This document shows, piece by piece, positions 1 through 38,844 of a stretch of DNA of 38,844 bases. The notes below the pieces were generated by a model. That model did not search any database and had not been told where the DNA came from. It saw only the letters and a list, made by a program, of their open reading frames with translations. Origin of the DNA: a virus; IMG/VR virus record IMGVR_UViG_3300043958_000214. The stretch is one strand, 5' to 3'. Within the stretch, counting starts at the first letter, position 1, and each line of letters begins with the position of its first letter. The translations under genes and the position numbers were made by a program.

Positions 1-1
1 T

Positions 2-355
2 GTGTCCGCGTCGGTGCGCGCCCGACCCCAGCGCCCTGCCCCGCGTGTCCTGGTAGAGGAGCTGGTCCCCCGTGTTGTAGGGCGGGTCAGTGCAGACGCA
101 GGAGATCTTCCCCGCCCAGCCCTCATCGATGAGGGTCTTCATAGCGTGAAGGTTGTCGTCGCAGATGAGGAGGTGGCGCGTCTCCCCGCAGCCGAAAGCG
201 TCAACGATCCGTGTTCCCAGTGGCGGCGTGAGGGTGATGGGGGTGCTCCGTTCTTCGTGGGCCGCACCATGCGGCCTACCGCGGGTGGAAGGGGTTGTAT
301 CGACATTCTGGCGGCCATGTAGGACCGGGATTCCTGCTGGTCGTGCGGTGGGCAT
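2..355 (-). CDS. N6-adenine DNA methyltransferase, type III Mod-like / beta class; N-terminal part only, runs off the window
   Basis: Not in the ORF track. Manual minus-strand translation gives ...RHLLICDDNLHAMKTLIDEGWAGKISCVCTDPPYNTGDQLLYQD..., the DNL...DPPYNTG signature. The start at ATG 355 is tentative. Confidence 0.8.
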   Translation of the reverse strand, partial: MPTARPAGIPVLHGRQNVDTTPSTRGRPHGAAHEERSTPITLTPPLGTRIVDAFGCGETRHLLICDDNLHAMKTLIDEGWAGKISCVCTDPPYNTGDQLLYQDTRGRALGSGAHRRGH

Positions 356-807
356 CCTCAAGTCGCCCTCACATCGGGGCAGGGGGGCTGGCGTTTCGCG
401 GGGACTGCCCACCGGCACCTGGGTGCTGGCAGGCCGTAACGCTCCTGCGCGGCTTGTCCTAGGCAACACGGGGGAGCCCGGGGGGCGCCCGCCCTCAACG
501 CGCACCTTCTGACTCACCCCGCACCCCCCCCGCGTTCCTCGCCAACACGCCCGTACGGTAGGACCCCTCCCGCCCGAAAGGAGGGGGCGTGCGCCGCTAC
601 ACGGCTCTTGGTCACACCATCGGCTTCCGAGTCTGGGCGATCATGGGAGCTGAGTCCCGTCTCGGGTTCCATGCTCGCCACGGGGTCGGCCTCGATTCAT
701 GAACGGCTTGCTCTGCCATAGATGCGCAGGCTCGTTGTGTCGGCGGAAAGAGTAACGCCCTACGCCCTCATCTGTTGGTGGCCGTTCGCTGGGTGCGCCG
801 ATCCCGC

Positions 808-864
808 CCACACAACGCGCCCGCCCCGACACCGTTGCGGTGTCGGGGCGGGCGCGTTGTGTGG
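808..864. terminator. Perfect 27-bp hairpin directly after the stop of 865-1389
   Basis: CCACACAACGCGCCCGCCCCGACACCG-TTG-CGGTGTCGGGGCGGGCGCGTTGTGTGG. Confidence 0.75.
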
Positions 865-1389
865 TCAGCCTGGGATGCCGAGGTCGACGAAGTAGCGTGC
901 GACCTTCCCCTTCTTGGTGTTGCCCTTCTTGTCGGTGAAGGTCTCCACGTTCTTCAGGATCATGACGCGGTGGCCGATCAGGGATCGAGCGAGGTTCGCG
1001 GTAGCCAAGCCGTCCTCCTTGTAGATGGGCTCGGTGGTGATGGACTCGTTGCCGTTCTCGTCGACGTGGTTGCCCTGGTGGGTCGGCCTGTAGGTGACGA
1101 CGACGCGGTTGGTGTGGGGGTCCTTGACCGCCCCGACGATGTCGCCGACGACGACCCCCTGCGGCTTCTGGCGGTCGTTGAGGACGAAAGCCTCCTCGAT
1201 CTGGGAGATCGCTCGATCCGCCGCGGATTTCGGCGCGCACATGGCCGTGATCCGCACCGCCTCCTGGCGGACGAGTTCCTCGAACGTGTAGGCGGCGTCG
1301 GGGTGGTTGGGATTGCCCGACGCCTGGGCTGTCTTCTGACGGTCGAGGGCGAGGGGGATGGCTGCGATGATGATGTCCTGGTGGGACAC
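865..1389 (-). CDS. Hypothetical protein
   Basis: Protein-like ORF; AAGGAG RBS 7 nt before GTG 1389; terminator follows. Confidence 0.75.
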   Translation of the reverse strand: MSHQDIIIAAIPLALDRQKTAQASGNPNHPDAAYTFEELVRQEAVRITAMCAPKSAADRAISQIEEAFVLNDRQKPQGVVVGDIVGAVKDPHTNRVVVTYRPTHQGNHVDENGNESITTEPIYKEDGLATANLARSLIGHRVMILKNVETFTDKKGNTKKGKVARYFVDLGIPG

Positions 1390-1417
1390 GAACACGCTCC
1401 TTTCGTGGGAGGGTGGG

Positions 1418-3016
1418 TTAGTCGGTGGCGGCCGGGCGGGGGTCGTTCCAGGGGTTGCGGGGCTTGACGTGAACGAGCTCTCGCCAGGGCTGAGCCTCGT
1501 AGGGGAGGCGACCTTCGACGGATGCGATGTCGGAGCGCAGGAGCGTCTCCGCCGTCTTGGCCACCTCCTCAGCCCACGCCGACCAGAGGTCGGGCTCGGT
1601 TACCCCGAAGGGGGCGGGGTGGACCTTGATGGCCGAGAAGACGGAGAATCGGGCCCGGATGGCAGCACCCTTGGAGGGATCGTCCCCTTCGGTCACTTGC
1701 CTCTGGACGCGCCGGGTCAGCATCTCGAGGGTGTCGCGCAGGGTCTTGATGGAACGGGGACCTGTGCTCAGGTTGTTCTCGAGGAGCATGTTGATGGCGG
1801 TGGACGTGTAGACGCCTGCAGCCTGGATGCACTGGCCGTTCATGTTGATGTGCCCGTCAATGAACTCGCCCTCCCAGGGCTTGGCTTCGCGCCAGGGGGC
1901 TGTCTGTGACCGTAGGTTGCTCATCGTGGTCTCCTTCGATGTCGTGTCGTTGTCGCGGGTTTCTTCCGGCGCTTCCGCCGCTACCGTTGTTGTGGGGCAA
2001 GGCGCGTCACGGCGCCCGTCGACCACCGGACACACCTTGTGATCCGCGTCACTTTCCGTGTGGGTGGATGCCATCTGCAGGGAGGGGATGGCGAGGATGT
2101 CGGCGCTGAGGGCCGTCCCCAACCTGTCGACCTTGCCTGCCGCCTGGGCGAGCGGACAGGAGTTGACGGCTGGGCACCAGCCGCACAGCGGAGTGACACG
2201 GCATTCGAACATGGCGGTTCCAACGGACTGCTTGAGACCGTCCCAGCCGCTGCGGAGCTTGGACATCGCACGCTTGATGTCACTCTTTTTAGAGATGGAC
2301 ACCCGACGCTGTTTCCCGTGGGTGACGTAGATATCGCGACCGATGCTCACCCGCCAGGGCTCGCCGTTCGGGTTCAGTTCCCCGCGCTCGGCCAGAACGT
2401 GCTCGAGGAGCACCTTGTACTCGCGGATCTGGTCTCCGTGATCATCGGAGAACCCGGGCGCAGGCTTCTTCGATCTGTCGGCCCCGCATTTGTAGTCGGT
2501 GATCCTCATGGTGGCGTCGTCGAGAACATCGATCCGATCGATGAAACCGAGGATGGGGAGCCCGTCGATGGTCGCCTCGGCCTGGAATTCGGTCGCATAG
2601 ACATTGGCCTGATCGGGGTCCTCGACGGCGAAATCCCCCTTGACGTTGCCCATCACCGTAGAGGTCCACTGAAGGGTCTTGACCGAGTCCCCGTTCAGGA
2701 GATGCCGCCATCTGCTCGACCCGGCCACGTCGAGGAGGATGGATGCCGCGGCTTCCTCCGTGCGCTCTGCTTGGGGAAGGTTATAGAGGCGCTCAAGGAC
2801 CTTGTGGACGGCCCCACCGATCATGACGGGCGCGAACGGGTTCGTTTCCTTTCCGCCAAGTCGGTCGAAGACGAGGCGCGCGGGGCACGACTGGACTGCC
2901 GTCGCGGTGGAGTGGGAGATGTGTCCGCGGTCCACGGACGTGAGGATCGCGGGGTCGAGGACTCGGAGGAATCGCCCGTCCCAGGCCAGCCTGTCCCGGT
3001 AGTTCGGTGCGTTCAT
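1418..3016 (-). CDS. RecB-family PD-(D/E)XK exonuclease with probable Fe-S cysteines and a C-terminal extra domain
   Basis: SHS...CP, GGAVHKVLE, GFIDRID, ITDYK and CGWCPAVNSCP motifs; CAGGAG RBS before ATG 3016. Confidence 0.85.
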   Translation of the reverse strand: MNAPNYRDRLAWDGRFLRVLDPAILTSVDRGHISHSTATAVQSCPARLVFDRLGGKETNPFAPVMIGGAVHKVLERLYNLPQAERTEEAAASILLDVAGSSRWRHLLNGDSVKTLQWTSTVMGNVKGDFAVEDPDQANVYATEFQAEATIDGLPILGFIDRIDVLDDATMRITDYKCGADRSKKPAPGFSDDHGDQIREYKVLLEHVLAERGELNPNGEPWRVSIGRDIYVTHGKQRRVSISKKSDIKRAMSKLRSGWDGLKQSVGTAMFECRVTPLCGWCPAVNSCPLAQAAGKVDRLGTALSADILAIPSLQMASTHTESDADHKVCPVVDGRRDAPCPTTTVAAEAPEETRDNDTTSKETTMSNLRSQTAPWREAKPWEGEFIDGHINMNGQCIQAAGVYTSTAINMLLENNLSTGPRSIKTLRDTLEMLTRRVQRQVTEGDDPSKGAAIRARFSVFSAIKVHPAPFGVTEPDLWSAWAEEVAKTAETLLRSDIASVEGRLPYEAQPWRELVHVKPRNPWNDPRPAATD

Positions 3017-3141
3017 GTTTCGGGCTCCTGCATGGTCGGTGTCTCTCCTGTTGTGAGGCAACAGGGTGTGCCATGCGCGGCCAGAGGCGTTTCACAAACG
3101 GTGAACCGCCCCGACTAATCGGGGCGGTTCGTCGGGGTGGA

Positions 3142-3435
3142 TCAGCGGACCTGGAGGGTCGGGTCGACAGGCAGGGGGATCCCCCTGCTGACAGCGGGGA
3201 GGACGACCAAGACCCTTCCCGTCTTCGACGTCGAGGGCGTCTGAATCTTCCGCAGGCTGGTCGGCAGCGGGGCGATGGCGCGCTTGGAGGGGGAGGTCGA
3301 GGTCTGGACAGTGGAGGTGGTCGCGTTGTGGACCGCGGCTTCCGCCGGGGTGGTGAAGGCACCGAGCCCGCCGATGGCAAGGGCCGCGGCGACGAAGGCT
3401 ACTGAGGTCTTTCGGATAATGGCTGAATGGGACAT
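3142..3435 (-). CDS. Small secreted protein with Sec signal peptide
   Basis: MSHSAIIRKTSVAFVAAALAIGGLGAFTTPAEA; CAGGAG RBS. Confidence 0.6.
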   Translation of the reverse strand: MSHSAIIRKTSVAFVAAALAIGGLGAFTTPAEAAVHNATTSTVQTSTSPSKRAIAPLPTSLRKIQTPSTSKTGRVLVVLPAVSRGIPLPVDPTLQVR

Positions 3436-3539
3436 CTTGTTTCTCCTGCGGGTATCGGGGCATCTGATTGACGCGCTCATCGGGTGTTGTGGGGCAGGTG
3501 GCCTGCTCAGGCACTCTTGTGCGGCATCTGTGTCTCACC

Positions 3540-4253
3540 TCACCGATCTGGTCCCGCTGCGGCGCCGGTGGCGTCCTTCGCAGTCTTGCGGGGAGGGAAG
3601 AGCTCTCGCTGCCAGCCCATGCCCCAGAGGATCCCGACTAGGTCGGGTTGGGCGAACTCGATCCCGTAGCGCGCCATGACGGTTCGCAGGGCACGGTCTG
3701 GGAGCCATGTTCCGGCTTCTCGTTGTGGACGTGCCGCCACGGCAGTCAAGGGTGTTCCAGTTGCGTCGGTGACGACCGTGACGAGTCTGCGGGCGTTTCG
3801 CACGCCGTAGATTCGCGCGGGCCCTGGCTCTGGGTCCGGGAGGGCCGACAGAGAGGCGATACCGAGGTCGGCTGGCCTCAGCCAGGAGACCCAGCGGTTC
3901 AGTCCGGGAATCCACGCGCCCACCGAATCCGGGTCCTCGACGTCCGGGGGCGTATCAAGGAGGGTCCCGTAGCGCCAAGCTCCTCGTTCTGGGAGGATGT
4001 CCAGTGGAAGCCGATCGGCGATCTCCACCCCTGCCGCTCCTTCCGCCTCCGGTGCCCGCACGGGTTTGGCGCACACGTCGGCGTCCTCGTGGGCAGCGGG
4101 AGCGGGCCGATGTTTCGAGGCTTCGTGCGGGATCTTCTGGTCCGTGTCATCCTCAAGACATGCCAGGTCGCGACCTAGGCCGCCGGATTCCCCCGGGGCG
4201 GGGTCCCCCGCGCCGGGAGGACGCGCCATCGCATGCTTGAGGATGCCGAACAT
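3540..4253 (-). CDS. Hypothetical protein
   Basis: Starts 4 nt after the primase-helicase stop; protein-like composition. Confidence 0.65.
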   Translation of the reverse strand: MFGILKHAMARPPGAGDPAPGESGGLGRDLACLEDDTDQKIPHEASKHRPAPAAHEDADVCAKPVRAPEAEGAAGVEIADRLPLDILPERGAWRYGTLLDTPPDVEDPDSVGAWIPGLNRWVSWLRPADLGIASLSALPDPEPGPARIYGVRNARRLVTVVTDATGTPLTAVAARPQREAGTWLPDRALRTVMARYGIEFAQPDLVGILWGMGWQRELFPPRKTAKDATGAAAGPDR

Positions 4254-4256
4254 GGG

Positions 4257-7061
4257 TCAGAATCCCGCATCGACGGAATCCAGAACGGCGCTCGAATCAC
4301 GGCGCTGGCTCTCGAGATCATCCTCGTCACCGTTCCAAATCGCCAGCGGGATCCCAACGCATCTGACGTTGGGCTGGCCATTGATGCGGCGGTTGATAGT
4401 CCCTCGCCCGAAGTCGGTGCCGGACGAGACGGCAAGCAGATCCGTGGTCACGCGGCGCGCAGGGACGCGGATGAGTTCCTCGATCGCCTTCGGGTTGATG
4501 AACACCGCCTGTTGGTCCTTAAACGCCTGGAACGCCCCGATGCAGCGCATCGACGAAGTCACGGCCGACGGCTCGTCTCCCTTCTCATCAACCAGATAGG
4601 CGCGGCCGGAGGCGAGAAGGGAAGTGATCTCCTCCATCATGAGCTCGCCTGGCGTCCGGTTGCCTCCCATGTAGGTGGTCGTGTTCATGATGATCTGGTG
4701 GATGAGCGCGTCGTGGAGCTCGATGAGGAAGCCCTCCGGCAGGTCGTTGGTGAAGCGCACGTCGCGGGCGAAGGCGAGGAACGACTCATAGCCGGTGAGC
4801 AGCCCGGCCACCGCCCGGCGGGCACGGTCGGACACGTGCGCGTCGTCGAGCTTCTTCCCGTCGCGCTCGCGGATGTAATCCGCCCAGGCTTCGCGTTGCT
4901 CATTGCACCGGCGGCGGAAGACGGTCATCTTCGCCTCAGCGTCGACCCGGGACCCGGGCTCGGTGCCGACGGGCGTCTGGGCGGGCATATTCCTCAACTC
5001 TGCCGCCAGGTAGCGCAGGTAGGCGGCGAGGACGAGTGGAAACCGGCCTTTCGCCATTTCCTCATAGAGGTGGCGCAGGGCGGCGTTCCCGTCATCGCTC
5101 AGGTCGCCGTCCAGGCCGGGGATGAAGGTGCTGCGCGGCCGCATCGGAATGATGACCATGCGGTCCAGGCCGGAGTCGGCGAACCCGGCGCCCACCGGCA
5201 CCTCCTCGCCCGTGATGATGGCCAGCGGGGCGGCGTCATCGGTGGCGCGCACGGCGAGCCCGCCGGCGTCCCTGTCCACGGTTCCTCGGCGGCGCCCGCC
5301 GGAACCGTAGGAGCGCCGCAGCAACCCGTCAAGGGATTCGCGCGCTTTCTCCGCGGCTTTCGGGGACGCTTCCGGCTTGAAGTCGTCGACGTGGATGAAG
5401 ATGTCGGACATTCCGGTTGTGATGAGGTCCGTGGCCGCGGCAGAAGCGTTGAAGGAGGCCATGGGGGTCTGCTGGGGTCCCCATTCGGGGTTGAGGGCGG
5501 TCGAGATCGCCTGGGCGATGGTCGACTTGCCGGAGGAGCGCGGACCGAAGTAGGCGAGAGCGGCGTTGGGGACGATCGGCAGGAGGGAGAGTCCGAAGGC
5601 TGCGACGCCGACGTCCCATTGGAAGGGCTCGTTGAACAGCCTGCGTGTGCCGATGAACTCGAGCACCGCCTCCTTGACAGCCTGACGGTCCTCAGGGTCA
5701 TCGGGATCGGGGTCGGCGAGCTTGATCCGGTGGAAGTCGGAGGCGGCAGGTCGGGCGACGATGGATTCGTCCAGCCCGTCACCGGTCATGGTGCCGTTGC
5801 CCCCGACCCATCCCCATCGGGGTGCCTCTCCGTGGGGGAGGTACCAGCCGGTGCGCGGGAGGATGAGGAGGGACTCGATGTTGTCGGAGTTCTCCCGGAT
5901 GGCGCCCGCGATGTCGTCGTTGGGGCGGGTGTCCCTTTTGACGGTGACGCCCTCGGTGCCGGGGAGGGATCCGAGCCATTCCCCGATGTAGGACAGGCGG
6001 GCGTCGGGCACGCGGACGTCGGGGTGGGAGGAAGCGGGCGTGGTGAAGTCCGGGCTGGTGGGAGTCGTGATCTCCAAGACGAGGGTTTTGGGGGAGGGCT
6101 GGCCGGTGTTGCGCTCGTCGATGATCGACTCGACGCGCTTGATGCGGGCGGCGGCGGCCAGCTCGGTGGTCCGGATGCTCATGTCCACCGCACCGTCCTT
6201 GGCGTCCGGTTCGGAATAGATGCGCCCGTGGTCCATGTCCACGGTCCACTTCTTTCCGTCGGCGGCGCTTGCTCTCGCCCCGGCGGTCTTGACCTTGGCT
6301 GCGGGCGCGCGTCCGAGCATGCCGGCTTGGCTGATGAGGTTGGAGAAGACGGACGGGCGCAGGGCGGGGTCTTTCGAGCCGAGGTAGTCGTCGAGTCCGG
6401 AGGTTCCTCCCACGAACCCGAGGTTGGCGAAGCGGACGGCTTTGGCGCTGAGGCCGGTGACGGCGCGGATCGCGTCGCGCAGCATTTTCCCTGCGCGATA
6501 GACGTTGGGGTTGGTGTGGATGTCCGCGTCGAAGAAGACGATGACGCGCTTGACGGCCCGTTTGGCGGGATCCGCCTGGGGGGTGAGGTCGGCTCCGCCG
6601 GCGAGGAGAATCCGCTCCAGGTCGGTGGAGGGCATGGAGTCCGTCTTCCAGTTCTGGCAGCCCTGGACGCCGAGGATGAGGGTGTCGTCGGGGGCGTTGA
6701 GGCAGGCGTTGATGGTTTGCTTGGTGCCTTCGACGATGACGACCTGGGATGCCGTGCCGACCCTTTCCGCCATCATTTCGGGGACGTTGATGATGGAGCC
6801 GACTCCCGGGGTCTGCACGTACTTGTTCAGGGGCTTCCCGTCTTCGTCCAGGGCCGGGTTGTCTTTGCGGAGCTGGTGGTAGATGTGTCCGTCGACTGTG
6901 CGCAGGGGGTAGACGAGTCCAGGGAGGATCCGCGAGCCGAGGTGGATGAGGTCGTCGGGGATGTCTTCGTCCGTCGTGGCGGAGACAATCCCCCATTTCT
7001 CCGCTTCTTCGGTCGGGATACCCTGTTTGGCGAGTAGGTCCTTGTGCGCTGACGTGAGCAT
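4257..7061 (-). CDS. Primase-helicase fusion (DUF3854/TOPRIM N-terminus, DUF927/SF3-like ATPase C-terminus); probable replication protein
   Basis: VIVEGTKQ and FFDAD TOPRIM motifs; Walker A GPRSSGKST; Walker B IHVDDF. Confidence 0.8.
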   Translation of the reverse strand: MLTSAHKDLLAKQGIPTEEAEKWGIVSATTDEDIPDDLIHLGSRILPGLVYPLRTVDGHIYHQLRKDNPALDEDGKPLNKYVQTPGVGSIINVPEMMAERVGTASQVVIVEGTKQTINACLNAPDDTLILGVQGCQNWKTDSMPSTDLERILLAGGADLTPQADPAKRAVKRVIVFFDADIHTNPNVYRAGKMLRDAIRAVTGLSAKAVRFANLGFVGGTSGLDDYLGSKDPALRPSVFSNLISQAGMLGRAPAAKVKTAGARASAADGKKWTVDMDHGRIYSEPDAKDGAVDMSIRTTELAAAARIKRVESIIDERNTGQPSPKTLVLEITTPTSPDFTTPASSHPDVRVPDARLSYIGEWLGSLPGTEGVTVKRDTRPNDDIAGAIRENSDNIESLLILPRTGWYLPHGEAPRWGWVGGNGTMTGDGLDESIVARPAASDFHRIKLADPDPDDPEDRQAVKEAVLEFIGTRRLFNEPFQWDVGVAAFGLSLLPIVPNAALAYFGPRSSGKSTIAQAISTALNPEWGPQQTPMASFNASAAATDLITTGMSDIFIHVDDFKPEASPKAAEKARESLDGLLRRSYGSGGRRRGTVDRDAGGLAVRATDDAAPLAIITGEEVPVGAGFADSGLDRMVIIPMRPRSTFIPGLDGDLSDDGNAALRHLYEEMAKGRFPLVLAAYLRYLAAELRNMPAQTPVGTEPGSRVDAEAKMTVFRRRCNEQREAWADYIRERDGKKLDDAHVSDRARRAVAGLLTGYESFLAFARDVRFTNDLPEGFLIELHDALIHQIIMNTTTYMGGNRTPGELMMEEITSLLASGRAYLVDEKGDEPSAVTSSMRCIGAFQAFKDQQAVFINPKAIEELIRVPARRVTTDLLAVSSGTDFGRGTINRRINGQPNVRCVGIPLAIWNGDEDDLESQRRDSSAVLDSVDAGF

Positions 7062-7294
7062 CGTGTCCCCCTGGGCTCGGCTCTTGGCTCCGTTGCCATG
7101 TGTGTGCCAGGGGGTGTCTCCACAGCGTGCAGGGTCGTCTCAACGCAGCGTTGATGTCGCCCATCGGTGCGCAACCACCGCAACGCGACGTTGTATGCCT
7201 CGTGAGCCCTGTTATCCCGCGATAAACTCAGAACCGCACGGTGTGTTGCGATCCGTTGCTTGAAGGCAACACAACCGCGCGGTTGATATCAGTT

Positions 7295-8005
7295 CTATCG
7301 TGTTGGTAGATTATTCCTCTCGGTTATTCTCGTCCATTCGTCAGGATCGATGGCATCCACATCAGCTTGGAAGGCGATCAGCTCCTCGTCGACCTCTCCC
7401 CCGTCGGCGAGGGTCTGGGCCCGTCCGATCCAGGCGAGCATCACGGCGAGGGGGTGTTCGTCGTAGTCGTCTCCGTTGCGTAGTGCCCTGCGCCGCCACA
7501 GCGCCCAACGCAGCGCCGGTATCGCGACATTCGCGATGTCGTCCACCTCGATGAGCGCCGCGGTGCACTCATCGCGCTTCAGTCGCATGGCGAGAGCCAG
7601 GAACGCGGCTTGCTGGTCGGTGAGGTCGTCGCTGATCGCAACGAGAGCGACGTCGAGGCTCGCGTCTGGAAGAAGTGGCACGCACAGGTCGGTGCCATCT
7701 GCAACCGTTCCGAATCGTTCCCCGTCGCCGCGGGTCGCGCCGTCTGAGTCGGGGGGATTTTCTCCACTCGCGACTTTTCCGAGGCGAGCGTCGATGTTTT
7801 TCCATGGGTCGTTTGGCGGAAGGCCCATCGCAATGGAGGTGATCACGCCGGAGAACCAGTGTGCCGCCATTTCGCGGTTCTCTCGCGTCCAGCGGATGAA
7901 CGCTTCCTCACGTTTCATGGCCGTGGCAAACGGAATGTAGGGCTCGACGAGAGAGATCGCCCACCTACGGACGTCCCGCGCGGAACTGGCATTGGTGTGG
8001 TTCAT
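7295..8005 (-). CDS. Hypothetical protein
   Basis: 236 aa ORF with GAGGA RBS. Confidence 0.7.
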   Translation of the reverse strand: MNHTNASSARDVRRWAISLVEPYIPFATAMKREEAFIRWTRENREMAAHWFSGVITSIAMGLPPNDPWKNIDARLGKVASGENPPDSDGATRGDGERFGTVADGTDLCVPLLPDASLDVALVAISDDLTDQQAAFLALAMRLKRDECTAALIEVDDIANVAIPALRWALWRRRALRNGDDYDEHPLAVMLAWIGRAQTLADGGEVDEELIAFQADVDAIDPDEWTRITERNNLPTR

Positions 8006-8173
8006 GTCTTAATCCTCTTTCGCTCGGCGATGATACGGGTGACGGCCTGGTGGTCAATGGTTGTGCCATATACGTTGAAGTATAACGCACACGATGTGCA
8101 GTGAAACGGATTCGGCTCGAAATCTGCGACTCCTCCCGCGCCGCTTGAAACGGCGCCTCGGCACACACAAGGT

Positions 8174-10732
8174 ATGCAATCGATCGGGCTTGTTGAACTT
8201 GAGCACGTGGCGCGCCATCTGTCCGGGTGCGGATTCGAGGTCGTCGGCGGCGGCGAATTTCATGACGCCGGCATGGCGATCCACCAGCGTCTCCAATCCG
8301 GGCCCCTCCCCGTCATCGTCGCCGAGCGGGAGATTCCTGCTCCCGGCGCGCGCAGCTTTTACCGGCGTCTGGCTCGGGGCGGGGAAACCGCCATGGTTCG
8401 CCTCGACGGTGCGACGGGAGCACTCGAGGAATCCACCGGAATGCCCGTCATTGTGCCACCCGTCTCGATCGACGATCTGCTGGCGTCCGTCGGCCTGACC
8501 CCGATCGGCGGGGCAGAGGGGGCGGCTCGCCTGATGAGCGATGGCAGCATCGAAGCTTCCCCCCTCCACCCGGTCCCCGACCTGCCCGCCCACGACGCCC
8601 CCATTCCTCCGACACGGATGCCCTCCCAGGGTGCCCACCCCCAGCCCGACACGACCCCAGACGCAGCTCAGGCCACAGACACGGCCATTCCCGCGCCGTC
8701 ACCCACGTGGCCCTCACGCACGGCCCAACCACCCCAAGACCCGTGGGACGCACGCCAGACGACTCCAGTCCCAGCCCAGGCTTGGCCCGCCGACGACACC
8801 CGCGCGACACCTCAGCGCCCACAGGATCCGCCGGCATGGGCTTCCCCCGCTCCCGCTTCCCACAGTAGACGGGATACTGAGCCCCCGGCGTCATCACCGG
8901 ACGTCGCCCGAGAGGCGCCGCCAACACCGTCATGGGACAACGCCCCATCCTCTCCCACCCCCGCCCCAGCGGCCCCGGCCTCCCGCCCGCAGGCAAGCCC
9001 GTGGGAAGTGTCCCAGGCGCCGCTACCCCAGCCTCCGACGTGGGCGCAGATCCAGCATCCGCAACCCCCATCGACCCCGGTTGCCCGCCCCGCCCCCGCC
9101 TGGGTCCCCACGCAGGCCGACCCGCATCAAGACGTCGCCGCCTGGCAGGAGCCGGCGCGCGCGGACCGCTCGACCCCGGGGAAGGGTCTCGCCCCGGTCC
9201 TCTTCGTCATCGCAGGCAAGGGAGGCGTCGGCAAGTCGCAGCCCCTCGACGCCCCCATCCCCGTCCCCGTCTGCGAGCGCTTCCCCGACGGCTGGGCGAG
9301 GATGGGGACCCTCGACCTCGGCGACCTCGTGTACACACCCGCCGGAAAGACGGCCCGCATCGACTTCTTCTCCCCCATCGAGGAACGCACGGTCTTCGAG
9401 GTCCTCACCGATGACGGGCAGCGTGTGCGCGCCTCCGACCACCACCTGTGGGAGATCGTCACCGCAGGTGGCGAACTCCGCATCGTGGAGACGACCGGCC
9501 TGAAGCCTGGGATGGGGATCCGACTCGCCCTGCCGATCCCTGGGGAAAGCGACGGGGACGACATCGCCTGGAGGCCCGGCATGGCGATCCCACCCGCGAT
9601 CCTTCGGGCCTCCATCTCGCGTCGCCGCCAGACCTGGCGCGACCTCATCGAGTCGACTCACGCGAGAGTCGTCGAGGAGCCACCCTCCCTCAAGCTCGCC
9701 TTGCGTCTCAGCCCCGACGTCGCAGACTCCGCCATCGAGCTGTCCCGCTCGCTCGGCTTCCACACCACGCGGACACGCGACGGCATGGTCGTACGCCCCG
9801 ACGCCCGCGTCCTGACCGTCAGACAGGTCCGCAACATCGGCACGCAACAGGTGCGCTGCCTACGCGTGGACGACCCGGCCCACATGTACCTCACGGCCGG
9901 CTTCGTCCCCACCCACAACACCACCGTCTCCCGTCACATCGCCGAACACGCCTCGACCCAAGGAATCCACTCGGTCCTCGTCGACGGCAACGCGGGGCAG
10001 GGCGACCAACGCACCTTCCTGCGCCTGACCGGCTCCTCCCTCCCCAGCGTGTTCGACGTCGGGGCCGGAACCGTCCAACCCGAGGAAGCCATCCTCTTCC
10101 CCGGCACCGTCAACGCGGCCCGGCCCCGCCTCCTCTCCCCCATCCACTTCGCGCTCGTCCTCGCCCCACCCCTGGCGGACAACGACCGCGGAATCGTCAC
10201 CCCCCAGGTCTACCGAAAAGTCATCGAGCAGGCCCGCGCCACCACGGGCGTGGGCCTAGTCGTCGTGGACACGCAGATCACCGAGGCCTCCGACGTCAAA
10301 GATCCCAACCAAGTCGCAGGCGGACTCGTCGTCCCCATGATGCGTGAAGACAACGCGTGGGCCCTGGGAACCACGGAGTGGTCCGACATCAGCGTGAAAA
10401 ACCTGCTCCTCGTCATCGACCAGATGCTGCGTTCAGGCTGCCCGCGCGAACGCATCCTCACCGCCGTCACCAAACTCGACGCCGACCGACGCCTCTCCGC
10501 CAAAGAAGTGAGCGTCCTAGGCGAGGACGCTCACTTCGTCGGCGTCAGCCAGTTCGCACCCGACCTGTTCGGACGCGCCAGCGCCGGATACATCGACGTC
10601 GCCAACCCCGCGCTCAGCGTCATCACAGAACGCGTCATCAAGGAGGTCACAGGCAAGGACGTCGGGATGCCCGAACACGACCAACCACACCGCACCCACT
10701 GGTGGAACCGCGCCTTCGGAGGGCGGAAATGA
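8174..10732 (+). CDS. ParA/MinD-family ATPase with Pro-rich linker, interrupted by an intein
   Basis: Deviant Walker A AGKGGVGK|TT split by the intein; VLVDGNAGQGD; VVVDT. Confidence 0.8.
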   Translation: MQSIGLVELEHVARHLSGCGFEVVGGGEFHDAGMAIHQRLQSGPLPVIVAEREIPAPGARSFYRRLARGGETAMVRLDGATGALEESTGMPVIVPPVSIDDLLASVGLTPIGGAEGAARLMSDGSIEASPLHPVPDLPAHDAPIPPTRMPSQGAHPQPDTTPDAAQATDTAIPAPSPTWPSRTAQPPQDPWDARQTTPVPAQAWPADDTRATPQRPQDPPAWASPAPASHSRRDTEPPASSPDVAREAPPTPSWDNAPSSPTPAPAAPASRPQASPWEVSQAPLPQPPTWAQIQHPQPPSTPVARPAPAWVPTQADPHQDVAAWQEPARADRSTPGKGLAPVLFVIAGKGGVGKSQPLDAPIPVPVCERFPDGWARMGTLDLGDLVYTPAGKTARIDFFSPIEERTVFEVLTDDGQRVRASDHHLWEIVTAGGELRIVETTGLKPGMGIRLALPIPGESDGDDIAWRPGMAIPPAILRASISRRRQTWRDLIESTHARVVEEPPSLKLALRLSPDVADSAIELSRSLGFHTTRTRDGMVVRPDARVLTVRQVRNIGTQQVRCLRVDDPAHMYLTAGFVPTHNTTVSRHIAEHASTQGIHSVLVDGNAGQGDQRTFLRLTGSSLPSVFDVGAGTVQPEEAILFPGTVNAARPRLLSPIHFALVLAPPLADNDRGIVTPQVYRKVIEQARATTGVGLVVVDTQITEASDVKDPNQVAGGLVVPMMREDNAWALGTTEWSDISVKNLLLVIDQMLRSGCPRERILTAVTKLDADRRLSAKEVSVLGEDAHFVGVSQFAPDLFGRASAGYIDVANPALSVITERVIKEVTGKDVGMPEHDQPHRTHWWNRAFGGRK
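9236..9919 (+). mobile_element. Intein (228 aa) with class 3 WCT signature and degenerate homing endonuclease remnant
   Basis: Begins SQPLDAPIP...GWARMGTLDLGDLVY; block B ASDHHLW; block F/G VRCLRVDDPAHMYLTAGFVPTHN followed by +1 Thr. Confidence 0.9.
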
Positions 10733-11763
10733 CACTCACCCTGGTCCAAACCCACGAAAACGGACCCCGCCACCCATGGCTGGACACCTTCTGCACCCAC
10801 CTGCAAAACCTCCTCATCGCCCGCAGCGTCCCCAACCTCACAGAACTCCCCCACGAACTCATCGGCATCGCCATCCTTCCAATGTGGGTCTTCCTAGAAC
10901 CGACAATCAACGTGGGACGCAAAGCCGCCAACGGCCTCATCCCCGCCAGACTCGAATGGAGGGACGCCGGAGCACGATCATGGAGCGACCCCCTCGTCCT
11001 CGCCGACGTCTCCTACGGATCCGACCGAGTCCTCGAATGGCGGGCGACCGGGCTCGGCTACGGCACATCAATCCCGGAAGTGCCCACGGGACGCACCACC
11101 ATTGAGTGCACAGACACCACCTCCCAGTCCGGATGGGACATCGAAGCCGGAGTATGGCTCCCCACAAAGGTCACCATCTCAGCCAAGTCGCCCATGAACA
11201 CACAAGACGAACTGCGCGAACTACGCGCCCACGGCGAAGAAAGCCGCTGGGCAATCACCGACATGCTGCAACGGCCAGCCGAACGAGCAGTCGAAAAAGC
11301 CTGCAACCGCGTGTCATGGGAGGTCTCAGGCTTCGACCACATCCATCCCGTCATCGACGAGGAAGGACGCACCCAAGCCGTCAACGAACTCCTCTACGGA
11401 CGCGAAGGCACCCCCACCTCACACGTCATCCGACTCATCGACCGATGCCTCCTCCCCTCGACATTCTTGCGAGTCGAACCCCACCACTACGTACGCGAAT
11501 CGCTCAGACGCGATGCGACCGGCATCGTCCGCCACATGATCGGCGACCCCCACATCGGCCCCAAAGTCCGCAGAGTCCTCCGAGAAGACTCCCCCACCGA
11601 CCTCGACGAACTCATCCGCATCTACCGCGAGCGCTACCCGAACGACCAACTGTCCACGGAGAGGGCGGCGAAGGCGATCACCGCGGGCCATGACGTAATG
11701 AGCACCCACCTGCCCACCGATCCGACAGGAGAGCGGCTTCTCTTGCCAAAGGAGGAAAGATGA
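10729..11763 (+). CDS. Hypothetical protein
   Basis: ATGA overlap with the ATPase stop; GGAGG RBS. Confidence 0.75.
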   Translation: MTLTLVQTHENGPRHPWLDTFCTHLQNLLIARSVPNLTELPHELIGIAILPMWVFLEPTINVGRKAANGLIPARLEWRDAGARSWSDPLVLADVSYGSDRVLEWRATGLGYGTSIPEVPTGRTTIECTDTTSQSGWDIEAGVWLPTKVTISAKSPMNTQDELRELRAHGEESRWAITDMLQRPAERAVEKACNRVSWEVSGFDHIHPVIDEEGRTQAVNELLYGREGTPTSHVIRLIDRCLLPSTFLRVEPHHYVRESLRRDATGIVRHMIGDPHIGPKVRRVLREDSPTDLDELIRIYRERYPNDQLSTERAAKAITAGHDVMSTHLPTDPTGERLLLPKEER

Positions 11764-12143
11764 GTAGTACACGTATCCGAAACGCTCAGATGAGGGCCAG
11801 ATGGCTCTTGGCGCTCGCGGAGGAGCCCGCCCAGCTCTCGGAGCTGTTGGAGGCGGCGGGAACGCAGGTGGGCTCTCCCTTACGATTCATCACGTTGGAG
11901 GAGCTCATCGCCACGGCGCGACGGTGCTCCCTCTCGAAGGCACGCGAGGTGGTGCGCCGCATCGTGTCCACGTGCGTGGGCGGATCTGGGGGAGGTGTGA
12001 GACCCGACGTGCGATGGCTGTTGGACTACCGGGCGGGCGGGCGGCGGTTGGCGGCCTTCGCGGACGCCATGACCCCCCTTCGCGAGGGGCCTCCGTGGGA
12101 GGGGTTTCCGTGGACCGTGGTTCCGGAGGGGGACGTGCGATGA
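11760..12143 (+). CDS. Small DNA-binding protein, possibly mIHF/H2TH-like
   Basis: Translationally coupled; LSELLEAAG...LEELIATARRCSLSKAREVV resembles the actinobacterial IHF pattern (by eye only). Confidence 0.45.
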   Translation: MSSTRIRNAQMRARWLLALAEEPAQLSELLEAAGTQVGSPLRFITLEELIATARRCSLSKAREVVRRIVSTCVGGSGGGVRPDVRWLLDYRAGGRRLAAFADAMTPLREGPPWEGFPWTVVPEGDVR

Positions 12144-13078
12144 GTGTGGGAATGGGTTCTGCGGCACTGGATGAGTGGTATGAACTCGACGCCAATGGGC
12201 AGGTCCAGTTCATCCTGGCGCGGTGGGAGACGCCCGAGCGCCAAGAATGGGTGGACCGCTTCATCAGGGAGCATCTGTCGTTGATCCGCCGACGAGCACA
12301 GAGGGAAGCCCGCTACGCGGAACTGGCCGCGATGGATACGACGGATCTCGTTGACGAGTTGGTCCAGGAGTTTGTCGCCCTGATTCTCACGATGCTGGAG
12401 CAAGAACACGTTGACCCTGGTCCAACGCACGTGGAGAAGGGGACGAGACCGGGCCACGGGTATTCTCGAACGGGGAGTTCCTGGGAGTCGGTGTTCTCCC
12501 TCAAGGCTCATAACATCGCTCGGTCCTATATCGACGTGCGGGCGGGGAATAACCTGGCTGGATCCAACGGGGCGATCCGACGCAAACGGTTCCTGGCGAC
12601 GAGCCGCGACCAGCTGCGTGCGGAGCTGGGGCGGGAGCCGACGATCCCGGAGGTGAGGGAGCGCGCGAGTCAGCGCGCTTCCAAGAGGGCCGATGCGACG
12701 CGCCAGGGCATGGTTTTCACCTCAGATGGTCACTCGACGCGGTGCTTGAATCCCGTCACGTCGCATACCCCGGCCTCAGACATTCTCCAGGAGGTCGACG
12801 GAGGCATTGACGAGGGGTTCGCGTCCCTGGAGGCGAGAGAACTGGCGGACAGCGTCGTGGAGGAGGCGGCACGGCGATCCAGAGCGCTTGGCGAGATCGC
12901 CTTCACGTGGTTGTCCACCATCTTGTCGGGACGCGACGGCAATCCGATGGACTGGGTGGAGGTGGCACTCCGGATGGGGTTGAGCTCACGCCAGATGTCC
13001 TCGGCGCGCAAGCTGATCGGTGAGTGCCTGGAAAAGGTCACGGGCCATCCCGTCTCGGCGCGGGAAGGCCACTCATGA
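12140..13078 (+). CDS. Sigma-70-family RNA polymerase sigma factor-like protein
   Basis: Region 2-like IRRRAQREARY...DELVQE; region 3 LRAELGREPTIPEV; C-terminal HTH WVEVALRMGLSSRQMSSARKL. Confidence 0.7.
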   Translation: MSVGMGSAALDEWYELDANGQVQFILARWETPERQEWVDRFIREHLSLIRRRAQREARYAELAAMDTTDLVDELVQEFVALILTMLEQEHVDPGPTHVEKGTRPGHGYSRTGSSWESVFSLKAHNIARSYIDVRAGNNLAGSNGAIRRKRFLATSRDQLRAELGREPTIPEVRERASQRASKRADATRQGMVFTSDGHSTRCLNPVTSHTPASDILQEVDGGIDEGFASLEARELADSVVEEAARRSRALGEIAFTWLSTILSGRDGNPMDWVEVALRMGLSSRQMSSARKLIGECLEKVTGHPVSAREGHS

Positions 13079-13094
13079 TCCGCTGGGGCTCGGC

Positions 13095-13802
13095 TCAAGC
13101 CTCAGAGAGGACGCGAATAGACGAGGCGGCGTTGCCTTCCCCATCAACGCGGATCGACACCCAGTGGGACCCTGTGAGGCAGGCGACGTCGATTACTGCG
13201 CCGCCGTTGCGGGTCCACCAGGCATGGTCTTCCGGGTCGTAAGGGATCTTCGGGTCTTTGACGGTCTCACGGACCCGGTCGACCTCGTTGACCCAGGCTG
13301 CTGCCTGCACGTCGCTCAGTTGGGGGAAGTCGGGGACCCCCCGCCAGGAGCGAAGGGCTTCCTCTGCAGCCAAGCGGAGGTAGTCGACTGCCAGGGCGGC
13401 GGGCGCTTCAGCGACGGGGCGCCACGACGCACCGTCCGGCTCCTGGAGTTCCACGTGAATAGGGTCGGCGTCCACACCGGTTGGCACGACCTGCCAGCGA
13501 AGCCCCTCAGGGGCCTCGGGAAACAAGTCGGACAACGGCCGCTCATCGCCTGTCGGCGTGGACGTCCGGCCCTCCTCATGCGAACTGGCATCCGCCTCGC
13601 GGGCGAGCGTCTTCGCCACTCTCTCGATGGCCCCCGTGTCCAAGGGGGCGCCCTGGGAGCGCACCGCGCGCCAGGATGACCCGTCTGGCTCCTGGATCTC
13701 CACACGCAGCGGCGTCTCAGAGTTTGTGTCTGGGACGATCTGCCACCTGAGTCCATCGGGGAGCTTCGGCAAGGCTGGGAGGATATCCGATAGTTCTGTC
13801 AT
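13095..13802 (-). CDS. Hypothetical protein with tandem duplicated domain
   Basis: LPDGLRWQIVP...VEIQEPDGSSWR is repeated as APEGLRWQVVP...VELQEPDGASWR. Confidence 0.8.
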   Translation of the reverse strand: MTELSDILPALPKLPDGLRWQIVPDTNSETPLRVEIQEPDGSSWRAVRSQGAPLDTGAIERVAKTLAREADASSHEEGRTSTPTGDERPLSDLFPEAPEGLRWQVVPTGVDADPIHVELQEPDGASWRPVAEAPAALAVDYLRLAAEEALRSWRGVPDFPQLSDVQAAAWVNEVDRVRETVKDPKIPYDPEDHAWWTRNGGAVIDVACLTGSHWVSIRVDGEGNAASSIRVLSEA

Positions 13803-14038
13803 GCCTTGTGTGTGCCACCAGGGGCTGTTGAAGCGGACGGAGTCGGGATCTGGTCTCTCGGCGCCCCGTCTTGGATGGGAGCGAAGACTTCTTGGTGCTC
13901 GTGGCGTGCGCCGCTTACCGCGGCCACCGCTCCAACGGGTACAGCAGTCCTATCAGCGTGCGCCCGGAGAACATATTCCGCCTCCGCAGCCGGTTGTCGC
14001 CCAGCGCACGCCGGACCTCCTCGCGAGACATCCTCCTC

Positions 14039-14503
14039 TCACGCTCCAATCTGCATGAGCGGTTCGACGGACCCGATCTCGTAGGCCTTCTCTACTGCCG
14101 GGATGACCTCCTGCCCGACCGTTCTCCCGCCCGGCAAAACCGTGTAGGCGAGGAACTCCTGCTCGAAGGTGCCGATCCCGCTCTCGACCGCCTCGAGTTT
14201 CGCCTTGACGACCAAGGCGAGAGCACGCCACATGCGCCGGACCTCGGCGTTGTACTCGCCTTGGGCTGCGGACTTCGTGCGCTGACGGCCTGTCGGGGTG
14301 ACGTGGAAACGCCGCTCCTCGGGATCCGGGAGGGCAAGTTCGATGCGGATCTGGCGTCCGTGAGCGGCGAAGCCGACAATGGCTTGTTCGCGTGAAGACC
14401 CGTAGGCGAAACTGTCCGCCCCGAAGCGCTGCAGCGTACGCTCGATCTCCGCGCGGGACTTCTCCGGGGCGACGGACGTGCCGTCTGCGTAGGTTCCGGC
14501 CAT
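14039..14503 (-). CDS. Conserved phage-type hypothetical protein
   Basis: YADGTSVAPEKSRAEIERTLQRFGA...WRALALVVKAKLEAVESGIGTFEQEFL pattern, seen widely in phages. Confidence 0.8.
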   Translation of the reverse strand: MAGTYADGTSVAPEKSRAEIERTLQRFGADSFAYGSSREQAIVGFAAHGRQIRIELALPDPEERRFHVTPTGRQRTKSAAQGEYNAEVRRMWRALALVVKAKLEAVESGIGTFEQEFLAYTVLPGGRTVGQEVIPAVEKAYEIGSVEPLMQIGA

Positions 14504-15060
14504 CAGACCCTCCTCCAGCCGTTGCAGAGCAAGGCGTGTGCGATGTTCGAGTCGACGCACTCTCCGGCTTCGTCGTAGTTCGGCTCATAGTCGTCGATGA
14601 GCGCTTCGATGGTCCCCGCCAGGAGGGCCCGCTCGGCCTCACTGGCGGTCTCGCGGCGAGCGAGATACCCGGCGTCGGTGAGGGCCCGCACGATGGCCTG
14701 GGAGTCCGCCACGGTGGGATCGTCGAGTCCCCGGCGCTCCAGCTGATCGAACACGATGTCCTCGGCGGACGAGCCCGCCGGATAGGCGGCCTTGTCGGCA
14801 ATGCCGCCGATGAGGCCGGCGTCACGCAGTGCGGTCGCGATCTCCTCGACTTCCTCGGAGGTGAGCTCCCGCTCGGCGAGCTTCTCTCCGATGATGGTCT
14901 TCGTCCGCGTGAACAGATCCCGGTCGCGGTTCTTGTCCTCGAACACGCCCGCCTCGCGCAACGCGTCTGCGACCATCCGGGCGTCCCCCACGGCAGGGTC
15001 TTCGACCATGCCCGCCAGGGCGTCAAGAACGATTCCCGTCGCCTCGTCTGTTCTCACCAT
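14503..15060 (-). CDS. Hypothetical protein with internal A-L-x-[DE]-A-G repeats
   Basis: Coupled to neighbouring genes; GGAAGG RBS. Confidence 0.7.
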   Translation of the reverse strand: MVRTDEATGIVLDALAGMVEDPAVGDARMVADALREAGVFEDKNRDRDLFTRTKTIIGEKLAERELTSEEVEEIATALRDAGLIGGIADKAAYPAGSSAEDIVFDQLERRGLDDPTVADSQAIVRALTDAGYLARRETASEAERALLAGTIEALIDDYEPNYDEAGECVDSNIAHALLCNGWRRV

Positions 15061-15281
15061 GCGAGCCACGAGCCTTCCTTCTGGTATTGACGGACGAAGG
15101 AGTCCAGTGAGCATTCCCCGGAGCGCCTCGCACCCGGGACGTGTTCGCCAGCTTCCTTCCACGACACCCGGGACTGTGAGGAGCCGCGGGCGATGCTGCG
15201 GCTCGTGCGCACGACCTTCACGGTGACGTCCGGGTTCGACCGGCGCCGCCAGACCTCATTCTGAAGTGCCACTGTGTCCAC
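15054..15281 (-). CDS. Hypothetical protein
   Basis: GGAGAGG RBS; overlaps the next gene; promoter motif upstream. Confidence 0.6.
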   Translation of the reverse strand: MDTVALQNEVWRRRSNPDVTVKVVRTSRSIARGSSQSRVSWKEAGEHVPGARRSGECSLDSFVRQYQKEGSWLAW

Positions 15282-15531
15282 CTCTCCACCGAGGGAACTC
15301 TCGTCGCCCCCTCCTCACATGTTGTGAGGCAACCCGGGAGGTCATGCACCCCCGGCTAGTGGATCTCCACAACATCCTCGTCGGGTCCGCGGCGCGCTCA
15401 CCGTCGGGAACACAGCGGGGACCCAGGTGCCGGCAGACACACTGGGTCCGCCGACACGCCCAACCCACCGTGTCCGCAGGGTCGAGCGGCAGGCCGGACA
15501 TGTCGACAGGTCCGCAAGAACCGAGCGCACT

Positions 15532-15813
15532 CTAGATCTCCTCGCCGGTCTCCGGATCGAACTCGACGCTGTACCAGCCGTAGCCGCCCTCCCCGTCGCT
15601 CTCGTAGCGTTCGATCCCCGCGACGTCGGCGTAGTCGGGGATCTGGTGATGGTCGAAGGCGAACAGCATGGCGCCCGTAATGGAGTCGATGACCAGCTGG
15701 GCCTCTGCTGGGGATGCGACAGGCTGTGTGTACGCTTCGCTCCACATCTGGTGTATGTAGTAGACGCGAAGGTCTCCATCCTGCGGGGTGGTGGGCACAG
15801 AATCGTCGCTCAT
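15532..15813 (-). CDS. Phage P22 gp17-like protein (often annotated superinfection-exclusion related)
   Basis: LRVYYIHQ...VASPAEA...IPDYADVAGIE matches the family pattern LRVWHIPQ...V.S..E...PDY.NA.GL, recalled from memory. Confidence 0.6.
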   Translation of the reverse strand: MSDDSVPTTPQDGDLRVYYIHQMWSEAYTQPVASPAEAQLVIDSITGAMLFAFDHHQIPDYADVAGIERYESDGEGGYGWYSVEFDPETGEEI

Positions 15814-16007
15814 GAAGCCTTTCTTGGGACGGACCCTCCGCCTCCCTCGACATCAGTTGTGGAGTAACACTATGGTCTCACGCATCCCCGTGTGGCGTCC
15901 GTCGAGAGGACGGTGCGGGCAGGCCCCGTGAGGTCCGGGGCGCTCCGAGGCTGTCGAGTTCGCAGTGGACCCTGGACGTGGAGACTCCCAAACGTCGAGC
16001 CAGGTCG

Positions 16008-16226
16008 TTATTCGACTTGATCGTTTCGCTCGACGCCGCCGTTCGGGCACTCCTTCACCTGGTGGCGCAACGCCCAGACGAAGTCGTCAACGAGCCTCTT
16101 CGGGCACTGCTCGTCCTGCGACGGATAGTCGTCCCCGTGCCGATACGCCTGGGCGTACAGCACCTCTTCGAGGCAACCGGGGCACGTGACCCCCTCCTTG
16201 GTGGCGATTTCAACGAACGTTGACAT
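16008..16226 (-). CDS. Hypothetical protein with CxxC
   Basis: GAGGG RBS; overlaps the upstream gene. Confidence 0.55.
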   Translation of the reverse strand: MSTFVEIATKEGVTCPGCLEEVLYAQAYRHGDDYPSQDEQCPKRLVDDFVWALRHQVKECPNGGVERNDQVE

Positions 16227-16485
16227 ACAGGTCCCTCTTCCACTGCGGCGCGTGGGTCCGCGCTTCCCGGTGCCCCTTCGAGTGGAAGTGGCGAAACGAG
16301 CGCCACGACTCGACCACGTGCGAACTGCGGTAGTCCTGGTTGGACTCCCAACTGCACCACGGGCACTCGTGACTACCCAGGTAGCCCGGGCGTACAGCGG
16401 TGACGATCTCGCTGACAAGGAATACGAGGAGGGCGATGGCTGGCAGGGTGGCGAGCCCGAGGAGATATGCGTTCAGGTCGCTCAT
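16210..16485 (-). CDS. Membrane-anchored protein with possible Zn finger
   Basis: N-terminal hydrophobic helix; CPWC...H...H. Confidence 0.6.
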   Translation of the reverse strand: MSDLNAYLLGLATLPAIALLVFLVSEIVTAVRPGYLGSHECPWCSWESNQDYRSSHVVESWRSFRHFHSKGHREARTHAPQWKRDLYVNVR

Positions 16486-17243
16486 GTTTCGTCTCCCGCC
16501 TCGCCGGCTGTGCGCCGCATGTTCCGGAGCGCCTGCTGGACACCCAGGATCTCCACACCGACGGGGCACCCCTGATCATCGAGGTCCACGACGACCTGGT
16601 CTGCGAACACCTGCGTGTTGGCGACTTCGTTCGCCGTGAGGTGGATGTAGGCGGCGTCCGCCTCAAGATCGAGAACGAACAGTCTGTCGAAGATCGACTT
16701 CTCGTACTCGAGCCGGCTGACGCGATCGCGCAGTTCGGCGTTCTCGGTCGTGACGTGGCGCCATAGGACGCGGAACCTGTCCCCCAGGGCGTCGCCCGCG
16801 AGGTCCGCGTCACGCAGGCCGTGCATGGCGTCGAAGCCCCTGCGAACGGCTGCGAGAGCCGAGTCCAGGTAGTCCTTGTCGATGCTGGCGGCGTCGGGTC
16901 CGCCGGCCTGGCAGTCGCAGTCGTAGCCGTGCCTCTGGACTTCCTTCTGGAGGCTGTCGAGCCAGTACGCGGCAGTGTCGACCGGCCCGAAACCCCGCAA
17001 GACAGGCAGGTGCTTGATCAGCGGTCCGGACACGTAGCGCCACGTACCGGGGTCGACAGTCAGTGCGGACTCCGGACCCGGCTCTTGACTGTGGTCTCCG
17101 GGGGACACTTGGCGGGCGAGGACGAGTTCACGCCCGACGGCGGTGATATCGAACACCACCCCGTCGGCCTCATCGGTCACGCGGGTGATATGCGTCCCGA
17201 TGGTCCAGCCGTTGTCTGCGCAGGTCTGCGCGGGTGTCGTCAT
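16482..17243 (-). CDS. Hypothetical protein with C-terminal DUF2283-like domain
   Basis: EADAAYIHL...VVVDLDDQGCPVGVEIL; GAGGAGG RBS. Confidence 0.7.
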   Translation of the reverse strand: MTTPAQTCADNGWTIGTHITRVTDEADGVVFDITAVGRELVLARQVSPGDHSQEPGPESALTVDPGTWRYVSGPLIKHLPVLRGFGPVDTAAYWLDSLQKEVQRHGYDCDCQAGGPDAASIDKDYLDSALAAVRRGFDAMHGLRDADLAGDALGDRFRVLWRHVTTENAELRDRVSRLEYEKSIFDRLFVLDLEADAAYIHLTANEVANTQVFADQVVVDLDDQGCPVGVEILGVQQALRNMRRTAGEAGDET

Positions 17244-17402
17244 GGCGTCCCTCCTCGGTGACAGTGGCACTCTCAGTTGTGAGGCAACGCAGGCTCTCGT
17301 GCATGCCCCACCCACATGGTTCAGGTCGCCACCGGCAGCGCGGCAGGAGGAACCGCGAGGACGAGTGCGCGGGGATAGCACCAATCATCCCGAACATGCC
17401 GC

Positions 17403-17588
17403 TCAGTGTGGGCCATCACTCACGTCCTCCCAGTTAGTGACAATACGTTTTTGGAGTCGCACTCCGGGGCACTTCCCACAATCCCTCGCGGCCTCAAAGA
17501 TGAGCCTCGCCCAGTATTCGTTACCGGCTGAGTACTTCCGGTAGTTACCAGACGGGTAAAGCACTCGGTATTCCACGTGGTCTTTCAT
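17403..17588 (-). CDS. Hypothetical phage-type protein
   Basis: ATGA coupling; GGAGGA RBS. Confidence 0.6.
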   Translation of the reverse strand: MKDHVEYRVLYPSGNYRKYSAGNEYWARLIFEAARDCGKCPGVRLQKRIVTNWEDVSDGPH

Positions 17589-17881
17589 CCCGTGTCCTCC
17601 TGCCAGTCGGTGACGAGGCGGGTGCGGGCTGGCTCGTGTCCGTCGTCGTCAGGGCCGGATGGGTGCCCACACCACTCGGGTGCGTGCTCCTCGTGGAGTC
17701 CGAGTCCCTGGACGACGCGGCGGGCCTGGTGGGTCTGCATGGCGGCGGTCAGGTCGTAGTCGTGGATGCCGAGGTCGTCGCCGCAGGTGCAGATGAGGTG
17801 GCCTGTCTGGCGGTGGACGTGCTTGATCATGTGTCCGCTCATGATCTGCGCGACCTGCTCGACGATCTGGTCCTCACTCAT
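17585..17881 (-). CDS. Hypothetical phage-type protein
   Basis: GAGGAGG RBS; CxC...H motif. Confidence 0.65.
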   Translation of the reverse strand: MSEDQIVEQVAQIMSGHMIKHVHRQTGHLICTCGDDLGIHDYDLTAAMQTHQARRVVQGLGLHEEHAPEWCGHPSGPDDDGHEPARTRLVTDWQEDTG

Positions 17882-17964
17882 CGCGGCCACCTCCTCAGCT
17901 CAGTTCCTTGTATTCCTAGGCGCAGTCGCACCTGCTGGGGTGTTAGGGTCAGAAAGGCCCTCAT
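17878..17964 (-). CDS. 28-aa peptide, copy 1 (MRAFLTLTPQQVRLRLGIQGTELRRWPR)
   Basis: AAGGAGG RBS; ATGA coupling at both ends; paralogue at 18387-18473. Confidence 0.55.
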   Translation of the reverse strand: MRAFLTLTPQQVRLRLGIQGTELRRWPR

Positions 17965-18134
17965 TCCCCGGCCTCCTTCGCGGCGAGGAGAGCAGCACGG
18001 GCGTAGCACTTGGCACGTCGCCACAGCTGCGTGTTGTGCAGACCTGGGCTTCTCAGGAATCTCTCGTTTCCCTGCTTGCGCATGATCGCTTTCGCCGCCG
18101 CCTCGATTTGCTTTTCAGTAGGAGACTCACTCAT
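17961..18134 (-). CDS. Hypothetical 57-aa phage-type protein (MSESPTEKQIEAAAKAI...ARAALLAA)
   Basis: Manual translation; coupled to neighbours. Confidence 0.6.
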   Translation of the reverse strand: MSESPTEKQIEAAAKAIMRKQGNERFLRSPGLHNTQLWRRAKCYARAALLAAKEAGE

Positions 18135-18390
18135 GGCTCACTTCCTCCCACTCGCCGAGCCGAGCCCTTTCGACTTCTCTCATGGCGCGGCTGGCCACAC
18201 GCTCCGCTCGACGCCTTGACCGGTACGTGACGGGCTCGAATGAGAGCGGCCGATGTGGTGACCAGCAGATGCGCACCTCTTCCGTGTACCCATCGAACCT
18301 CTTCCACTTGCGGAGGCCGTCAGGCATTGACGGTTGCCACCGGCTCTTTCCAGCGCCATTACGCCACTCTGTGGCAAGACCCTCACTCAT
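18127..18390 (-). CDS. Hypothetical protein
   Basis: GAGGAGG RBS; overlapping gene chain. Confidence 0.6.
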   Translation of the reverse strand: MSEGLATEWRNGAGKSRWQPSMPDGLRKWKRFDGYTEEVRICWSPHRPLSFEPVTYRSRRRAERVASRAMREVERARLGEWEEVSHE

Positions 18391-18473
18391 CGCGGCCACC
18401 TCCTCAGCTCAATTCCTTGTATGCCCAGACGCAGCCGTACCTGCCGGGGTGCTGGGATCAGGAAGGCCCTCAC
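18387..18473 (-). CDS. 28-aa peptide, copy 2 (MRAFLIPAPRQVRLRLGIQGIELRRWPR)
   Basis: AAGGAGG RBS; GTGA/ATGA coupling; many synonymous differences from copy 1. Confidence 0.55.
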   Translation of the reverse strand: MRAFLIPAPRQVRLRLGIQGIELRRWPR

Positions 18474-18730
18474 TTCTGGCCTCCTTCGCGGATGAGGTGG
18501 GCGGCGATCTCGATGGCGCCGGGCATCATCTGACCGATGCACCCCCGCTCGATCTCCCGGGCACACTGCTCGCGTACCTCGGCGTCGTGGGCGGCGATGC
18601 CGCTATGAAACTCGGCCTTAGCCTCGGCTTCGCCCCGACTGCCGAACGGTAGATGCCCAGGGTCACCAGACGCGCGGATGATCACGTAGGCGTCGCACAT
18701 ATCCTCAACGGTCGGCGTGTAGTCACTCAT
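18470..18730 (-). CDS. Hypothetical actinophage-type protein
   Basis: MSDYTPTVED...AAHDAEVRE pattern; GGAAGGA RBS. Confidence 0.7.
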   Translation of the reverse strand: MSDYTPTVEDMCDAYVIIRASGDPGHLPFGSRGEAEAKAEFHSGIAAHDAEVREQCAREIERGCIGQMMPGAIEIAAHLIREGGQK

Positions 18731-19070
18731 GGTCGGCGTCCTTCCTGGTGAGTTGTTCGGGTAGGCACAGACACGGCTTGCGGTGAAGGTCGAAAGCAAC
18801 GAGATAGGCGACACGGGAGGTCGCGGCATGGAACTTGGCGGGCTCATAGTCGTACTCGCCGAACAGTCCGGACGCCGGAACGGAAGGGGTTGTCGTGCCC
18901 TCCGTGAGCGTGCGTTGCCCGACGACGATGCCCTCCGCGTAGGGCGGGCGTCCGTGGGTCCGATAGTCTGGGACGAGGGGACCCTCCGTGTAGCGCGTCC
19001 ACTCTTCGACGCGGACCTTCTCGACAGTGCCGGTCATTGTGACGCGGTCACCGAGCTGATACTCACTCAT
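18723..19070 (-). CDS. Hypothetical protein
   Basis: AGGAG RBS; overlapping chain. Confidence 0.7.
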   Translation of the reverse strand: MSEYQLGDRVTMTGTVEKVRVEEWTRYTEGPLVPDYRTHGRPPYAEGIVVGQRTLTEGTTTPSVPASGLFGEYDYEPAKFHAATSRVAYLVAFDLHRKPCLCLPEQLTRKDADHE

Positions 19071-19419
19071 GGTCTGCTCCTAGGTGGTTGGTGAGCGCGG
19101 TGATGGCGGCGCGTAAGCGATGCGCGAGAAGCGCACCGTCCGCACAATCAGCGTCAACGCTCCATCCGCAGACGCACGCGTACTTCGGCTTGTCGTAGGC
19201 GTGCTCGCCTGGAACCCATTCGACGAGGTGGAATCGGAACGCTTCCACGCACGTCGCCATCGTTTCCGGCATGGGGTCCTGGAGCTGGTCGAGAAGCCAC
19301 CGGACGCCGTCGACGAAGGCTGCTCTGGTATCCCGGCGCCACACCTCGGCCTTCGGGTCGGTCATGTCAGCGTTGTACCGCCGCGAGGACTCCGCACTCG
19401 CCTGGTCGATGATGCTCAT
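19063..19419 (-). CDS. Hypothetical protein
   Basis: AAGGAGG RBS; CxCG...H motif. Confidence 0.7.
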   Translation of the reverse strand: MSIIDQASAESSRRYNADMTDPKAEVWRRDTRAAFVDGVRWLLDQLQDPMPETMATCVEAFRFHLVEWVPGEHAYDKPKYACVCGWSVDADCADGALLAHRLRAAITALTNHLGADHE

Positions 19420-19592
19420 CGCCGGACCTCCTTCCACATCTCGACGTTGACGAGTGGGAATGACGCCCACTCGTCGCTGTAGGCGGTGTCGTGCGTGGTG
19501 CGAATGCGCAGAATCCCGTCCATGACCTGCACGCGATACCCGTCCACGATCTCGACGCGCCCAGACGTGAACCTGATCTCCCAGCGCCTCAT
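19416..19592 (-). CDS. Hypothetical protein
   Basis: ATGA coupling. Confidence 0.6.
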   Translation of the reverse strand: MRRWEIRFTSGRVEIVDGYRVQVMDGILRIRTTHDTAYSDEWASFPLVNVEMWKEVRR

Positions 19593-19984
19593 CGCGCACC
19601 GTCCTCGCGAATGAGAAGGGCGGCGAGGTCGAGCCCGTCGATGGTCCCGGATCGCATGTAGTAGCCCGCCAGGTCGTTCTCGGGGCGCGGGATGCAGCCT
19701 GCCTTGGTGTCGCGAAACCTCTCTACTTTCCGCGCGCACTGCTCGCGAACTTCACGGTCGTGAGCGGAGTCAACATCCCCCGGGTCTTCTGCCATGACGG
19801 GCAGGATCCAGTAGATGTTCGACCAAACCTGGTGGTCTTCGTCTTCTTCGTCAGCGGTGCGGACAAATCCGTGATGCGGCCCGGTCATTGATTGGATGGC
19901 CGATTCTCGTGTGGCATGTAGGTCGCCGTCCCAGTCGATAGCGTGCGTTTCCCTATCGACGATGACGTATCCAAGGATGCTCAT
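19589..19984 (-). CDS. Hypothetical protein
   Basis: ATGA coupling; shares AHDxEVREQCAR with 18470-18730. Confidence 0.65.
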   Translation of the reverse strand: MSILGYVIVDRETHAIDWDGDLHATRESAIQSMTGPHHGFVRTADEEDEDHQVWSNIYWILPVMAEDPGDVDSAHDREVREQCARKVERFRDTKAGCIPRPENDLAGYYMRSGTIDGLDLAALLIREDGAR

Positions 19985-20892
19985 CGCGCACCGTCCTCGT
20001 GGTCGCTGGTCCACTGCTCCATATCGTGGCGGGCGTCAGAGAGGACATCCCAGTCATCCGCGCCGTAGAGCCTGTCCAGGAGCTCGGTGGGCACGGCGGT
20101 GAGCGGGACAGCCTCATCCAAACGGTCGTCCTCCTCGTCCTCCCAAATGCCGCGATCGCGGGCGAATGTGCGCATCCTCCGGGGTGCCTTGTCATCGAGA
20201 AAGGCAAGGCCCTCCACCGGATCGCCAGTGGCCACCCCGCGCACCCAGTACAGGCCCGGCTCGGTCGGCCAAGGATCCCCAGACTCGGGCTCCTCGACGG
20301 GCGCGGGCGTCAACCACTTCGGAGCAACCCACTGATCGATAAGCTCGCCATAATTGTCGCGGGCCGTGACTTCCAGGTCGCCGTCCGCGTCCGGGCCATC
20401 CGTGATCCTGCCGGTCGTCCCCCGATTGAAGTACACGTCACCGCCGTCCACGGTCTTCGCGTCGCGGCTCACGACAACCCAGTCACCCACACGGAACTCA
20501 CGCGCGGGCTCGGGATCGGCCTCGGCCACCGGCTCCACCAGGGCGGCGGACACAAAACCCGTCCAGCCGTCACCCTCCACCCGAAGGTCCCCATCCGGAT
20601 CAGGCAAATAGATCACAGTGACGATCTCACCCACGCACGTTGCGGCACGGCCTCTACTTCCGTCGGCATACGTACCCGGATCGAGGATGCGCACCCTGTC
20701 GCCCACGCGGAACTCGCGTGCGGGCTTCTGCGAGGCGTCAACCGTGTCCCCACGGGCCTCCACTGAACTGTCAACAGAGAGTTGACAGTTCTGCTGCGCG
20801 GGATTCGGGAGTCCGTGGGTGGCGGCAAGTTCTGCGGCGATCTCCTCGGTGATCGTGGTGGCAGCTTCGTTCATATCCACGAAGTCGTTCAT
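19981..20892 (-). CDS. Hypothetical protein with two SH3/KOW-like repeats
   Basis: PAREFRVGDxV...PDxDGDLxV occurs twice; TAAGGAG RBS. Confidence 0.75.
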   Translation of the reverse strand: MNDFVDMNEAATTITEEIAAELAATHGLPNPAQQNCQLSVDSSVEARGDTVDASQKPAREFRVGDRVRILDPGTYADGSRGRAATCVGEIVTVIYLPDPDGDLRVEGDGWTGFVSAALVEPVAEADPEPAREFRVGDWVVVSRDAKTVDGGDVYFNRGTTGRITDGPDADGDLEVTARDNYGELIDQWVAPKWLTPAPVEEPESGDPWPTEPGLYWVRGVATGDPVEGLAFLDDKAPRRMRTFARDRGIWEDEEDDRLDEAVPLTAVPTELLDRLYGADDWDVLSDARHDMEQWTSDHEDGAR

Positions 20893-21017
20893 CGGTATGC
20901 TCCTTATGTCGTAATAGTCGCCCCCCCCCCCACGTGGAGAGAGCTCGGCGTGAATGCCTGCTGCTGAGCTGGCGACCGACCCGAACTACTCGGATCGTCT
21001 ACCCCAGTTGTGGGGCA

Positions 21018-21638
21018 TTAGCCAGCCTCACGCACGCCCGCCCTCAGACCGCCGGAGGCAAGCAGCGGCATCAGAAACGCGCGGACCTCGGGTCCACCCA
21101 CATTGACGGCAGCCTCGACGCGCAGGCGCCACTGTCCCGCCAGGTCAGCAAGATCGTGGGAGCCCCAGTGAGTGAGCGCGGGCTCCTCCCCCTTCAAGGC
21201 AACAGCCACGCCATGGAAGATCTCGTTGTCACGAGCAAGGATCCAGCCGTCTTCCTTCTCCCCCTCCAACAGGTCATGGACGAAGCCGAGGAGCCAACGG
21301 ATGTCGGGGTCACTAGACCGCCGGAAACGTTCATCAACTGCAGGAAGCCGGTTACGGGGGTCCTCCTCGTCAAGCCGATAATCGCGCGAGAACCGATCGT
21401 CGTGAACCGCCTGGAAGGCCCCATCCTCCACACCGGACACGATCCACTGACCGACCCGAACCGTCACCCGAGCCTTCCCCCGCCCCAGAATGAGGCACCG
21501 GTCGAGGATGGGCGTCTCTGCCCACCCTCCTTCGTCCACGATCCGCGAAGCGATCGCGACACGATCCTCGATCCGGTCAGGAACGCGAACAGCCTCGCAA
21601 AACCCCTCCGGACCCTCGTACCACTTCCATCTCACCAT
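21018..21638 (-). CDS. Hypothetical protein
   Basis: Probably leaderless; motif GTTGCCTCACAAC 6 nt upstream. Confidence 0.65.
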   Translation of the reverse strand: MVRWKWYEGPEGFCEAVRVPDRIEDRVAIASRIVDEGGWAETPILDRCLILGRGKARVTVRVGQWIVSGVEDGAFQAVHDDRFSRDYRLDEEDPRNRLPAVDERFRRSSDPDIRWLLGFVHDLLEGEKEDGWILARDNEIFHGVAVALKGEEPALTHWGSHDLADLAGQWRLRVEAAVNVGGPEVRAFLMPLLASGGLRAGVREAG

Positions 21639-21680
21639 GCCGCAGTTGTGAGGCAACGTACAGACCCACGCACACCAACC

Positions 21681-22490
21681 TCAACGGCGCTCGCGGAAGT
21701 CGGTGGTTCGACGGGTGACATAGACCTGTCCGTCGGCGGACAGGCTGGGACCATCCCCGTATATGACGACCTCTGAGCCGTCGTGGGCGATCACGGACGT
21801 CTTGCCGGAGGCGACGATGAGGGAGTCCTTCCACGCCAGTCCCGTCGCTCTCCCGCTGAGATGGGCATAGGCACCCATCTTGACGTCGACGTCCGCCAGG
21901 TCGCGGGCCTCCACGTATGCTCCCCGCCCGACCGCGACGACGTGTGCCTGGCCGGACGCGCGGCACACTCCCCGATCGCCGAGGGCGACGCGGGATCTGC
22001 TCACGGCGTTGACGAGGATCGGGCCGCGAGTGAGGACGATGCCGTTGTAGGCCGTGACGACGGGGGCGTCGTTTTCGTCGTGCGCGTCGACGAGGACGAT
22101 CCCGTCGTAGATGTCGAGGGCTACCGGTGACTGGAGTCCGCTGACGCGTAGTTTCCCGCCAGGGTAGGTCGCGGTGGTGCTCCTGGTCTTCCTGGTCGTT
22201 GGCGGGTCCACGACGATCTTGCTGATCCTGCCCGCGTTGGCGATCTGGATGGCTTCGTTTAGCGCTTTCTGGGAGCGCACCACGGCTGACCGGTCTCTCT
22301 CTACGAGTTCTGCGTTGGGGTAGGTGTTCTCGATGGACTCGCGTTGGGGGAACTGATGGGGAAGTTGGAGTGGGGCAAAGGCTCGCTCGAGTTCAACGCC
22401 CTCCGCGTCGGCGTGGTCCTTCGGGCTGTATTGGCCGACGTTGGCGGGGTTGGCGCCACGGCGGTGTTTCGTCTCGTCATATGTGCTCAT
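21681..22490 (-). CDS. Shared-leader protein 1, with C-terminal beta-solenoid-like V-x-A repeats
   Basis: Starts MSTYDETKHRRGANPANVGQYSPKDHADAEGV. Confidence 0.75.
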   Translation of the reverse strand: MSTYDETKHRRGANPANVGQYSPKDHADAEGVELERAFAPLQLPHQFPQRESIENTYPNAELVERDRSAVVRSQKALNEAIQIANAGRISKIVVDPPTTRKTRSTTATYPGGKLRVSGLQSPVALDIYDGIVLVDAHDENDAPVVTAYNGIVLTRGPILVNAVSRSRVALGDRGVCRASGQAHVVAVGRGAYVEARDLADVDVKMGAYAHLSGRATGLAWKDSLIVASGKTSVIAHDGSEVVIYGDGPSLSADGQVYVTRRTTDFRERR

Positions 22491-22608
22491 GACTCTTCTT
22501 GTGCGGCAAGTCTTGGCTTGGCCTACGTCTCCCAGGTGGGCTGCGACGTTTTGTCGGGAGGGTCGGGGGCCTGTCGCCAATTCGTTGTCGGCCAGGTGGG
22601 GCGTACTT

Positions 22609-22663
22609 CGCCACGAGAGCGCCCCACCTGGCCGTGATGGTCGGGTGGGGCGCTCTCGTGGCG
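22609..22663. terminator. Long hairpin closing the array downstream of cas8e
   Basis: CGCCACGAGAGCGCCCCACCTGGCC-GTGAT-GGTCGGGTGGGGCGCTCTCGTGGCG. Confidence 0.65.
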
Positions 22664-22749
22664 TTTCCCCTCGTGAGAGGGGATCAATGGTTGCCGTGAC
22701 GTAGTGACTTTCCAGCCACTTGGCTCACCCCCACTCTCGTGGGGATAGA
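22659..22749 (-). CRISPR. Degenerate type I-E mini-array (repeat, 33-nt spacer, repeat) downstream of cas8e
   Basis: Minus strand: TCTATCCCCACGAGAGTGGGGGTGAGCCA (22749-22721), spacer AGTGGCTGGAAAGTCACTACGTCACGGCAACCA, TTGATCCCCTCTCACGAGGGGAAACGCCA (22687-22659); 62-nt period. Orientation is not certain. Confidence 0.6.
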
Positions 22750-22774
22750 ACCAGAGTACACCGACCGCCCTACT

Positions 22775-24175
22775 TCACTGCTCGGCGGCGGGCCGTGCTT
22801 CGTTCCACTTCTTGCGGATGACGTTGGGGAGGGCTGCTGGCGGGAATCCGGGGCGGGGCGGGGGGACGGGGCCGACGATGCGTTCGACTACCCGGCAGGC
22901 GTCTTCCACCCACCGGTCCAGGGCTTTTAGGTCGAGGCGGCGTCCGCGCAGGTAGGCGAGGATCGTGGGCGCAGTCCTCGCCTCCTGCTCTTCGGTGATG
23001 TGCTGGTGCATGGTTTGGACCCAGTCGCTGGGGGCGCCGGGGCGGCGGGAGGCGCGGGCGCTGACGATGATGTGGCTGACCTCCTCCGCAATGCCGGTGA
23101 GGGATTCGACTGTGCGGGCCCGCTCGGCCAGGCCGCTCGTGGTGAGGGTGAGGGTCTGGGTCTCAATGTCATCGATGCGGGAGCGCTGGGGGCCAAACCG
23201 GGTGATGAGGGTCTGGACGTCGAGGGTGGGGGGAAGGTCTGCGGGTGGGTCCTCCAGGAGTCGGCGCACGCCCACTGGGAGGGTGGCCCCCTTGGGGAGG
23301 ATGGCGGTCCATGGCTCCCCCGCCCACTCCGCTTCGCGGGGGATGAGGTTCCCGGTTCCGGCCAGGCGCATGAGGGCGTGGGGGTCGGCCGAGCGGATGT
23401 TGGTGGAGGGGAGCTGGTCGCCGTTGGCGATGAAGGCGCCGACCGCGTGGTCGTCCGCGTCGAGGGTGAGGCGCAGGCGGCGTCCCGGCCACACCAGGAC
23501 TCTCCCCGCCCCGACCTCGCTCACCTCATAGACGCCCCTGGGACGGTCCGCCTCGTCCTCCCACATGGGGGTTTCATCCCCGCCGTTGGGCCCCTCGGGC
23601 AGGTTCCAGATGATGGTGCGGTCCAGGGTGGGGTGGATGACGAGCGTGTTCGGGGCGACGGTGAGGATTCCGGGGCCCACGGGCATGGTCTTGCCTCGCG
23701 TGGTGCGCGCGTCTCCTGCGATGCCTGAGCGGATCCCGGAGGGGTCGGCGAGCATCCGGCGCAGGAGCGCTCGGGCCGCCACGTCAGGCCCCACGGCGTG
23801 CGGGACGGTGGCGCGGTTGGTGTCCATGGTGACCAGGCGGTCCAGCCCGTCGGGGATGGTGGGGTTGGAGGGGGCCACATCGTACTGGAACGCGCGGTCC
23901 AGGTCGAAGCGTGCGCGCCAGCGGGCGAGATAGGCGCGAATCTCCTCCAGGGGCAGGCCGCCCTCCCACACCTCGCGCCACGGGCGCCCTGAGCACACGC
24001 GCCACGTGATGGAGATGAGGAGCCGCTCGATGCTGCGCGCCTCCATAGGATCGTCGCCGCCCACCATGGCGATCGCGGGCGCCTGGGAGAACACGTCGGC
24101 CAGGGAGAGGGTCGGCTGGGTGCCGTCCCGGCTGACGACGGGGATCCACGGGTCATCAACGAGATTGAACACCAC
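22775..24175 (-). CDS. cas8e: Type I-E Cascade large subunit Cas8e (Cse1/CasA), solitary and divergent
   Basis: FNLVDDPWIPV...LSLADVF, RFDL...FQ, AARALL...DPSGIRSG, TLDRTIIWNL and WPGRRLRL motifs typical of actinobacterial Cse1. Confidence 0.88.
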   Translation of the reverse strand: MVFNLVDDPWIPVVSRDGTQPTLSLADVFSQAPAIAMVGGDDPMEARSIERLLISITWRVCSGRPWREVWEGGLPLEEIRAYLARWRARFDLDRAFQYDVAPSNPTIPDGLDRLVTMDTNRATVPHAVGPDVAARALLRRMLADPSGIRSGIAGDARTTRGKTMPVGPGILTVAPNTLVIHPTLDRTIIWNLPEGPNGGDETPMWEDEADRPRGVYEVSEVGAGRVLVWPGRRLRLTLDADDHAVGAFIANGDQLPSTNIRSADPHALMRLAGTGNLIPREAEWAGEPWTAILPKGATLPVGVRRLLEDPPADLPPTLDVQTLITRFGPQRSRIDDIETQTLTLTTSGLAERARTVESLTGIAEEVSHIIVSARASRRPGAPSDWVQTMHQHITEEQEARTAPTILAYLRGRRLDLKALDRWVEDACRVVERIVGPVPPPRPGFPPAALPNVIRKKWNEARPAAEQ

Positions 24176-24178
24176 CCC

Positions 24179-24544
24179 TCACCTCCCCAACCGCTTGTAG
24201 ACGGTGGACCGGGTGACGTGGGCGCGCTCAGCGATCTGGGCGATGGGCATGCCCTGGATGTCGGCGGCGACCATCGCGCCCTGCAGGCGGTCCAGGGCGT
24301 CCAGGTACCTCATCTGGGCGGCCCGTGCCTCCTCCCCCAGATCCTCCAGCGCGCCATCTCCGAGCGCGTACTGGGCGGCCCCGACCAGCTGCTCAGCCGT
24401 CATGCCCGCCTCGTCCTCCGGGGCGTCGGGCTCCTGATCCCGGTAGATCTCACGGATGCGGGCGGCCGCCCGCTGGAAAAGCCCCTGCTGCTCCTCGGTG
24501 CCGGCCCCGTCGAGGTAGGCCAGTGTTTCTGGCGTGATGTCCAT
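24179..24544 (-). CDS. Small protein with C-terminal HTH (Aca-like regulator candidate)
   Basis: GMPIAQIAERAHVTRSTVYKRL; CAGGAG RBS; stop lies 4 nt before cas8e. Confidence 0.75.
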   Translation of the reverse strand: MDITPETLAYLDGAGTEEQQGLFQRAAARIREIYRDQEPDAPEDEAGMTAEQLVGAAQYALGDGALEDLGEEARAAQMRYLDALDRLQGAMVAADIQGMPIAQIAERAHVTRSTVYKRLGR

Positions 24545-24602
24545 GATGTGCTCCTGCCGATCGCGTGTCTGATAGGGGTGTGCGTGTGTGTATAGTGGCC
24601 TC

Positions 24603-24693
24603 AGGTCCCCCGCGTAGGCGGGGGTAGGCCGTTCTCGTCGACGGCTGGCCAAGCCAATGGCTTGAACTTCCCCGCGTATGCGGGGGATGCGGG
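24603..24693 (+). CRISPR. Type I-E mini-array (repeat, 33-nt spacer, repeat)
   Basis: AGGTCCCCCGCGTAGGCGGGGGTAGGCCG (24603-24631), spacer TTCTCGTCGACGGCTGGCCAAGCCAATGGCTTG, AACTTCCCCGCGTATGCGGGGGATGCGGG (24665-24693); TATAGT -10 at 24591-24596. Confidence 0.75.
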
Positions 24694-24727
24694 ACCCGGG
24701 CCTTCGGGCTGGGGTCCCGCTTTTCTT
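24689..24727 (+). terminator. Intrinsic terminator after the mini-array (may also serve the convergent gene)
   Basis: GCGGGACCCGGGCC-TTCG-GGCTGGGGTCCCGC followed by TTTTCTT. Confidence 0.75.
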
Positions 24728-24730
24728 GGG

Positions 24731-25300
24731 CTAGGCGATCCGCTGGGCCTGCCCGGCGGCGTCGCGCACGACCTCCACGACCGCTTCGCCGTCCGCGAGG
24801 TCCGCCCACATGGCGGCGTGGAGCCCGTCCTCCTCGCGCCACACCACCGGTGTCCGCTCGTAGTCGCCCGGGTCCTCATCGAGGACCCACTCCCACCGCA
24901 CCGCCTCGTCGATGGCCTCCGCGCATGCGCGCTCGGCCGCAGCCCCCGCGTCCTCCGCCTGGGCATCGAGGCTGGGTGAGGGCTCCAGGGCCTCCGCCCA
25001 CTCCCTGAGCGAGTCCAGGTCCTCGAGCGAGTCGATGCTCAGCACGCGCAGGAGCTCGCCGGCGTGGACGCTGCCGTCCCCGTCCTCCTCGGGCAGGGAG
25101 GCCACATCCTCGATCTGCGTCCCCTCATCGGTCAAGTAGGTCCGGGCGGCGGCGCGGGGCACCCCGTCCTCGTCGAGGTAGCGGTCCTCGCGCATGATGG
25201 CGACCCGGACCCCCTTCCAGGCGGTGGCGGGGATCGTGTGGGCGATGATGCCCTCGGGCAGTGACCAGGAGCGGACCCGGTCCTCGATCGTGGCGGTCAT
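24731..25300 (-). CDS. Acidic hypothetical protein (anti-CRISPR candidate by context)
   Basis: 189 aa, D/E rich; AAAGGA RBS. Confidence 0.7.
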   Translation of the reverse strand: MTATIEDRVRSWSLPEGIIAHTIPATAWKGVRVAIMREDRYLDEDGVPRAAARTYLTDEGTQIEDVASLPEEDGDGSVHAGELLRVLSIDSLEDLDSLREWAEALEPSPSLDAQAEDAGAAAERACAEAIDEAVRWEWVLDEDPGDYERTPVVWREEDGLHAAMWADLADGEAVVEVVRDAAGQAQRIA

Positions 25301-25312
25301 GACGTGTTCCTT

Positions 25313-25723
25313 TCAGGCGTTCCAGATGTCGTCCGCGTGGTCGCGGATCCGGGAGAAATTCTCGATGCCGGCGATCCCGGTCTCGTCCTGCCAGTCGACC
25401 AGGTCAGAGACCAGGACCAGGAACTGCTCGGTGGTCTCGGAGTCGACCAGCTCGGCGGTCTCCGGGAGGATGAGGCGCTCACCCATCCGCTCGTCGCAGG
25501 GGGTGTCCTCGGAGGCGGGGCCCTCGATGCGGACCAGGACCGGGGCGCCGGCCTCGATCGCCATGACCGAGAGGTAGGCGGCGAGCTCGGGGAGCTCGTC
25601 CATACCGGACACCCCGTGGCGGACCGCCTCGTCGTCCCCGTTCATGGGGAAGGAGTACTGCTGCTCCGGGTCGAGGAGGTCACTGAGGCTGCGGTCCTTG
25701 TCCTGCATCCGGTAGGTGATCAT
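25313..25723 (-). CDS. Acidic hypothetical protein (anti-CRISPR candidate by context)
   Basis: 136 aa, D/E rich; GAGAGGA RBS. Confidence 0.7.
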   Translation of the reverse strand: MITYRMQDKDRSLSDLLDPEQQYSFPMNGDDEAVRHGVSGMDELPELAAYLSVMAIEAGAPVLVRIEGPASEDTPCDERMGERLILPETAELVDSETTEQFLVLVSDLVDWQDETGIAGIENFSRIRDHADDIWNA

Positions 25724-25754
25724 CTCTGGGGTCCTCTCTCCCTCGCCGATGACA

Positions 25755-25796
25755 CCAGTGTATAGGGGTAGACACTCATCTGTCTACCCCTATACA
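25755..25796 (-). promoter_or_regulatory. Housekeeping-type promoter overlapped by a perfect 16-bp inverted-repeat operator
   Basis: TGTATAGGGGTAGACA-CTCATC-TGTCTACCCCTATACA (25759-25796); minus strand reads TAGACA-18 nt-TACACT. Confidence 0.7.
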
Positions 25797-25819
25797 GGGT
25801 GGCGTGTCACGATTTGATA

Positions 25820-26479
25820 ATGACCACTATCTCCGTACGTGCCGCCGTCAGGTCCCACACTGGGATCATGGATGACGGAATGCTCGAGCTCCGGTGGACA
25901 GACATCACCGGCGGTCAACGCTTCGCGGACACCGCAGACCCAGACCCTCATCGCGTCCTGCACCTCACCCCGCCTCAGAGGATCGCCATGCAAAAGCATG
26001 CTGAGCGTATGCTCGCCCAGCATGCCGCCCACGTCTTCGCGCCTTTCGGCGCTCTTATCGACGGCTCGCAGGTCCACTGGCCGCGGGAGCGGAGCGACGA
26101 GTGGAGGGCGATCCTACGCAGAGAGATGCCCGGACTCGTCGCGGACCTTATCGACGTCGACCTCGACGATGTGCGCGAGCGATGGCGGACCCAGGAGGAA
26201 AAGGCGTTCATCCTCGCCCGCCCTCCTCGCCCGGAAGGTCAGATCGCCACCTGGGAAGCCGGCGCCAGGGACCATCAGCAGATGCGGGAGATCACAATGC
26301 CTACGAACTCACGCTCCCCGCAGGAGTGGCGCGCACTCGCTGACGGCACCCTCCATCGTGCTGGATGGAGACGCATCGAAGAGTGGTGGTCTCCCCTTCC
26401 CGGAGCCGTAGCCGCCCACATCGAGCCAGCCACCGCCACGCATGCCTCATGCGCAAAAGGCAGGTCAACCGTAGACTGA
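25820..26479 (+). CDS. Hypothetical protein
   Basis: Protein-like ORF; start uncertain. Confidence 0.55.
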   Translation: MTTISVRAAVRSHTGIMDDGMLELRWTDITGGQRFADTADPDPHRVLHLTPPQRIAMQKHAERMLAQHAAHVFAPFGALIDGSQVHWPRERSDEWRAILRREMPGLVADLIDVDLDDVRERWRTQEEKAFILARPPRPEGQIATWEAGARDHQQMREITMPTNSRSPQEWRALADGTLHRAGWRRIEEWWSPLPGAVAAHIEPATATHASCAKGRSTVD

Positions 26480-26541
26480 CCGTCCCCTCGATGCCGGGTC
26501 GTTGGCACCGCCCAACCCAGCCGGCCTTCCACTCGCCTAGG

Positions 26542-27510
26542 TCAGATGTGCCGCCACGCGTAAACGAGAGCCCGATCATCTAAGGGCGCACCTTCGGGAC
26601 CCCGGATGTAGGTGTCGATCCATTGGAGGCGACGTAAACCCCGCCCCGGCCCATAAGGCTGATGCGTCCAATGCCCGCGCACAACATGCCGACGCGTCAA
26701 CACCCGACCAGAAGACCCGGCCACCCCTTCCTCCGGTACGTGACGCGGAGGACGCAAATCCACCACCCTCACCCGCCCAGCCTCAGGCGTCCCCGGCACA
26801 GCCACCCTCCCGCTTCGTGCCTCTATGACAGATTACGACACAGTGGTCGGCGTACGCATGAGGACCCACATCGCCGACAAAAACGCGAGAATCCCACGAT
26901 TCCCTTCGTTAGACAGCGGGCTACCCTCACGATCGACCGCATGCAACTCCGCGAAGACCACCGGGATAGGAGCCATCATCTCCGAGATCGACACGAGCTC
27001 CGACTGACCCGGATACACCGGCAGCGGAAGGCGCTCAGGTCTGCAATAGATGTCGACCCGGACGGCCCCCGGCGACAGGCTCCACCCGATCGCATCCACC
27101 GGCACCGGATCCATATACGGGATATCTGTCCGTAAGCCATCACGCAGACTCAACCCACCGAAACCGCGCGTGTCAATGGGTGGCAGAGGGGACTGGAAGA
27201 CGACGAACGCGCGATCCTCCGGGCAATCGGCATCGTCTATGGCTGGCACGTCCTGAGAAGCGTCGATCACCACTCTCGCCATGCTTTCGCTCACCCAGAT
27301 GAGGGTGGACCCCCCAGCGCTCTCGGCGGCTTCCTCATAGGTACGTACATGCCCCATGAGAGCCCCCGCCATCGGCACGCCCACACGACGCGCCTCTTCC
27401 GCGAGGGCTCGAAGACGCTCTTCCTCCTCACGCAACGAGACGACCAGCCGGTTCCTGATCCCCGGAAGCGCTCGCGGACCCCACCCAGAGGGCCCCCGTC
27501 GACGGCTCAT
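26542..27510 (-). pseudogene. Actinophage/plasmid-type protein with C-terminal VRGHW...YGPG...W motif, split by an in-frame TAA at 26833-26835
   Basis: ORFs 26833-27603 and 26542-26805 share one frame, separated by a single stop. Confidence 0.65.
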
Positions 27511-27746
27511 TGTGCCCGCCCGCGCGTGGTGAGGACACGCTCTTGCCGCACCATCGCCGAAGCGAATGTCGGGACATCGCTTGACGGGAACCTCGTGCCC
27601 CAACGCCGCGGAATCACACGCATATCATCGACGATACGCACGCGGATGGTCTTCTCGCAGCCCCACGATCGCCACGCCACCGAATGCGAGGTGTCCTCCA
27701 CTACGCCGCGGTAGCGCGCTTGGGAGGTGACCAGGTGGTGCCGCGT

Positions 27747-28436
27747 TCACCGACCGGCGTAGGCGACCTCGAAGGACTCGCCATTACGGAGGCTCTCAAA
27801 GTTGGGAGTGGTGACTACCCAGCCGGCCGCTCGAAGAGCCTCCCGGTAACGATCGGGTTCCCACTCCTCGTCGACCCAATCCGCTCCACCCTCCGCGCTG
27901 GGTGCGTAGTCCACGATCGTCGCCGCGGTCTCACCGTCAATGACGGCGAAATCCACGTCCTCGGCGTCCGGGACCTCGATGGCGATCTGCGTGCTGCCGT
28001 CACGGAAACACGCCGTCGCCTTCGTGCGCGCATGCCTGGCAAGAATCGCGCCTGCGTCGATATCGCCGATTTCTTCGACAATGGAGGCCCTCTCCTCCTC
28101 CGTCAGCGAATCATCCGATGCGGGGCCGACGATGAACGAGCCGTCGATCTCCCAGTTCGGACGGTACCGATGCAGGATCTCAGTGACCTCGCCCTCGAAC
28201 TCCTCGGTCGCCGCGTCTAGGTTGTAGTCATCGGCGTGATCGCCCGCGACCTCAGGCAGACCCCAACCATCTGCGAGATCATCCCCGCTCAGATAGGCCG
28301 CGGCGTTGCTCGTGATCTGCGTGCTCGGCTCGATCAAGCTCACCCCTTCCGCTTCGGCGTGGTCCTTCGGGCTGTACTGGCCGACGTTGGCGGGGTTCCC
28401 GCCGCGCCGATGTTTTGTCTCGTCGTAGGTGCTCAT
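27747..28436 (-). CDS. Shared-leader protein 2 (acidic)
   Basis: MSTYDETKHRRGGNPANVGQYSPKDHAEAEGV. Confidence 0.8.
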   Translation of the reverse strand: MSTYDETKHRRGGNPANVGQYSPKDHAEAEGVSLIEPSTQITSNAAAYLSGDDLADGWGLPEVAGDHADDYNLDAATEEFEGEVTEILHRYRPNWEIDGSFIVGPASDDSLTEEERASIVEEIGDIDAGAILARHARTKATACFRDGSTQIAIEVPDAEDVDFAVIDGETAATIVDYAPSAEGGADWVDEEWEPDRYREALRAAGWVVTTPNFESLRNGESFEVAYAGR

Positions 28437-28484
28437 ACCTCTCCTTGTGCGGCCCCGCACCACTACTATGACACAGCACACCCG
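28342..28484. repeat. 143-bp near-identical direct repeat (promoter plus leader coding sequence); second copy 29574-29716
   Basis: Offset of 1232 bp; aligned by eye; a more diverged copy sits at about 22395-22508. Confidence 0.85.
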
Positions 28485-28960
28485 GCCATCTGCCACTTCT
28501 CCCTCAACAGCCACCACCCATCCCACCCGGACGGAGCCTGGACCGGCTTCTTGTCCTCGACCTGCGGAGCCATCAGGGCATACGCGGGACGCAGAACCGA
28601 TAACAGATGCTCGCGGCGCTCTTCGGAGACAGGCTCCGGGGTCCACAGAGACACCCCGGTCCACCTGGCGACGGGCGAAGCCCCGAAGCGGGCATCGTCG
28701 TAGTCACTGACGAACCGTTCCCAGGTGATAGGGCGATCCCCGACGACGTCAAACAGGGCACTGAGCGTGCCGAGATGGACACCGAGGACCCCGCGCGTGC
28801 GCCTCACGTAGAGGACATCGACCTGAGCGAAGGTATGAGTCGTCCCTCTCGGCGTCGTAAAGCGACCGTACGGGGTCGGATGGGCGAAGCCGTCCTCACC
28901 GAGAGCGACCGCGTACGGCTTTCTCGAAAGAACGAACCGGTCGGTTCGCAGTAGTGGCAT
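28466..28960 (-). CDS. Hypothetical protein
   Basis: GGAAGG RBS; promoter motif at 29011. Confidence 0.65.
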   Translation of the reverse strand: MPLLRTDRFVLSRKPYAVALGEDGFAHPTPYGRFTTPRGTTHTFAQVDVLYVRRTRGVLGVHLGTLSALFDVVGDRPITWERFVSDYDDARFGASPVARWTGVSLWTPEPVSEERREHLLSVLRPAYALMAPQVEDKKPVQAPSGWDGWWLLREKWQMAGCAVS

Positions 28961-29038
28961 CCGGGGCCGCCTTCCGCTCTCGGAACCGTTTCGTGGTTCC
29001 TCCTCACTTCGTTGTGAGACAAGGGGAGGATTGGCGCA

Positions 29039-29668
29039 TCAATACTCACCGGAGCCTACGTTCCAGACATCCTGCCAGTGCTCTCCGAAGAATTCCTCAG
29101 CACGCTCGGCCTGCTCTGCAAGCGCCCGAGACTTGGATTCCATACGCTCCAGATCCTCTTCATCTTCGATGGATTCTCCGAGCTCGTCCGCGAGTTCATC
29201 TGGGCTCATCCTCACAAAGTCGGCGTCTTCGGCGAACATGCGGACGGTCTGCGCGGCGTTCGGGCCGGATTGATGGATTCCGGTCCAAATGTCGGTGGCG
29301 AGGTGCTGCTCATCGCCACCGCTGTTGACGCGGTAGAGATGGACGATGTAGTGATCCTGATAGGCACCATGACGGTCATCGGACCCCAGGTACTGCGCGG
29401 TAGCAGTAACGCCGATAGATTCCAATAGATTCGCCGTCTCAATCTCCTCGTTGGGGAGGTCGAGGTGCCACGGGTTCAACATCGGGATGGGAGTCTCATC
29501 AATCGGGTGTGGCGCGTAACCCGTCAAGTCCCCGTGCGTGCCGGGGTCAAGTACCTTCTCTTTCATCAGAGCAACCCCCTCCGCTTCGGCGTGGTCCTTC
29601 GGGCTGTACTGGCCGACGTTGGCGGGGTTCCCACCGCGCCGGTGCTTCGTCTCGTCGTATGTGCTCAC
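29039..29668 (-). CDS. Shared-leader protein 3 (acidic)
   Basis: GTG start, then STYDETKHRRGGNPANVGQYSPKDHAEAEGV. Confidence 0.8.
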   Translation of the reverse strand: MSTYDETKHRRGGNPANVGQYSPKDHAEAEGVALMKEKVLDPGTHGDLTGYAPHPIDETPIPMLNPWHLDLPNEEIETANLLESIGVTATAQYLGSDDRHGAYQDHYIVHLYRVNSGGDEQHLATDIWTGIHQSGPNAAQTVRMFAEDADFVRMSPDELADELGESIEDEEDLERMESKSRALAEQAERAEEFFGEHWQDVWNVGSGEY

Positions 29669-29827
29669 ACCTTTCCTTGTGCGGCCCCGCACCGCTACTT
29701 TGACACAGCACACCCGAGGTCTCTGTTGCTTTCGTTGCAAGGCGAAGGGCTGGACGACGGCCGGCGAGCATCGGGGGTAGACGTCTAGAATGGTGCACCG
29801 GCCGAGGAGGAGTGGCACACACGAGGC

Positions 29828-30265
29828 ATGAGGACGATTCCCTTTACGGTTCTATCCGAACGCGCCACTCCCCCGTCTCGCGCCCATGAAGGCGATGCCG
29901 GCATCGACCTTTCCGCCTCGACGGCGGTGATCCTGGAGCCCGGCGAGAGGGCGCTTGTCGAAACGGGCCTGGCTGTCGCGATTCCGATTGGACACGTCGG
30001 TTTCGTCTGTCCTCGTTCCGGGCTGGCTATCAGGAAAGGCGTGACCGTCCTGAACGCGCCCGGCGTCATCGATGCCGGTTACCGTGGCGAACTGAAGGTC
30101 GCGCTCATTAATCTGGGGCGAGAGCGCGTCTCGATCCGTGTCGGTGAGCGGATCGCCCAGCTTGTCATCCAGCGGGTGGAAACCCCTGGGGTCGTCATGG
30201 TCGACGAACTCCCCCCATCGCTCGACGGCCGGGGCGAAGGCGGGTTCGGCTCCAGCGGACGCTGA
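29828..30265 (+). CDS. dut: dUTP diphosphatase (trimeric dUTPase)
   Basis: [30 protein letters not shown] and [10 protein letters not shown] motifs. Confidence 0.97.
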
Positions 30266-30301
30266 TCCACCGGGGTCAGGCGTCGGGCGGGTCTGTGCGG
30301 C

Positions 30302-30766
30302 TCACCATCTCGGCGACTCCATGCGGGCGATCGAGCGGACCCAACGCTCGATCCTCGGTGACAGGCGCTCCGCGGTCTCGCCGTCCACGCCGGCGTCCGT
30401 GAGGATGGCCCGCAGTTCAGCGGCGGTCATGCGCGCTCTTTTCGCTTTCGCCACCTGCCTGTGGGCGTAAGTTGTCTCGTCTCGGGTGCGTTTCGCGACC
30501 TCGGCCAGGACACTACGCTGTTGCTTCGACCGTACGGCGATATGGTTGAGGACATCGGCTGCACAGGTTCGGATCCCTTGCTCGCTCCAGTCTCCGATCG
30601 CGAAGTGCCACACTTCGTGCCAGAACCAGCGGCCCTTTCGTTGGACCGCCAGCCCGGGCCCGAAGTCTTCGACGGCACGCCAGCGGTAGCCCTCGGGAAG
30701 AGGGGCGAACTTGTCTGCGATCTGCACGGGCTCTAGGGCCGGCTCCGTCTCGTCATTCTCGCTCAT
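30302..30766 (-). CDS. Hypothetical protein
   Basis: Probably leaderless (motif 6 nt upstream); PLPEGYRW resembles the repeated domain of 13095-13802. Confidence 0.65.
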   Translation of the reverse strand: MSENDETEPALEPVQIADKFAPLPEGYRWRAVEDFGPGLAVQRKGRWFWHEVWHFAIGDWSEQGIRTCAADVLNHIAVRSKQQRSVLAEVAKRTRDETTYAHRQVAKAKRARMTAAELRAILTDAGVDGETAERLSPRIERWVRSIARMESPRW

Positions 30767-30808
30767 ACTTCTGTTGTGGGGCACTGGACCCACTCGCGCG
30801 CCGACTTA

Positions 30809-31390
30809 CTAGAAGAGGTCCGTGATCCCGAACGTCGTACGGTGGTAGATCGCGCTGCGCAGGGCTCGCTTGGGGTTTCGGATCCAGCCGACCCCCTTCT
30901 TCCCGTACCAGGGAATGATGGCTCGCTTCAGGGCTCTCGTCAGTCGGCCGGTGGTCCGAGCGGCGATAGACTTCCGCGGGCTAAACTCGCGTAGGCCAAC
31001 CTTTGGGAGCTTCCTCGGCCTACGAGGCCGAGCCGAGGCTTGCGGGGACTGAAGCGAATCAGGCTTACGGGTATCAGAACTAGTGTGTTGATATAGATTT
31101 GAACAATTTCGCTTCAATTGATTCCAGTTCCATTCAGTTCTTATGTTTTGAGCAGGAATAGACTGTTTTCGGTAGGGTTTTCGCCCGGGCTGGACGGTCT
31201 TGGACCGGAAGTGTTCACGTGCCAGAACCCTCCACGCCTCGGACTCGACGCGGCGACGCTGCGCTGGGGTCAGCGTCGCCTGCGGGATCGCGCCGACCAG
31301 CGAGATGCTTGAGTCTGAGTGCCGGGCCGGAGCGAACCTCCCGCCGCCCAACGGGGAGCCCGCCGGCTGACGGTTCTCATTGCGCTCCAT
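30809..31390 (-). CDS. Shared-leader protein 4 (variant leader) fused to a basic conserved prophage domain
   Basis: RQPAGSPLGGGRFAPARHSDSSISL N-terminus; C-terminal SIAARTTG...IPWYGKKGVGWIRNPKRA...TTFGITDLF. Confidence 0.7.
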   Translation of the reverse strand: MERNENRQPAGSPLGGGRFAPARHSDSSISLVGAIPQATLTPAQRRRVESEAWRVLAREHFRSKTVQPGRKPYRKQSIPAQNIRTEWNWNQLKRNCSNLYQHTSSDTRKPDSLQSPQASARPRRPRKLPKVGLREFSPRKSIAARTTGRLTRALKRAIIPWYGKKGVGWIRNPKRALRSAIYHRTTFGITDLF

Positions 31391-31542
31391 GGGACTCCTT
31401 GTGCGGTTGGATCAAGCGGACCGCTACGAACCGGTATGAATACCGTGCATGGGGAACGGCGCTGTCTCACAACATCCGTGACGACGTTCGGCCGTCGACG
31501 CCCACGTGGCGCATGCTCATCACCAACTGCGAAGGAAGTCCA

Positions 31543-31776
31543 ATGTTCACCATCCCCCAGGTCGCCGAGGAGCTGGGCACCACTCCCGCCCTCCTGTTCG
31601 ATCTGATCGCTTCCGGCGACATCGTGCCGGTGGAGGGCCCTCTGCTCTCCCGCGATCAGGTCGAGGCTCTGCGCGAGAAGCTCCCCGACAACAGGTCCGA
31701 ACTCATCCGACGCCTCCGCGACGAGCAGGTCATCGACGACGCCATCGCCGAGGGGAGCAAACTTCTCGAAAAGTGA
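31543..31776 (+). CDS. Excisionase/MerR-like HTH protein
   Basis: MFTIPQVAEELGTTPALLFDLIASGDI; GAAGGA RBS. Confidence 0.65.
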   Translation: MFTIPQVAEELGTTPALLFDLIASGDIVPVEGPLLSRDQVEALREKLPDNRSELIRRLRDEQVIDDAIAEGSKLLEK

Positions 31777-31800
31777 GCTGTCGGCACGCGACCGCCTTCA

Positions 31801-32304
31801 TCAGGCGGGGAGGACGCACACGCCCAGCCCAGACTCCCCGACGGCTCGAGCGCACTCTCCTCCCCAAGCCAACAGCATCGACCCGGATCCGGGCGCCCCA
31901 CCCCTCTCGGTCGTCCCGCCCTTGATGAAGTGGATGCGGCCGGCGACGAAGCAGATCACATCCGACGTCGGGGCAACCTCTTGGAACCAGGCGGGGTCGG
32001 TGCGCGCGAAGACGAGAGCGATACCCGACCCGCCCGCCGCGGCATGGTCCCGCATCCTGCGCATCCACGCGGACGTATGAGCACCGTAAGGCGGATTCAA
32101 GAACACGCGCCCTTCCCAGGGGGACGCTAAGCCGTCGTCGATCCGGGTGAGGACGCGGTCTGCGGGGACGAAGGACTTCCCCGGGCCCGGCGAACACGGG
32201 TCGAGGTCGAAACGAAGGCCCAGAGCATCGAAGATCTCTGGCGGGGTGTACCACTCGACGGAGTTGATATGGGGCGATTCGTGGGTGAAGCCGGAGGCTG
32301 GCAT
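31801..32304 (-). CDS. Phage-type DNA N6-adenine methyltransferase
   Basis: EWYTPP, FDLDPCS, VFLNPPYG, ARTD..WFQ, GRIHF. Confidence 0.9.
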   Translation of the reverse strand: MPASGFTHESPHINSVEWYTPPEIFDALGLRFDLDPCSPGPGKSFVPADRVLTRIDDGLASPWEGRVFLNPPYGAHTSAWMRRMRDHAAAGGSGIALVFARTDPAWFQEVAPTSDVICFVAGRIHFIKGGTTERGGAPGSGSMLLAWGGECARAVGESGLGVCVLPA

Positions 32305-32338
32305 GCCATGTGTGTGCCCCCCGCCCGCCGCCAGCGGA

Positions 32339-32872
32339 CTACCCCCAGTGGGTTGTCCGGCATTCCGGGCACCGGCACCGGAGCCTGTACCCGCCTTCGG
32401 TTCCGTGAGCGATATCCGGATCCCGCCCGCTCATCAGGGCGTCGTCGAGTTCACGGCGCCACTCTTCGTTCCACTTGGCGATCCCGTGGAGACGCTGGGG
32501 TGTCAGGCCTGTTTCCTCTCTGACCTCCTCGAATGTGCCGCCAGAAGAGAGGATCTCAATGACCGTGCTCTTATGGTCGGCGAGCAGGTTGAGCGCCTGC
32601 GCGCGCCTGGATCCGCGCAGGTGAGCGTTATGGGCGGCGAGGCACTCGTCGCACGGGCAACCAGCCCTCCATCGTGTCTCAGTGCCGTGGTCGGCCCGGA
32701 TCCCACCATGGCGCCCATTGTCAGCGGCCTTGTTCTGGGCTTTTCTGACTTGGGCGAGAGTCCATGGTCCTTCGCCCAGATAGCCGATCCGTACCCATCT
32801 TTCCACCGTGGTGGAGGCGACGCCGACGGCTTGCGCTGCTTTTCTGCACGATTCGAGTCGCTTCGCCGTCAT
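32339..32872 (-). CDS. HTH protein with two HGT...CxCxxC metal-binding motifs
   Basis: AAQAVGVASTTVERW; HGTETRWRAGCPCDEC; HGTEGGYRLRCRCPEC. Confidence 0.75.
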   Translation of the reverse strand: MTAKRLESCRKAAQAVGVASTTVERWVRIGYLGEGPWTLAQVRKAQNKAADNGRHGGIRADHGTETRWRAGCPCDECLAAHNAHLRGSRRAQALNLLADHKSTVIEILSSGGTFEEVREETGLTPQRLHGIAKWNEEWRRELDDALMSGRDPDIAHGTEGGYRLRCRCPECRTTHWG

Positions 32873-32893
32873 CGTCCGCCCTCCCGCAGAAAC

Positions 32894-32922
32894 CTGTTCA
32901 TCCCCGCACTCGCGGGGACGTT
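32894..32922 (-). CRISPR. Solitary type I-E-like repeat unit, intergenic
   Basis: Minus strand AACGTCCCCGCGAGTGCGGGGATGAACAG; 29 nt with the 5+6+4+6+8 layout; no partner repeat about 61 nt away. Confidence 0.5.
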
Positions 32923-32962
32923 TAGAGGCTACCTGGGCGACGCCGGCGAATCCACTCGGCTC

Positions 32963-33193
32963 TCAGCGCACATACGTGTTCGCGGGCACGTCGGCGTAGC
33001 CGTGGTCGCAGAAGTACCGGACGACGGCCGACGCTTCTGCGTCGAAGTTGATGGCCTGGAGGACCTCGCCGAACGTGGCTCCGTCTTCGGCGAGAAAGAC
33101 GATGAGGTCGCTGGTAGCCTGCGTGGTGGACGCGAAAGGACGTTTGCGGCCTGGCAGTACCCAGTCGACACCCAGATCGAGACGTCTACTCAC
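32963..33193 (-). CDS. Hypothetical protein
   Basis: AAGGAG RBS before GTG. Confidence 0.55.
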   Translation of the reverse strand: MSRRLDLGVDWVLPGRKRPFASTTQATSDLIVFLAEDGATFGEVLQAINFDAEASAVVRYFCDHGYADVPANTYVR

Positions 33194-33302
33194 TCTCCTT
33201 CACCCTCGTGAAACTGATCGAGTTCGGCGCAGCCCTGGTGAACGGGTCCCGGACGGCAACTCTCGACAAGGATGGAACTCAGAAGATCCGCAACAACTGG
33301 AT

Positions 33303-34349
33303 CTACTTGGATGACTCCCCTCTTAGCTGAATCTCGCTCAGGGGCTTGATTGAGTTCGCAGCGAGGGCCGCATACTCTCCATCTCGTTCAATACCTATGC
33401 TCTCGTAGCCGACCGCTTCCGCGGCTGCCAAGGTTGATCCAGACCCTGCGAAAGGGTCAAGGACGATGCCCTCGCCTAGCGGAAGAATTGCTCGAACAAC
33501 CTGTCGCAAGAATGCCTGGGGCTTTAGCGAGGGATGTGGAGCAATCTTACGTTCTGACGAGCGCGTTGGACCTGATCGGATCACATCTCCGAAGGGCTGA
33601 TCCTCAGAGATGCGCCTGAGCCCGCCCGTCTTCCATGTGCGAAGGTTCTGAGCCACTGTGCCTTCGACCGGTTTTCGGAAGAGCAACCAAGGCTCCCACA
33701 TGCTCCGTGGCATCACCGAGACATCTGCGAACTCCTCGTGGGCGTTCTTGGGGCGATCCCCTCCGCGCATCGTCTGGACGAGGCGAATCACCTCACCCCG
33801 GCGCTCAAAGCCTGCCATGTCTAAGGCTCTTGACACATGATGAGAAAGCAGTGGATTGCAGGCGAGCATGATGTGTCCGCCCGGGGTCAAGATTCGAAGC
33901 GCCTTCTCTCCAAACAACCGGAAGAAGCGCTCCAGGCTGTCGATATCGGCCGCGCTGAGCGTGGTAAACCTCGGGAGAGGCGAGCGCTGATGGCCGTCGA
34001 AGGAAGGCGGGATTCTCCAAACTCCACACTTGCCGTTTCTGAGCTTCGCCTGTTCGCGGGAGGTGTATTCGACCAGTCCGTAGGGCGGATCTGTGACGAT
34101 TCCGTGGATGCTTGACTCTGCTCTTTGGTCGAGCCAGTCGAGGCTGTCAGCATAGTAGAGCGTCGCCTTGCCGACAGTTGCTAGAGGTTCCTCAACGGAT
34201 GGTTCTGGCACTGCTGGCTCGGGAGGAGGCGTCTGGAGCAGCTGGTAGCGGACGTGCCCCAGCGAATCATCAACCGAACCGATGATCTCGCGCAGGGCGA
34301 GCGTGTCCTCTTCTGCGTCCACGCCCAAGGATCGGTGCGCCCGCCTCAC
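33303..34349 (-). CDS. N4-cytosine/N6-adenine DNA methyltransferase (beta class)
   Basis: IVTDPPYG, HPSLKP, VLDPFAGSGST; GTGA overlap with the upstream stop. Confidence 0.9.
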   Translation of the reverse strand: MRRAHRSLGVDAEEDTLALREIIGSVDDSLGHVRYQLLQTPPPEPAVPEPSVEEPLATVGKATLYYADSLDWLDQRAESSIHGIVTDPPYGLVEYTSREQAKLRNGKCGVWRIPPSFDGHQRSPLPRFTTLSAADIDSLERFFRLFGEKALRILTPGGHIMLACNPLLSHHVSRALDMAGFERRGEVIRLVQTMRGGDRPKNAHEEFADVSVMPRSMWEPWLLFRKPVEGTVAQNLRTWKTGGLRRISEDQPFGDVIRSGPTRSSERKIAPHPSLKPQAFLRQVVRAILPLGEGIVLDPFAGSGSTLAAAEAVGYESIGIERDGEYAALAANSIKPLSEIQLRGESSK

Positions 34350-35080
34350 GCGAATCCTCCACGCCACGCCATGCCCTCGGACTCCGCGGCTTGGCGGGTG
34401 GGCGCCTCGCTTGGGAACGGGTCCCAGATGGTCCCGCCCCGGGGTGTGGTCAGTCTGGCGAGTTCGCGCAGGAGTGCGAGCGGCGGCGTTCCGGTGTCGT
34501 CGGGTCCGGTCCAGAAGAAGCGGCTGGCTCCGCCTCTCTCGGCGCCCCTGGAGGGCGTGAGTTCGCGTTGGCCTGCGAACGGGTGGTAGACGGCTCGGAA
34601 CATGTCGCCTCCGCGTCGCGTGGGGTTCGCCCCGGACGTGAGGATCCCGGACTGTGTGTCCAGGGCGGCGACCGGGCAGGACGGGACGCAGCTTCCTGGG
34701 GTGCAGCCCACGGCGTGGGTGAACATGACGTCGGCCGGCCATCTTCCGACGGTCGAGGGCCCACCACCGATACGACACGCACCGACATTGAGCCCGCCGA
34801 CCCCGTGGCGAAGGACGTTGGCAGCGAATGTGCCGCCTGCAGGTTTGCGGGCGAGGACGATCGGGGTGATGGACCCGCCTTCGCGGATCCAGGCGATGGA
34901 GTCGAAGACGGTGAACCCGGCGTCCTCCACCTCGATGGCGAACCGGTGCCACGCGCCGAGGTGGGTGAGAGCGACGAGGTTCGCTCCCGGGAGGAGCCCG
35001 GCGAAGGTGTTTTCGGCCCAACCGTCGGGGCGCTCGTCGGGCGGGCAGGTGAGGACCGCGTGGGAGGGCGCACTCATCAT
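34346..35080 (-). CDS. Degenerate beta-class DNA methyltransferase paralogue (catalytic and SAM-binding motifs lost)
   Basis: VLTCPPD in place of DPPY; WDPFPSEAPT in place of DPFxGSGT; retains WHR...EDAGF, PIVLARKP and GRWPADV. Confidence 0.7.
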   Translation of the reverse strand: MMSAPSHAVLTCPPDERPDGWAENTFAGLLPGANLVALTHLGAWHRFAIEVEDAGFTVFDSIAWIREGGSITPIVLARKPAGGTFAANVLRHGVGGLNVGACRIGGGPSTVGRWPADVMFTHAVGCTPGSCVPSCPVAALDTQSGILTSGANPTRRGGDMFRAVYHPFAGQRELTPSRGAERGGASRFFWTGPDDTGTPPLALLRELARLTTPRGGTIWDPFPSEAPTRQAAESEGMAWRGGFA

Positions 35081-35994
35081 GCTGCTCTCCTCTCGCCGGT
35101 CACGCGCTCGAGACGTTGTTCGATGAGGGGCACGTAGGTCTCCTCGCGCTCGATCCCCACCCACTGGCGTCCCTCCAGGCTTGCGGCCTCCGCGGTCGTC
35201 CCGGACCCCAGGAACGGGTCGAGGACAGTGCCCCCTCGCTGCGCTGACAGTGTGATGAGGGTGCGCATGAGGGCTAGTGGTTTCACCGTCGGGTGGACCT
35301 TTCCGTCGGGTCCGACCGGCCGCTCCGATTTCGGGGCTTTTGCGCAGTAGAAGAACCGCTCCTGCAAGTCGTCGAGCGGCAGATGGACGGCGGGTCCGGG
35401 TTTGCGCGCGACAACGATCGGCTCGAATGCGGGACGCAGCTGCGTATTCCACCCCGCCCAGCGCTTCGCCGTCTCGGAGGTCGTGACCGTCACTGGTGTA
35501 GACCGGCGGTCGCTGTAGCCGCGCCCACCCGGATGGTCATGGAGCGCAGCGGCGGCCATCTTGTCCAGCGTCTTCGCGATGTTCTGTCCGTGGGGCATCC
35601 CCTGCCCATGAACCCACGCCAATGGCTCGTCCAGGATGAGGCCGGCGTCCTCCAGGCCGGCGGCGAGACGGTGCCAGGTCCGGGGGGCACCGAACGTGAG
35701 GCCGACGGCACCGGGCTTCATGACGCGGAGCAGGCGCTCTCCGATCGCCTTCGACCATGCCTCGAACTCGTGGACATCCGTGTCCGCATGCCCGCGCGAA
35801 TGCGTGCCCCCATAGGCGTAGGCGCCACGGCGCTCCTTGCCGGTGGCGATCTGACCGAGCATTGTCGGGTGGTCCCAGGACTGGCCCATGAAGTCCAGCG
35901 AGTAGGGCGGGTCCGTGACGACGGCGTCGATGCTGTCCGCGGCGAGGCATTCGAGTTCTGCGAGGGCGTCGCCGATGACGAGACGGCCGGTCAT
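35077..35994 (-). CDS. N4-cytosine/N6-adenine DNA methyltransferase (beta class)
   Basis: VVTDPPY, HPTVKP, VLDPFLGSGTT. Confidence 0.93.
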   Translation of the reverse strand: MTGRLVIGDALAELECLAADSIDAVVTDPPYSLDFMGQSWDHPTMLGQIATGKERRGAYAYGGTHSRGHADTDVHEFEAWSKAIGERLLRVMKPGAVGLTFGAPRTWHRLAAGLEDAGLILDEPLAWVHGQGMPHGQNIAKTLDKMAAAALHDHPGGRGYSDRRSTPVTVTTSETAKRWAGWNTQLRPAFEPIVVARKPGPAVHLPLDDLQERFFYCAKAPKSERPVGPDGKVHPTVKPLALMRTLITLSAQRGGTVLDPFLGSGTTAEAASLEGRQWVGIEREETYVPLIEQRLERVTGERRAA

Positions 35995-36269
35995 CGGTTC
36001 ATCGCCAGGGCTGTGTCATAGCGCTGCGTGCACCAACGCGCGTCCCCATACGTGAGAGCGAGGTTGAGTGGCGGCCAGAGAGCCAAACTGGCGAGAACGG
36101 CGAGAATGGTGGACGTGTGGACGGGATGCCAGATGAGGGTTTCGATGGCCAGAACCGCCAGGACGGCGAGTTCCACGACAGCATGCCATCGCGCGGTGAG
36201 CAGCTTCTCCTGCGAGTCGTACATGCGGCAGAACATGTAGTCGAGCGTTCGTCTGAGGGATGTGGACAT
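35991..36269 (-). CDS. Small membrane protein (two predicted TM helices)
   Basis: Hydrophobic segments; ATGA coupling to the methylase. Confidence 0.65.
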   Translation of the reverse strand: MSTSLRRTLDYMFCRMYDSQEKLLTARWHAVVELAVLAVLAIETLIWHPVHTSTILAVLASLALWPPLNLALTYGDARWCTQRYDTALAMNR

Positions 36270-36311
36270 GCCTTGTGTGTGCCAGACGTCCGAGCGCTAG
36301 CGAACACGGAG
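36267..36311. repeat. 45-bp direct repeat (promoter and start); second copy 37430-37474; the pair brackets the C5 methylase
   Basis: CATGCCyTGTGTGTGCCmGACGTCCGAGCGCyAGCGAACACGGAG. Confidence 0.85.
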
Positions 36312-36319
36312 CGTTGAGG

Positions 36320-37432
36320 CTAGAGGTGGAGGGCCTGCTTGACCGCTTCGGCGGCCGCGAGCGCGAGGCGCGGGGGAACGGCGTTCCCGATCTGGCGGTA
36401 CCGGGAGGACTGCGGGCCCTGCCATTCCATGTTGAGTGGGAACGTCTGGATGGCGGCGGCCTCCTCGACTGTCAGGCGTCGCAGGGGGTCGGGGGCGTTG
36501 CGTGTCGAGGCGTTGGCGCCCCGGTTGAGGAGGGCGGTGTGGTAGCCCACCACCCACGGTTCCGCGTTCTCATTCTCCAGGGCGAGCTGGTCGATGATGG
36601 GAGTCAGATTCCCGCCGATTGATGCGGCCAGGGTGAGGGAAGGCGCGTCGAGATCCAGGGGACGCCCTCCTCCGTTGAAGAGCATTCCCGCGTACGGTGA
36701 CCGGCACGTCTGGTTGTTGCCCGGCTTCCCGTAAGGGGAAAGCTGAGCGAGCGCTTCCCGGACCGTTGGGCTGTCCAGCGGAGTGGTTGGTACAGGGGCG
36801 ACCGGCTGTCCGACATCCTTGTGAACCCCGAGGAACAGCATCCTCTCCCTCGACTGCGGGACCCCGAAGTGGGCGGCATTCACTAGGGTGAGCGCGGTGT
36901 TGTACCCCAGAGTGTCGGCGCGTTCGAGCAGCCTTCTGCGGACGTCCTCCCAGCGCTTGCTCTGGTAGAGGCTCTTCACGTTCTCCATGACGAACGCCTT
37001 GGGGTGGACGCGCTCGACCATGTCGAGGAAGTGAAAGACGTGCTGGGAGCGCGGGTCACCGGGGTCCATCTTTCCTGCGACGCTGAATCCCTGGCAGGGC
37101 GGGCCACCAATGACGAGGTCCGCCGAACCTTCTCCCGGAAGTTCGTCCTCGGGGATGGCGAGGAGGTCTCCTATCCTGGTGGCGTGACGGGTCCCCCTGA
37201 GGTGGGGGCGGGTTTCCGTGAGCCGCTCGAAGGCCTTGTCGTGGGTCCGGGACGCCCACGGGGTGAGTTCGTTGGTCCACACAGGCGCGAACCCGGCGAG
37301 GGCGAATCCGATGTCCAGTCCGCCGGCTCCGGCGAACAGGGACACGTACGTGGCGAGCGGCGTGTCGTGCGTCGGGACGTCACTGTAGTCGCTGAGCGGG
37401 TGGTCACCTCTGTGCTCCGGTGTGGCGGGCAT
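36320..37432 (-). CDS. C5-cytosine DNA methyltransferase (orphan)
   Basis: SLFAGAGG, GGPPCQGFS, MENV, PQSRER, RRLTVEE, QIGNAVPP. Confidence 0.95.
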   Translation of the reverse strand: MPATPEHRGDHPLSDYSDVPTHDTPLATYVSLFAGAGGLDIGFALAGFAPVWTNELTPWASRTHDKAFERLTETRPHLRGTRHATRIGDLLAIPEDELPGEGSADLVIGGPPCQGFSVAGKMDPGDPRSQHVFHFLDMVERVHPKAFVMENVKSLYQSKRWEDVRRRLLERADTLGYNTALTLVNAAHFGVPQSRERMLFLGVHKDVGQPVAPVPTTPLDSPTVREALAQLSPYGKPGNNQTCRSPYAGMLFNGGGRPLDLDAPSLTLAASIGGNLTPIIDQLALENENAEPWVVGYHTALLNRGANASTRNAPDPLRRLTVEEAAAIQTFPLNMEWQGPQSSRYRQIGNAVPPRLALAAAEAVKQALHL

Positions 37433-37576
37433 GCCCTGTGTGTGCCCGACGTCCGAGCGCCAGCGAACACGGAGGGCACTTCGCTCGTGTCCGTCAGGAC
37501 CGAGAGAATGTGCCGAGCGACGCTGCGGAGGAGTGGAGTGAGGGAATGCCGGCGCACGGAGAGCCCGGCCGTGCCG

Positions 37577-38278
37577 TCAGTAGCGAGGGGCCAGGTCGCC
37601 GCGTTCGCGCATCCGGTACTCCACGTTGGAGACGTTGACCATGACGCTGCGCCCCCGAGTGGCGAGCGCTCGCTCGCTCTCAGCGCGCGAGTTCTCGATC
37701 CACTGGGCGGCGGACTTTCGGGTTGCGCCGCGACCTGCGACGGCGCGGGGTGTGATTGCGCCGGCATCGAGTTGTCTGCGCAGGTCGTCGTAGTGGACGA
37801 GGTCTCGCTTGAAGTCGTCCTCCGAACGCCCCACTGATTCCCCGCGCCAGATACTCTCGAACTCGTCCTCGAAGTCCTCGGGGATTGGCAGCCCCTGCTC
37901 GTAGGCGCGACCGAAGAACTCGTAGCGGGCGTGGAACTTCGCGGACTTCTCGACCTCCTCGGGGTCGAGGTTCTCGTCGACGTAGCGTTCCCATTCGGCC
38001 AGATTCGCCTTGGAGCGGCGCTTCCCTGGCATGTGCCGTTCGAACGTGTCGACCGCCCTGTTCCAGACTGCTTGGTCTCGCGCCTGCTCACGCCCCCATT
38101 CGCGATCCTCGTCCGTGACCATCTGGTCCGGGGCGATGAACTCCGCGAGCATCTGCTCCCGCGTCGGGGATGTCCCCAGCTGAAGGTCCGGGGCCTCGCC
38201 ATACGTCCGGGTGGTCCACTGGCCAGTGTTGTTCGGGTTGCCGCCGCGGGGATGATCCGCTTCGTTGTAGGTGCTCAT
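37577..38278 (-). CDS. Shared-leader protein 5
   Basis: MSTYNEADHPRGGNPNNTGQWTTRTYGEAPDLQL. Confidence 0.8.
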   Translation of the reverse strand: MSTYNEADHPRGGNPNNTGQWTTRTYGEAPDLQLGTSPTREQMLAEFIAPDQMVTDEDREWGREQARDQAVWNRAVDTFERHMPGKRRSKANLAEWERYVDENLDPEEVEKSAKFHARYEFFGRAYEQGLPIPEDFEDEFESIWRGESVGRSEDDFKRDLVHYDDLRRQLDAGAITPRAVAGRGATRKSAAQWIENSRAESERALATRGRSVMVNVSNVEYRMRERGDLAPRY

Positions 38279-38505
38279 GACCATCCTTGTGCGGCACGAG
38301 ACGGACGTCGAGTGGAGTACTTCGCTCACGCCCCACTGGCGCCATACCCCATTCTGAGGCGCAAGACACTAGGTGAGCAGACCCACCTGCAATGCTTGAA
38401 GAACGGCGGGGAAGATGTCCTTGCTCAGATGATGATCCGGGCCGATCTTCCGGCAACCGCGCAGAACGTCGGATCCGGCTCCACTGCCGTACCCAGCGAG
38501 ATGGA

Positions 38506-38844
38506 TCATGCGGCGTCCTCTCCCGCGTCGAGTGCGGGCCGACGGGCTTCTTTGAACTCCGCGTCGAACACCGCGCGTACGCTCGCATGATCGGCGCCGA
38601 AGACAACGATGTGGACCTCCCCGGTCCTGTGGTTCCGGCAGCGCAGCACTTCAGTCCGCGGGGTCGGGAAACACTCGCCTACGGCCCACGAGCACGTCCC
38701 GTCGGCGCGCACCACCGCAGAGATGACCTTGCCGAGCCTGCGTGCTCCTGGGCACCTTTCGAGCGCAGCGTCGAGGATGTCTGAATTCGACCAGGTGTCG
38801 AAAACCGGGTTGACTGTTTGTGCCTGTTTCTTTTCGTCTTGCAT
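38506..38844 (-). CDS. Hypothetical protein, possibly truncated at the window edge
   Basis: Protein-like ORF; upstream context not visible. Confidence 0.5.
   Translation of the reverse strand: MQDEKKQAQTVNPVFDTWSNSDILDAALERCPGARRLGKVISAVVRADGTCSWAVGECFPTPRTEVLRCRNHRTGEVHIVVFGADHASVRAVFDAEFKEARRPALDAGEDAA

Follow-up and report, generated by a model that had tools for sequence, protein, structure and literature searches.

Why should five genes whose products are otherwise unrelated begin with the same short peptide? The question is raised by a 38,844-nt stretch of DNA (IMG/VR virus record IMGVR_UViG_3300043958_000214), the whole of which was analysed and is referred to here as the window. All five genes lie on the minus strand. 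The first (21681–22490) encodes P0001, a protein of 269 aa with the leader in codons 1–34 (22389–22490) and a basic, repeat- or solenoid-like body of pI 9.0 that weakly matches phrog_15773. The second (27747–28436, leader 28335–28436) encodes P0002, 229 aa, whose acidic body (pI 4.1) matches the phage family phrog_919 at E = 2e-11, and the third (29039–29668, leader 29567–29668) encodes P0003, 209 aa, also acidic (pI 4.2) and initiated at GTG, the other four genes starting with ATG. In the product of the fourth gene (30809–31390), the 193-aa P0005, a sister-class leader, RQPAGxPxGGRF..HSDSSISL (31292–31390), is followed by a very basic linker; its body has a pI of 11.9, and its C-terminal domain (residues 130–193) matches phrog_10934 and three other phage families at E = 7e-25 to 5e-19. 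The fifth gene (37577–38278) encodes P0004, 233 aa, with a diverged HPRGGNPNNTGQW leader at 38177–38278 and a body of pI 5.1. Translation from 22490, 28436, 29668, 38278 and 31390 reproduces the N-termini quoted in an earlier note on this DNA, which had described five unrelated proteins of mixed charge sharing a leader; pairwise BLASTP of the five bodies detected no significant similarity (best E = 0.045). An independent metagenome gene caller gave the same 229-, 209- and 193-aa products (P0002, P0003 and P0005) and called the start of the 38278 gene two codons earlier, yielding 235 aa.

Each gene is preceded, on the same strand, by an upstream box, which reads CCGCACAAGAA in gene 1 (22496–22506) and CCGCACAAGGA in genes 2 (28442–28452), 3 (29674–29684), 4 (31396–31406) and 5 (38284–38294). 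The distance from CCGCACAAG to the start of gene 1 is 7 nt, and the same spacing of CCGCACAAG(G/A)A is found in all five genes, one copy ending in GAA. At one mismatch or less the window contains six box matches, compared to 1.03 expected; the sixth, at 7039–7049, was set down to chance, lying within codons 5–8 of a primase-like ORF with no start after it.

In four of the genes (1, 2, 3 and 5) the leader, about 33 residues long, conforms to MSTY[DN]E..H.RGGNP.N.GQ[YW]. The tag consists of two parts, A (aromatic-[DN]-E-x-[DK]-H-P/R-R-G-x-x-P-x-N-x-G-Q-aromatic) and B (x-K-x-H-x-E-x(4)-L). The leader at 31390, RQPAGSPLGGGRF..HSDSSISL, represents the sister form RQPAGxPxGG[QR]F..H.[DE]S..L, which replaces the HPRG form on many DUF7007 homologues. 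A leader HMM searched against all six-frame ORFs of the window recovered the four copies at 75–89 bits (E = 1e-22 to 1e-26) and nothing else above noise, missing the 31390 copy, residues 15–36 of which matched the short-variant leader HMM at 13–14 bits (E = 0.006, the next best among all window ORFs having E = 3). Similarly, a mixed profile searched against 5.8 billion proteins recovered P0001–P0003 with E = 2e-8 to 5e-12, P0005 matching the short-variant and sister class only. The leader codons are under strong purifying selection (pN/pS 0.00–0.15), close copies differing by pS values of 0.34–0.68 at pN values of 0.00–0.09. Across 15 copies the variation is spread over the whole leader, and codons 14–27 are nucleotide-identical in the five closest. 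Neither chance nor recent DNA duplication alone explains the leader match; the earlier note had already argued against duplication, and its view of the leader as a modular tag on unrelated proteins is upheld, the tag being translated and under selection.

Several other identities for the leader were considered and set aside. RNAalifold on the 15 copies gave −3 kcal/mol with no covariation, and an RNA element was rejected. None of the five leaders contains a run of hydrophobic residues, and the RR of KHRRG is followed by G-G-N-P; because a hydrophobic core is absent, the leader is not Sec- or Tat-like, in agreement with the original proposal. The motif presumably resembles the HPD loop of J-domains (HP-x-x-NP...F); it has HPR or HRR where the J-domain has HPD, and Pfam DnaJ (PF00226) has no match on P0001–P0005 at E up to 1. 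AT-hook-like DNA binding through P-R-G-x-P was rejected as well, the motif being net acidic (about −1 to −3, counted from the sequences). The sole sequence match in the PDB, 7m4z_v (TFEKKEHPRGGQPE, E = 0.03), falls in the C-terminal tail of an Acinetobacter ribosome hibernation factor and was taken as chance.

The window is part of a larger element, a megaplasmid of Micrococcaceae type that measures at least 192 kb. Its backbone, comprising ParA, an integrase, a VirB4-like ATPase, an SLT/NlpC-P60 hydrolase and ArdC, shows synteny with Micrococcaceae megaplasmids. No plasmid or phage matched the window in a megablast search, and a search for related loci confirmed one in genomes and one in viral contigs. 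On the element population at least 18 genes are tagged, seven of them consecutive; their 18 bodies include one related pair only, 13 of the 18 are acidic, and the cassettes (box, leader, variable body) form tandem arrays. An ArdC-type anti-restriction protein (ArdC-N) is among the tagged proteins, and to the extent of this one protein the suggestion that the cargo includes anti-defence effectors fits. The element also encodes an HSP70 (L036) and a DnaJ-like protein, the gene for the latter lying directly upstream of two tagged genes.

The transfer genes that are visible on the element are of the conjugation type. The VirB4-like AAA_10 ATPase (E = 1.4e-7) has relatives on actinobacterial megaplasmids, including the conjugative pMP7017, and together with the cell-wall hydrolases it supports a delivery machine, which is only partly evidenced. 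The ~100 kb of the element that was examined showed no virion genes. An 852-aa P-loop ORF was rejected as a terminase, with faint PHROG matches and an Atlas assignment to ParA/MinD at only 0.80, and a 425-aa ORF was rejected as a portal, being sigma-factor-like. Models for MuF and TerL_ATPase had no match in five related megaplasmids, and HK97-type Phage_capsid had none in the two related-megaplasmid records searched, a Pseudarthrobacter plasmid among them. In five related plasmids no match was found for the coupling protein (VirD4, T4SS-DNA_transf) or the TrwC relaxase, of which divergent actinobacterial versions may escape the models.

The core of the tag extends far beyond this element. We defined the module-head motif as aromatic-[DN]-E-x-[DK]-HPRG-x-P-x-N-x-GQ-aromatic and judged significance with a profile that combined N-terminal and internal copies. 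Searching 1.84 billion proteins by profile yielded 74 cluster representatives, which shows the core to be widespread, and 294 matches came from a broader profile; among the matches listed for the latter, most are fusions to Phage_portal_3, Mu portal, Phage_portal, MuF or DUF2213, and the domains in listed carriers include ART, NUDIX, TopoIB, Zeta-toxin, InPase and RelA/SpoT. Carriers belong to phages and plasmids of Actinomycetota, Bacillota and Proteobacteria type, and the H, R, N and G of the motif do not vary between phyla, between three portal families or between phages and plasmids. Two layouts recur. In more than 55 clusters of unrelated small proteins the core is N-terminal, and in giant phage proteins fused to portal, MuF or DUF2213 there are two to five internal copies, each without exception heading an effector module (ART, NUDIX, TopoIB, Zeta). 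None of the 115 carriers with multiple or internal copies has the motif at its extreme C-terminus, and a module of 200–600 aa usually comes after it; it sits between modules, with Gly/Ser/Pro/Lys-rich linkers behind it, and position statistics on 175 carriers place it ahead of linker and module. The functional unit would therefore be motif, linker and domain.

Free-standing copies are found in clusters elsewhere too: one locus (L009) has seven tagged genes in 13.6 kb and another (L010) two adjacent ones. Megaplasmids of Pseudarthrobacter, Arthrobacter and Curtobacterium carry N-terminal copies at which the RefSeq gene starts coincide with the motif. Upstream bases are conserved within each lineage, in a form of its own. 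In a complete 114-kb phage genome the motif leader starts three genes in a row, located between MuF on one side and the protease and capsid genes on the other, and in an Acidaminococcus prophage the motif occurs in the portal protein and begins the next ORF. The likeness to HPR..G.F motifs of phage head proteins that had been noticed at the outset is real, the same core heading portal-, MuF- and DUF2213-fused polyvalent modules and opening three successive head-module genes; a count of copies, also proposed then, amounts to at least 18 genes on the element and hundreds of carriers in other lineages. Microbacterium phage UtzChips gp4 was examined as a cultured carrier and rejected, having MuF and a GNAT-like domain but not the motif. 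Searches by tblastn with motif peptides of 36–43 aa were uninformative. Pfam holds no model for the motif, and the searchable literature contains neither a description of it nor anything relevant on DUF7007, DUF8359 or DUF7241.

Structure prediction indicates how the tag may be presented. In the AlphaFold2 model of the DUF7007 protein P0008, obtained with a 26-sequence alignment, the body has a pLDDT above 90, and residues 1–36 have a pLDDT of 46–48 and do not dock on the body; the tag is accordingly predicted to be a flexible, unstructured appendage. For P0002, AF2 run on the single sequence gave a poor model (mean pLDDT 47.6), which was left unused. Foldseek with the DUF7007 model against the PDB found nothing at E up to 1e-3, and the sole VIA-align match paired its C-terminal helical hairpin with generic coiled coils. 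Complex prediction of the leader (residues 1–50) of a 127-aa ORF from phage G001 with the adjacent DUF2213 protein and a 334-aa ORF scored 0.07, a value that speaks neither for nor against contact.

The tag motif is homologous to the module heads of phage polyvalent proteins, and the interpretation offered in the earlier note is supported in part. Because its core is the motif that heads portal- and MuF-anchored effector modules in phages, the tag probably marks proteins that travel or act with entering DNA, and enrichment in proteins fused to head-internal anchors (portal, MuF, DUF2213) points to delivered rather than ordinary cytoplasmic proteins. With slightly less than even confidence, we regard the tag as a putative linear recognition signal on proteins delivered with, or acting on, incoming DNA; that it recruits or transfers them we infer. 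Each of the five genes would be a free-standing cargo module with a private upstream box, a bipartite tag and an unrelated body. A shared partner would read the tag as a short recognition signal, and establishment and anti-defence proteins bearing it would be sent along with the element's DNA, by way of a conjugative VirB4-type apparatus on this element and of the procapsid in phages. Two observations sit uneasily with simple docking: modules fused to portal or MuF are already anchored, leaving the retention of the motif on each module unexplained by a pure docking role, and the invariant H, R, N and G are better explained by a universal ligand, or by some intrinsic role, than by a receptor specific to one machine. 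A far-reaching version, which we consider unlikely, is that HPRG...GQF is a putative cross-machine cargo tag, read in phage procapsids as well as in actinobacterial conjugation and sufficient to send appended proteins into the next host, the megaplasmid then carrying some 20 delivered anti-defence effectors, a tagged arsenal in which many folds are unknown, on one private promoter box.

The closest precedent in layout is the capsid-targeting sequence (CTS) of phage T4, a peptide of about 10 residues that attaches to the scaffolding core and that the prohead protease cleaves. IPI–III and Alt carry it at the N-terminus as a short hydrophilic stretch, so that many cargos have one tag, and the leader is likewise N-terminal, hydrophilic and common to unrelated proteins. 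The T4 internal proteins are diverse defence proteins with the CTS as their sole common feature, which sends anti-defence proteins into the DNA-delivering particle (PMC3012670). The likeness is one of layout, without an established sequence relationship: the element's tag has ~33 residues, the motif is also internal and repeated in giant proteins, and scaffold, prohead protease and capsid were not seen in ~100 kb of the element. Encapsulin cargo-loading peptides are also short, disordered and conserved on unrelated cargo, docking inside an HK97-fold shell; they are usually C-terminal, with a consensus different from the tag, and no shell gene was found here. Conjugative T4SS substrates differ from the tagged proteins in that their signals are, to our knowledge, C-terminal or internal and not N-terminal, which counts against the delivery reading, and in that coupling protein and relaxase were not detected in five related plasmids. 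They resemble them in that anti-restriction and establishment proteins, namely ArdC of pSa, the TraC1 primase of RP4 and Sog, are sent with the DNA, transfer of pSa ArdC during conjugation having been reported (cited in PMC5512222), and the element's ArdC-N protein is tagged.

Polyvalent proteins (Iyer, Burroughs, Anand, de Souza and Aravind 2017, PMC5512222) share with the motif carriers the domains ART, NUDIX, TopoIB, Zeta, InPase and ArdC-N, the portal and MuF anchors, and the idea of delivery with invading DNA. Here, in contrast, every module has a gene to itself, complete with box and tag, so that the element's set would correspond to a polyvalent protein in pieces; PMC5512222 does not mention the motif, the terms 'HPR' and 'linker' each occurring 0 times. 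The MuF polymorphic toxins of temperate phages (Jamet et al. 2017, PMC5576092) combine a head-internal anchor with variable C-terminal effectors for injection, and several motif carriers are MuF fusions, whereas the window's proteins have no MuF domain and a MuF gene was not found in related megaplasmids. No conserved inter-domain or N-terminal motif is described in PMC5576092.

Of the other explanations, the one that survives best, though we consider it rather doubtful, is that the tag is no delivery signal but a shared interaction peptide, acting after ordinary expression, probably early in the new host. Its one conserved partner would be a universal hub of the host or a factor of the element, for instance the element's own Hsp70/J-protein pair, and binding would localise co-regulated establishment proteins, activate them, keep them unfolded or set the time of their turnover. 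The invariance of the motif across Actinomycetota, Bacillota and Proteobacteria-type elements, with any portal family, favours such a universal ligand, and the predicted disorder of an undocked tag agrees with it. One upstream box is common to all tagged genes, which would thus form one regulon, and the lack of detected coupling protein, relaxase and virion genes in ~100 kb of the element and in related plasmids points the same way. The HSP70 and DnaJ-like genes suggest a partner, as does the Pseudarthrobacter plasmid, where a tagged gene has a J-domain protein immediately upstream, but this adjacency may be plain synteny between related plasmids, and the tagged genes of the Curtobacterium and Arthrobacter plasmids lack such a neighbour. 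The strong enrichment of the motif in head-anchor fusions also speaks against the interaction peptide.

It is distinctly improbable that the motif serves above all as a proteolytic processing site or hinge at which a head, element or host protease frees modules, with the leader of free-standing genes serving as a removable propeptide. The T4 CTS both targets and is cleaved, the motif sits between modules ahead of Gly/Ser/Pro/Lys-rich linkers, and the phage protein P0050 combines two motifs with an HExxH domain. Processing of polyvalent proteins by zincin-like peptidases was proposed by Iyer et al. (PMC5512222). Against this, a cut at residues 1–22 of a free-standing protein frees nothing useful, although more than 55 clusters are so laid out, no protease family consistently co-occurs with the motif, and no peptidase was seen near the window's genes. 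Self-cleavage is unsupported, since no conserved Ser, Thr or Cys follows the motif; the N-P pair is also unconserved, being Q-P in phage copies.

Still less probable is that box and leader are kept mainly as a DNA homology arm for body swapping by recombination, on the model of the VENN-type boundaries of polymorphic toxin loci, the peptide itself being nearly functionless. The tandem cassettes, the interchangeable leader classes on DUF7007 homologues, the lineage-specific upstream bases and the identity of codons 14–27, which suggests gene conversion, all fit such an arm; amino acids are nevertheless held while pS reaches 0.68, variation runs throughout the 15 leader copies, and the motif is conserved between phyla with different codons and no DNA similarity. 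An artefact, either untranslated 5′ sequence or chance likeness from recent duplication, has nothing but the repeated DNA itself in its favour and is effectively refuted by the selection on the codons and by the hundreds of carriers in other lineages, together with the HMM E values and the starts that independent gene callers, including the RefSeq annotation of relatives, place at the motif.

Culturable relatives exist among the Pseudarthrobacter, Arthrobacter and Curtobacterium megaplasmids, so the question is testable. If the tag binds a universal host factor, it would be a regulon-wide handle common to phages and plasmids that the searchable literature has not described. If it is a delivery or recruitment signal, it would provide a simple sequence rule for proteins sent ahead of or with the element's DNA, covering dozens of families here whose function is unknown and, in phage polyvalent proteins, hundreds of modules, many of them likely counter-defence; one motif would then link the capsid and conjugation routes and serve as a portable tag with which to load proteins into phage particles or mating channels.

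The tagged genes of the window, all on the minus strand and named by their start positions, are 22490 (P0001), 28436 (P0002), 29668 (P0003), 31390 (P0005) and 38278 (P0004). Minus-strand translation reproduced the N-termini quoted for all five in the earlier note, and an independent gene caller recovered four of these ORFs in public metagenome contigs (28436, 229 aa; 29668, 209 aa; 31390, 193 aa; and 38278, 235 aa with two extra codons). A leader HMM derived from seven copies was run on all six-frame ORFs of the window; the four HPRG-type leaders scored 75–89 bits and no further ORF rose above noise. Gene 31390 was missed by this model; its residues 15–36 match a short-variant leader HMM (E = 0.006; next ORF, E = 3), and its leader, RQPAGSPLGGGRF..HSDSSISL, has the form seen on many DUF7007 homologues, whose close relatives bear the HPRG form. 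This leader is a genuine member of a sister class. The gene itself (30809–31390) is real, because its C-terminal domain (residues 130–193, GWIRNPKRALRSAIYHRTTFG) matches four phage families, PHROGs of unknown function, at E = 7e-25 to 5e-19. The five downstream bodies are unrelated by BLASTP, as had been proposed, and their pI spans values from 4.1 (very acidic) to 11.9 (very basic).

Local HMM scans of all fetched loci of the element population gave a count of 18 tagged genes: five in the window; two just past its start, directly after a DnaJ-like gene; those encoding P0007 (DUF8359), P0008 (DUF7007) and P0012; one encoding an ArdC-N protein; and seven consecutive genes at the far end of the same 124-kb contig whose one end adjoins gene 38278. 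Only one pair among the 18 bodies is related, and 13 are acidic. The ArdC-N/Peptidase_M78-like anti-restriction protein (locus L036, 7401–8510), which begins with the leader variant TFDESKVKRGQPGNAGQF, is the only tagged cargo whose kind of function is known.

Close leader copies combine high pS (0.34–0.68) with near-zero pN (0.00–0.09), and the amino-acid sequence of the leader is therefore under purifying selection; recent DNA duplication, which the earlier note had argued against, is not by itself the source of the similarity. No conserved RNA structure was detected in 15 leader copies by RNAalifold (−3 kcal/mol, no covariation). AlphaFold2 modelled the DUF7007 cargo P0008 with a mean pLDDT of 89.5 (26-sequence alignment), residues 1–36 having a pLDDT of 46–48 and remaining undocked from the body, so that in the prediction the tag behaves as a flexible linear motif. 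Structure searches with the P0008 body returned no informative match.

The tagged genes also share a short upstream box, CCGCACAAG, located 7 nt ahead of the start codon in all five window genes (22496–22506, 28442–28452, 29674–29684, 31396–31406 and 38284–38294, minus strand) and present in loci L001, L004, L016, L036 and L037. The order of box, 7 nt and start codon is kept in 17 of the 18 tagged genes of the element population; the Shine-Dalgarno-like bases 3' of the box are variable. The box looks like a regulon-defining cis element and is possibly a private promoter, for which a 425-aa ORF (11801–13078, plus strand) encoding a divergent sigma-70-family-like protein (Atlas 0.93–0.97) could be the reader.

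The metagenome contigs that encode the window proteins reach 192 kb, and a walk along them encountered ParA, a tyrosine integrase and an AAA_30 helicase. The element further carries a complete type I-E cas operon (L004), Fic, ParE, a dCTP deaminase/dUTPase, a DnaJ-like protein, RNase T and at least seven orphan DNA methyltransferases. Four of the latter (Dam-like, two N6/N4 and one C5; 31801–32304, 33303–35021, 35077–35994 and 36320–37432, minus strand) are interspersed among the tagged genes and co-directional with them, the ORF at 33303–35021 being split by the gene caller into 33303–34328 and 34346–35080; three more lie nearby (L016, L018). Clusters of this sort typically mark anti-restriction or establishment regions. 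Immediately upstream of gene 22490 are a solitary Cse1/Cas8e-like gene (466 aa; 22775–24175, minus strand; Pfam CRISPR_Cse1 E = 1e-44, below the TIGR02547 cutoff) and a coupled HTH gene (24179–24652, minus strand). The I-E operon has its own 542-aa Cse1, and the solitary protein may be a decoy or anti-CRISPR. An 852-aa P-loop ORF (8174–10732, plus strand), split in one assembly, gave a weak ParA/MinD-like lead.

About 20 kb beyond the window start lies a VirB4-like AAA_10 ATPase of 1279 aa (L016 16228–20067). Its insert at residues ~450–900 is probably an intein, because it matches terminase and DnaB genes of intein-rich mycobacteriophages and Gordonia phages. Next to the ATPase gene lie small ORFs and genes for a DUF348-G5 wall protein, for DinG-like and SNF2 helicases and for MT-A70. 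A different contig from this sample encodes HSP70, the ArdC-N protein, GmrSD_C and an SLT+NlpC/P60 hydrolase. The ATPase has full-length relatives, annotated as "ATP-binding proteins", on syntenic megaplasmids of Paenarthrobacter, Pseudarthrobacter, Arthrobacter and Curtobacterium, and more distant ones belong to the Bifidobacterium pMP7017 family, which is conjugative by experiment (PMC8313286, PMC10832533). No virion genes were seen in ~100 kb of the element. Single Pfam models for MuF, TerL_ATPase, TrwC relaxase and VirD4-type coupling protein had no match in five related megaplasmids, nor did an HK97-type capsid in the Pseudarthrobacter plasmid. The description that fits the element best is a conjugative-type actinobacterial megaplasmid, with transfer machinery that can be recognised only in part. 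In three independent assemblies (L011, L012, L013) the gene upstream of 38278 lies ~0.9 kb from a contig end, beyond window position 38844, and one 118-kb contig terminates near position 33049; these ends could be assembly breaks induced by repeated leader cassettes or a true terminus.

Searching 1.84 billion cluster representatives with a profile of the motif yielded 74 matches, about 55 of them N-terminal copies on small, mutually unrelated proteins and the others internal, repeated 2–5 times within proteins that reach 3180 aa. The long carriers are polyvalent proteins (ART, NUDIX, TopoIB) in which an extended motif, aromatic-[DN]-E-x-[DK]-H-P-R-G-x-P-x-N-x-G-Q-F, stands ahead of each domain. 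A broader profile gave 294 matches; among those listed, most are fusions to three portal families, MuF and DUF2213, with Zeta-toxin, InPase, RelA/SpoT, GNAT and kinase modules, and the PHROG portal profile phrog_113 partly aligns to the motif. The likeness to HPR..G.F motifs of phage head-associated proteins, pointed out in the earlier note, is borne out, since the core motif heads the modules of portal-, MuF- and DUF2213-fused polyvalent proteins, and the tag core is homologous to these module heads. A single N-terminal copy occurs in 60 of 175 carriers; none of the remaining 115 has the motif at its extreme C-terminus, and 200–600 residues typically come after it. The unit is therefore motif, linker and domain, of which the window genes are free-standing versions. 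In a complete 114-kb phage with the gene order MuF, TopoIB, 127-aa ORF, 859-aa HExxH protein, DUF2213 and major capsid protein, each of the three middle genes starts with a motif-containing leader, and in an Acidaminococcus prophage the motif lies behind the portal domain of the portal protein and opens the next ORF. In other plasmid-like lineages, too, a single tag is joined to many bodies (seven tagged genes in 13.6 kb of L009, two adjacent in L010). Megaplasmids of Pseudarthrobacter, Arthrobacter and Curtobacterium carry N-terminal short-form copies, HPRxxxGxF, with a GCCGCACA box ahead of the genes, and in these related megaplasmids the motif coincides with RefSeq gene starts. Annotation of the Arthrobacter and Curtobacterium plasmids places small DUF4236 proteins close to tagged genes. 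A motif-like stretch, TFEKKEHPRGGQPE, forms residues 97–110 of PDB 7m4z chain v, in the C-terminal tail of a ribosome hibernation factor from Acinetobacter (E = 0.03); this resemblance is probably due to chance.

The tag is a translated, selected, disordered and modular peptide at the N-termini of proteins from a co-regulated gene set, carried by a conjugative-type megaplasmid. By analogy with the T4 capsid-targeting sequence (CTS), we infer that it would serve as a recognition signal for proteins accompanying or serving DNA on entry into a new cell. Simple docking has three weak points: portal- and MuF-fused arrays, already anchored, still hold a motif for each module; the same invariant residues recur in different machines and phyla, suggesting a universal ligand; and neither a receptor nor a coupling protein nor a capsid can be seen here. 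We therefore give substantial weight to a binding-peptide role outside delivery, possibly linked to the element's own Hsp70 (L036 5676–7379) and J-protein. The DnaJ-like gene (L016 6198–7379) lies directly upstream of two tagged genes, as does a J-domain gene of the Pseudarthrobacter plasmid (L008 14291–14989) of one, which may be synteny only or hint at a chaperone handling tagged proteins. Less weight falls on the motif as a processing site and on the leader as a recombination arm. Leader codons 14–27 (42 nt) do not differ by a single nucleotide among the five closest paralogues (window 22389–22490, 28335–28436 and 29567–29668; L001 2040; L004 10001), with many synonymous changes in the flanking codons, and local gene conversion could account for this identity; across 15 copies, synonymous variation extends along the entire leader and the invariance is lost. 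The net acidic charge of the motif makes DNA binding unlikely.

Among characterised systems, the T4 CTS comes closest, together with the architectures of polyvalent proteins and MuF toxins. The motif has no mention in Iyer et al. 2017 (PMC5512222) or Jamet et al. 2017 (PMC5576092) and no model in Pfam or NCBIfam, and literature searches for it found nothing. By analogy, the finding may be classed as a CTS-like cargo tag, or as the polyvalent architecture split into separately tagged genes.

What the first reader, a model, noticed from the sequence alone, without database searches (positions are those of the whole stretch)
22609..25796. Solitary cas8e flanked by two single-spacer mini-arrays plus an HTH gene: candidate Cascade-hijacking or anti-CRISPR module
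Seen: a clear Cse1/Cas8e gene with no cas3, cas11, cas7, cas5, cas6, cas1 or cas2 anywhere in the window. It is coupled to an HTH gene and has a repeat-spacer-repeat-hairpin unit on each side. Known: Cas8e reads the PAM and recruits Cas3, and it cannot work without the other Cascade subunits; viral stand-alone cas homologues and repeat-like RNAs have been shown to act as anti-CRISPRs in other subtypes. Inference: the element supplies its own large subunit and guides to reprogram host I-E Cascade. It could change PAM or target choice against competitors, or form a Cas3-blind complex that inhibits immunity or represses genes. The short (466 aa), divergent-looking C-terminus fits loss of Cas3 recruitment.
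Basis: partly seen in the sequence, partly recalled or inferred. Interest (0 to 1): 0.92.

Follow-up and report, generated by a model that had tools for sequence, protein, structure and literature searches.

The report
Lone Cas8e with seed-only guide RNAs
A large mobile element of a sludge actinobacterium carries a stand-alone, remodelled copy of the CRISPR protein Cas8e beside two tiny guide-RNA genes, and relatives on unrelated plasmids and phages suggest this is a conserved, so far undescribed kit for disabling or redirecting the host's type I-E CRISPR defence.

Summary
In detail: an intact cas8e, a translationally coupled HTH gene and two repeat-spacer-repeat-hairpin units. This Cas8e belongs to a separate clade (9 lineages, 30-41% identical, plus an 82% relative) found on actinobacterial plasmids, conjugative elements and prophages. 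No other cas gene lies near it in any locus, the same HTH family precedes it in 8 of 9 lineages, and dN/dS is 0.18-0.44. The guides keep only their 5' part across related elements (17 of 18 bases, the one difference at flipped position 6), as regulatory Cracr RNAs do. No target was found. The two parts are separable: arrays were seen in 3 of 9 lineages and also occur without cas8e. Best reading (0.55): an Aca-type counter-defence cassette with a Cas8e-derived inhibitor plus seed-only guides. Inhibition is untested. Unchecked scan notes place a Cas3-bearing I-E operon about 60 kb away on this contig. The scan earlier saw an orphan Cas8e operon on a Xenorhabdus plasmid (e1-2470148).

The parts
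22609..22663 (.). 25-bp hairpin closing unit B; likely terminator of the HTH-cas8e-array B transcript (inference)
   Evidence: 92% complementary arms; fold z -10.3 for the whole unit; different hairpins sit at the same place in L005, L006, L010, L154
22664..22687 (-). Unit B, repeat 2: Cas6e-type stem-loop without a 3' handle
22688..22720 (-). Unit B spacer, 33 nt; first 11 nt identical in L119 and phage G005, position 12 differs in all three
22721..22749 (-). Unit B, repeat 1: 29-nt I-E-type repeat with stem-loop and 8-nt handle
   Evidence: 16-22 of 29 identical to host I-E repeats
22775..24175 (-). Stand-alone cas8e (466 aa) of a mobile-element clade; L1 motif lost, glycine loop and four-helix bundle kept
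24179..24544 (-). 121-aa protein with C-terminal HTH; Aca-like regulator (inference), same family upstream of cas8e in 8 of 9 lineages
24569..24596 (+). Promoter-like site for unit A
   Evidence: 2 sites found in 3.6 kb, 0.2 expected
24603..24631 (+). Unit A, repeat 1: 29-nt I-E-type repeat with handle
   Evidence: handle conserved in L005 and G005
24632..24664 (+). Unit A spacer, 33 nt; positions 1-18 match phage G005 except position 6, positions 19-33 match at 2 of 15
24665..24693 (+). Unit A, repeat 2: stem-loop with degenerate handle, running into the terminator
24689..24727 (+). Terminator-like hairpin with T tail
24731..25300 (-). 189-aa very acidic protein (pI 4.1), no family; homologues sit in the same cassette of phages L005 and G005; Acr candidate (inference)
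25313..25723 (-). 136-aa very acidic protein (pI 4.05), no family; Acr candidate (inference)
25757..25796 (-). Promoter-like site covered by a long inverted repeat (25759-25796); likely operator of the HTH protein (inference)
   Evidence: 0 of 100 shuffles as good; in two runs an abundant contig joins this region straight to a relative of the HTH gene

Best explanation
The region is a self-regulated counter-defence cassette against type I-E CRISPR-Cas with two separable parts. (1) The stand-alone Cas8e is an exapted paralogue used as an anti-CRISPR protein: it keeps the Cas8e fold and the PAM glycine loop but has lost the L1 motif that anchors Cas8e in Cas5e and on the crRNA handle, so it most likely acts as a faulty subunit or decoy that competes with the host Cas8e for Cascade or Cas3 (inferred; the partner is not known). 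(2) The mini-arrays are cut by Cas6e supplied in trans and load Cascade with guides of which only the first 11-18 bases pair with a DNA target; such partial pairing gives binding without cutting, so they repress a defence promoter and also use up Cas proteins, as Cracr RNAs do (inferred). The HTH protein represses the palindrome-covered promoter, as Aca proteins do (inferred). Shown here: anatomy, clade, synteny, selection, L1 loss, 5'-only guide conservation. Not shown: expression, binding, inhibition, target.
For: Separate clade with a long stem (SH-aLRT 99.8, quick tree). No other cas gene near it in 23 + 34 loci. Contexts are plasmid, conjugative-element and prophage genes; one locus has a weak AcrVA2-like gene nearby. 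Same HTH family directly upstream in 8 of 9 lineages; inverted repeats beyond chance upstream in 5-6 of the 7 lineages tested. dN/dS 0.29 (0.18-0.45) against L119 and 0.18-0.44 in four other lineages. L1 segment 19-23 residues against a median of 28; the F129-equivalent (80% of 126 other Cas8e) is missing in 8 of 8 and the F-x-x-R motif in 8 of 8; L1 inserts into Cas5e and reads the handle (PMC5965380, PMC4787809). Guides conserve 5' ends only; relatives have short spacers of about 17-22 nt, like CracrIE1/2 of 24 and 21 nt (bioRxiv 10.1101/2024.10.29.618823). Precedent for Cas homologues as inhibitors: AcrIB3 and AcrIB4 (bioRxiv 10.1101/2023.06.24.545427).
Against: No functional data. No guide target found. 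No neighbour matches a known I-E Acr or Aca family. The host is unknown. The same contig seems to carry its own Cas3-bearing I-E operon (unchecked notes), which an inhibitor could also hit. Alignment of the L1 loop is uncertain at 30-35% identity and the model has pLDDT under 50 there. Spacer A of L005 differs from the window's at several non-flipped positions.
Confidence: 0.55

Rival explanations
1. Subunit swap and reprogramming: the Cas8e replaces the resident large subunit and works with the co-encoded guides as a repress-only or PAM-altered Cascade aimed at host defence genes or rival elements.
For: Arrays follow the cas8e stop directly in 3 of 9 lineages (window/L119, L006, L010/L120), far more than expected for random mobile-element genes. 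The glycine loop is kept. AcrIF24 with short-spacer Cracrs is a precedent for a protein and guides working together (bioRxiv 10.1101/2024.10.29.618823).
Against: No array seen in 6 of 9 lineages; the same guides occur without cas8e; L1 docking motif lost; C-terminal bundle kept.
Confidence: 0.22
2. Pro-defence or inter-element role: the Cas8e is a sponge for anti-CRISPR proteins that bind Cas8e, or an alternative subunit for the element's own distant Cascade, and the guides are aimed at competing elements.
For: Unchecked notes put a Cas3-bearing, adaptation-less I-E operon on this contig. Viral mini-arrays usually target related viruses (PMC11656645).
Against: Seed-only conservation does not fit cleavage of a rival. 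No protospacer in viral collections. Relatives on 28-35 kb plasmid contigs and prophages show no cas genes in the 8-21 kb read. The notes' coordinates give 5,275 bp from cas3 start to cas7 start, within the 4,710-6,333 bp of 40 control operons that hold cas8e and cas11, so that operon probably has its own cas8e.
Confidence: 0.13
3. The mini-arrays are pure decoy RNAs (Racr-like) with no DNA target, and spacer similarity only reflects descent.
For: No target found. Spacer B and the L119 spacer are 25 of 33 identical, close to the synonymous divergence of the gene.
Against: 5' block conserved while tails are unrelated or of other length in three elements (17 of 18 vs 2 of 15); first differences fall on positions 6 and 12; handles are intact, whereas RacrIF1 lacks one (PMC10651486). 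This rival concerns the RNAs only and is compatible with the protein part of the best explanation.
Confidence: 0.07
4. Decaying remnant of a type I-E system.
For: Degenerate repeats; some relatives look broken (L152, P0208).
Against: dN/dS 0.18-0.44 in five lineages, intact ORFs at 30-41% identity, clade-specific invariant residues, conserved partner gene, one cluster of 247 members.
Confidence: 0.03

Closest known systems
AcrIB3 and AcrIB4, viral Cas5 and Cas8b homologues of Listeria (bioRxiv 10.1101/2023.06.24.545427)
   Same: Orphan cas homologue on a mobile element, forming its own clade apart from the operon-encoded proteins.
   Different: Type I-E, Actinomycetota; full-length large subunit, whereas AcrIB4 matches only the last 90 residues of Cas8b; inhibition not tested here. 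The term I-E does not occur in that paper's main text, and its search removed hits near arrays.
Cracr RNAs, including the Salmonella prophage CracrIE array and the acrIF24-linked I-F Cracrs (bioRxiv 10.1101/2024.10.29.618823); regulatory mini-arrays of Shmakov et al. (bioRxiv 10.1101/2023.03.03.530964)
   Same: Degenerate repeats, one to three spacers, short or 5'-conserved spacers, own promoter and terminator, position in a counter-defence locus beside a protein gene.
   Different: No matching host CreR/CreA or cas promoter target found; partner protein is a Cas8e paralogue; cas8e is not mentioned in that paper's main text.
Racr RNAs (PMC10651486)
   Same: Repeat mimics in mobile elements that need host Cas6.
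   Different: Two repeats with intact handle and a conserved seed, not a solitary repeat. The lone repeat at 32894-32922 fits Racr better.
acr-aca operons, Aca1-Aca14 (PMC13551039)
   Same: HTH gene in an operon whose promoter is covered by an inverted repeat; small acidic neighbours; exchangeable cargo genes.
   Different: The HTH family (helical N-terminus, C-terminal HTH) was not assigned to a numbered Aca; no known acr gene beside it.
Canonical type I-E Cas8e (E. coli CasA, T. fusca Cse1)
   Same: Fold over the whole length, glycine loop, four-helix bundle.
   Different: No cas11/7/5/6 neighbours, about 40-100 residues shorter than the median 550, L1 motif lost, 44 of 96 columns conserved in the comparison set are not kept.

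Membership tests
Cas8e (Cse1) protein family | Profile match and two-domain fold with C-terminal four-helix bundle | tested here: met
Cas8e (Cse1) protein family | L1 loop motif that docks into Cas5e and contacts the crRNA handle | tested here: not met
   F129-equivalent absent in 8 of 8, present in 80% of 126 others; loop alignment is uncertain
Canonical type I-E locus | cas8e in an operon with cas11, cas7, cas5, cas6 | tested here: not met
Cas-homologue anti-CRISPR (AcrIB3/AcrIB4 kind) | Orphan cas gene on a mobile element, own clade | tested here: met
Cas-homologue anti-CRISPR (AcrIB3/AcrIB4 kind) | Inhibits interference while the true subunit does not | not testable with these tools
   needs an interference assay
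Cracr / crlRNA | Degenerate mini-array with handle, stem-loops and 5'-conserved spacer in a mobile element | tested here: met
Cracr / crlRNA | PAM-flanked partial match in a cas or toxin promoter, or a matching host CreR/CreA | tested here: inconclusive
   nothing above chance in 94 cas loci and about 700 genomes; the true host was not available
Cracr / crlRNA | Cas6-dependent processing and repression | not testable with these tools
   needs small-RNA sequencing and reporter assays
Racr | Solitary repeat without a targeting spacer | tested here: not met
   two repeats and a conserved seed
Aca regulator | HTH gene with inverted repeat over the operon promoter | tested here: met
Aca regulator | Sequence membership in Aca1-Aca14 and linkage to a validated acr | tested here: inconclusive
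   only generic HTH matches in Pfam, PHROGs, PADLOC, Atlas; no Aca-specific profiles were run
Aca regulator | Binds the operator and represses | not testable with these tools
   needs EMSA or reporter

The most novel reading that the evidence does not exclude
The mobile element swaps the large subunit of a resident Cascade for its own L1-less Cas8e, and the chimeric complex works with the seed-only guides as a repress-only machine while ordinary crRNA complexes are disabled: a natural subunit-exchange reprogramming of Cascade.
Probability: 0.2. Interest if true: 0.9.

Novelty: new variant of a known kind. Interest (0 to 1): 0.76.

Why it matters
It adds a full-length large subunit of type I-E to the short list of Cas proteins that mobile elements have probably turned against CRISPR. 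I found no description of this clade in the papers searched. It gives a directly testable inhibitor candidate for actinobacterial I-E systems, a new Aca-like marker family for finding more inhibitors, and natural L1-less Cas8e variants for studying how the large subunit joins Cascade.

Tried and rejected
No whole genome is held and the 124-192 kb source contig could not be searched, so the distant cas operon was not read. Complex prediction of the Cas8e with an actinobacterial Cas5e: no answer; not used as evidence. No RNA holder listed. Spacer targets: exact and near searches in viral contigs, phage records and metagenome contigs gave nothing or chance-level hits without a consistent PAM or extension. 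Seed plus AAN PAM in 502 Actinomycetaceae and Propionibacteriaceae genomes was at or below the reversed-pattern control and never near cas genes. One seed match in a CRISPR leader (L086) is within chance; the leader pattern was in 0 of 201 further genomes. A 9-nt match of spacer A to the cas7 TAVDD codons lacks a PAM. Internal hairpins in the spacers are no stronger than in shuffles or host spacers. No self-target in the window. Host spacers from 94 loci do not match the window beyond chance. Rfam gave only a weak CRISPR-DR28 hit. Host assignment through lysin and primase searches reached only 'actinobacterial'. Two structure papers were not held, and the Cas3 contact residues of E. coli Cse1 are too variable in the alignment to score, so Cas3 binding is untested. 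The clade was not found in viral contigs or in the plasmid and phage records.
Full report
Observation. The window holds an intact 466-aa ORF at 24175-22775 (-) that matches Cse1/Cas8e in Pfam (E 1.3e-44) and PADLOC. A 121-aa HTH gene ends 3 nt before its start. E. coli Cas3, Cas11, Cas7, Cas5, Cas6 and Cas1 give no tblastn hit in the window, while 91 of 94 control cas8e loci give hits. Two repeat-spacer-repeat units with I-E-type stems, a period of 62 nt and 33-nt spacers flank the gene pair; none of 500 simulated windows held such a pair. Unit A is on the + strand with a promoter-like site and a terminator, divergent from HTH-cas8e. Unit B is on the - strand 25 nt after the cas8e stop. In each, repeat 1 has stem-loop and handle, and repeat 2 has only the stem-loop before a hairpin, the parts needed to release one crRNA-like product (inference). 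The four genes of the cassette have GC3 of 0.84-0.96, higher than most neighbouring genes.

The protein is a clade, not an accident. A search of 1.8 billion representatives gave a small set of near full-length matches at 34-41% identity, well above ordinary Cas8e. With the contigs fetched there are nine lineages. They form one branch with a long stem (SH-aLRT 99.8, quick tree of 55 proteins). They sit next to relaxase and coupling-protein genes, ParA and resolvase genes, integrases or phage tail and lysin genes; one named host is Brachybacterium sp. DNPG3. None has other cas genes in the DNA fetched. In eight lineages the gene directly upstream belongs to one HTH family, and the upstream regions carry inverted repeats beyond chance in 5-6 of the 7 lineages tested. 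dN/dS is 0.29 (0.18-0.45) against the 82% relative and 0.18-0.44 in four other lineages. A decaying remnant is excluded.

What changed in the protein. The model (mean pLDDT 77) has both domains, including four C-terminal helices at 349-465, and aligns end to end with T. fusca Cse1 (Z 30.2). The glycine loop is kept. The L1 segment is 19-23 residues against a median of 28, and the phenylalanine equivalent to E. coli F129 and the following arginine, present in 80% and 87% of 126 other Cas8e proteins, are missing as a motif in all eight tested. L1 inserts into Cas5e and contacts the crRNA handle (PMC5965380, PMC4787809). The loop is hard to align and poorly modelled, so this is a likely, not certain, loss. 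A complex prediction gave no answer and is not used.

The guides. Related elements from the same kind of sample carry the same cassette. L005 and the complete 42-kb phage G005 have the 189-aa gene, unit A, a longer HTH gene and unit B, but no cas8e there. Spacer A of the window and of G005 agree at 17 of the first 18 positions, the exception being position 6, and at 2 of the last 15. Spacer B has the same first 11 bases in the window, L119 and G005, differs at position 12 in all three, and has an unrelated, shorter tail in G005. Every sixth base is flipped out and unpaired in Cascade (established knowledge; also noted). The 5'-versus-3' contrast is strong; the coincidence with positions 6 and 12 rests on two cases and is only suggestive. 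Internal folding does not explain it. Relatives have spacers of about 17-22 nt. This is the pattern of Cracr RNAs, which direct host Cascade to repress cas promoters. I found no target, but the host genome was not available.

How the parts relate. Arrays follow cas8e in three lineages and were not seen in six (a strict stem test plus reading of intergenic DNA, so very degenerate units could be missed). Arrays occur without cas8e. In two sequencing runs an abundant contig joins the palindromic promoter region directly to a relative of the HTH gene with another gene behind it. The constant element is thus the HTH gene with its operator; cas8e, acidic genes and arrays are exchangeable cargo, as in acr-aca operons (PMC13551039).

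A complication. Unchecked notes from other windows of this contig describe cas3 with a 5-repeat array and cas7-cas5-cas6e without cas1/cas2, 58-67 kb before the window, and a conjugation module. I could not fetch that DNA. From the notes' coordinates, cas3 start to cas7 start is about 5,275 bp, inside the 4,710-6,333 bp range of 40 control operons with cas8e and cas11. It does mean that Cas6e and Cascade could come from the element itself, and that the element may be conjugative and not a phage.

Mechanism and odds. Most likely (0.55): a self-repressed counter-defence cassette in which the L1-less Cas8e acts as a faulty subunit or decoy and the arrays act as seed-only repressor guides. Subunit swap with joint action of protein and guides: 0.22. 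Pro-defence or inter-element role: 0.13. Pure decoy RNAs: 0.07. Remnant: 0.03.

Novelty. Both principles are known: Cas homologues as inhibitors (AcrIB3, AcrIB4) and viral regulatory guides. A conserved clade of full-length, L1-less Cas8e with its own HTH partner on actinobacterial mobile elements, sometimes with such guides, was not in the papers searched. An earlier scan note reports a shrunken orphan Cas8e in an acr-aca-like operon on a Xenorhabdus plasmid; I did not test whether it is related. Verdict: new variant of a known kind, interest 0.76.

Noticed in passing
window 32894-32922 (-): Solitary near-canonical I-E repeat 21 nt upstream of a 177-aa ORF; Racr-like or a Cas6e site in a leader.
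   Followed up: partly
about 58-67 kb before the window, same contig: Earlier notes describe an adaptation-less I-E operon with cas3 and a 5-repeat array; spacing suggests it has its own cas8e and cas11. An element with both a Cascade and a likely anti-Cascade cassette is unexplained.
   Followed up: partly
window 24632-24645 and L005 1886-1899 (-): The first 14 bases of the two A spacers differ at six positions, all transitions, while the flanks are about 90% identical. Unexplained.
   Followed up: partly
L154 625-800 (phage G005, complete, 42,409 bp): Three-repeat array combining the window's B seed with the L005 B spacer, after a 261-aa-type HTH gene; no cas8e in the genome.
   Followed up: yes
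L006 5420-5660 and L010 11525-11630: Mini-arrays with short spacers (about 17-22 nt) directly after cas8e.
   Followed up: partly
window 22380-22507, 28327-28484, 29572-29716, 38218-38296: Four genes share a similar 5' segment of 60-140 bp (72-93% identical), a repeated N-terminal motif.
   Followed up: no
L015-L018, L132-L151: The largest group of the clade (cluster of 247 members) lies on 28-35 kb contigs, in L015-L018 with a TrwC relaxase and coupling protein, probably small conjugative plasmids.
   Followed up: partly
L019 11421-11828: An HNH endonuclease-like gene follows cas8e in this lineage.
   Followed up: no
window 33303-37432 and 29828-30265: Several DNA methyltransferase genes (two N6/N4, one C5) and a dUTPase near the cassette; the called genes of L004 add a Dam-like gene.
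   Followed up: no
L155-L196: The B seed preceded by four A bases recurs in intergenic-looking DNA of several actinobacterial genomes, twice inside a short inverted repeat (L189, L196); not above control counts.
   Followed up: partly

Follow-up and report, generated by a model that had tools for sequence, protein, structure and literature searches.

A candidate type I-E CRISPR repeat pair in the 3′ UTR of a solitary cas8e gene carried by an actinobacterial mobile element

Introduction

Among anti-CRISPR agents, repeat mimics and crRNA-like RNAs carried by phages make up a class that is recent and still expanding, and crRNA-like type I-E arrays that act against CRISPR have been documented in phages and prophages (10.1101/2024.10.29.618823; 10.1101/2023.03.03.530964; PMC10651486). 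The locus described here raises the question of what a pair of CRISPR-like hairpins is doing directly behind a solitary cas8e gene on a mobile element. The DNA is that of a virus record (IMG/VR IMGVR_UViG_3300043958_000214), and we refer to its full 38,844 nucleotides as the window. A preliminary description, made from the letters alone, had pointed out two hairpin-forming units within positions 22609-22749 and had called them a degenerate mini-array. We refer to this pair as array A, and to a second array in the window as array B.

On balance, we lean toward the reading in which array A is genuine, with two type I-E repeats and the spacer between them forming a crRNA-like gene within the 3′ UTR of an HTH-cas8e operon that is carried by a mobile element. 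The RNA of this gene would be processed by the Cas6e protein of the host and would subvert or borrow the type I-E system of that host. If so, the element probably feeds a guide RNA of its own into the host CRISPR machinery.

A solitary cas8e gene on a mobile element

The gene preceding array A (positions 22775-24175, minus strand) encodes a protein of 466 amino acids that matches the Pfam family PF09481 (CRISPR_Cse1; 1.3e-44). A profile of its Cas8e relatives matches the Cse1 protein of PDB entry 3wvo (9.2e-52, residues 2-432), and an AlphaFold2 model (pTM 0.80) includes a C-terminal four-helix bundle. Because of these three lines of evidence, we regard the Cas8e of the element as a large subunit that is compact but complete. 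Just upstream resides a small gene (24179-24545, minus strand, with its ATG at 24545) whose product matches HTH_7 and Sigma70_r4_2, and which is probably the operon partner and regulator of cas8e. Small genes of the HTH type also precede cas8e in the related loci L004 (with a gap of 3 nucleotides), L001 and L002, and the small open reading frames found at this location in L010, L011, L013 and L014 lack a recorded family.

When all open reading frames of a complete Actinomyces type I-E locus were compared with the window by tblastn, only cas8e was recovered (1.7e-28), although divergent genes could escape such a search. By this measure, the canonical set of type I-E genes (cas3, cas11, cas7, cas5, cas6, cas1 and cas2) does not accompany array A. 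The window, a mobile element from an actinobacterium of high GC content, also encodes a PD-(D/E)XK nuclease, three DNA methylases and a primase with distant similarity to primases from phages of Streptomyces and Actinoplanes. Array A is therefore carried on a mobile element, outside of any CRISPR-cas locus.

This Cas8e is not an isolated case. A word-based protein search returned only the query itself, and an exhaustive search with HMMER revealed a subfamily of proteins of 450 to 500 amino acids that align over their full length with 31-41% identity, as well as a second group of ordinary Cas8e proteins of ~550 amino acids that align over the N-terminal half only. The solitary subfamily comprises more than 40 relatives, which derive from metagenomes, one MAG and one isolate genome. 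No other cas genes were called in the inspected flanks of these relatives, where genes for an integrase, a resolvase, a methylase, an Abi protein or an endolysin are among the neighbors of cas8e. The Actinomyces MAG (G001) carries a solitary cas8e gene (contig C4) together with a complete type I-E locus whose arrays have a period of 61 (contigs C26 and C266), so elements of this kind do encounter hosts with type I-E systems. VIPR systems, which we considered as possible kin of this Cas8e, proved to be unrelated.

Architecture of array A

Array A is located in the gap at 22493-22774, which separates two minus-strand genes. Read on the minus strand from the cas8e stop codon, the gap begins with 25 unremarkable nucleotides, which are followed by a repeat, a 33-nucleotide spacer (22688-22720), a second repeat and a 25-base-pair hairpin. 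The first repeat, A2′ (22721-22749), spans 29 nucleotides and consists of a 5-nucleotide flank, a CCCCAC/GTGGGG stem (22729-22744) with the loop GAGA, and the 8-nucleotide handle GTGAGCCA. The terminal repeat, A1′ (22659-22687), carries a CCCCTC/GAGGGG stem (22667-22682) with the loop TCAC, and its diverged handle overlaps the long hairpin. Each stem is composed of six base pairs closed by a 4-nucleotide loop, and the stem starts are 62 nucleotides apart, which is identical to the spacing in array B. The preliminary description had reported two stems with paired substitutions, as well as a 62-nucleotide period and a last repeat that merges into a long hairpin, the latter two mirroring the other array, and our direct reading and hairpin scan bear out this account.

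The closing hairpin (22609-22663, minus strand), which is evident both as an inverted repeat and in predicted folds, is built from two 25-nucleotide arms (22609-22633 and 22639-22663, 92% complementary) and abuts the terminal repeat. It is likely a terminator that has no U-tract, and terminators of this type are common in high-GC actinobacteria. A strong hairpin also follows the last repeat in array B and in the related loci L008 and L004, the latter with a run of T nucleotides. A third copy of one hairpin arm is present at 22591-22604 and could form 14 perfect base pairs with 22620-22633, which offers the long hairpin a second way to fold. The 9-mer CCACGAGAG is common to the arm and the first repeat of array A.

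Both units fit the form of type I-E repeats, which are ~29 nucleotides in length and carry a G/C stem of 6 to 7 base pairs (CCCC-N-C/G-N-GGGG) with a 4-nucleotide loop, and both can be aligned to real type I-E repeats without gaps. The handle of the first repeat conforms to the pattern (A/G)TGA-N-CC-N, as do the handles ATGAGCCG and GTGAACCG of real arrays in genomes G001 and G119, and the handle of the terminal repeat, AAACGCCA, is a poor fit. The period of 62 nucleotides and the 33-nucleotide spacer compare with periods of 61-63 nucleotides and 33-nucleotide spacers in real arrays, and the spacer length is that of a real Actinomyces type I-E array.

Arrays behind cas8e in related elements

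If array A belongs with cas8e, similar arrays might be expected beside other members of the solitary subfamily, and the preliminary description had proposed that the hairpins and their spacing be sought there. The hairpins are indeed found. The closest case, L066, is a short contig with a Cas8e fragment 82% identical to that of the window, and its stop codon is followed by an orthologous array of three repeats in the order R1 (handle GTGAGCCG), 33-nucleotide spacer, R2, 22-nucleotide spacer and R3, with periods of 62 and 51 nucleotides. The ortholog of A2′ is located at L066 774-802, and A1′ is closest to R3 (19 of 29 nucleotides, with an identical stem). The gap between the stop codon and the first repeat is 25 nucleotides in the window and 7 in L066, and the gap sequences also differ. 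Analogous arrays are carried by L004, in which four type I-E-type repeats with periods of 61, 49 and 51 nucleotides precede a T-run terminator, and by L008 and L022, in which two repeats with a period of 46 nucleotides precede a hairpin. In L004 and L008 the repeats lie on the cas8e strand and begin 16 to 33 nucleotides past the stop codon. Spacers in the relatives can be as short as 17, 20 or 22 nucleotides, and the second part of the expectation, a conserved spacing, does not hold, as evident by periods of 46, 49, 51, 61 and 62 nucleotides.

The layout of stop codon, repeats and hairpin is thus common to lineages whose Cas8e proteins are only ~40% identical. Most other lineages with a solitary cas8e gene have no type I-E repeats after the stop codon, and the array therefore is an accessory of the Cas8e family rather than a fixed part of it; by the same comparison, Cas8e does not appear to need an array. 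The array-bearing lineages fall within one unresolved group of the Cas8e tree, which neither demonstrates nor excludes a single origin for them.

Three further observations concern the surroundings of these genes. In L034, a type I-E-type repeat pair (6046-6123, period 49, first handle ATGACCCG) is located 2.2 kb downstream of a solitary cas8e gene on the same strand, and appears to represent further repeats that travel with this family without being adjacent to the gene. In L004, the same motif of ~45 nucleotides (TTTACATGTGAGGT-N-GGTTTAC...) is present upstream of the HTH gene (3430-3480) and again between the array terminator and the next gene (5700-5760), and is probably an operator or promoter for the HTH protein that brackets the HTH-cas8e-array unit. 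Finally, the motif CCGCACAAG, located 7 nucleotides before the start of the gene that follows array A, is retained in the window (22490-22510) and in L066 (1018-1040), although the remainder of the gap has diverged; its conservation agrees with the promoter-like motif named in the preliminary description.

Tests against chance

Hairpins of this type might arise by chance. The pattern CCCC-NN-N4-NN-GGGG occurs at six distinct sites in the window (seven hits), versus 1.07 ± 1.14 in Markov shuffles. The largest count in any shuffle was 8 (one of 200 shuffles), so the number of hairpins is not decisive by itself. A stronger test is provided by a leave-out covariance model, which we call R2 and which was trained on array B, a solitary repeat elsewhere in the window, L004, L008, L034 and a real Actinomyces repeat, with array A excluded. 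When both strands of the entire 38.8 kb were searched with R2, matches were obtained at 22721-22749 on the minus strand (E = 0.0012) and at 22662-22690 on the plus strand (E = 0.006). These two matches are 62 nucleotides apart and directly behind the cas8e stop codon. An Rfam scan of 21500-25500 yielded nothing significant, with array A unmatched and array B aligning to CRISPR-DR28 with an E value of only 1.4, and a DNA similarity search with 21600-25400 against phages and plasmids gave no match.

Alternatively, the hairpins could be ordinary terminators or insulators that separate cas8e from the gene behind it and have no CRISPR role, in which case the resemblance to type I-E repeats would be a by-product of G+C-rich stems. 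Array A is indeed intergenic between two minus-strand genes, its 25-base-pair hairpin is dominant, and the 211-nucleotide region folds strongly on both strands (z = -8.3 for plus and -8.6 for minus); one Markov shuffle, moreover, equalled the observed CCCC...GGGG count. However, such hairpins would not be expected to exhibit the exact geometry of six base pairs and four loop nucleotides, a type I-E-like handle and the 62-nucleotide period of array B. Repeats of the type I-E form also recur after the stop codon in three or four Cas8e lineages, and L010 and L016 exemplify the form that an ordinary terminator or operator takes behind cas8e. We consider this explanation highly improbable.

Covariation of the stems and classes of host repeats

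The stems of 17 repeat units were compared. At the fifth base pair, 13 units have G-C, two have A-U and two have U-A, and the pair is broken in none. The covariation score of 0.168 exceeds the values from shuffles (0.072 ± 0.018), none of 500 of which reaches it, and also exceeds all slid controls. Overall, the stems are 93% paired, with a G·U pair in one unit and a C·A mismatch at the fourth pair of another. Within the L066 array alone (774-915), the fifth pair differs in each repeat (G-C, A-U and U-A), and R1 of this array has a C·A mismatch at its fourth stem pair. Repeats of the window and L066 are 59-69% identical, and pairing is retained nonetheless; in the first repeat, both partners of a pair have changed, so that A-U is replaced by G-C. 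Because pairing persists through two-sided changes despite this divergence, the comparison supports the conclusion that the hairpin is under selection, and the earlier proposal that selection preserves the hairpin while the primary sequence drifts gains support from the fifth-pair covariation. The locus also serves as a small worked case of repeat covariation in arrays of a kind that the preliminary description expected array finders to miss.

The same data bear on the possibility that array A is a decaying, non-functional remnant of an array that was captured together with cas8e. There are only two repeats, the terminal handle has diverged, R1 of L066 carries a stem mismatch, and arrays have been lost from, or were never present in, most lineages. 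These signs of decay are difficult to reconcile with two-sided changes that keep the stems paired while loops and flanks diverge, or with a layout of stop codon, repeats and hairpin that is kept across Cas8e proteins that are ~40% identical. Furthermore, cas8e is not located beside the array in canonical type I-E loci (as evident by the gene order in L065), which makes their joint capture unlikely. We therefore judge a mere remnant to be very unlikely.

The stem classes in array A also bear on the term 'degenerate' that had been applied to it. Real type I-E arrays with CCCCAC/GTGGGG stems exist in actinobacterial genomes G006, G020 and G119 (22 to 24 matches to the stem pattern per genome) and in G232 (three copies on a short contig), and in G119 this stem is found together with the handle GTGAACCG at periods of 61-63 nucleotides. 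The first repeat of array A matches real arrays in G119 and G232 in both stem and handle, and is therefore normal for actinobacterial type I-E systems. The repeat of Thermus thermophilus type I-E arrays also has a CCCCAC/GTGGGG stem. The term remains suitable for the terminal unit only. No real array with a CCCCTC/GAGGGG stem was found among 401 genomes sampled. Matches to this stem in G280 were rejected as CRISPR repeats because they belong to another repetitive element with a period of 68 nucleotides. Arrays A and B may therefore each mimic a separate class of repeats found in hosts. No claim is based on G019, G121, G175, G269, G319 or G392, which are flagged as unpublished.

The strand of array A

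The preliminary description regarded the orientation of array A as ambiguous, and the left unit (22659-22687) taken alone still scores slightly better with R2 on the plus strand (18.2 versus 13.3 bits on the minus strand). If the plus strand were used, or if the two repeats faced each other, array A would encode an antisense small RNA that is independent of cas8e. Consistent with such an arrangement, the plus-strand sequence of either unit contains GGGG-AT, and the left loop then is GTGA, as in the loops of L004. However, the right unit (22721-22749) scores 20.8 bits on the minus strand versus 9.2 on the plus strand, and all repeats in L066, L004 and L008 are oriented with cas8e. For L066, R2 assigns 24.4, 16.0 and 13.3 bits to the three repeats on the cas8e strand versus 11.0, 11.8 and 10.8 on the other. 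A search of 22300-25000 for a plus-strand promoter identified none besides that of array B. We find a plus-strand or convergent arrangement quite unlikely. A case for the minus strand can now be made, because the orientation in the three relatives, the lack of a plus-strand promoter, the mirrored repeat-spacer-repeat-hairpin layout of array B and a conserved spacer 5′ end on the minus strand all point in this direction, and it seems likely that array A is read on the same strand as cas8e.

The spacer of array A

The spacer of array A and the first spacer of L066, both 33 nucleotides long, are identical at 25 positions, including all of the first 11. This 76% identity approximates that of the third codon positions of cas8e (75%), and overall conservation of the spacer consequently proves nothing; the argument depends on the run of 11 identical nucleotides, which has a chance probability of ~0.04. 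Cascade complexes of type I-E leave every sixth position of the guide unpaired, and the first difference between the two spacers is at position 12, one of these every-sixth positions. The pattern is no more than suggestive of a seed formed by the first 11 nucleotides.

Searches for a target were negative throughout. No target is present in the window or in any of the related loci. Among 50,697 phage records, no match was significant (best E = 5), and IMG/VR yielded none with either the full spacer or its first 22 nucleotides in searches that allowed any base at every sixth position. Five genomes of candidate hosts, all with related repeats, contain no target in either orientation at three or fewer mismatches in 20 nucleotides. 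Seed matches in four cas8e loci of candidate hosts do not exceed the shuffled null, and a guide directed to the beginning of the host gene for Cas8e likewise gained no support in these loci. The spacer can form an internal hairpin (7 base pairs with a GGAA loop), and we rejected this structure as a special feature because its minimum free energy of -8.6 kcal/mol falls within the range of real host spacers (-3.2 to -14.6) and 9% of shuffles fold equally well.

The absence of a target in the sequences searched would be explained if the hairpins were decoys similar to Racrs, acting as sponges for Cas6e and Cas7 that draw Cascade subunits into dead-end complexes, with a spacer in name only. The varied periods of the relatives (46, 49, 51, 61 and 62 nucleotides), the degenerate terminal repeats and the presence of a solitary repeat at 32894-32922 likewise accommodate a decoy function, and Racrs, including type I-E examples, are documented (PMC10651486). 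Yet a decoy would not call for a first spacer that has the canonical 33 nucleotides in both the window and L066 and begins with 11 identical nucleotides, nor for a first repeat whose 5′ handle GTGAGCCA is close to those of real arrays. For inhibition by RacrIF1, the 5′ handle was largely dispensable (PMC10651486). We view a pure decoy as unlikely and continue to favor a guide-encoding array.

A possible mechanism and its relation to known systems

In established type I-E biology, Cas6e binds the stem-loop of each repeat and cuts at its 3′ base. With this biology in mind, we infer the transcription, Cas6e processing, assembly and biological role of array A as follows. Since no separate promoter was found, we infer that the transcript of the HTH-cas8e operon reads through both repeats, and it would stop at the long hairpin. 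Host Cas6e would bind the stem-loop of each repeat and cut at its 3′ base, which would release one RNA composed of the 8-nucleotide 5′ handle GUGAGCCA, a 33-nucleotide guide and a 3′ hairpin. After the cut, Cas6e would remain bound at the 3′ end of the mRNA for Cas8e. The released RNA could then assemble with the Cas5, Cas7 and Cas11 proteins of the host and with the Cas8e protein of either the element or the host. The resulting complex might serve the element by holding host Cascade on a fixed target or with a useless guide, as an anti-CRISPR comparable to Cracrs and Racrs, or alternatively might act against a rival element.

Several known systems resemble this arrangement. Cracrs are crRNA-like regulatory anti-CRISPR RNAs of viruses, and include a type I-E array from a Salmonella prophage whose spacers of 21 and 24 nucleotides cause Cascade to repress its own casA promoter (10.1101/2024.10.29.618823). 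Like Cracrs, array A is a short repeat-like array on a mobile element with a degenerate last repeat, would be made for host Cas6e and Cascade, and is part of an anti-defense-like locus with an HTH gene. Shortened spacers, another Cracr characteristic, occur in the relatives L004, L008 and L066 (17 to 22 nucleotides), and the short later spacers of these loci fit what is observed for Cracrs, Racrs and mini-arrays. The spacers of Cracrs are complementary over at least 9-10 PAM-proximal base pairs to a cas promoter of the host or to a target of the CreT type. Unlike Cracrs, array A has a full-length spacer of 33 nucleotides, has no match to a host cas promoter in the loci searched, and forms part of the 3′ UTR of a cas8e gene that is carried by a mobile element.

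Racrs are RNA anti-CRISPRs that consist of solitary repeat units, including some of type I-E (Nature 2023, PMC10651486). Array A likewise mimics a host repeat on a mobile element and has the stem-loop as its conserved part, and the window also contains a truly solitary repeat that is a Racr-like candidate. However, array A has two repeats at a distance of 62 nucleotides, a spacer of canonical length and a good 5′ handle, and it could therefore in principle nucleate a complete rather than an aberrant Cascade.

Regulatory mini-arrays of type I loci, including copies in prophages, carry spacers that match the cas8 promoter of the same locus or of the host (Shmakov et al., 10.1101/2023.03.03.530964). 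They resemble array A in having two repeat-like units around one spacer, often partly degraded, in their linkage to cas8, in escaping array finders and in occurring on prophages. Array A differs in its location downstream of a solitary cas8e gene on a mobile element and in having no promoter match in the sequences searched. Mini-CRISPR arrays carried by viruses in conflict with other viruses have spacers that match related viruses (PMC7099407). These arrays, too, have one or two spacers and require Cas proteins of the host, whereas the spacer of array A matches no other mobile element among the 50,697 phage records or in IMG/VR. Array A is accordingly a variant of the known kinds represented by phage mini-arrays, Racrs and Cracrs. 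In the searchable literature we found no description of a Cas8e family from mobile elements whose genes carry such arrays in their 3′ UTRs, or of any such coupling to a mobile cas8e gene.

This physical and probably transcriptional coupling to a dedicated Cas8e homolog sets array A apart. If protein and RNA work together, the element could replace the subunit that reads the PAM and recruits Cas3 while it also supplies its own guide. A more tentative proposal, which we advance as a possibility rather than as a likelihood, is that certain elements mobile among Actinomycetota are equipped with a kit of two parts, in which their own Cas8e and a 3′-UTR guide with a conserved seed take over the Cas5, Cas6, Cas7 and Cas11 scaffold of the host. 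The large subunit of the host, with its roles in PAM reading and in calling Cas3, would be swapped for the version encoded by the element. Such a kit, were it to exist, might turn the immune complex of the host into a tool of the element, and we found no description of a takeover of class 1 effectors by a protein and an RNA together. If correct, the proposal would bear on the subversion of type I effectors and on the origin of derived, nuclease-free Cascade variants.

Other repeats in the window

Array B (24569-24727, plus strand) is real. It has its own promoter, two CCCCGC/GCGGGG repeats (24603-24631 and 24665-24693; stems at 24608-24623 and 24670-24685, period 62), a 33-nucleotide spacer that is unrelated to the spacer of array A, and a T-run terminator. 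Its repeats score 32.5 and 28.8 bits with R2, although these units were in the training set. Genome G051 contains a real array of 43 copies, and the solitary repeat at 32894-32922 (minus strand) differs from its repeat at one of 23 nucleotides. Of all repeats in the window, this solitary unit is the most canonical, and it is a candidate Racr-like element.

The segment 24629-24645, which comprises the last 3 nucleotides of repeat B1 and the first 12 to 14 nucleotides of the array B spacer, matches positions 1052-1066 of the window at 15 of 15 nucleotides (E = 0.003 in a local search). It also matches the gene for the large terminase subunit in ~90 Mycobacterium and Streptomyces phages at 17 of 17 nucleotides (BLAST E = 7). 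Rival phages could contain a target of the seed type, or a conserved motif could have been matched by chance; in phage Celia the match is antisense to the terminase gene.

What the first reader, a model, noticed from the sequence alone, without database searches (positions are those of the whole stretch)
24591..24727. Self-contained mini-CRISPR transcription unit whose spacer carries its own palindrome
Seen: a TATAGT -10 box 6 nt before repeat 1, two 29-nt I-E-type repeats (CCCCGC-N4-GCGGGG stem) 62 nt apart, and a U-tailed terminator overlapping repeat 2, transcribed divergently from HTH-cas8e. The spacer contains CAAGCCA-A-TGGCTTG (24650-24664). Inference: this yields one crRNA-like RNA of about 61 nt. 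The structured 3' spacer half suggests a decoy RNA (Racr-like), a partial-match repression guide, or a guide aimed at an operator.
Basis: partly seen in the sequence, partly recalled or inferred. Interest (0 to 1): 0.75.

Follow-up and report, generated by a model that had tools for sequence, protein, structure and literature searches.

The report
Mobile-element CRISPR mimic beside lone Cas8e
A phage- or plasmid-like element of an actinobacterium carries a tiny imitation of a type I-E CRISPR array (two repeats, one spacer) with its own promoter and terminator. It sits in a gene cassette with a stand-alone Cas8e gene, and most likely makes a guide-like RNA that engages the host's CRISPR complex for the element's benefit.

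Summary

It is one of five I-E-like hairpin units in the window, where 0.3 are expected by chance. A second one-spacer array lies just after the lone cas8e, and a solitary repeat lies at 32894-32922.

The unit sits in a GC-rich cassette: two very acidic ORFs, an HTH gene, a full-length stand-alone Cas8e and the second array. HTH plus solo Cas8e recurs on about 40 mobile-element contigs with no other cas gene seen in the flanks held. Five lineages also carry I-E-like mini-arrays.

Across 22 such repeats the stem is kept by compensatory changes. The 5'-handle is kept only where a spacer follows, as in CreR/Cracr regulatory mini-CRISPRs. The sister array's spacer is 25/33 conserved in a relative.

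The palindrome is not unusual: the spacer folds no better than real host spacers. No target was found anywhere, and no RNA data could be obtained.

Best reading: a crRNA-like counter-defence RNA (Cracr-like), here as a new variant linked to a solo Cas8e. This scan has noted similar cas-less I-E mimics on other actinobacterial elements.

The parts
24569..24596 (+). Promoter-like site CTGATA-16-TATAGT in front of repeat 1. The predicted start of transcription is about 24603.
   Evidence: one of only two promoter-like sites in 4 kb (0.1 expected). This is a consensus match only.
24603..24631 (+). Pseudo-repeat 1 (29 nt). It has a 6-7 bp stem, a GTAG loop, and the 8-nt 3' part GTAGGCCG, which would become the 5'-handle of the guide.
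24632..24664 (+). Spacer A (33 nt). It contains the palindromes CGTCGACG and CAAGCCA-A-TGGCTTG.
   Evidence: Folding energy is ordinary. No protospacer was found.
24665..24693 (+). Pseudo-repeat 2 (29 nt), the terminal repeat. The hairpin is kept, but the 3' flank is degenerate (GATGCGGG) and partly forms the terminator stem.
24689..24727 (+). Terminator-like hairpin (14-nt arms, 4-nt loop) followed by TTTTCTT. On the - strand it has no T-run.
   Evidence: (inverted repeat I6).
24624..24685 (+). Predicted mature crRNA-like RNA of 62 nt: 8-nt handle, 33-nt spacer and 21-nt 3' hairpin. It assumes Cas6e cuts at the 3' base of each stem.
   Evidence: Inference from established I-E Cas6e processing.
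24179..24544 (-). HTH gene (121 aa) with a C-terminal resolvase/sigma-r4-type HTH. It ends 3 nt before the cas8e start.
   Evidence: It is homologous to, and lies directly upstream of, solo cas8e in at least 30 related loci.
22775..24175 (-). Stand-alone cas8e/cse1 (466 aa). No other cas gene was found among the ORFs scanned.
   Evidence: AF2 model with pLDDT 94, showing an N-terminal domain plus a C-terminal four-helix bundle. Best fold match is T. fusca Cse1 (3wvo), TM 0.73 over the full length.
22615..22749 (-). Second one-spacer mini-array, starting about 26 nt after the cas8e stop on the same strand. It comprises repeat 22721-22749 (stem CCCCAC/GTGGGG, handle GTGAGCCA), a 33-nt spacer at 22688-22720, repeat 22659-22687 (stem CCCCTC/GAGGGG) and then a 17-bp hairpin.
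   Evidence: The period is 62 nt. Its spacer is 25/33 identical to the first spacer of the array after the 82%-identical Cas8e in L053.
24731..25300 (-). Acidic ORF of 189 aa (45 D+E against 16 K+R) with no known family.
25313..25723 (-). Acidic ORF of 136 aa (31 D+E against 9 K+R). It is conserved at 52-59% identity next to solo cas8e in L004, L010 and L055-L060.
25757..25796 (-). Promoter-like site TAGACA-18-TACACT lying within a perfect 16-bp inverted repeat. It is the likely regulated promoter of the cassette.
   Evidence: (inverted repeat I1).
32894..32922 (-). Solitary I-E-like repeat (handle ATGAACAG), 21 nt upstream of an HTH gene (32339-32872).

Best explanation
The unit is a degenerate one-spacer type I-E mini-CRISPR (pseudo-repeat, spacer, pseudo-repeat). 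It is carried by an actinobacterial mobile element inside a transferable counter-defence cassette. That cassette holds two acidic proteins, an HTH protein, a stand-alone Cas8e and a second mini-array.

Proposed mechanism (every step is inferred):
1. The unit is transcribed from its own + strand promoter, starting at about 24603. Transcription stops at the hairpin and T-run near 24727.
2. The host's Cas6e cuts at the base of each repeat hairpin. This releases a 62-nt crRNA-like RNA with the handle GUAGGCCG, a 33-nt guide and a 3' hairpin.
3. The host's Cas7, Cas5 and Cas11 assemble on this RNA, possibly with the element's own Cas8e in place of the host's.
4. The resulting complex withdraws Cascade subunits from immune crRNAs. 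It is also directed to a fixed, still unidentified DNA site that it binds rather than destroys.

This is the logic of Cracr/CreR-type crRNA-like regulators.
For: 1. I-E anatomy beyond chance. There are five perfect hairpin units against 0.32 expected. Both arrays have a period of 62 nt. A native Actinomyces I-E array has the same 29-nt design, a period of 61 nt and a related handle.

2. Own promoter-like and terminator-like sites on the + strand.

3. RNA-level selection. In 22 related repeats the stem pair at columns 10/17 is GC in 17, UA in 3 and AU in 2, and is never unpaired. No shuffle out of 500 reaches the observed covariation score.

4. Guide-type design. First repeats keep a handle resembling (A/G)TGA(G/C)CC, while terminal repeats keep only the hairpin. 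This is the pattern described for CreR (10.1101/2023.03.10.532045).

5. Spacers behave as fixed functional sequence. The sister array's spacer is 25/33 identical in L053, and its first 11 nt are identical. The 20-nt spacers of L065 and L066 are 16/20 identical.

6. Context. The cassette has 71-72% GC and GC3 of 0.84-0.96, in an element of about 65% GC. It also has acidic ORFs, a promoter inside a palindrome and an HTH gene.

7. Recurrence. HTH plus solo Cas8e occurs on about 40 mobile-element contigs, and no other cas gene was seen in the flanks held. I-E-like mini-arrays adjoin it in five lineages: the window, L053, L004-7, L008/9/54 and L065-67.

8. A host with a native I-E system exists for this family. 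The Actinomyces MAG G001 carries both a canonical I-E locus and a solo Cas8e element.

9. Viral crRNA-like anti-CRISPR arrays for I-E are experimentally documented (10.1101/2024.10.29.618823).
Against: - No transcript, processing or Cascade-loading data exist.
- No target was found.
  - Spacer A's best match to 660 nt upstream of 26 Actinomycetaceae cas8e genes equals the shuffle null. The one 12-nt seed hit lies inside a cas3 coding region.
  - There is no match above null in the window or in 615 kb of related loci.
- The 33-nt spacer is full length, whereas the tested I-E Cracr spacers are 21-24 nt.
- Spacer conservation is shown for the sister array, not for this one, because no relative with the upstream region was available.
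- The true host of this element is unknown.
- Repeat 1's handle matches the one known Actinomyces handle at only 4 of 8 positions.
- About half or more of the solo-Cas8e loci have no mini-array in the flanks held.
Confidence: 0.5

Rival explanations
1. It is an ordinary immune-type viral or plasmid mini-array. The spacer fully matches a rival mobile element, and the host's Cascade and Cas3 destroy that rival (inter-element competition).
For: - The spacer has canonical length: 33 nt, against 32-33 nt in a native Actinomyces array.
- The unit has its own promoter.
Against: - No protospacer was found in IMG/VR (exact match, or with every sixth base left free), INPHARED phages, PLSDB plasmids, JGI metagenomes or 615 kb of related elements.
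- Known mini-arrays carry repeats identical to the host's. Here the two repeats are only 20/29 identical to each other, and 18/29 to the one host repeat known.
- The sister array's spacer is conserved, with point changes, between relatives. Freshly acquired spacers do not behave this way.
Confidence: 0.2
2. It is a pure Racr-type decoy. The repeat hairpins sequester Cas6e and Cas7 into aberrant subcomplexes, and the spacer sequence is irrelevant.
For: - It lies in an acr/aca-like locus with degenerate repeats.
- Racrs, including two I-E ones, are experimentally shown and often sit beside acr genes (PMC10651486).
- The window also has a true solitary repeat at 32894-32922.
Against: - The 5'-handle is kept only in repeats that are followed by a spacer.
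- Both arrays have exactly 33-nt spacers.
- The sister spacer is conserved, including its seed.
- For RacrIF1, the handle was dispensable and the inhibitory part lay upstream of the cleavage site.
Confidence: 0.12
3. It is a CreR-like autoregulator of the element's own HTH-cas8e operon. The guide would bring Cascade to the cassette's own promoter.
For: - It occupies the CreR position, in the intergenic region directly upstream of the effector-type cas gene.
- Its promoter region repeats part of the half-site of the palindrome at 25759-25796 (sequence; lead from note e1-5629275).
Against: - There is no seed or extended match to 24548-24602, to 25750-25800, or to any other intergenic part of the window.
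- The only 12-nt seed identities lie inside coding regions: at 37971 (AGG flank) and at 1055 (CCG flank). Both encode VDEN in frame.
Confidence: 0.07
4. It is not a guide RNA gene. The hairpins would be a relic of a captured I-E locus. Alternatively, they act in cis as terminators, attenuators or an antisense element between the acidic ORFs and HTH-cas8e.
For: - The unit lies in a 183-nt gap between two - strand genes.
- The 24689-24720 hairpin sits right after the stop of the 189-aa ORF.
- A + strand RNA would be antisense to any read-through transcript.
- Rfam gives only a sub-threshold CRISPR-DR28 hit: 22 bits against a gathering score of 35.
Against: - The stem shows compensatory covariation.
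- The unit has I-E period and handle design.
- The T-run is on the + strand only.
- Mini-arrays recur in different positions in five lineages of the family.
Confidence: 0.08

Closest known systems
Cracr arrays: viral crRNA-like regulatory anti-CRISPR RNAs (Liu et al., bioRxiv 10.1101/2024.10.29.618823)
   Same: - A cas-operon-independent mini-array on a mobile element, with degenerate I-E pseudo-repeats.
- Its own transcription unit.
- It lies next to acr-like genes.
- The relatives L004, L008, L053 and L065-67 have short spacers of 17-22 nt, like the 21-24 nt I-E Cracr spacers.
   Different: - No similarity to a host CreR or CreA, and no match to a cas promoter, could be shown.
- The spacer here is full length (33 nt).
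- The array adjoins a stand-alone cas8e. That study's pipeline discarded hits adjacent to cas genes, so this layout would have been filtered out.
CreR of type I-E (Salmonella enterica): degenerate mini-CRISPR that autorepresses the casA promoter (bioRxiv 10.1101/2023.03.10.532045)
   Same: - Position just upstream of cas8e (casA).
- Architecture of pseudo-repeat, spacer, pseudo-repeat.
- The first pseudo-repeat keeps the 5'-handle and the second keeps the 3' hairpin.
   Different: - CreR belongs to a complete chromosomal I-E locus, and its spacer shares 15 consecutive nt with an AAG-flanked site about 140 bp upstream of casA.
- Here the only cas gene is a solo cas8e on a mobile element, and no such self-target exists.
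Racr: RNA anti-CRISPRs encoded as solitary repeat units (Camara-Wilpert et al. 2023, PMC10651486)
   Same: - A repeat mimic on a mobile element within an anti-defence locus.
- It is expected to be bound and cut by Cas6.
- I-E examples exist.
   Different: - Racrs are single repeats with no functional spacer, and their handle is dispensable.
- This unit has two repeats, a canonical-length spacer and a conserved handle on the first repeat only.
Viral CRISPR mini-arrays for inter-virus competition (SPV1/SPV2 and others; reviewed in PMC11656645)
   Same: One or two spacers, no cas operon, and use of the host's Cas proteins.
   Different: - Those carry repeats identical to the host's, and their spacers match related viruses.
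- Here the repeats are degenerate and no protospacer was found.

Membership tests
Type I-E CRISPR repeat (array-like unit) | A repeat of about 29 nt with a G+C-rich 6-7 bp stem, a 4-nt loop and an 8-nt 3' part that becomes the crRNA 5'-handle. Repeat period is about 61 nt. | tested here: met
   Both repeats fit the 5+6+4+6+8 layout, and the period is 62 nt. A native Actinomyces I-E array (L018) has the same layout with a period of 61 nt. Rfam gives only a sub-threshold CRISPR-DR28 hit.
Type I-E CRISPR repeat (array-like unit) | The repeat matches the repeat of the element's own host I-E system. | tested here: inconclusive
   The host is unknown. Repeat 1 is 18/29 identical to the Actinomyces G001 repeat. 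No array in 201 Actinomycetaceae genomes matches the 24-nt core of repeat 1 within 3 mismatches.
Cracr (viral crRNA-like regulatory anti-CRISPR RNA) | Encoded on a virus or plasmid, outside a CRISPR-Cas locus, as pseudo-repeat, pseudo-spacer, pseudo-repeat. | tested here: met
   The context is a mobile element, with an exonuclease, a primase-like gene and four DNA methyltransferases. No cas gene other than the solo cas8e was found among the ORFs scanned.
Cracr (viral crRNA-like regulatory anti-CRISPR RNA) | [quoted passage not shown] | tested here: not met
   Matches to 660 nt upstream of 26 Actinomycetaceae cas8e genes do not exceed shuffles. The one 10/10 seed hit lies in a cas3 coding region with a TGA flank. 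Because the true host was not sampled, this is a failed test on stand-ins, not proof of absence.
Cracr (viral crRNA-like regulatory anti-CRISPR RNA) | Cas-dependent maturation and inhibition of CRISPR interference. | not testable with these tools
No wet-lab data exist.
CreR (Cas-regulating RNA) | Lies within a cas locus upstream of effector genes, and its spacer partly matches a PAM-flanked site at that locus's own cas promoter. | tested here: not met
   The position upstream of HTH-cas8e is met. There is no match in the cassette's intergenic regions.
Racr (solitary repeat unit RNA) | A single repeat-like hairpin without a spacer-bounded second repeat. | tested here: not met
   There are two repeats bounding a 33-nt spacer. 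The separate unit at 32894-32922 does fit this definition.
Viral mini-array (inter-element competition) | The spacer matches a related virus or plasmid. | tested here: not met
   No match was found in IMG/VR, INPHARED, PLSDB, JGI metagenomes or the related loci.
Cas8e/Cse1 (the neighbouring gene) | The Cse1 fold: an N-terminal globular domain plus a C-terminal four-helix bundle. | tested here: met
   Pfam E = 1e-44. AF2 model with pLDDT 94. Foldseek match to 3wvo with TM 0.73 over the full length. NCBIfam equivalog score of 65.4 is just below its cut-off of 70.
Cas8e/Cse1 (the neighbouring gene) | Encoded in an operon with cas11, cas7, cas5 and cas6e. | tested here: not met
   No other cas gene was found among the window ORFs scanned or in the called genes of the relatives looked up. 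The loci were not annotated for cas genes.

The most novel reading that the evidence does not exclude
The two mini-arrays are dedicated guides for a chimeric Cascade. The element's compact Cas8e takes the host Cas8e's place on host Cas5, Cas7, Cas11 and Cas6e that are loaded with the element's own crRNA-like RNAs. This Cas8e has a conserved N-terminal docking and PAM domain, and a C-terminal bundle too diverged to align with canonical Cas8e. The swap would convert the host's immune complex into an element-programmed DNA binder that does not call Cas3. That would be a counter-defence by subunit replacement plus guide supply, which has not been described.
Probability: 0.2. Interest if true: 0.85.

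Novelty: new variant of a known kind. Interest (0 to 1): 0.6.

Why it matters
Mobile-element RNAs that imitate CRISPR guides were recognised only in 2023-2026. So far they are known as cas-less units.

Here such units are physically and evolutionarily tied to a conserved stand-alone large subunit (Cas8e) and its HTH partner, across dozens of actinobacterial elements. This suggests that some elements supply both a guide and a replacement subunit to take over the host's Cascade.

If so, three things follow:
- It would be a new anti-CRISPR principle.
- It would be a natural route to Cas3-free, programmable Cascade binding.
- It would warn that pipelines which discard repeat mimics next to cas genes miss this class.

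Even on the conservative reading, it adds an actinobacterial I-E example with clear comparative support for selection at the RNA level.

Tried and rejected
**Target searches for spacer A**
- Exact match, or with every sixth base left free, in IMG/VR: none.
- A 27-nt pattern in JGI metagenomes: none.
- blastn-short against INPHARED and PLSDB: only chance hits of 17-19 nt.
- The window itself: best 21/33, which equals the null.
- 615 kb of related and host loci: nothing above the null.
- 26 host cas8e upstream regions: nothing above the null. The one seed hit is in a cas3 coding region.

**Target searches for spacer B**
- IMG/VR, phages and plasmids: none.
- A pattern of its conserved positions in 201 Actinomycetaceae genomes: none.

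**Search for a host array with repeat 1's core**
- 201 genomes: no arrays. Single hits only, one of which led to another irregular mimic array (L019/L023).

**12-nt seed of spacer A at 37971 (AGG flank) and 1055 (CCG flank)**
- I consider these probably coincidental, because both encode VDEN in frame on the - strand.
- However, only 0.34% of the window's 12-mers have three copies, so I keep this as an unexplained lead.

**'Structured spacer means decoy'**
- Rejected as evidence, because the folding energy is ordinary.

**Searches for the element itself**
- Megablast or blastn of the island or window against phages and plasmids, and Cas8e in IMG/VR: no relatives.

**Native spacers of the Actinomyces array against the elements**
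- Best match is 25/32 to L010: suggestive only.

- Complex prediction for HTH with Cas8e could not be reached in five tries (and one repeat). There is no verdict.
- No whole genome is held for the window.
Full report
**1. The observation**

Reading 24300-25000 confirms each stated element.
- TATAGT lies at 24591-24596.
- A 29-nt unit lies at 24603-24631, with stem CCCCGC, loop GTAG and stem GCGGGG.
- A second unit lies at 24665-24693 with the same stem and a GTAT loop, giving a start-to-start spacing of 62 nt (family D5).
- The spacer is 33 nt (24632-24664) and ends in the palindrome CAAGCCA-A-TGGCTTG.
- A 14-nt-arm hairpin at 24689-24720 overlaps the end of repeat 2 and is followed by TTTTCTT (inverted repeat I6).

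The generic hairpin pattern CCCCNCNNNNGNGGGG occurs five times in the window against 0.32 expected. None of 100 shuffles reaches five, and in all five copies the free stem positions are complementary.

In 22500-26500 the promoter scan reports only two sites (0.1 expected). One is CTGATA-16-TATAGT at 24569-24596 on the + strand. The only + strand terminator-like site is the hairpin named above.

The same sequence is present in independent assemblies of three metagenome runs. The two repeats share 20 of 29 positions, and the differences are in the flanks.

**2. The surroundings**

The unit lies in a 183-nt gap between two - strand genes. The - strand carries, in order:
- a promoter-like site inside a perfect 16-bp inverted repeat (25757-25796);
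- a 136-aa ORF and a 189-aa ORF, both very acidic (31 and 45 D+E against 9 and 16 K+R);
- the gap that holds the mini-array;
- a 121-aa protein with a C-terminal HTH;
- 3 nt later, a 466-aa Cas8e/Cse1 (Pfam E = 1e-44; PADLOC Cas8e E = 4e-37).

About 26 nt after the cas8e stop, on the cas8e strand, lies a second one-spacer array. I looked there because of note e1-5629274.
- It has a repeat with stem CCCCAC/GTGGGG and handle GTGAGCCA.
- It has a 33-nt spacer.
- It has a repeat with stem CCCCTC/GAGGGG.
- Its period is again 62 nt, and it ends with a 17-bp hairpin.

A solitary repeat lies at 32894-32922 on the - strand, 21 nt before another HTH gene.

No other cas gene was found among the ORFs scanned.

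The rest of the window looks like a mobile element.
- It has a PD-(D/E)XK exonuclease, a primase-like protein and four DNA methyltransferases.
- No whole genome is held for it.
- The cassette at 22775-25723 has 71-72% GC and GC3 of 0.84-0.96, while the element has about 65% GC and GC3 of 0.70-0.83. This suggests the cassette was acquired as a block.

**3. The Cas8e and its family**

An exhaustive HMMER search places the protein in a small clade of compact Cas8e proteins (450-503 aa; 34-41% identity over the full length). Canonical Cas8e proteins (540-620 aa) align only to residues 1-270.

The AF2 model is confident (pLDDT 94). It shows the complete two-domain architecture, including the C-terminal four-helix bundle. 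Its best fold matches are Cse1 of Thermobifida fusca and other Cse1 structures, over the full length (TM 0.73).

The clade's genomic contexts are mobile-element contigs. They carry an integrase, Abi_2, a resolvase, methyltransferases, an AcrVA2-like gene and a conjugation-type ATPase. No other cas gene is called on the contigs looked up, and none was seen in the flanks held.

A homologue of the HTH gene lies directly upstream of cas8e in at least 30 loci. The 136-aa acidic protein is conserved at 52-59% identity in eight loci.

The only isolate-type genome hit is an uncultured Actinomyces MAG. It carries both a solo Cas8e element and a canonical I-E locus with an array. Its two Cas8e proteins align only over the N-terminal domain, at 31% identity. 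Canonical cas8e is present in 27 of 101 Actinomycetaceae genomes sampled.

**4. Mini-arrays recur with this module**

I-E-like repeats adjoin solo cas8e in five lineages.
- The window has two arrays.
- L053, whose Cas8e is 82% identical, has three repeats right after cas8e.
- L004-L007 have four repeats after cas8e with spacings of 61, 49 and 51 nt, followed by a strong terminator.
- L008, L009 and L054 have two repeats 46 nt apart.
- L065-L067 have two repeats 49 nt apart, about 2.5 kb downstream.

These are documented. Many other loci show none in the flanks held, so the arrays are an add-on and not obligatory. An Actinomycetaceae genome without a solo Cas8e also has an irregular four-repeat mimic array (L019/L023).

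**5. Evidence for function at the RNA level**

An alignment of 22 such repeats was tested against the hairpin.
- 93.5% of cells are paired.
- The variable stem pair is GC in 17 repeats, UA in 3 and AU in 2, and never unpaired.
- No shuffle of 500 reaches the observed covariation score, and slid controls drop to 44-62% paired.

The 3' part of the repeat becomes the 5'-handle of the next guide. It resembles the Actinomyces handle ATGAGCC only in repeats that are followed by a spacer. In every terminal repeat it is degenerate, and only the hairpin is kept. This is exactly the asymmetry described for CreR/CreA regulatory mini-CRISPRs. It is expected if each unit must yield a handle-spacer-hairpin RNA that assembles a Cascade.

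Spacers behave as conserved sequence.
- The window's second spacer and the first spacer of L053 share 25 of 33 positions, including the first 11.
- The 20-nt spacers of L065 and L066 share 16 of 20.

For spacer A itself no relative covering that region was available.

**6. The palindrome**

- Spacer A folds at -8.4 kcal/mol.
- Eighteen genuine spacers of the Actinomyces array average -8.2 kcal/mol, ranging down to -14.5.
- 31% of spacer A's shuffles fold at least as well.

I therefore give it no weight as evidence for a decoy.

**7. Target searches**

No protospacer was found for spacer A in:
- IMG/VR, JGI metagenomes, INPHARED or PLSDB;
- the window;
- 615 kb of related and host loci.

None was found for spacer B either.

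Against 660 nt upstream of 26 host cas8e genes, all thirteen mimic spacers score within the shuffle range. The single perfect seed lies in a cas3 coding region.

Spacer A's first 12 nt recur at 37971 (AGG flank) and at 1055 (CCG flank). Both sites lie in coding regions and read VDEN in frame. This is probably coincidence, but only 0.34% of the window's 12-mers have three copies.

**8. Interpretation**

The anatomy, the covariation, the handle asymmetry and the recurrent linkage argue that this is a functional crRNA-like RNA gene that depends on a host type I-E system. The cassette context points to counter-defence: acidic proteins, an HTH gene and a promoter inside a palindrome.

The published classes that work this way are:
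- Racr decoys (PMC10651486);
- Cracr arrays, which load host Cas proteins and send them to cas or toxin promoters (10.1101/2024.10.29.618823);
- immune-type viral mini-arrays (PMC11656645).

The guide-type design and the spacer conservation favour a Cracr-like or CreR-like regulator over a pure decoy. The degenerate repeats, the conserved spacers and the absence of protospacers argue against an immune-type mini-array.

Formal membership in Cracr fails on the one sequence criterion I could test, a match to a host CreR or cas promoter. That test used stand-in hosts only.

What is not described, to my knowledge and in the papers searched, is the linkage to a stand-alone Cas8e. The Cracr discovery pipeline explicitly removed hits next to cas genes.

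The most novel reading still open is that the element supplies both guide and large subunit, to build a chimeric Cascade that does not call Cas3.

**9. Limits**

There is no known host and no target. The complex prediction for HTH with Cas8e could not be run. The promoter and terminator are consensus matches only.

Earlier notes of this scan describe cas-less I-E mimics on other actinobacterial phages, prophages and plasmids. The kind is therefore recurrent in this scan. The solo Cas8e linkage was noted only on this window.

Noticed in passing
window 22615-22749 (-): A second one-spacer I-E-like mini-array lies right after the cas8e stop. Its stems carry compensatory changes (CCCCAC/GTGGGG and CCCCTC/GAGGGG). 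Its 33-nt spacer is 25/33 conserved in L053.
   Followed up: yes
window 32894-32922 (-): A solitary I-E-like repeat (handle ATGAACAG) lies 21 nt upstream of an HTH gene (32339-32872; HTH_28). Earlier scan notes describe the same pairing of a repeat mimic with an HTH/Zn gene leader in Streptomyces elements.
   Followed up: partly
window 25313-25723 (-); L004 5825-6217; L010 7177-7563: A 136-aa acidic protein beginning MI(T/A)YRMQD is conserved at 52-59% identity beside solo cas8e. ESM Atlas neighbours are viral and actinobacterial hypothetical proteins, with a feature-level resemblance to Arr-type ADP-ribosyltransferases (score 0.96; structural TM only 0.48).
   Followed up: partly
window 37971-37982 and 1055-1066 (+): The first 12 nt of spacer A recur exactly at two sites inside - strand coding regions, with AGG and CCG flanks. 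Both read VDEN in frame. At 1051-1066 the identity extends to 16 nt, including the last 4 nt of repeat 1.
   Followed up: partly
window 31801-37432 (-): Four DNA methyltransferase genes cluster here: Dam-like at 31801-32304, two N6/N4 genes at 33303-35021 and 35077-35994, and a C5 gene at 36320-37432. This is consistent with an anti-restriction region.
   Followed up: no
L019 1441-1653 (= G107 contig 10), - strand: An Actinomycetaceae genome without a solo Cas8e has an irregular four-repeat I-E mimic array with diverse stems and a terminator. Its repeat core is the closest match to the window's repeats.
   Followed up: partly
L018 (Actinomyces MAG G001 array) against L010 at about 11599: One native I-E spacer of the Actinomyces MAG matches a solo-Cas8e element (L010) at 25/32. 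This hints that host I-E systems target this element family.
   Followed up: no
L065 8933-8952; L066 8575-8594; L084 about 6638: The conserved 20-nt mimic spacers contain a TTGAC(-35)-like core. They share a contiguous 12-13 nt with a promoter-like site downstream of cas8e in L084 and L085. These spacers may therefore aim at promoters of sibling elements.
   Followed up: no
L055-L061 at about 5763 (inside cas8e): A conserved hairpin of the form CCCCTCC...GGAGGGG lies within the coding region of one solo-cas8e subclade. It is probably a coding feature.
   Followed up: no
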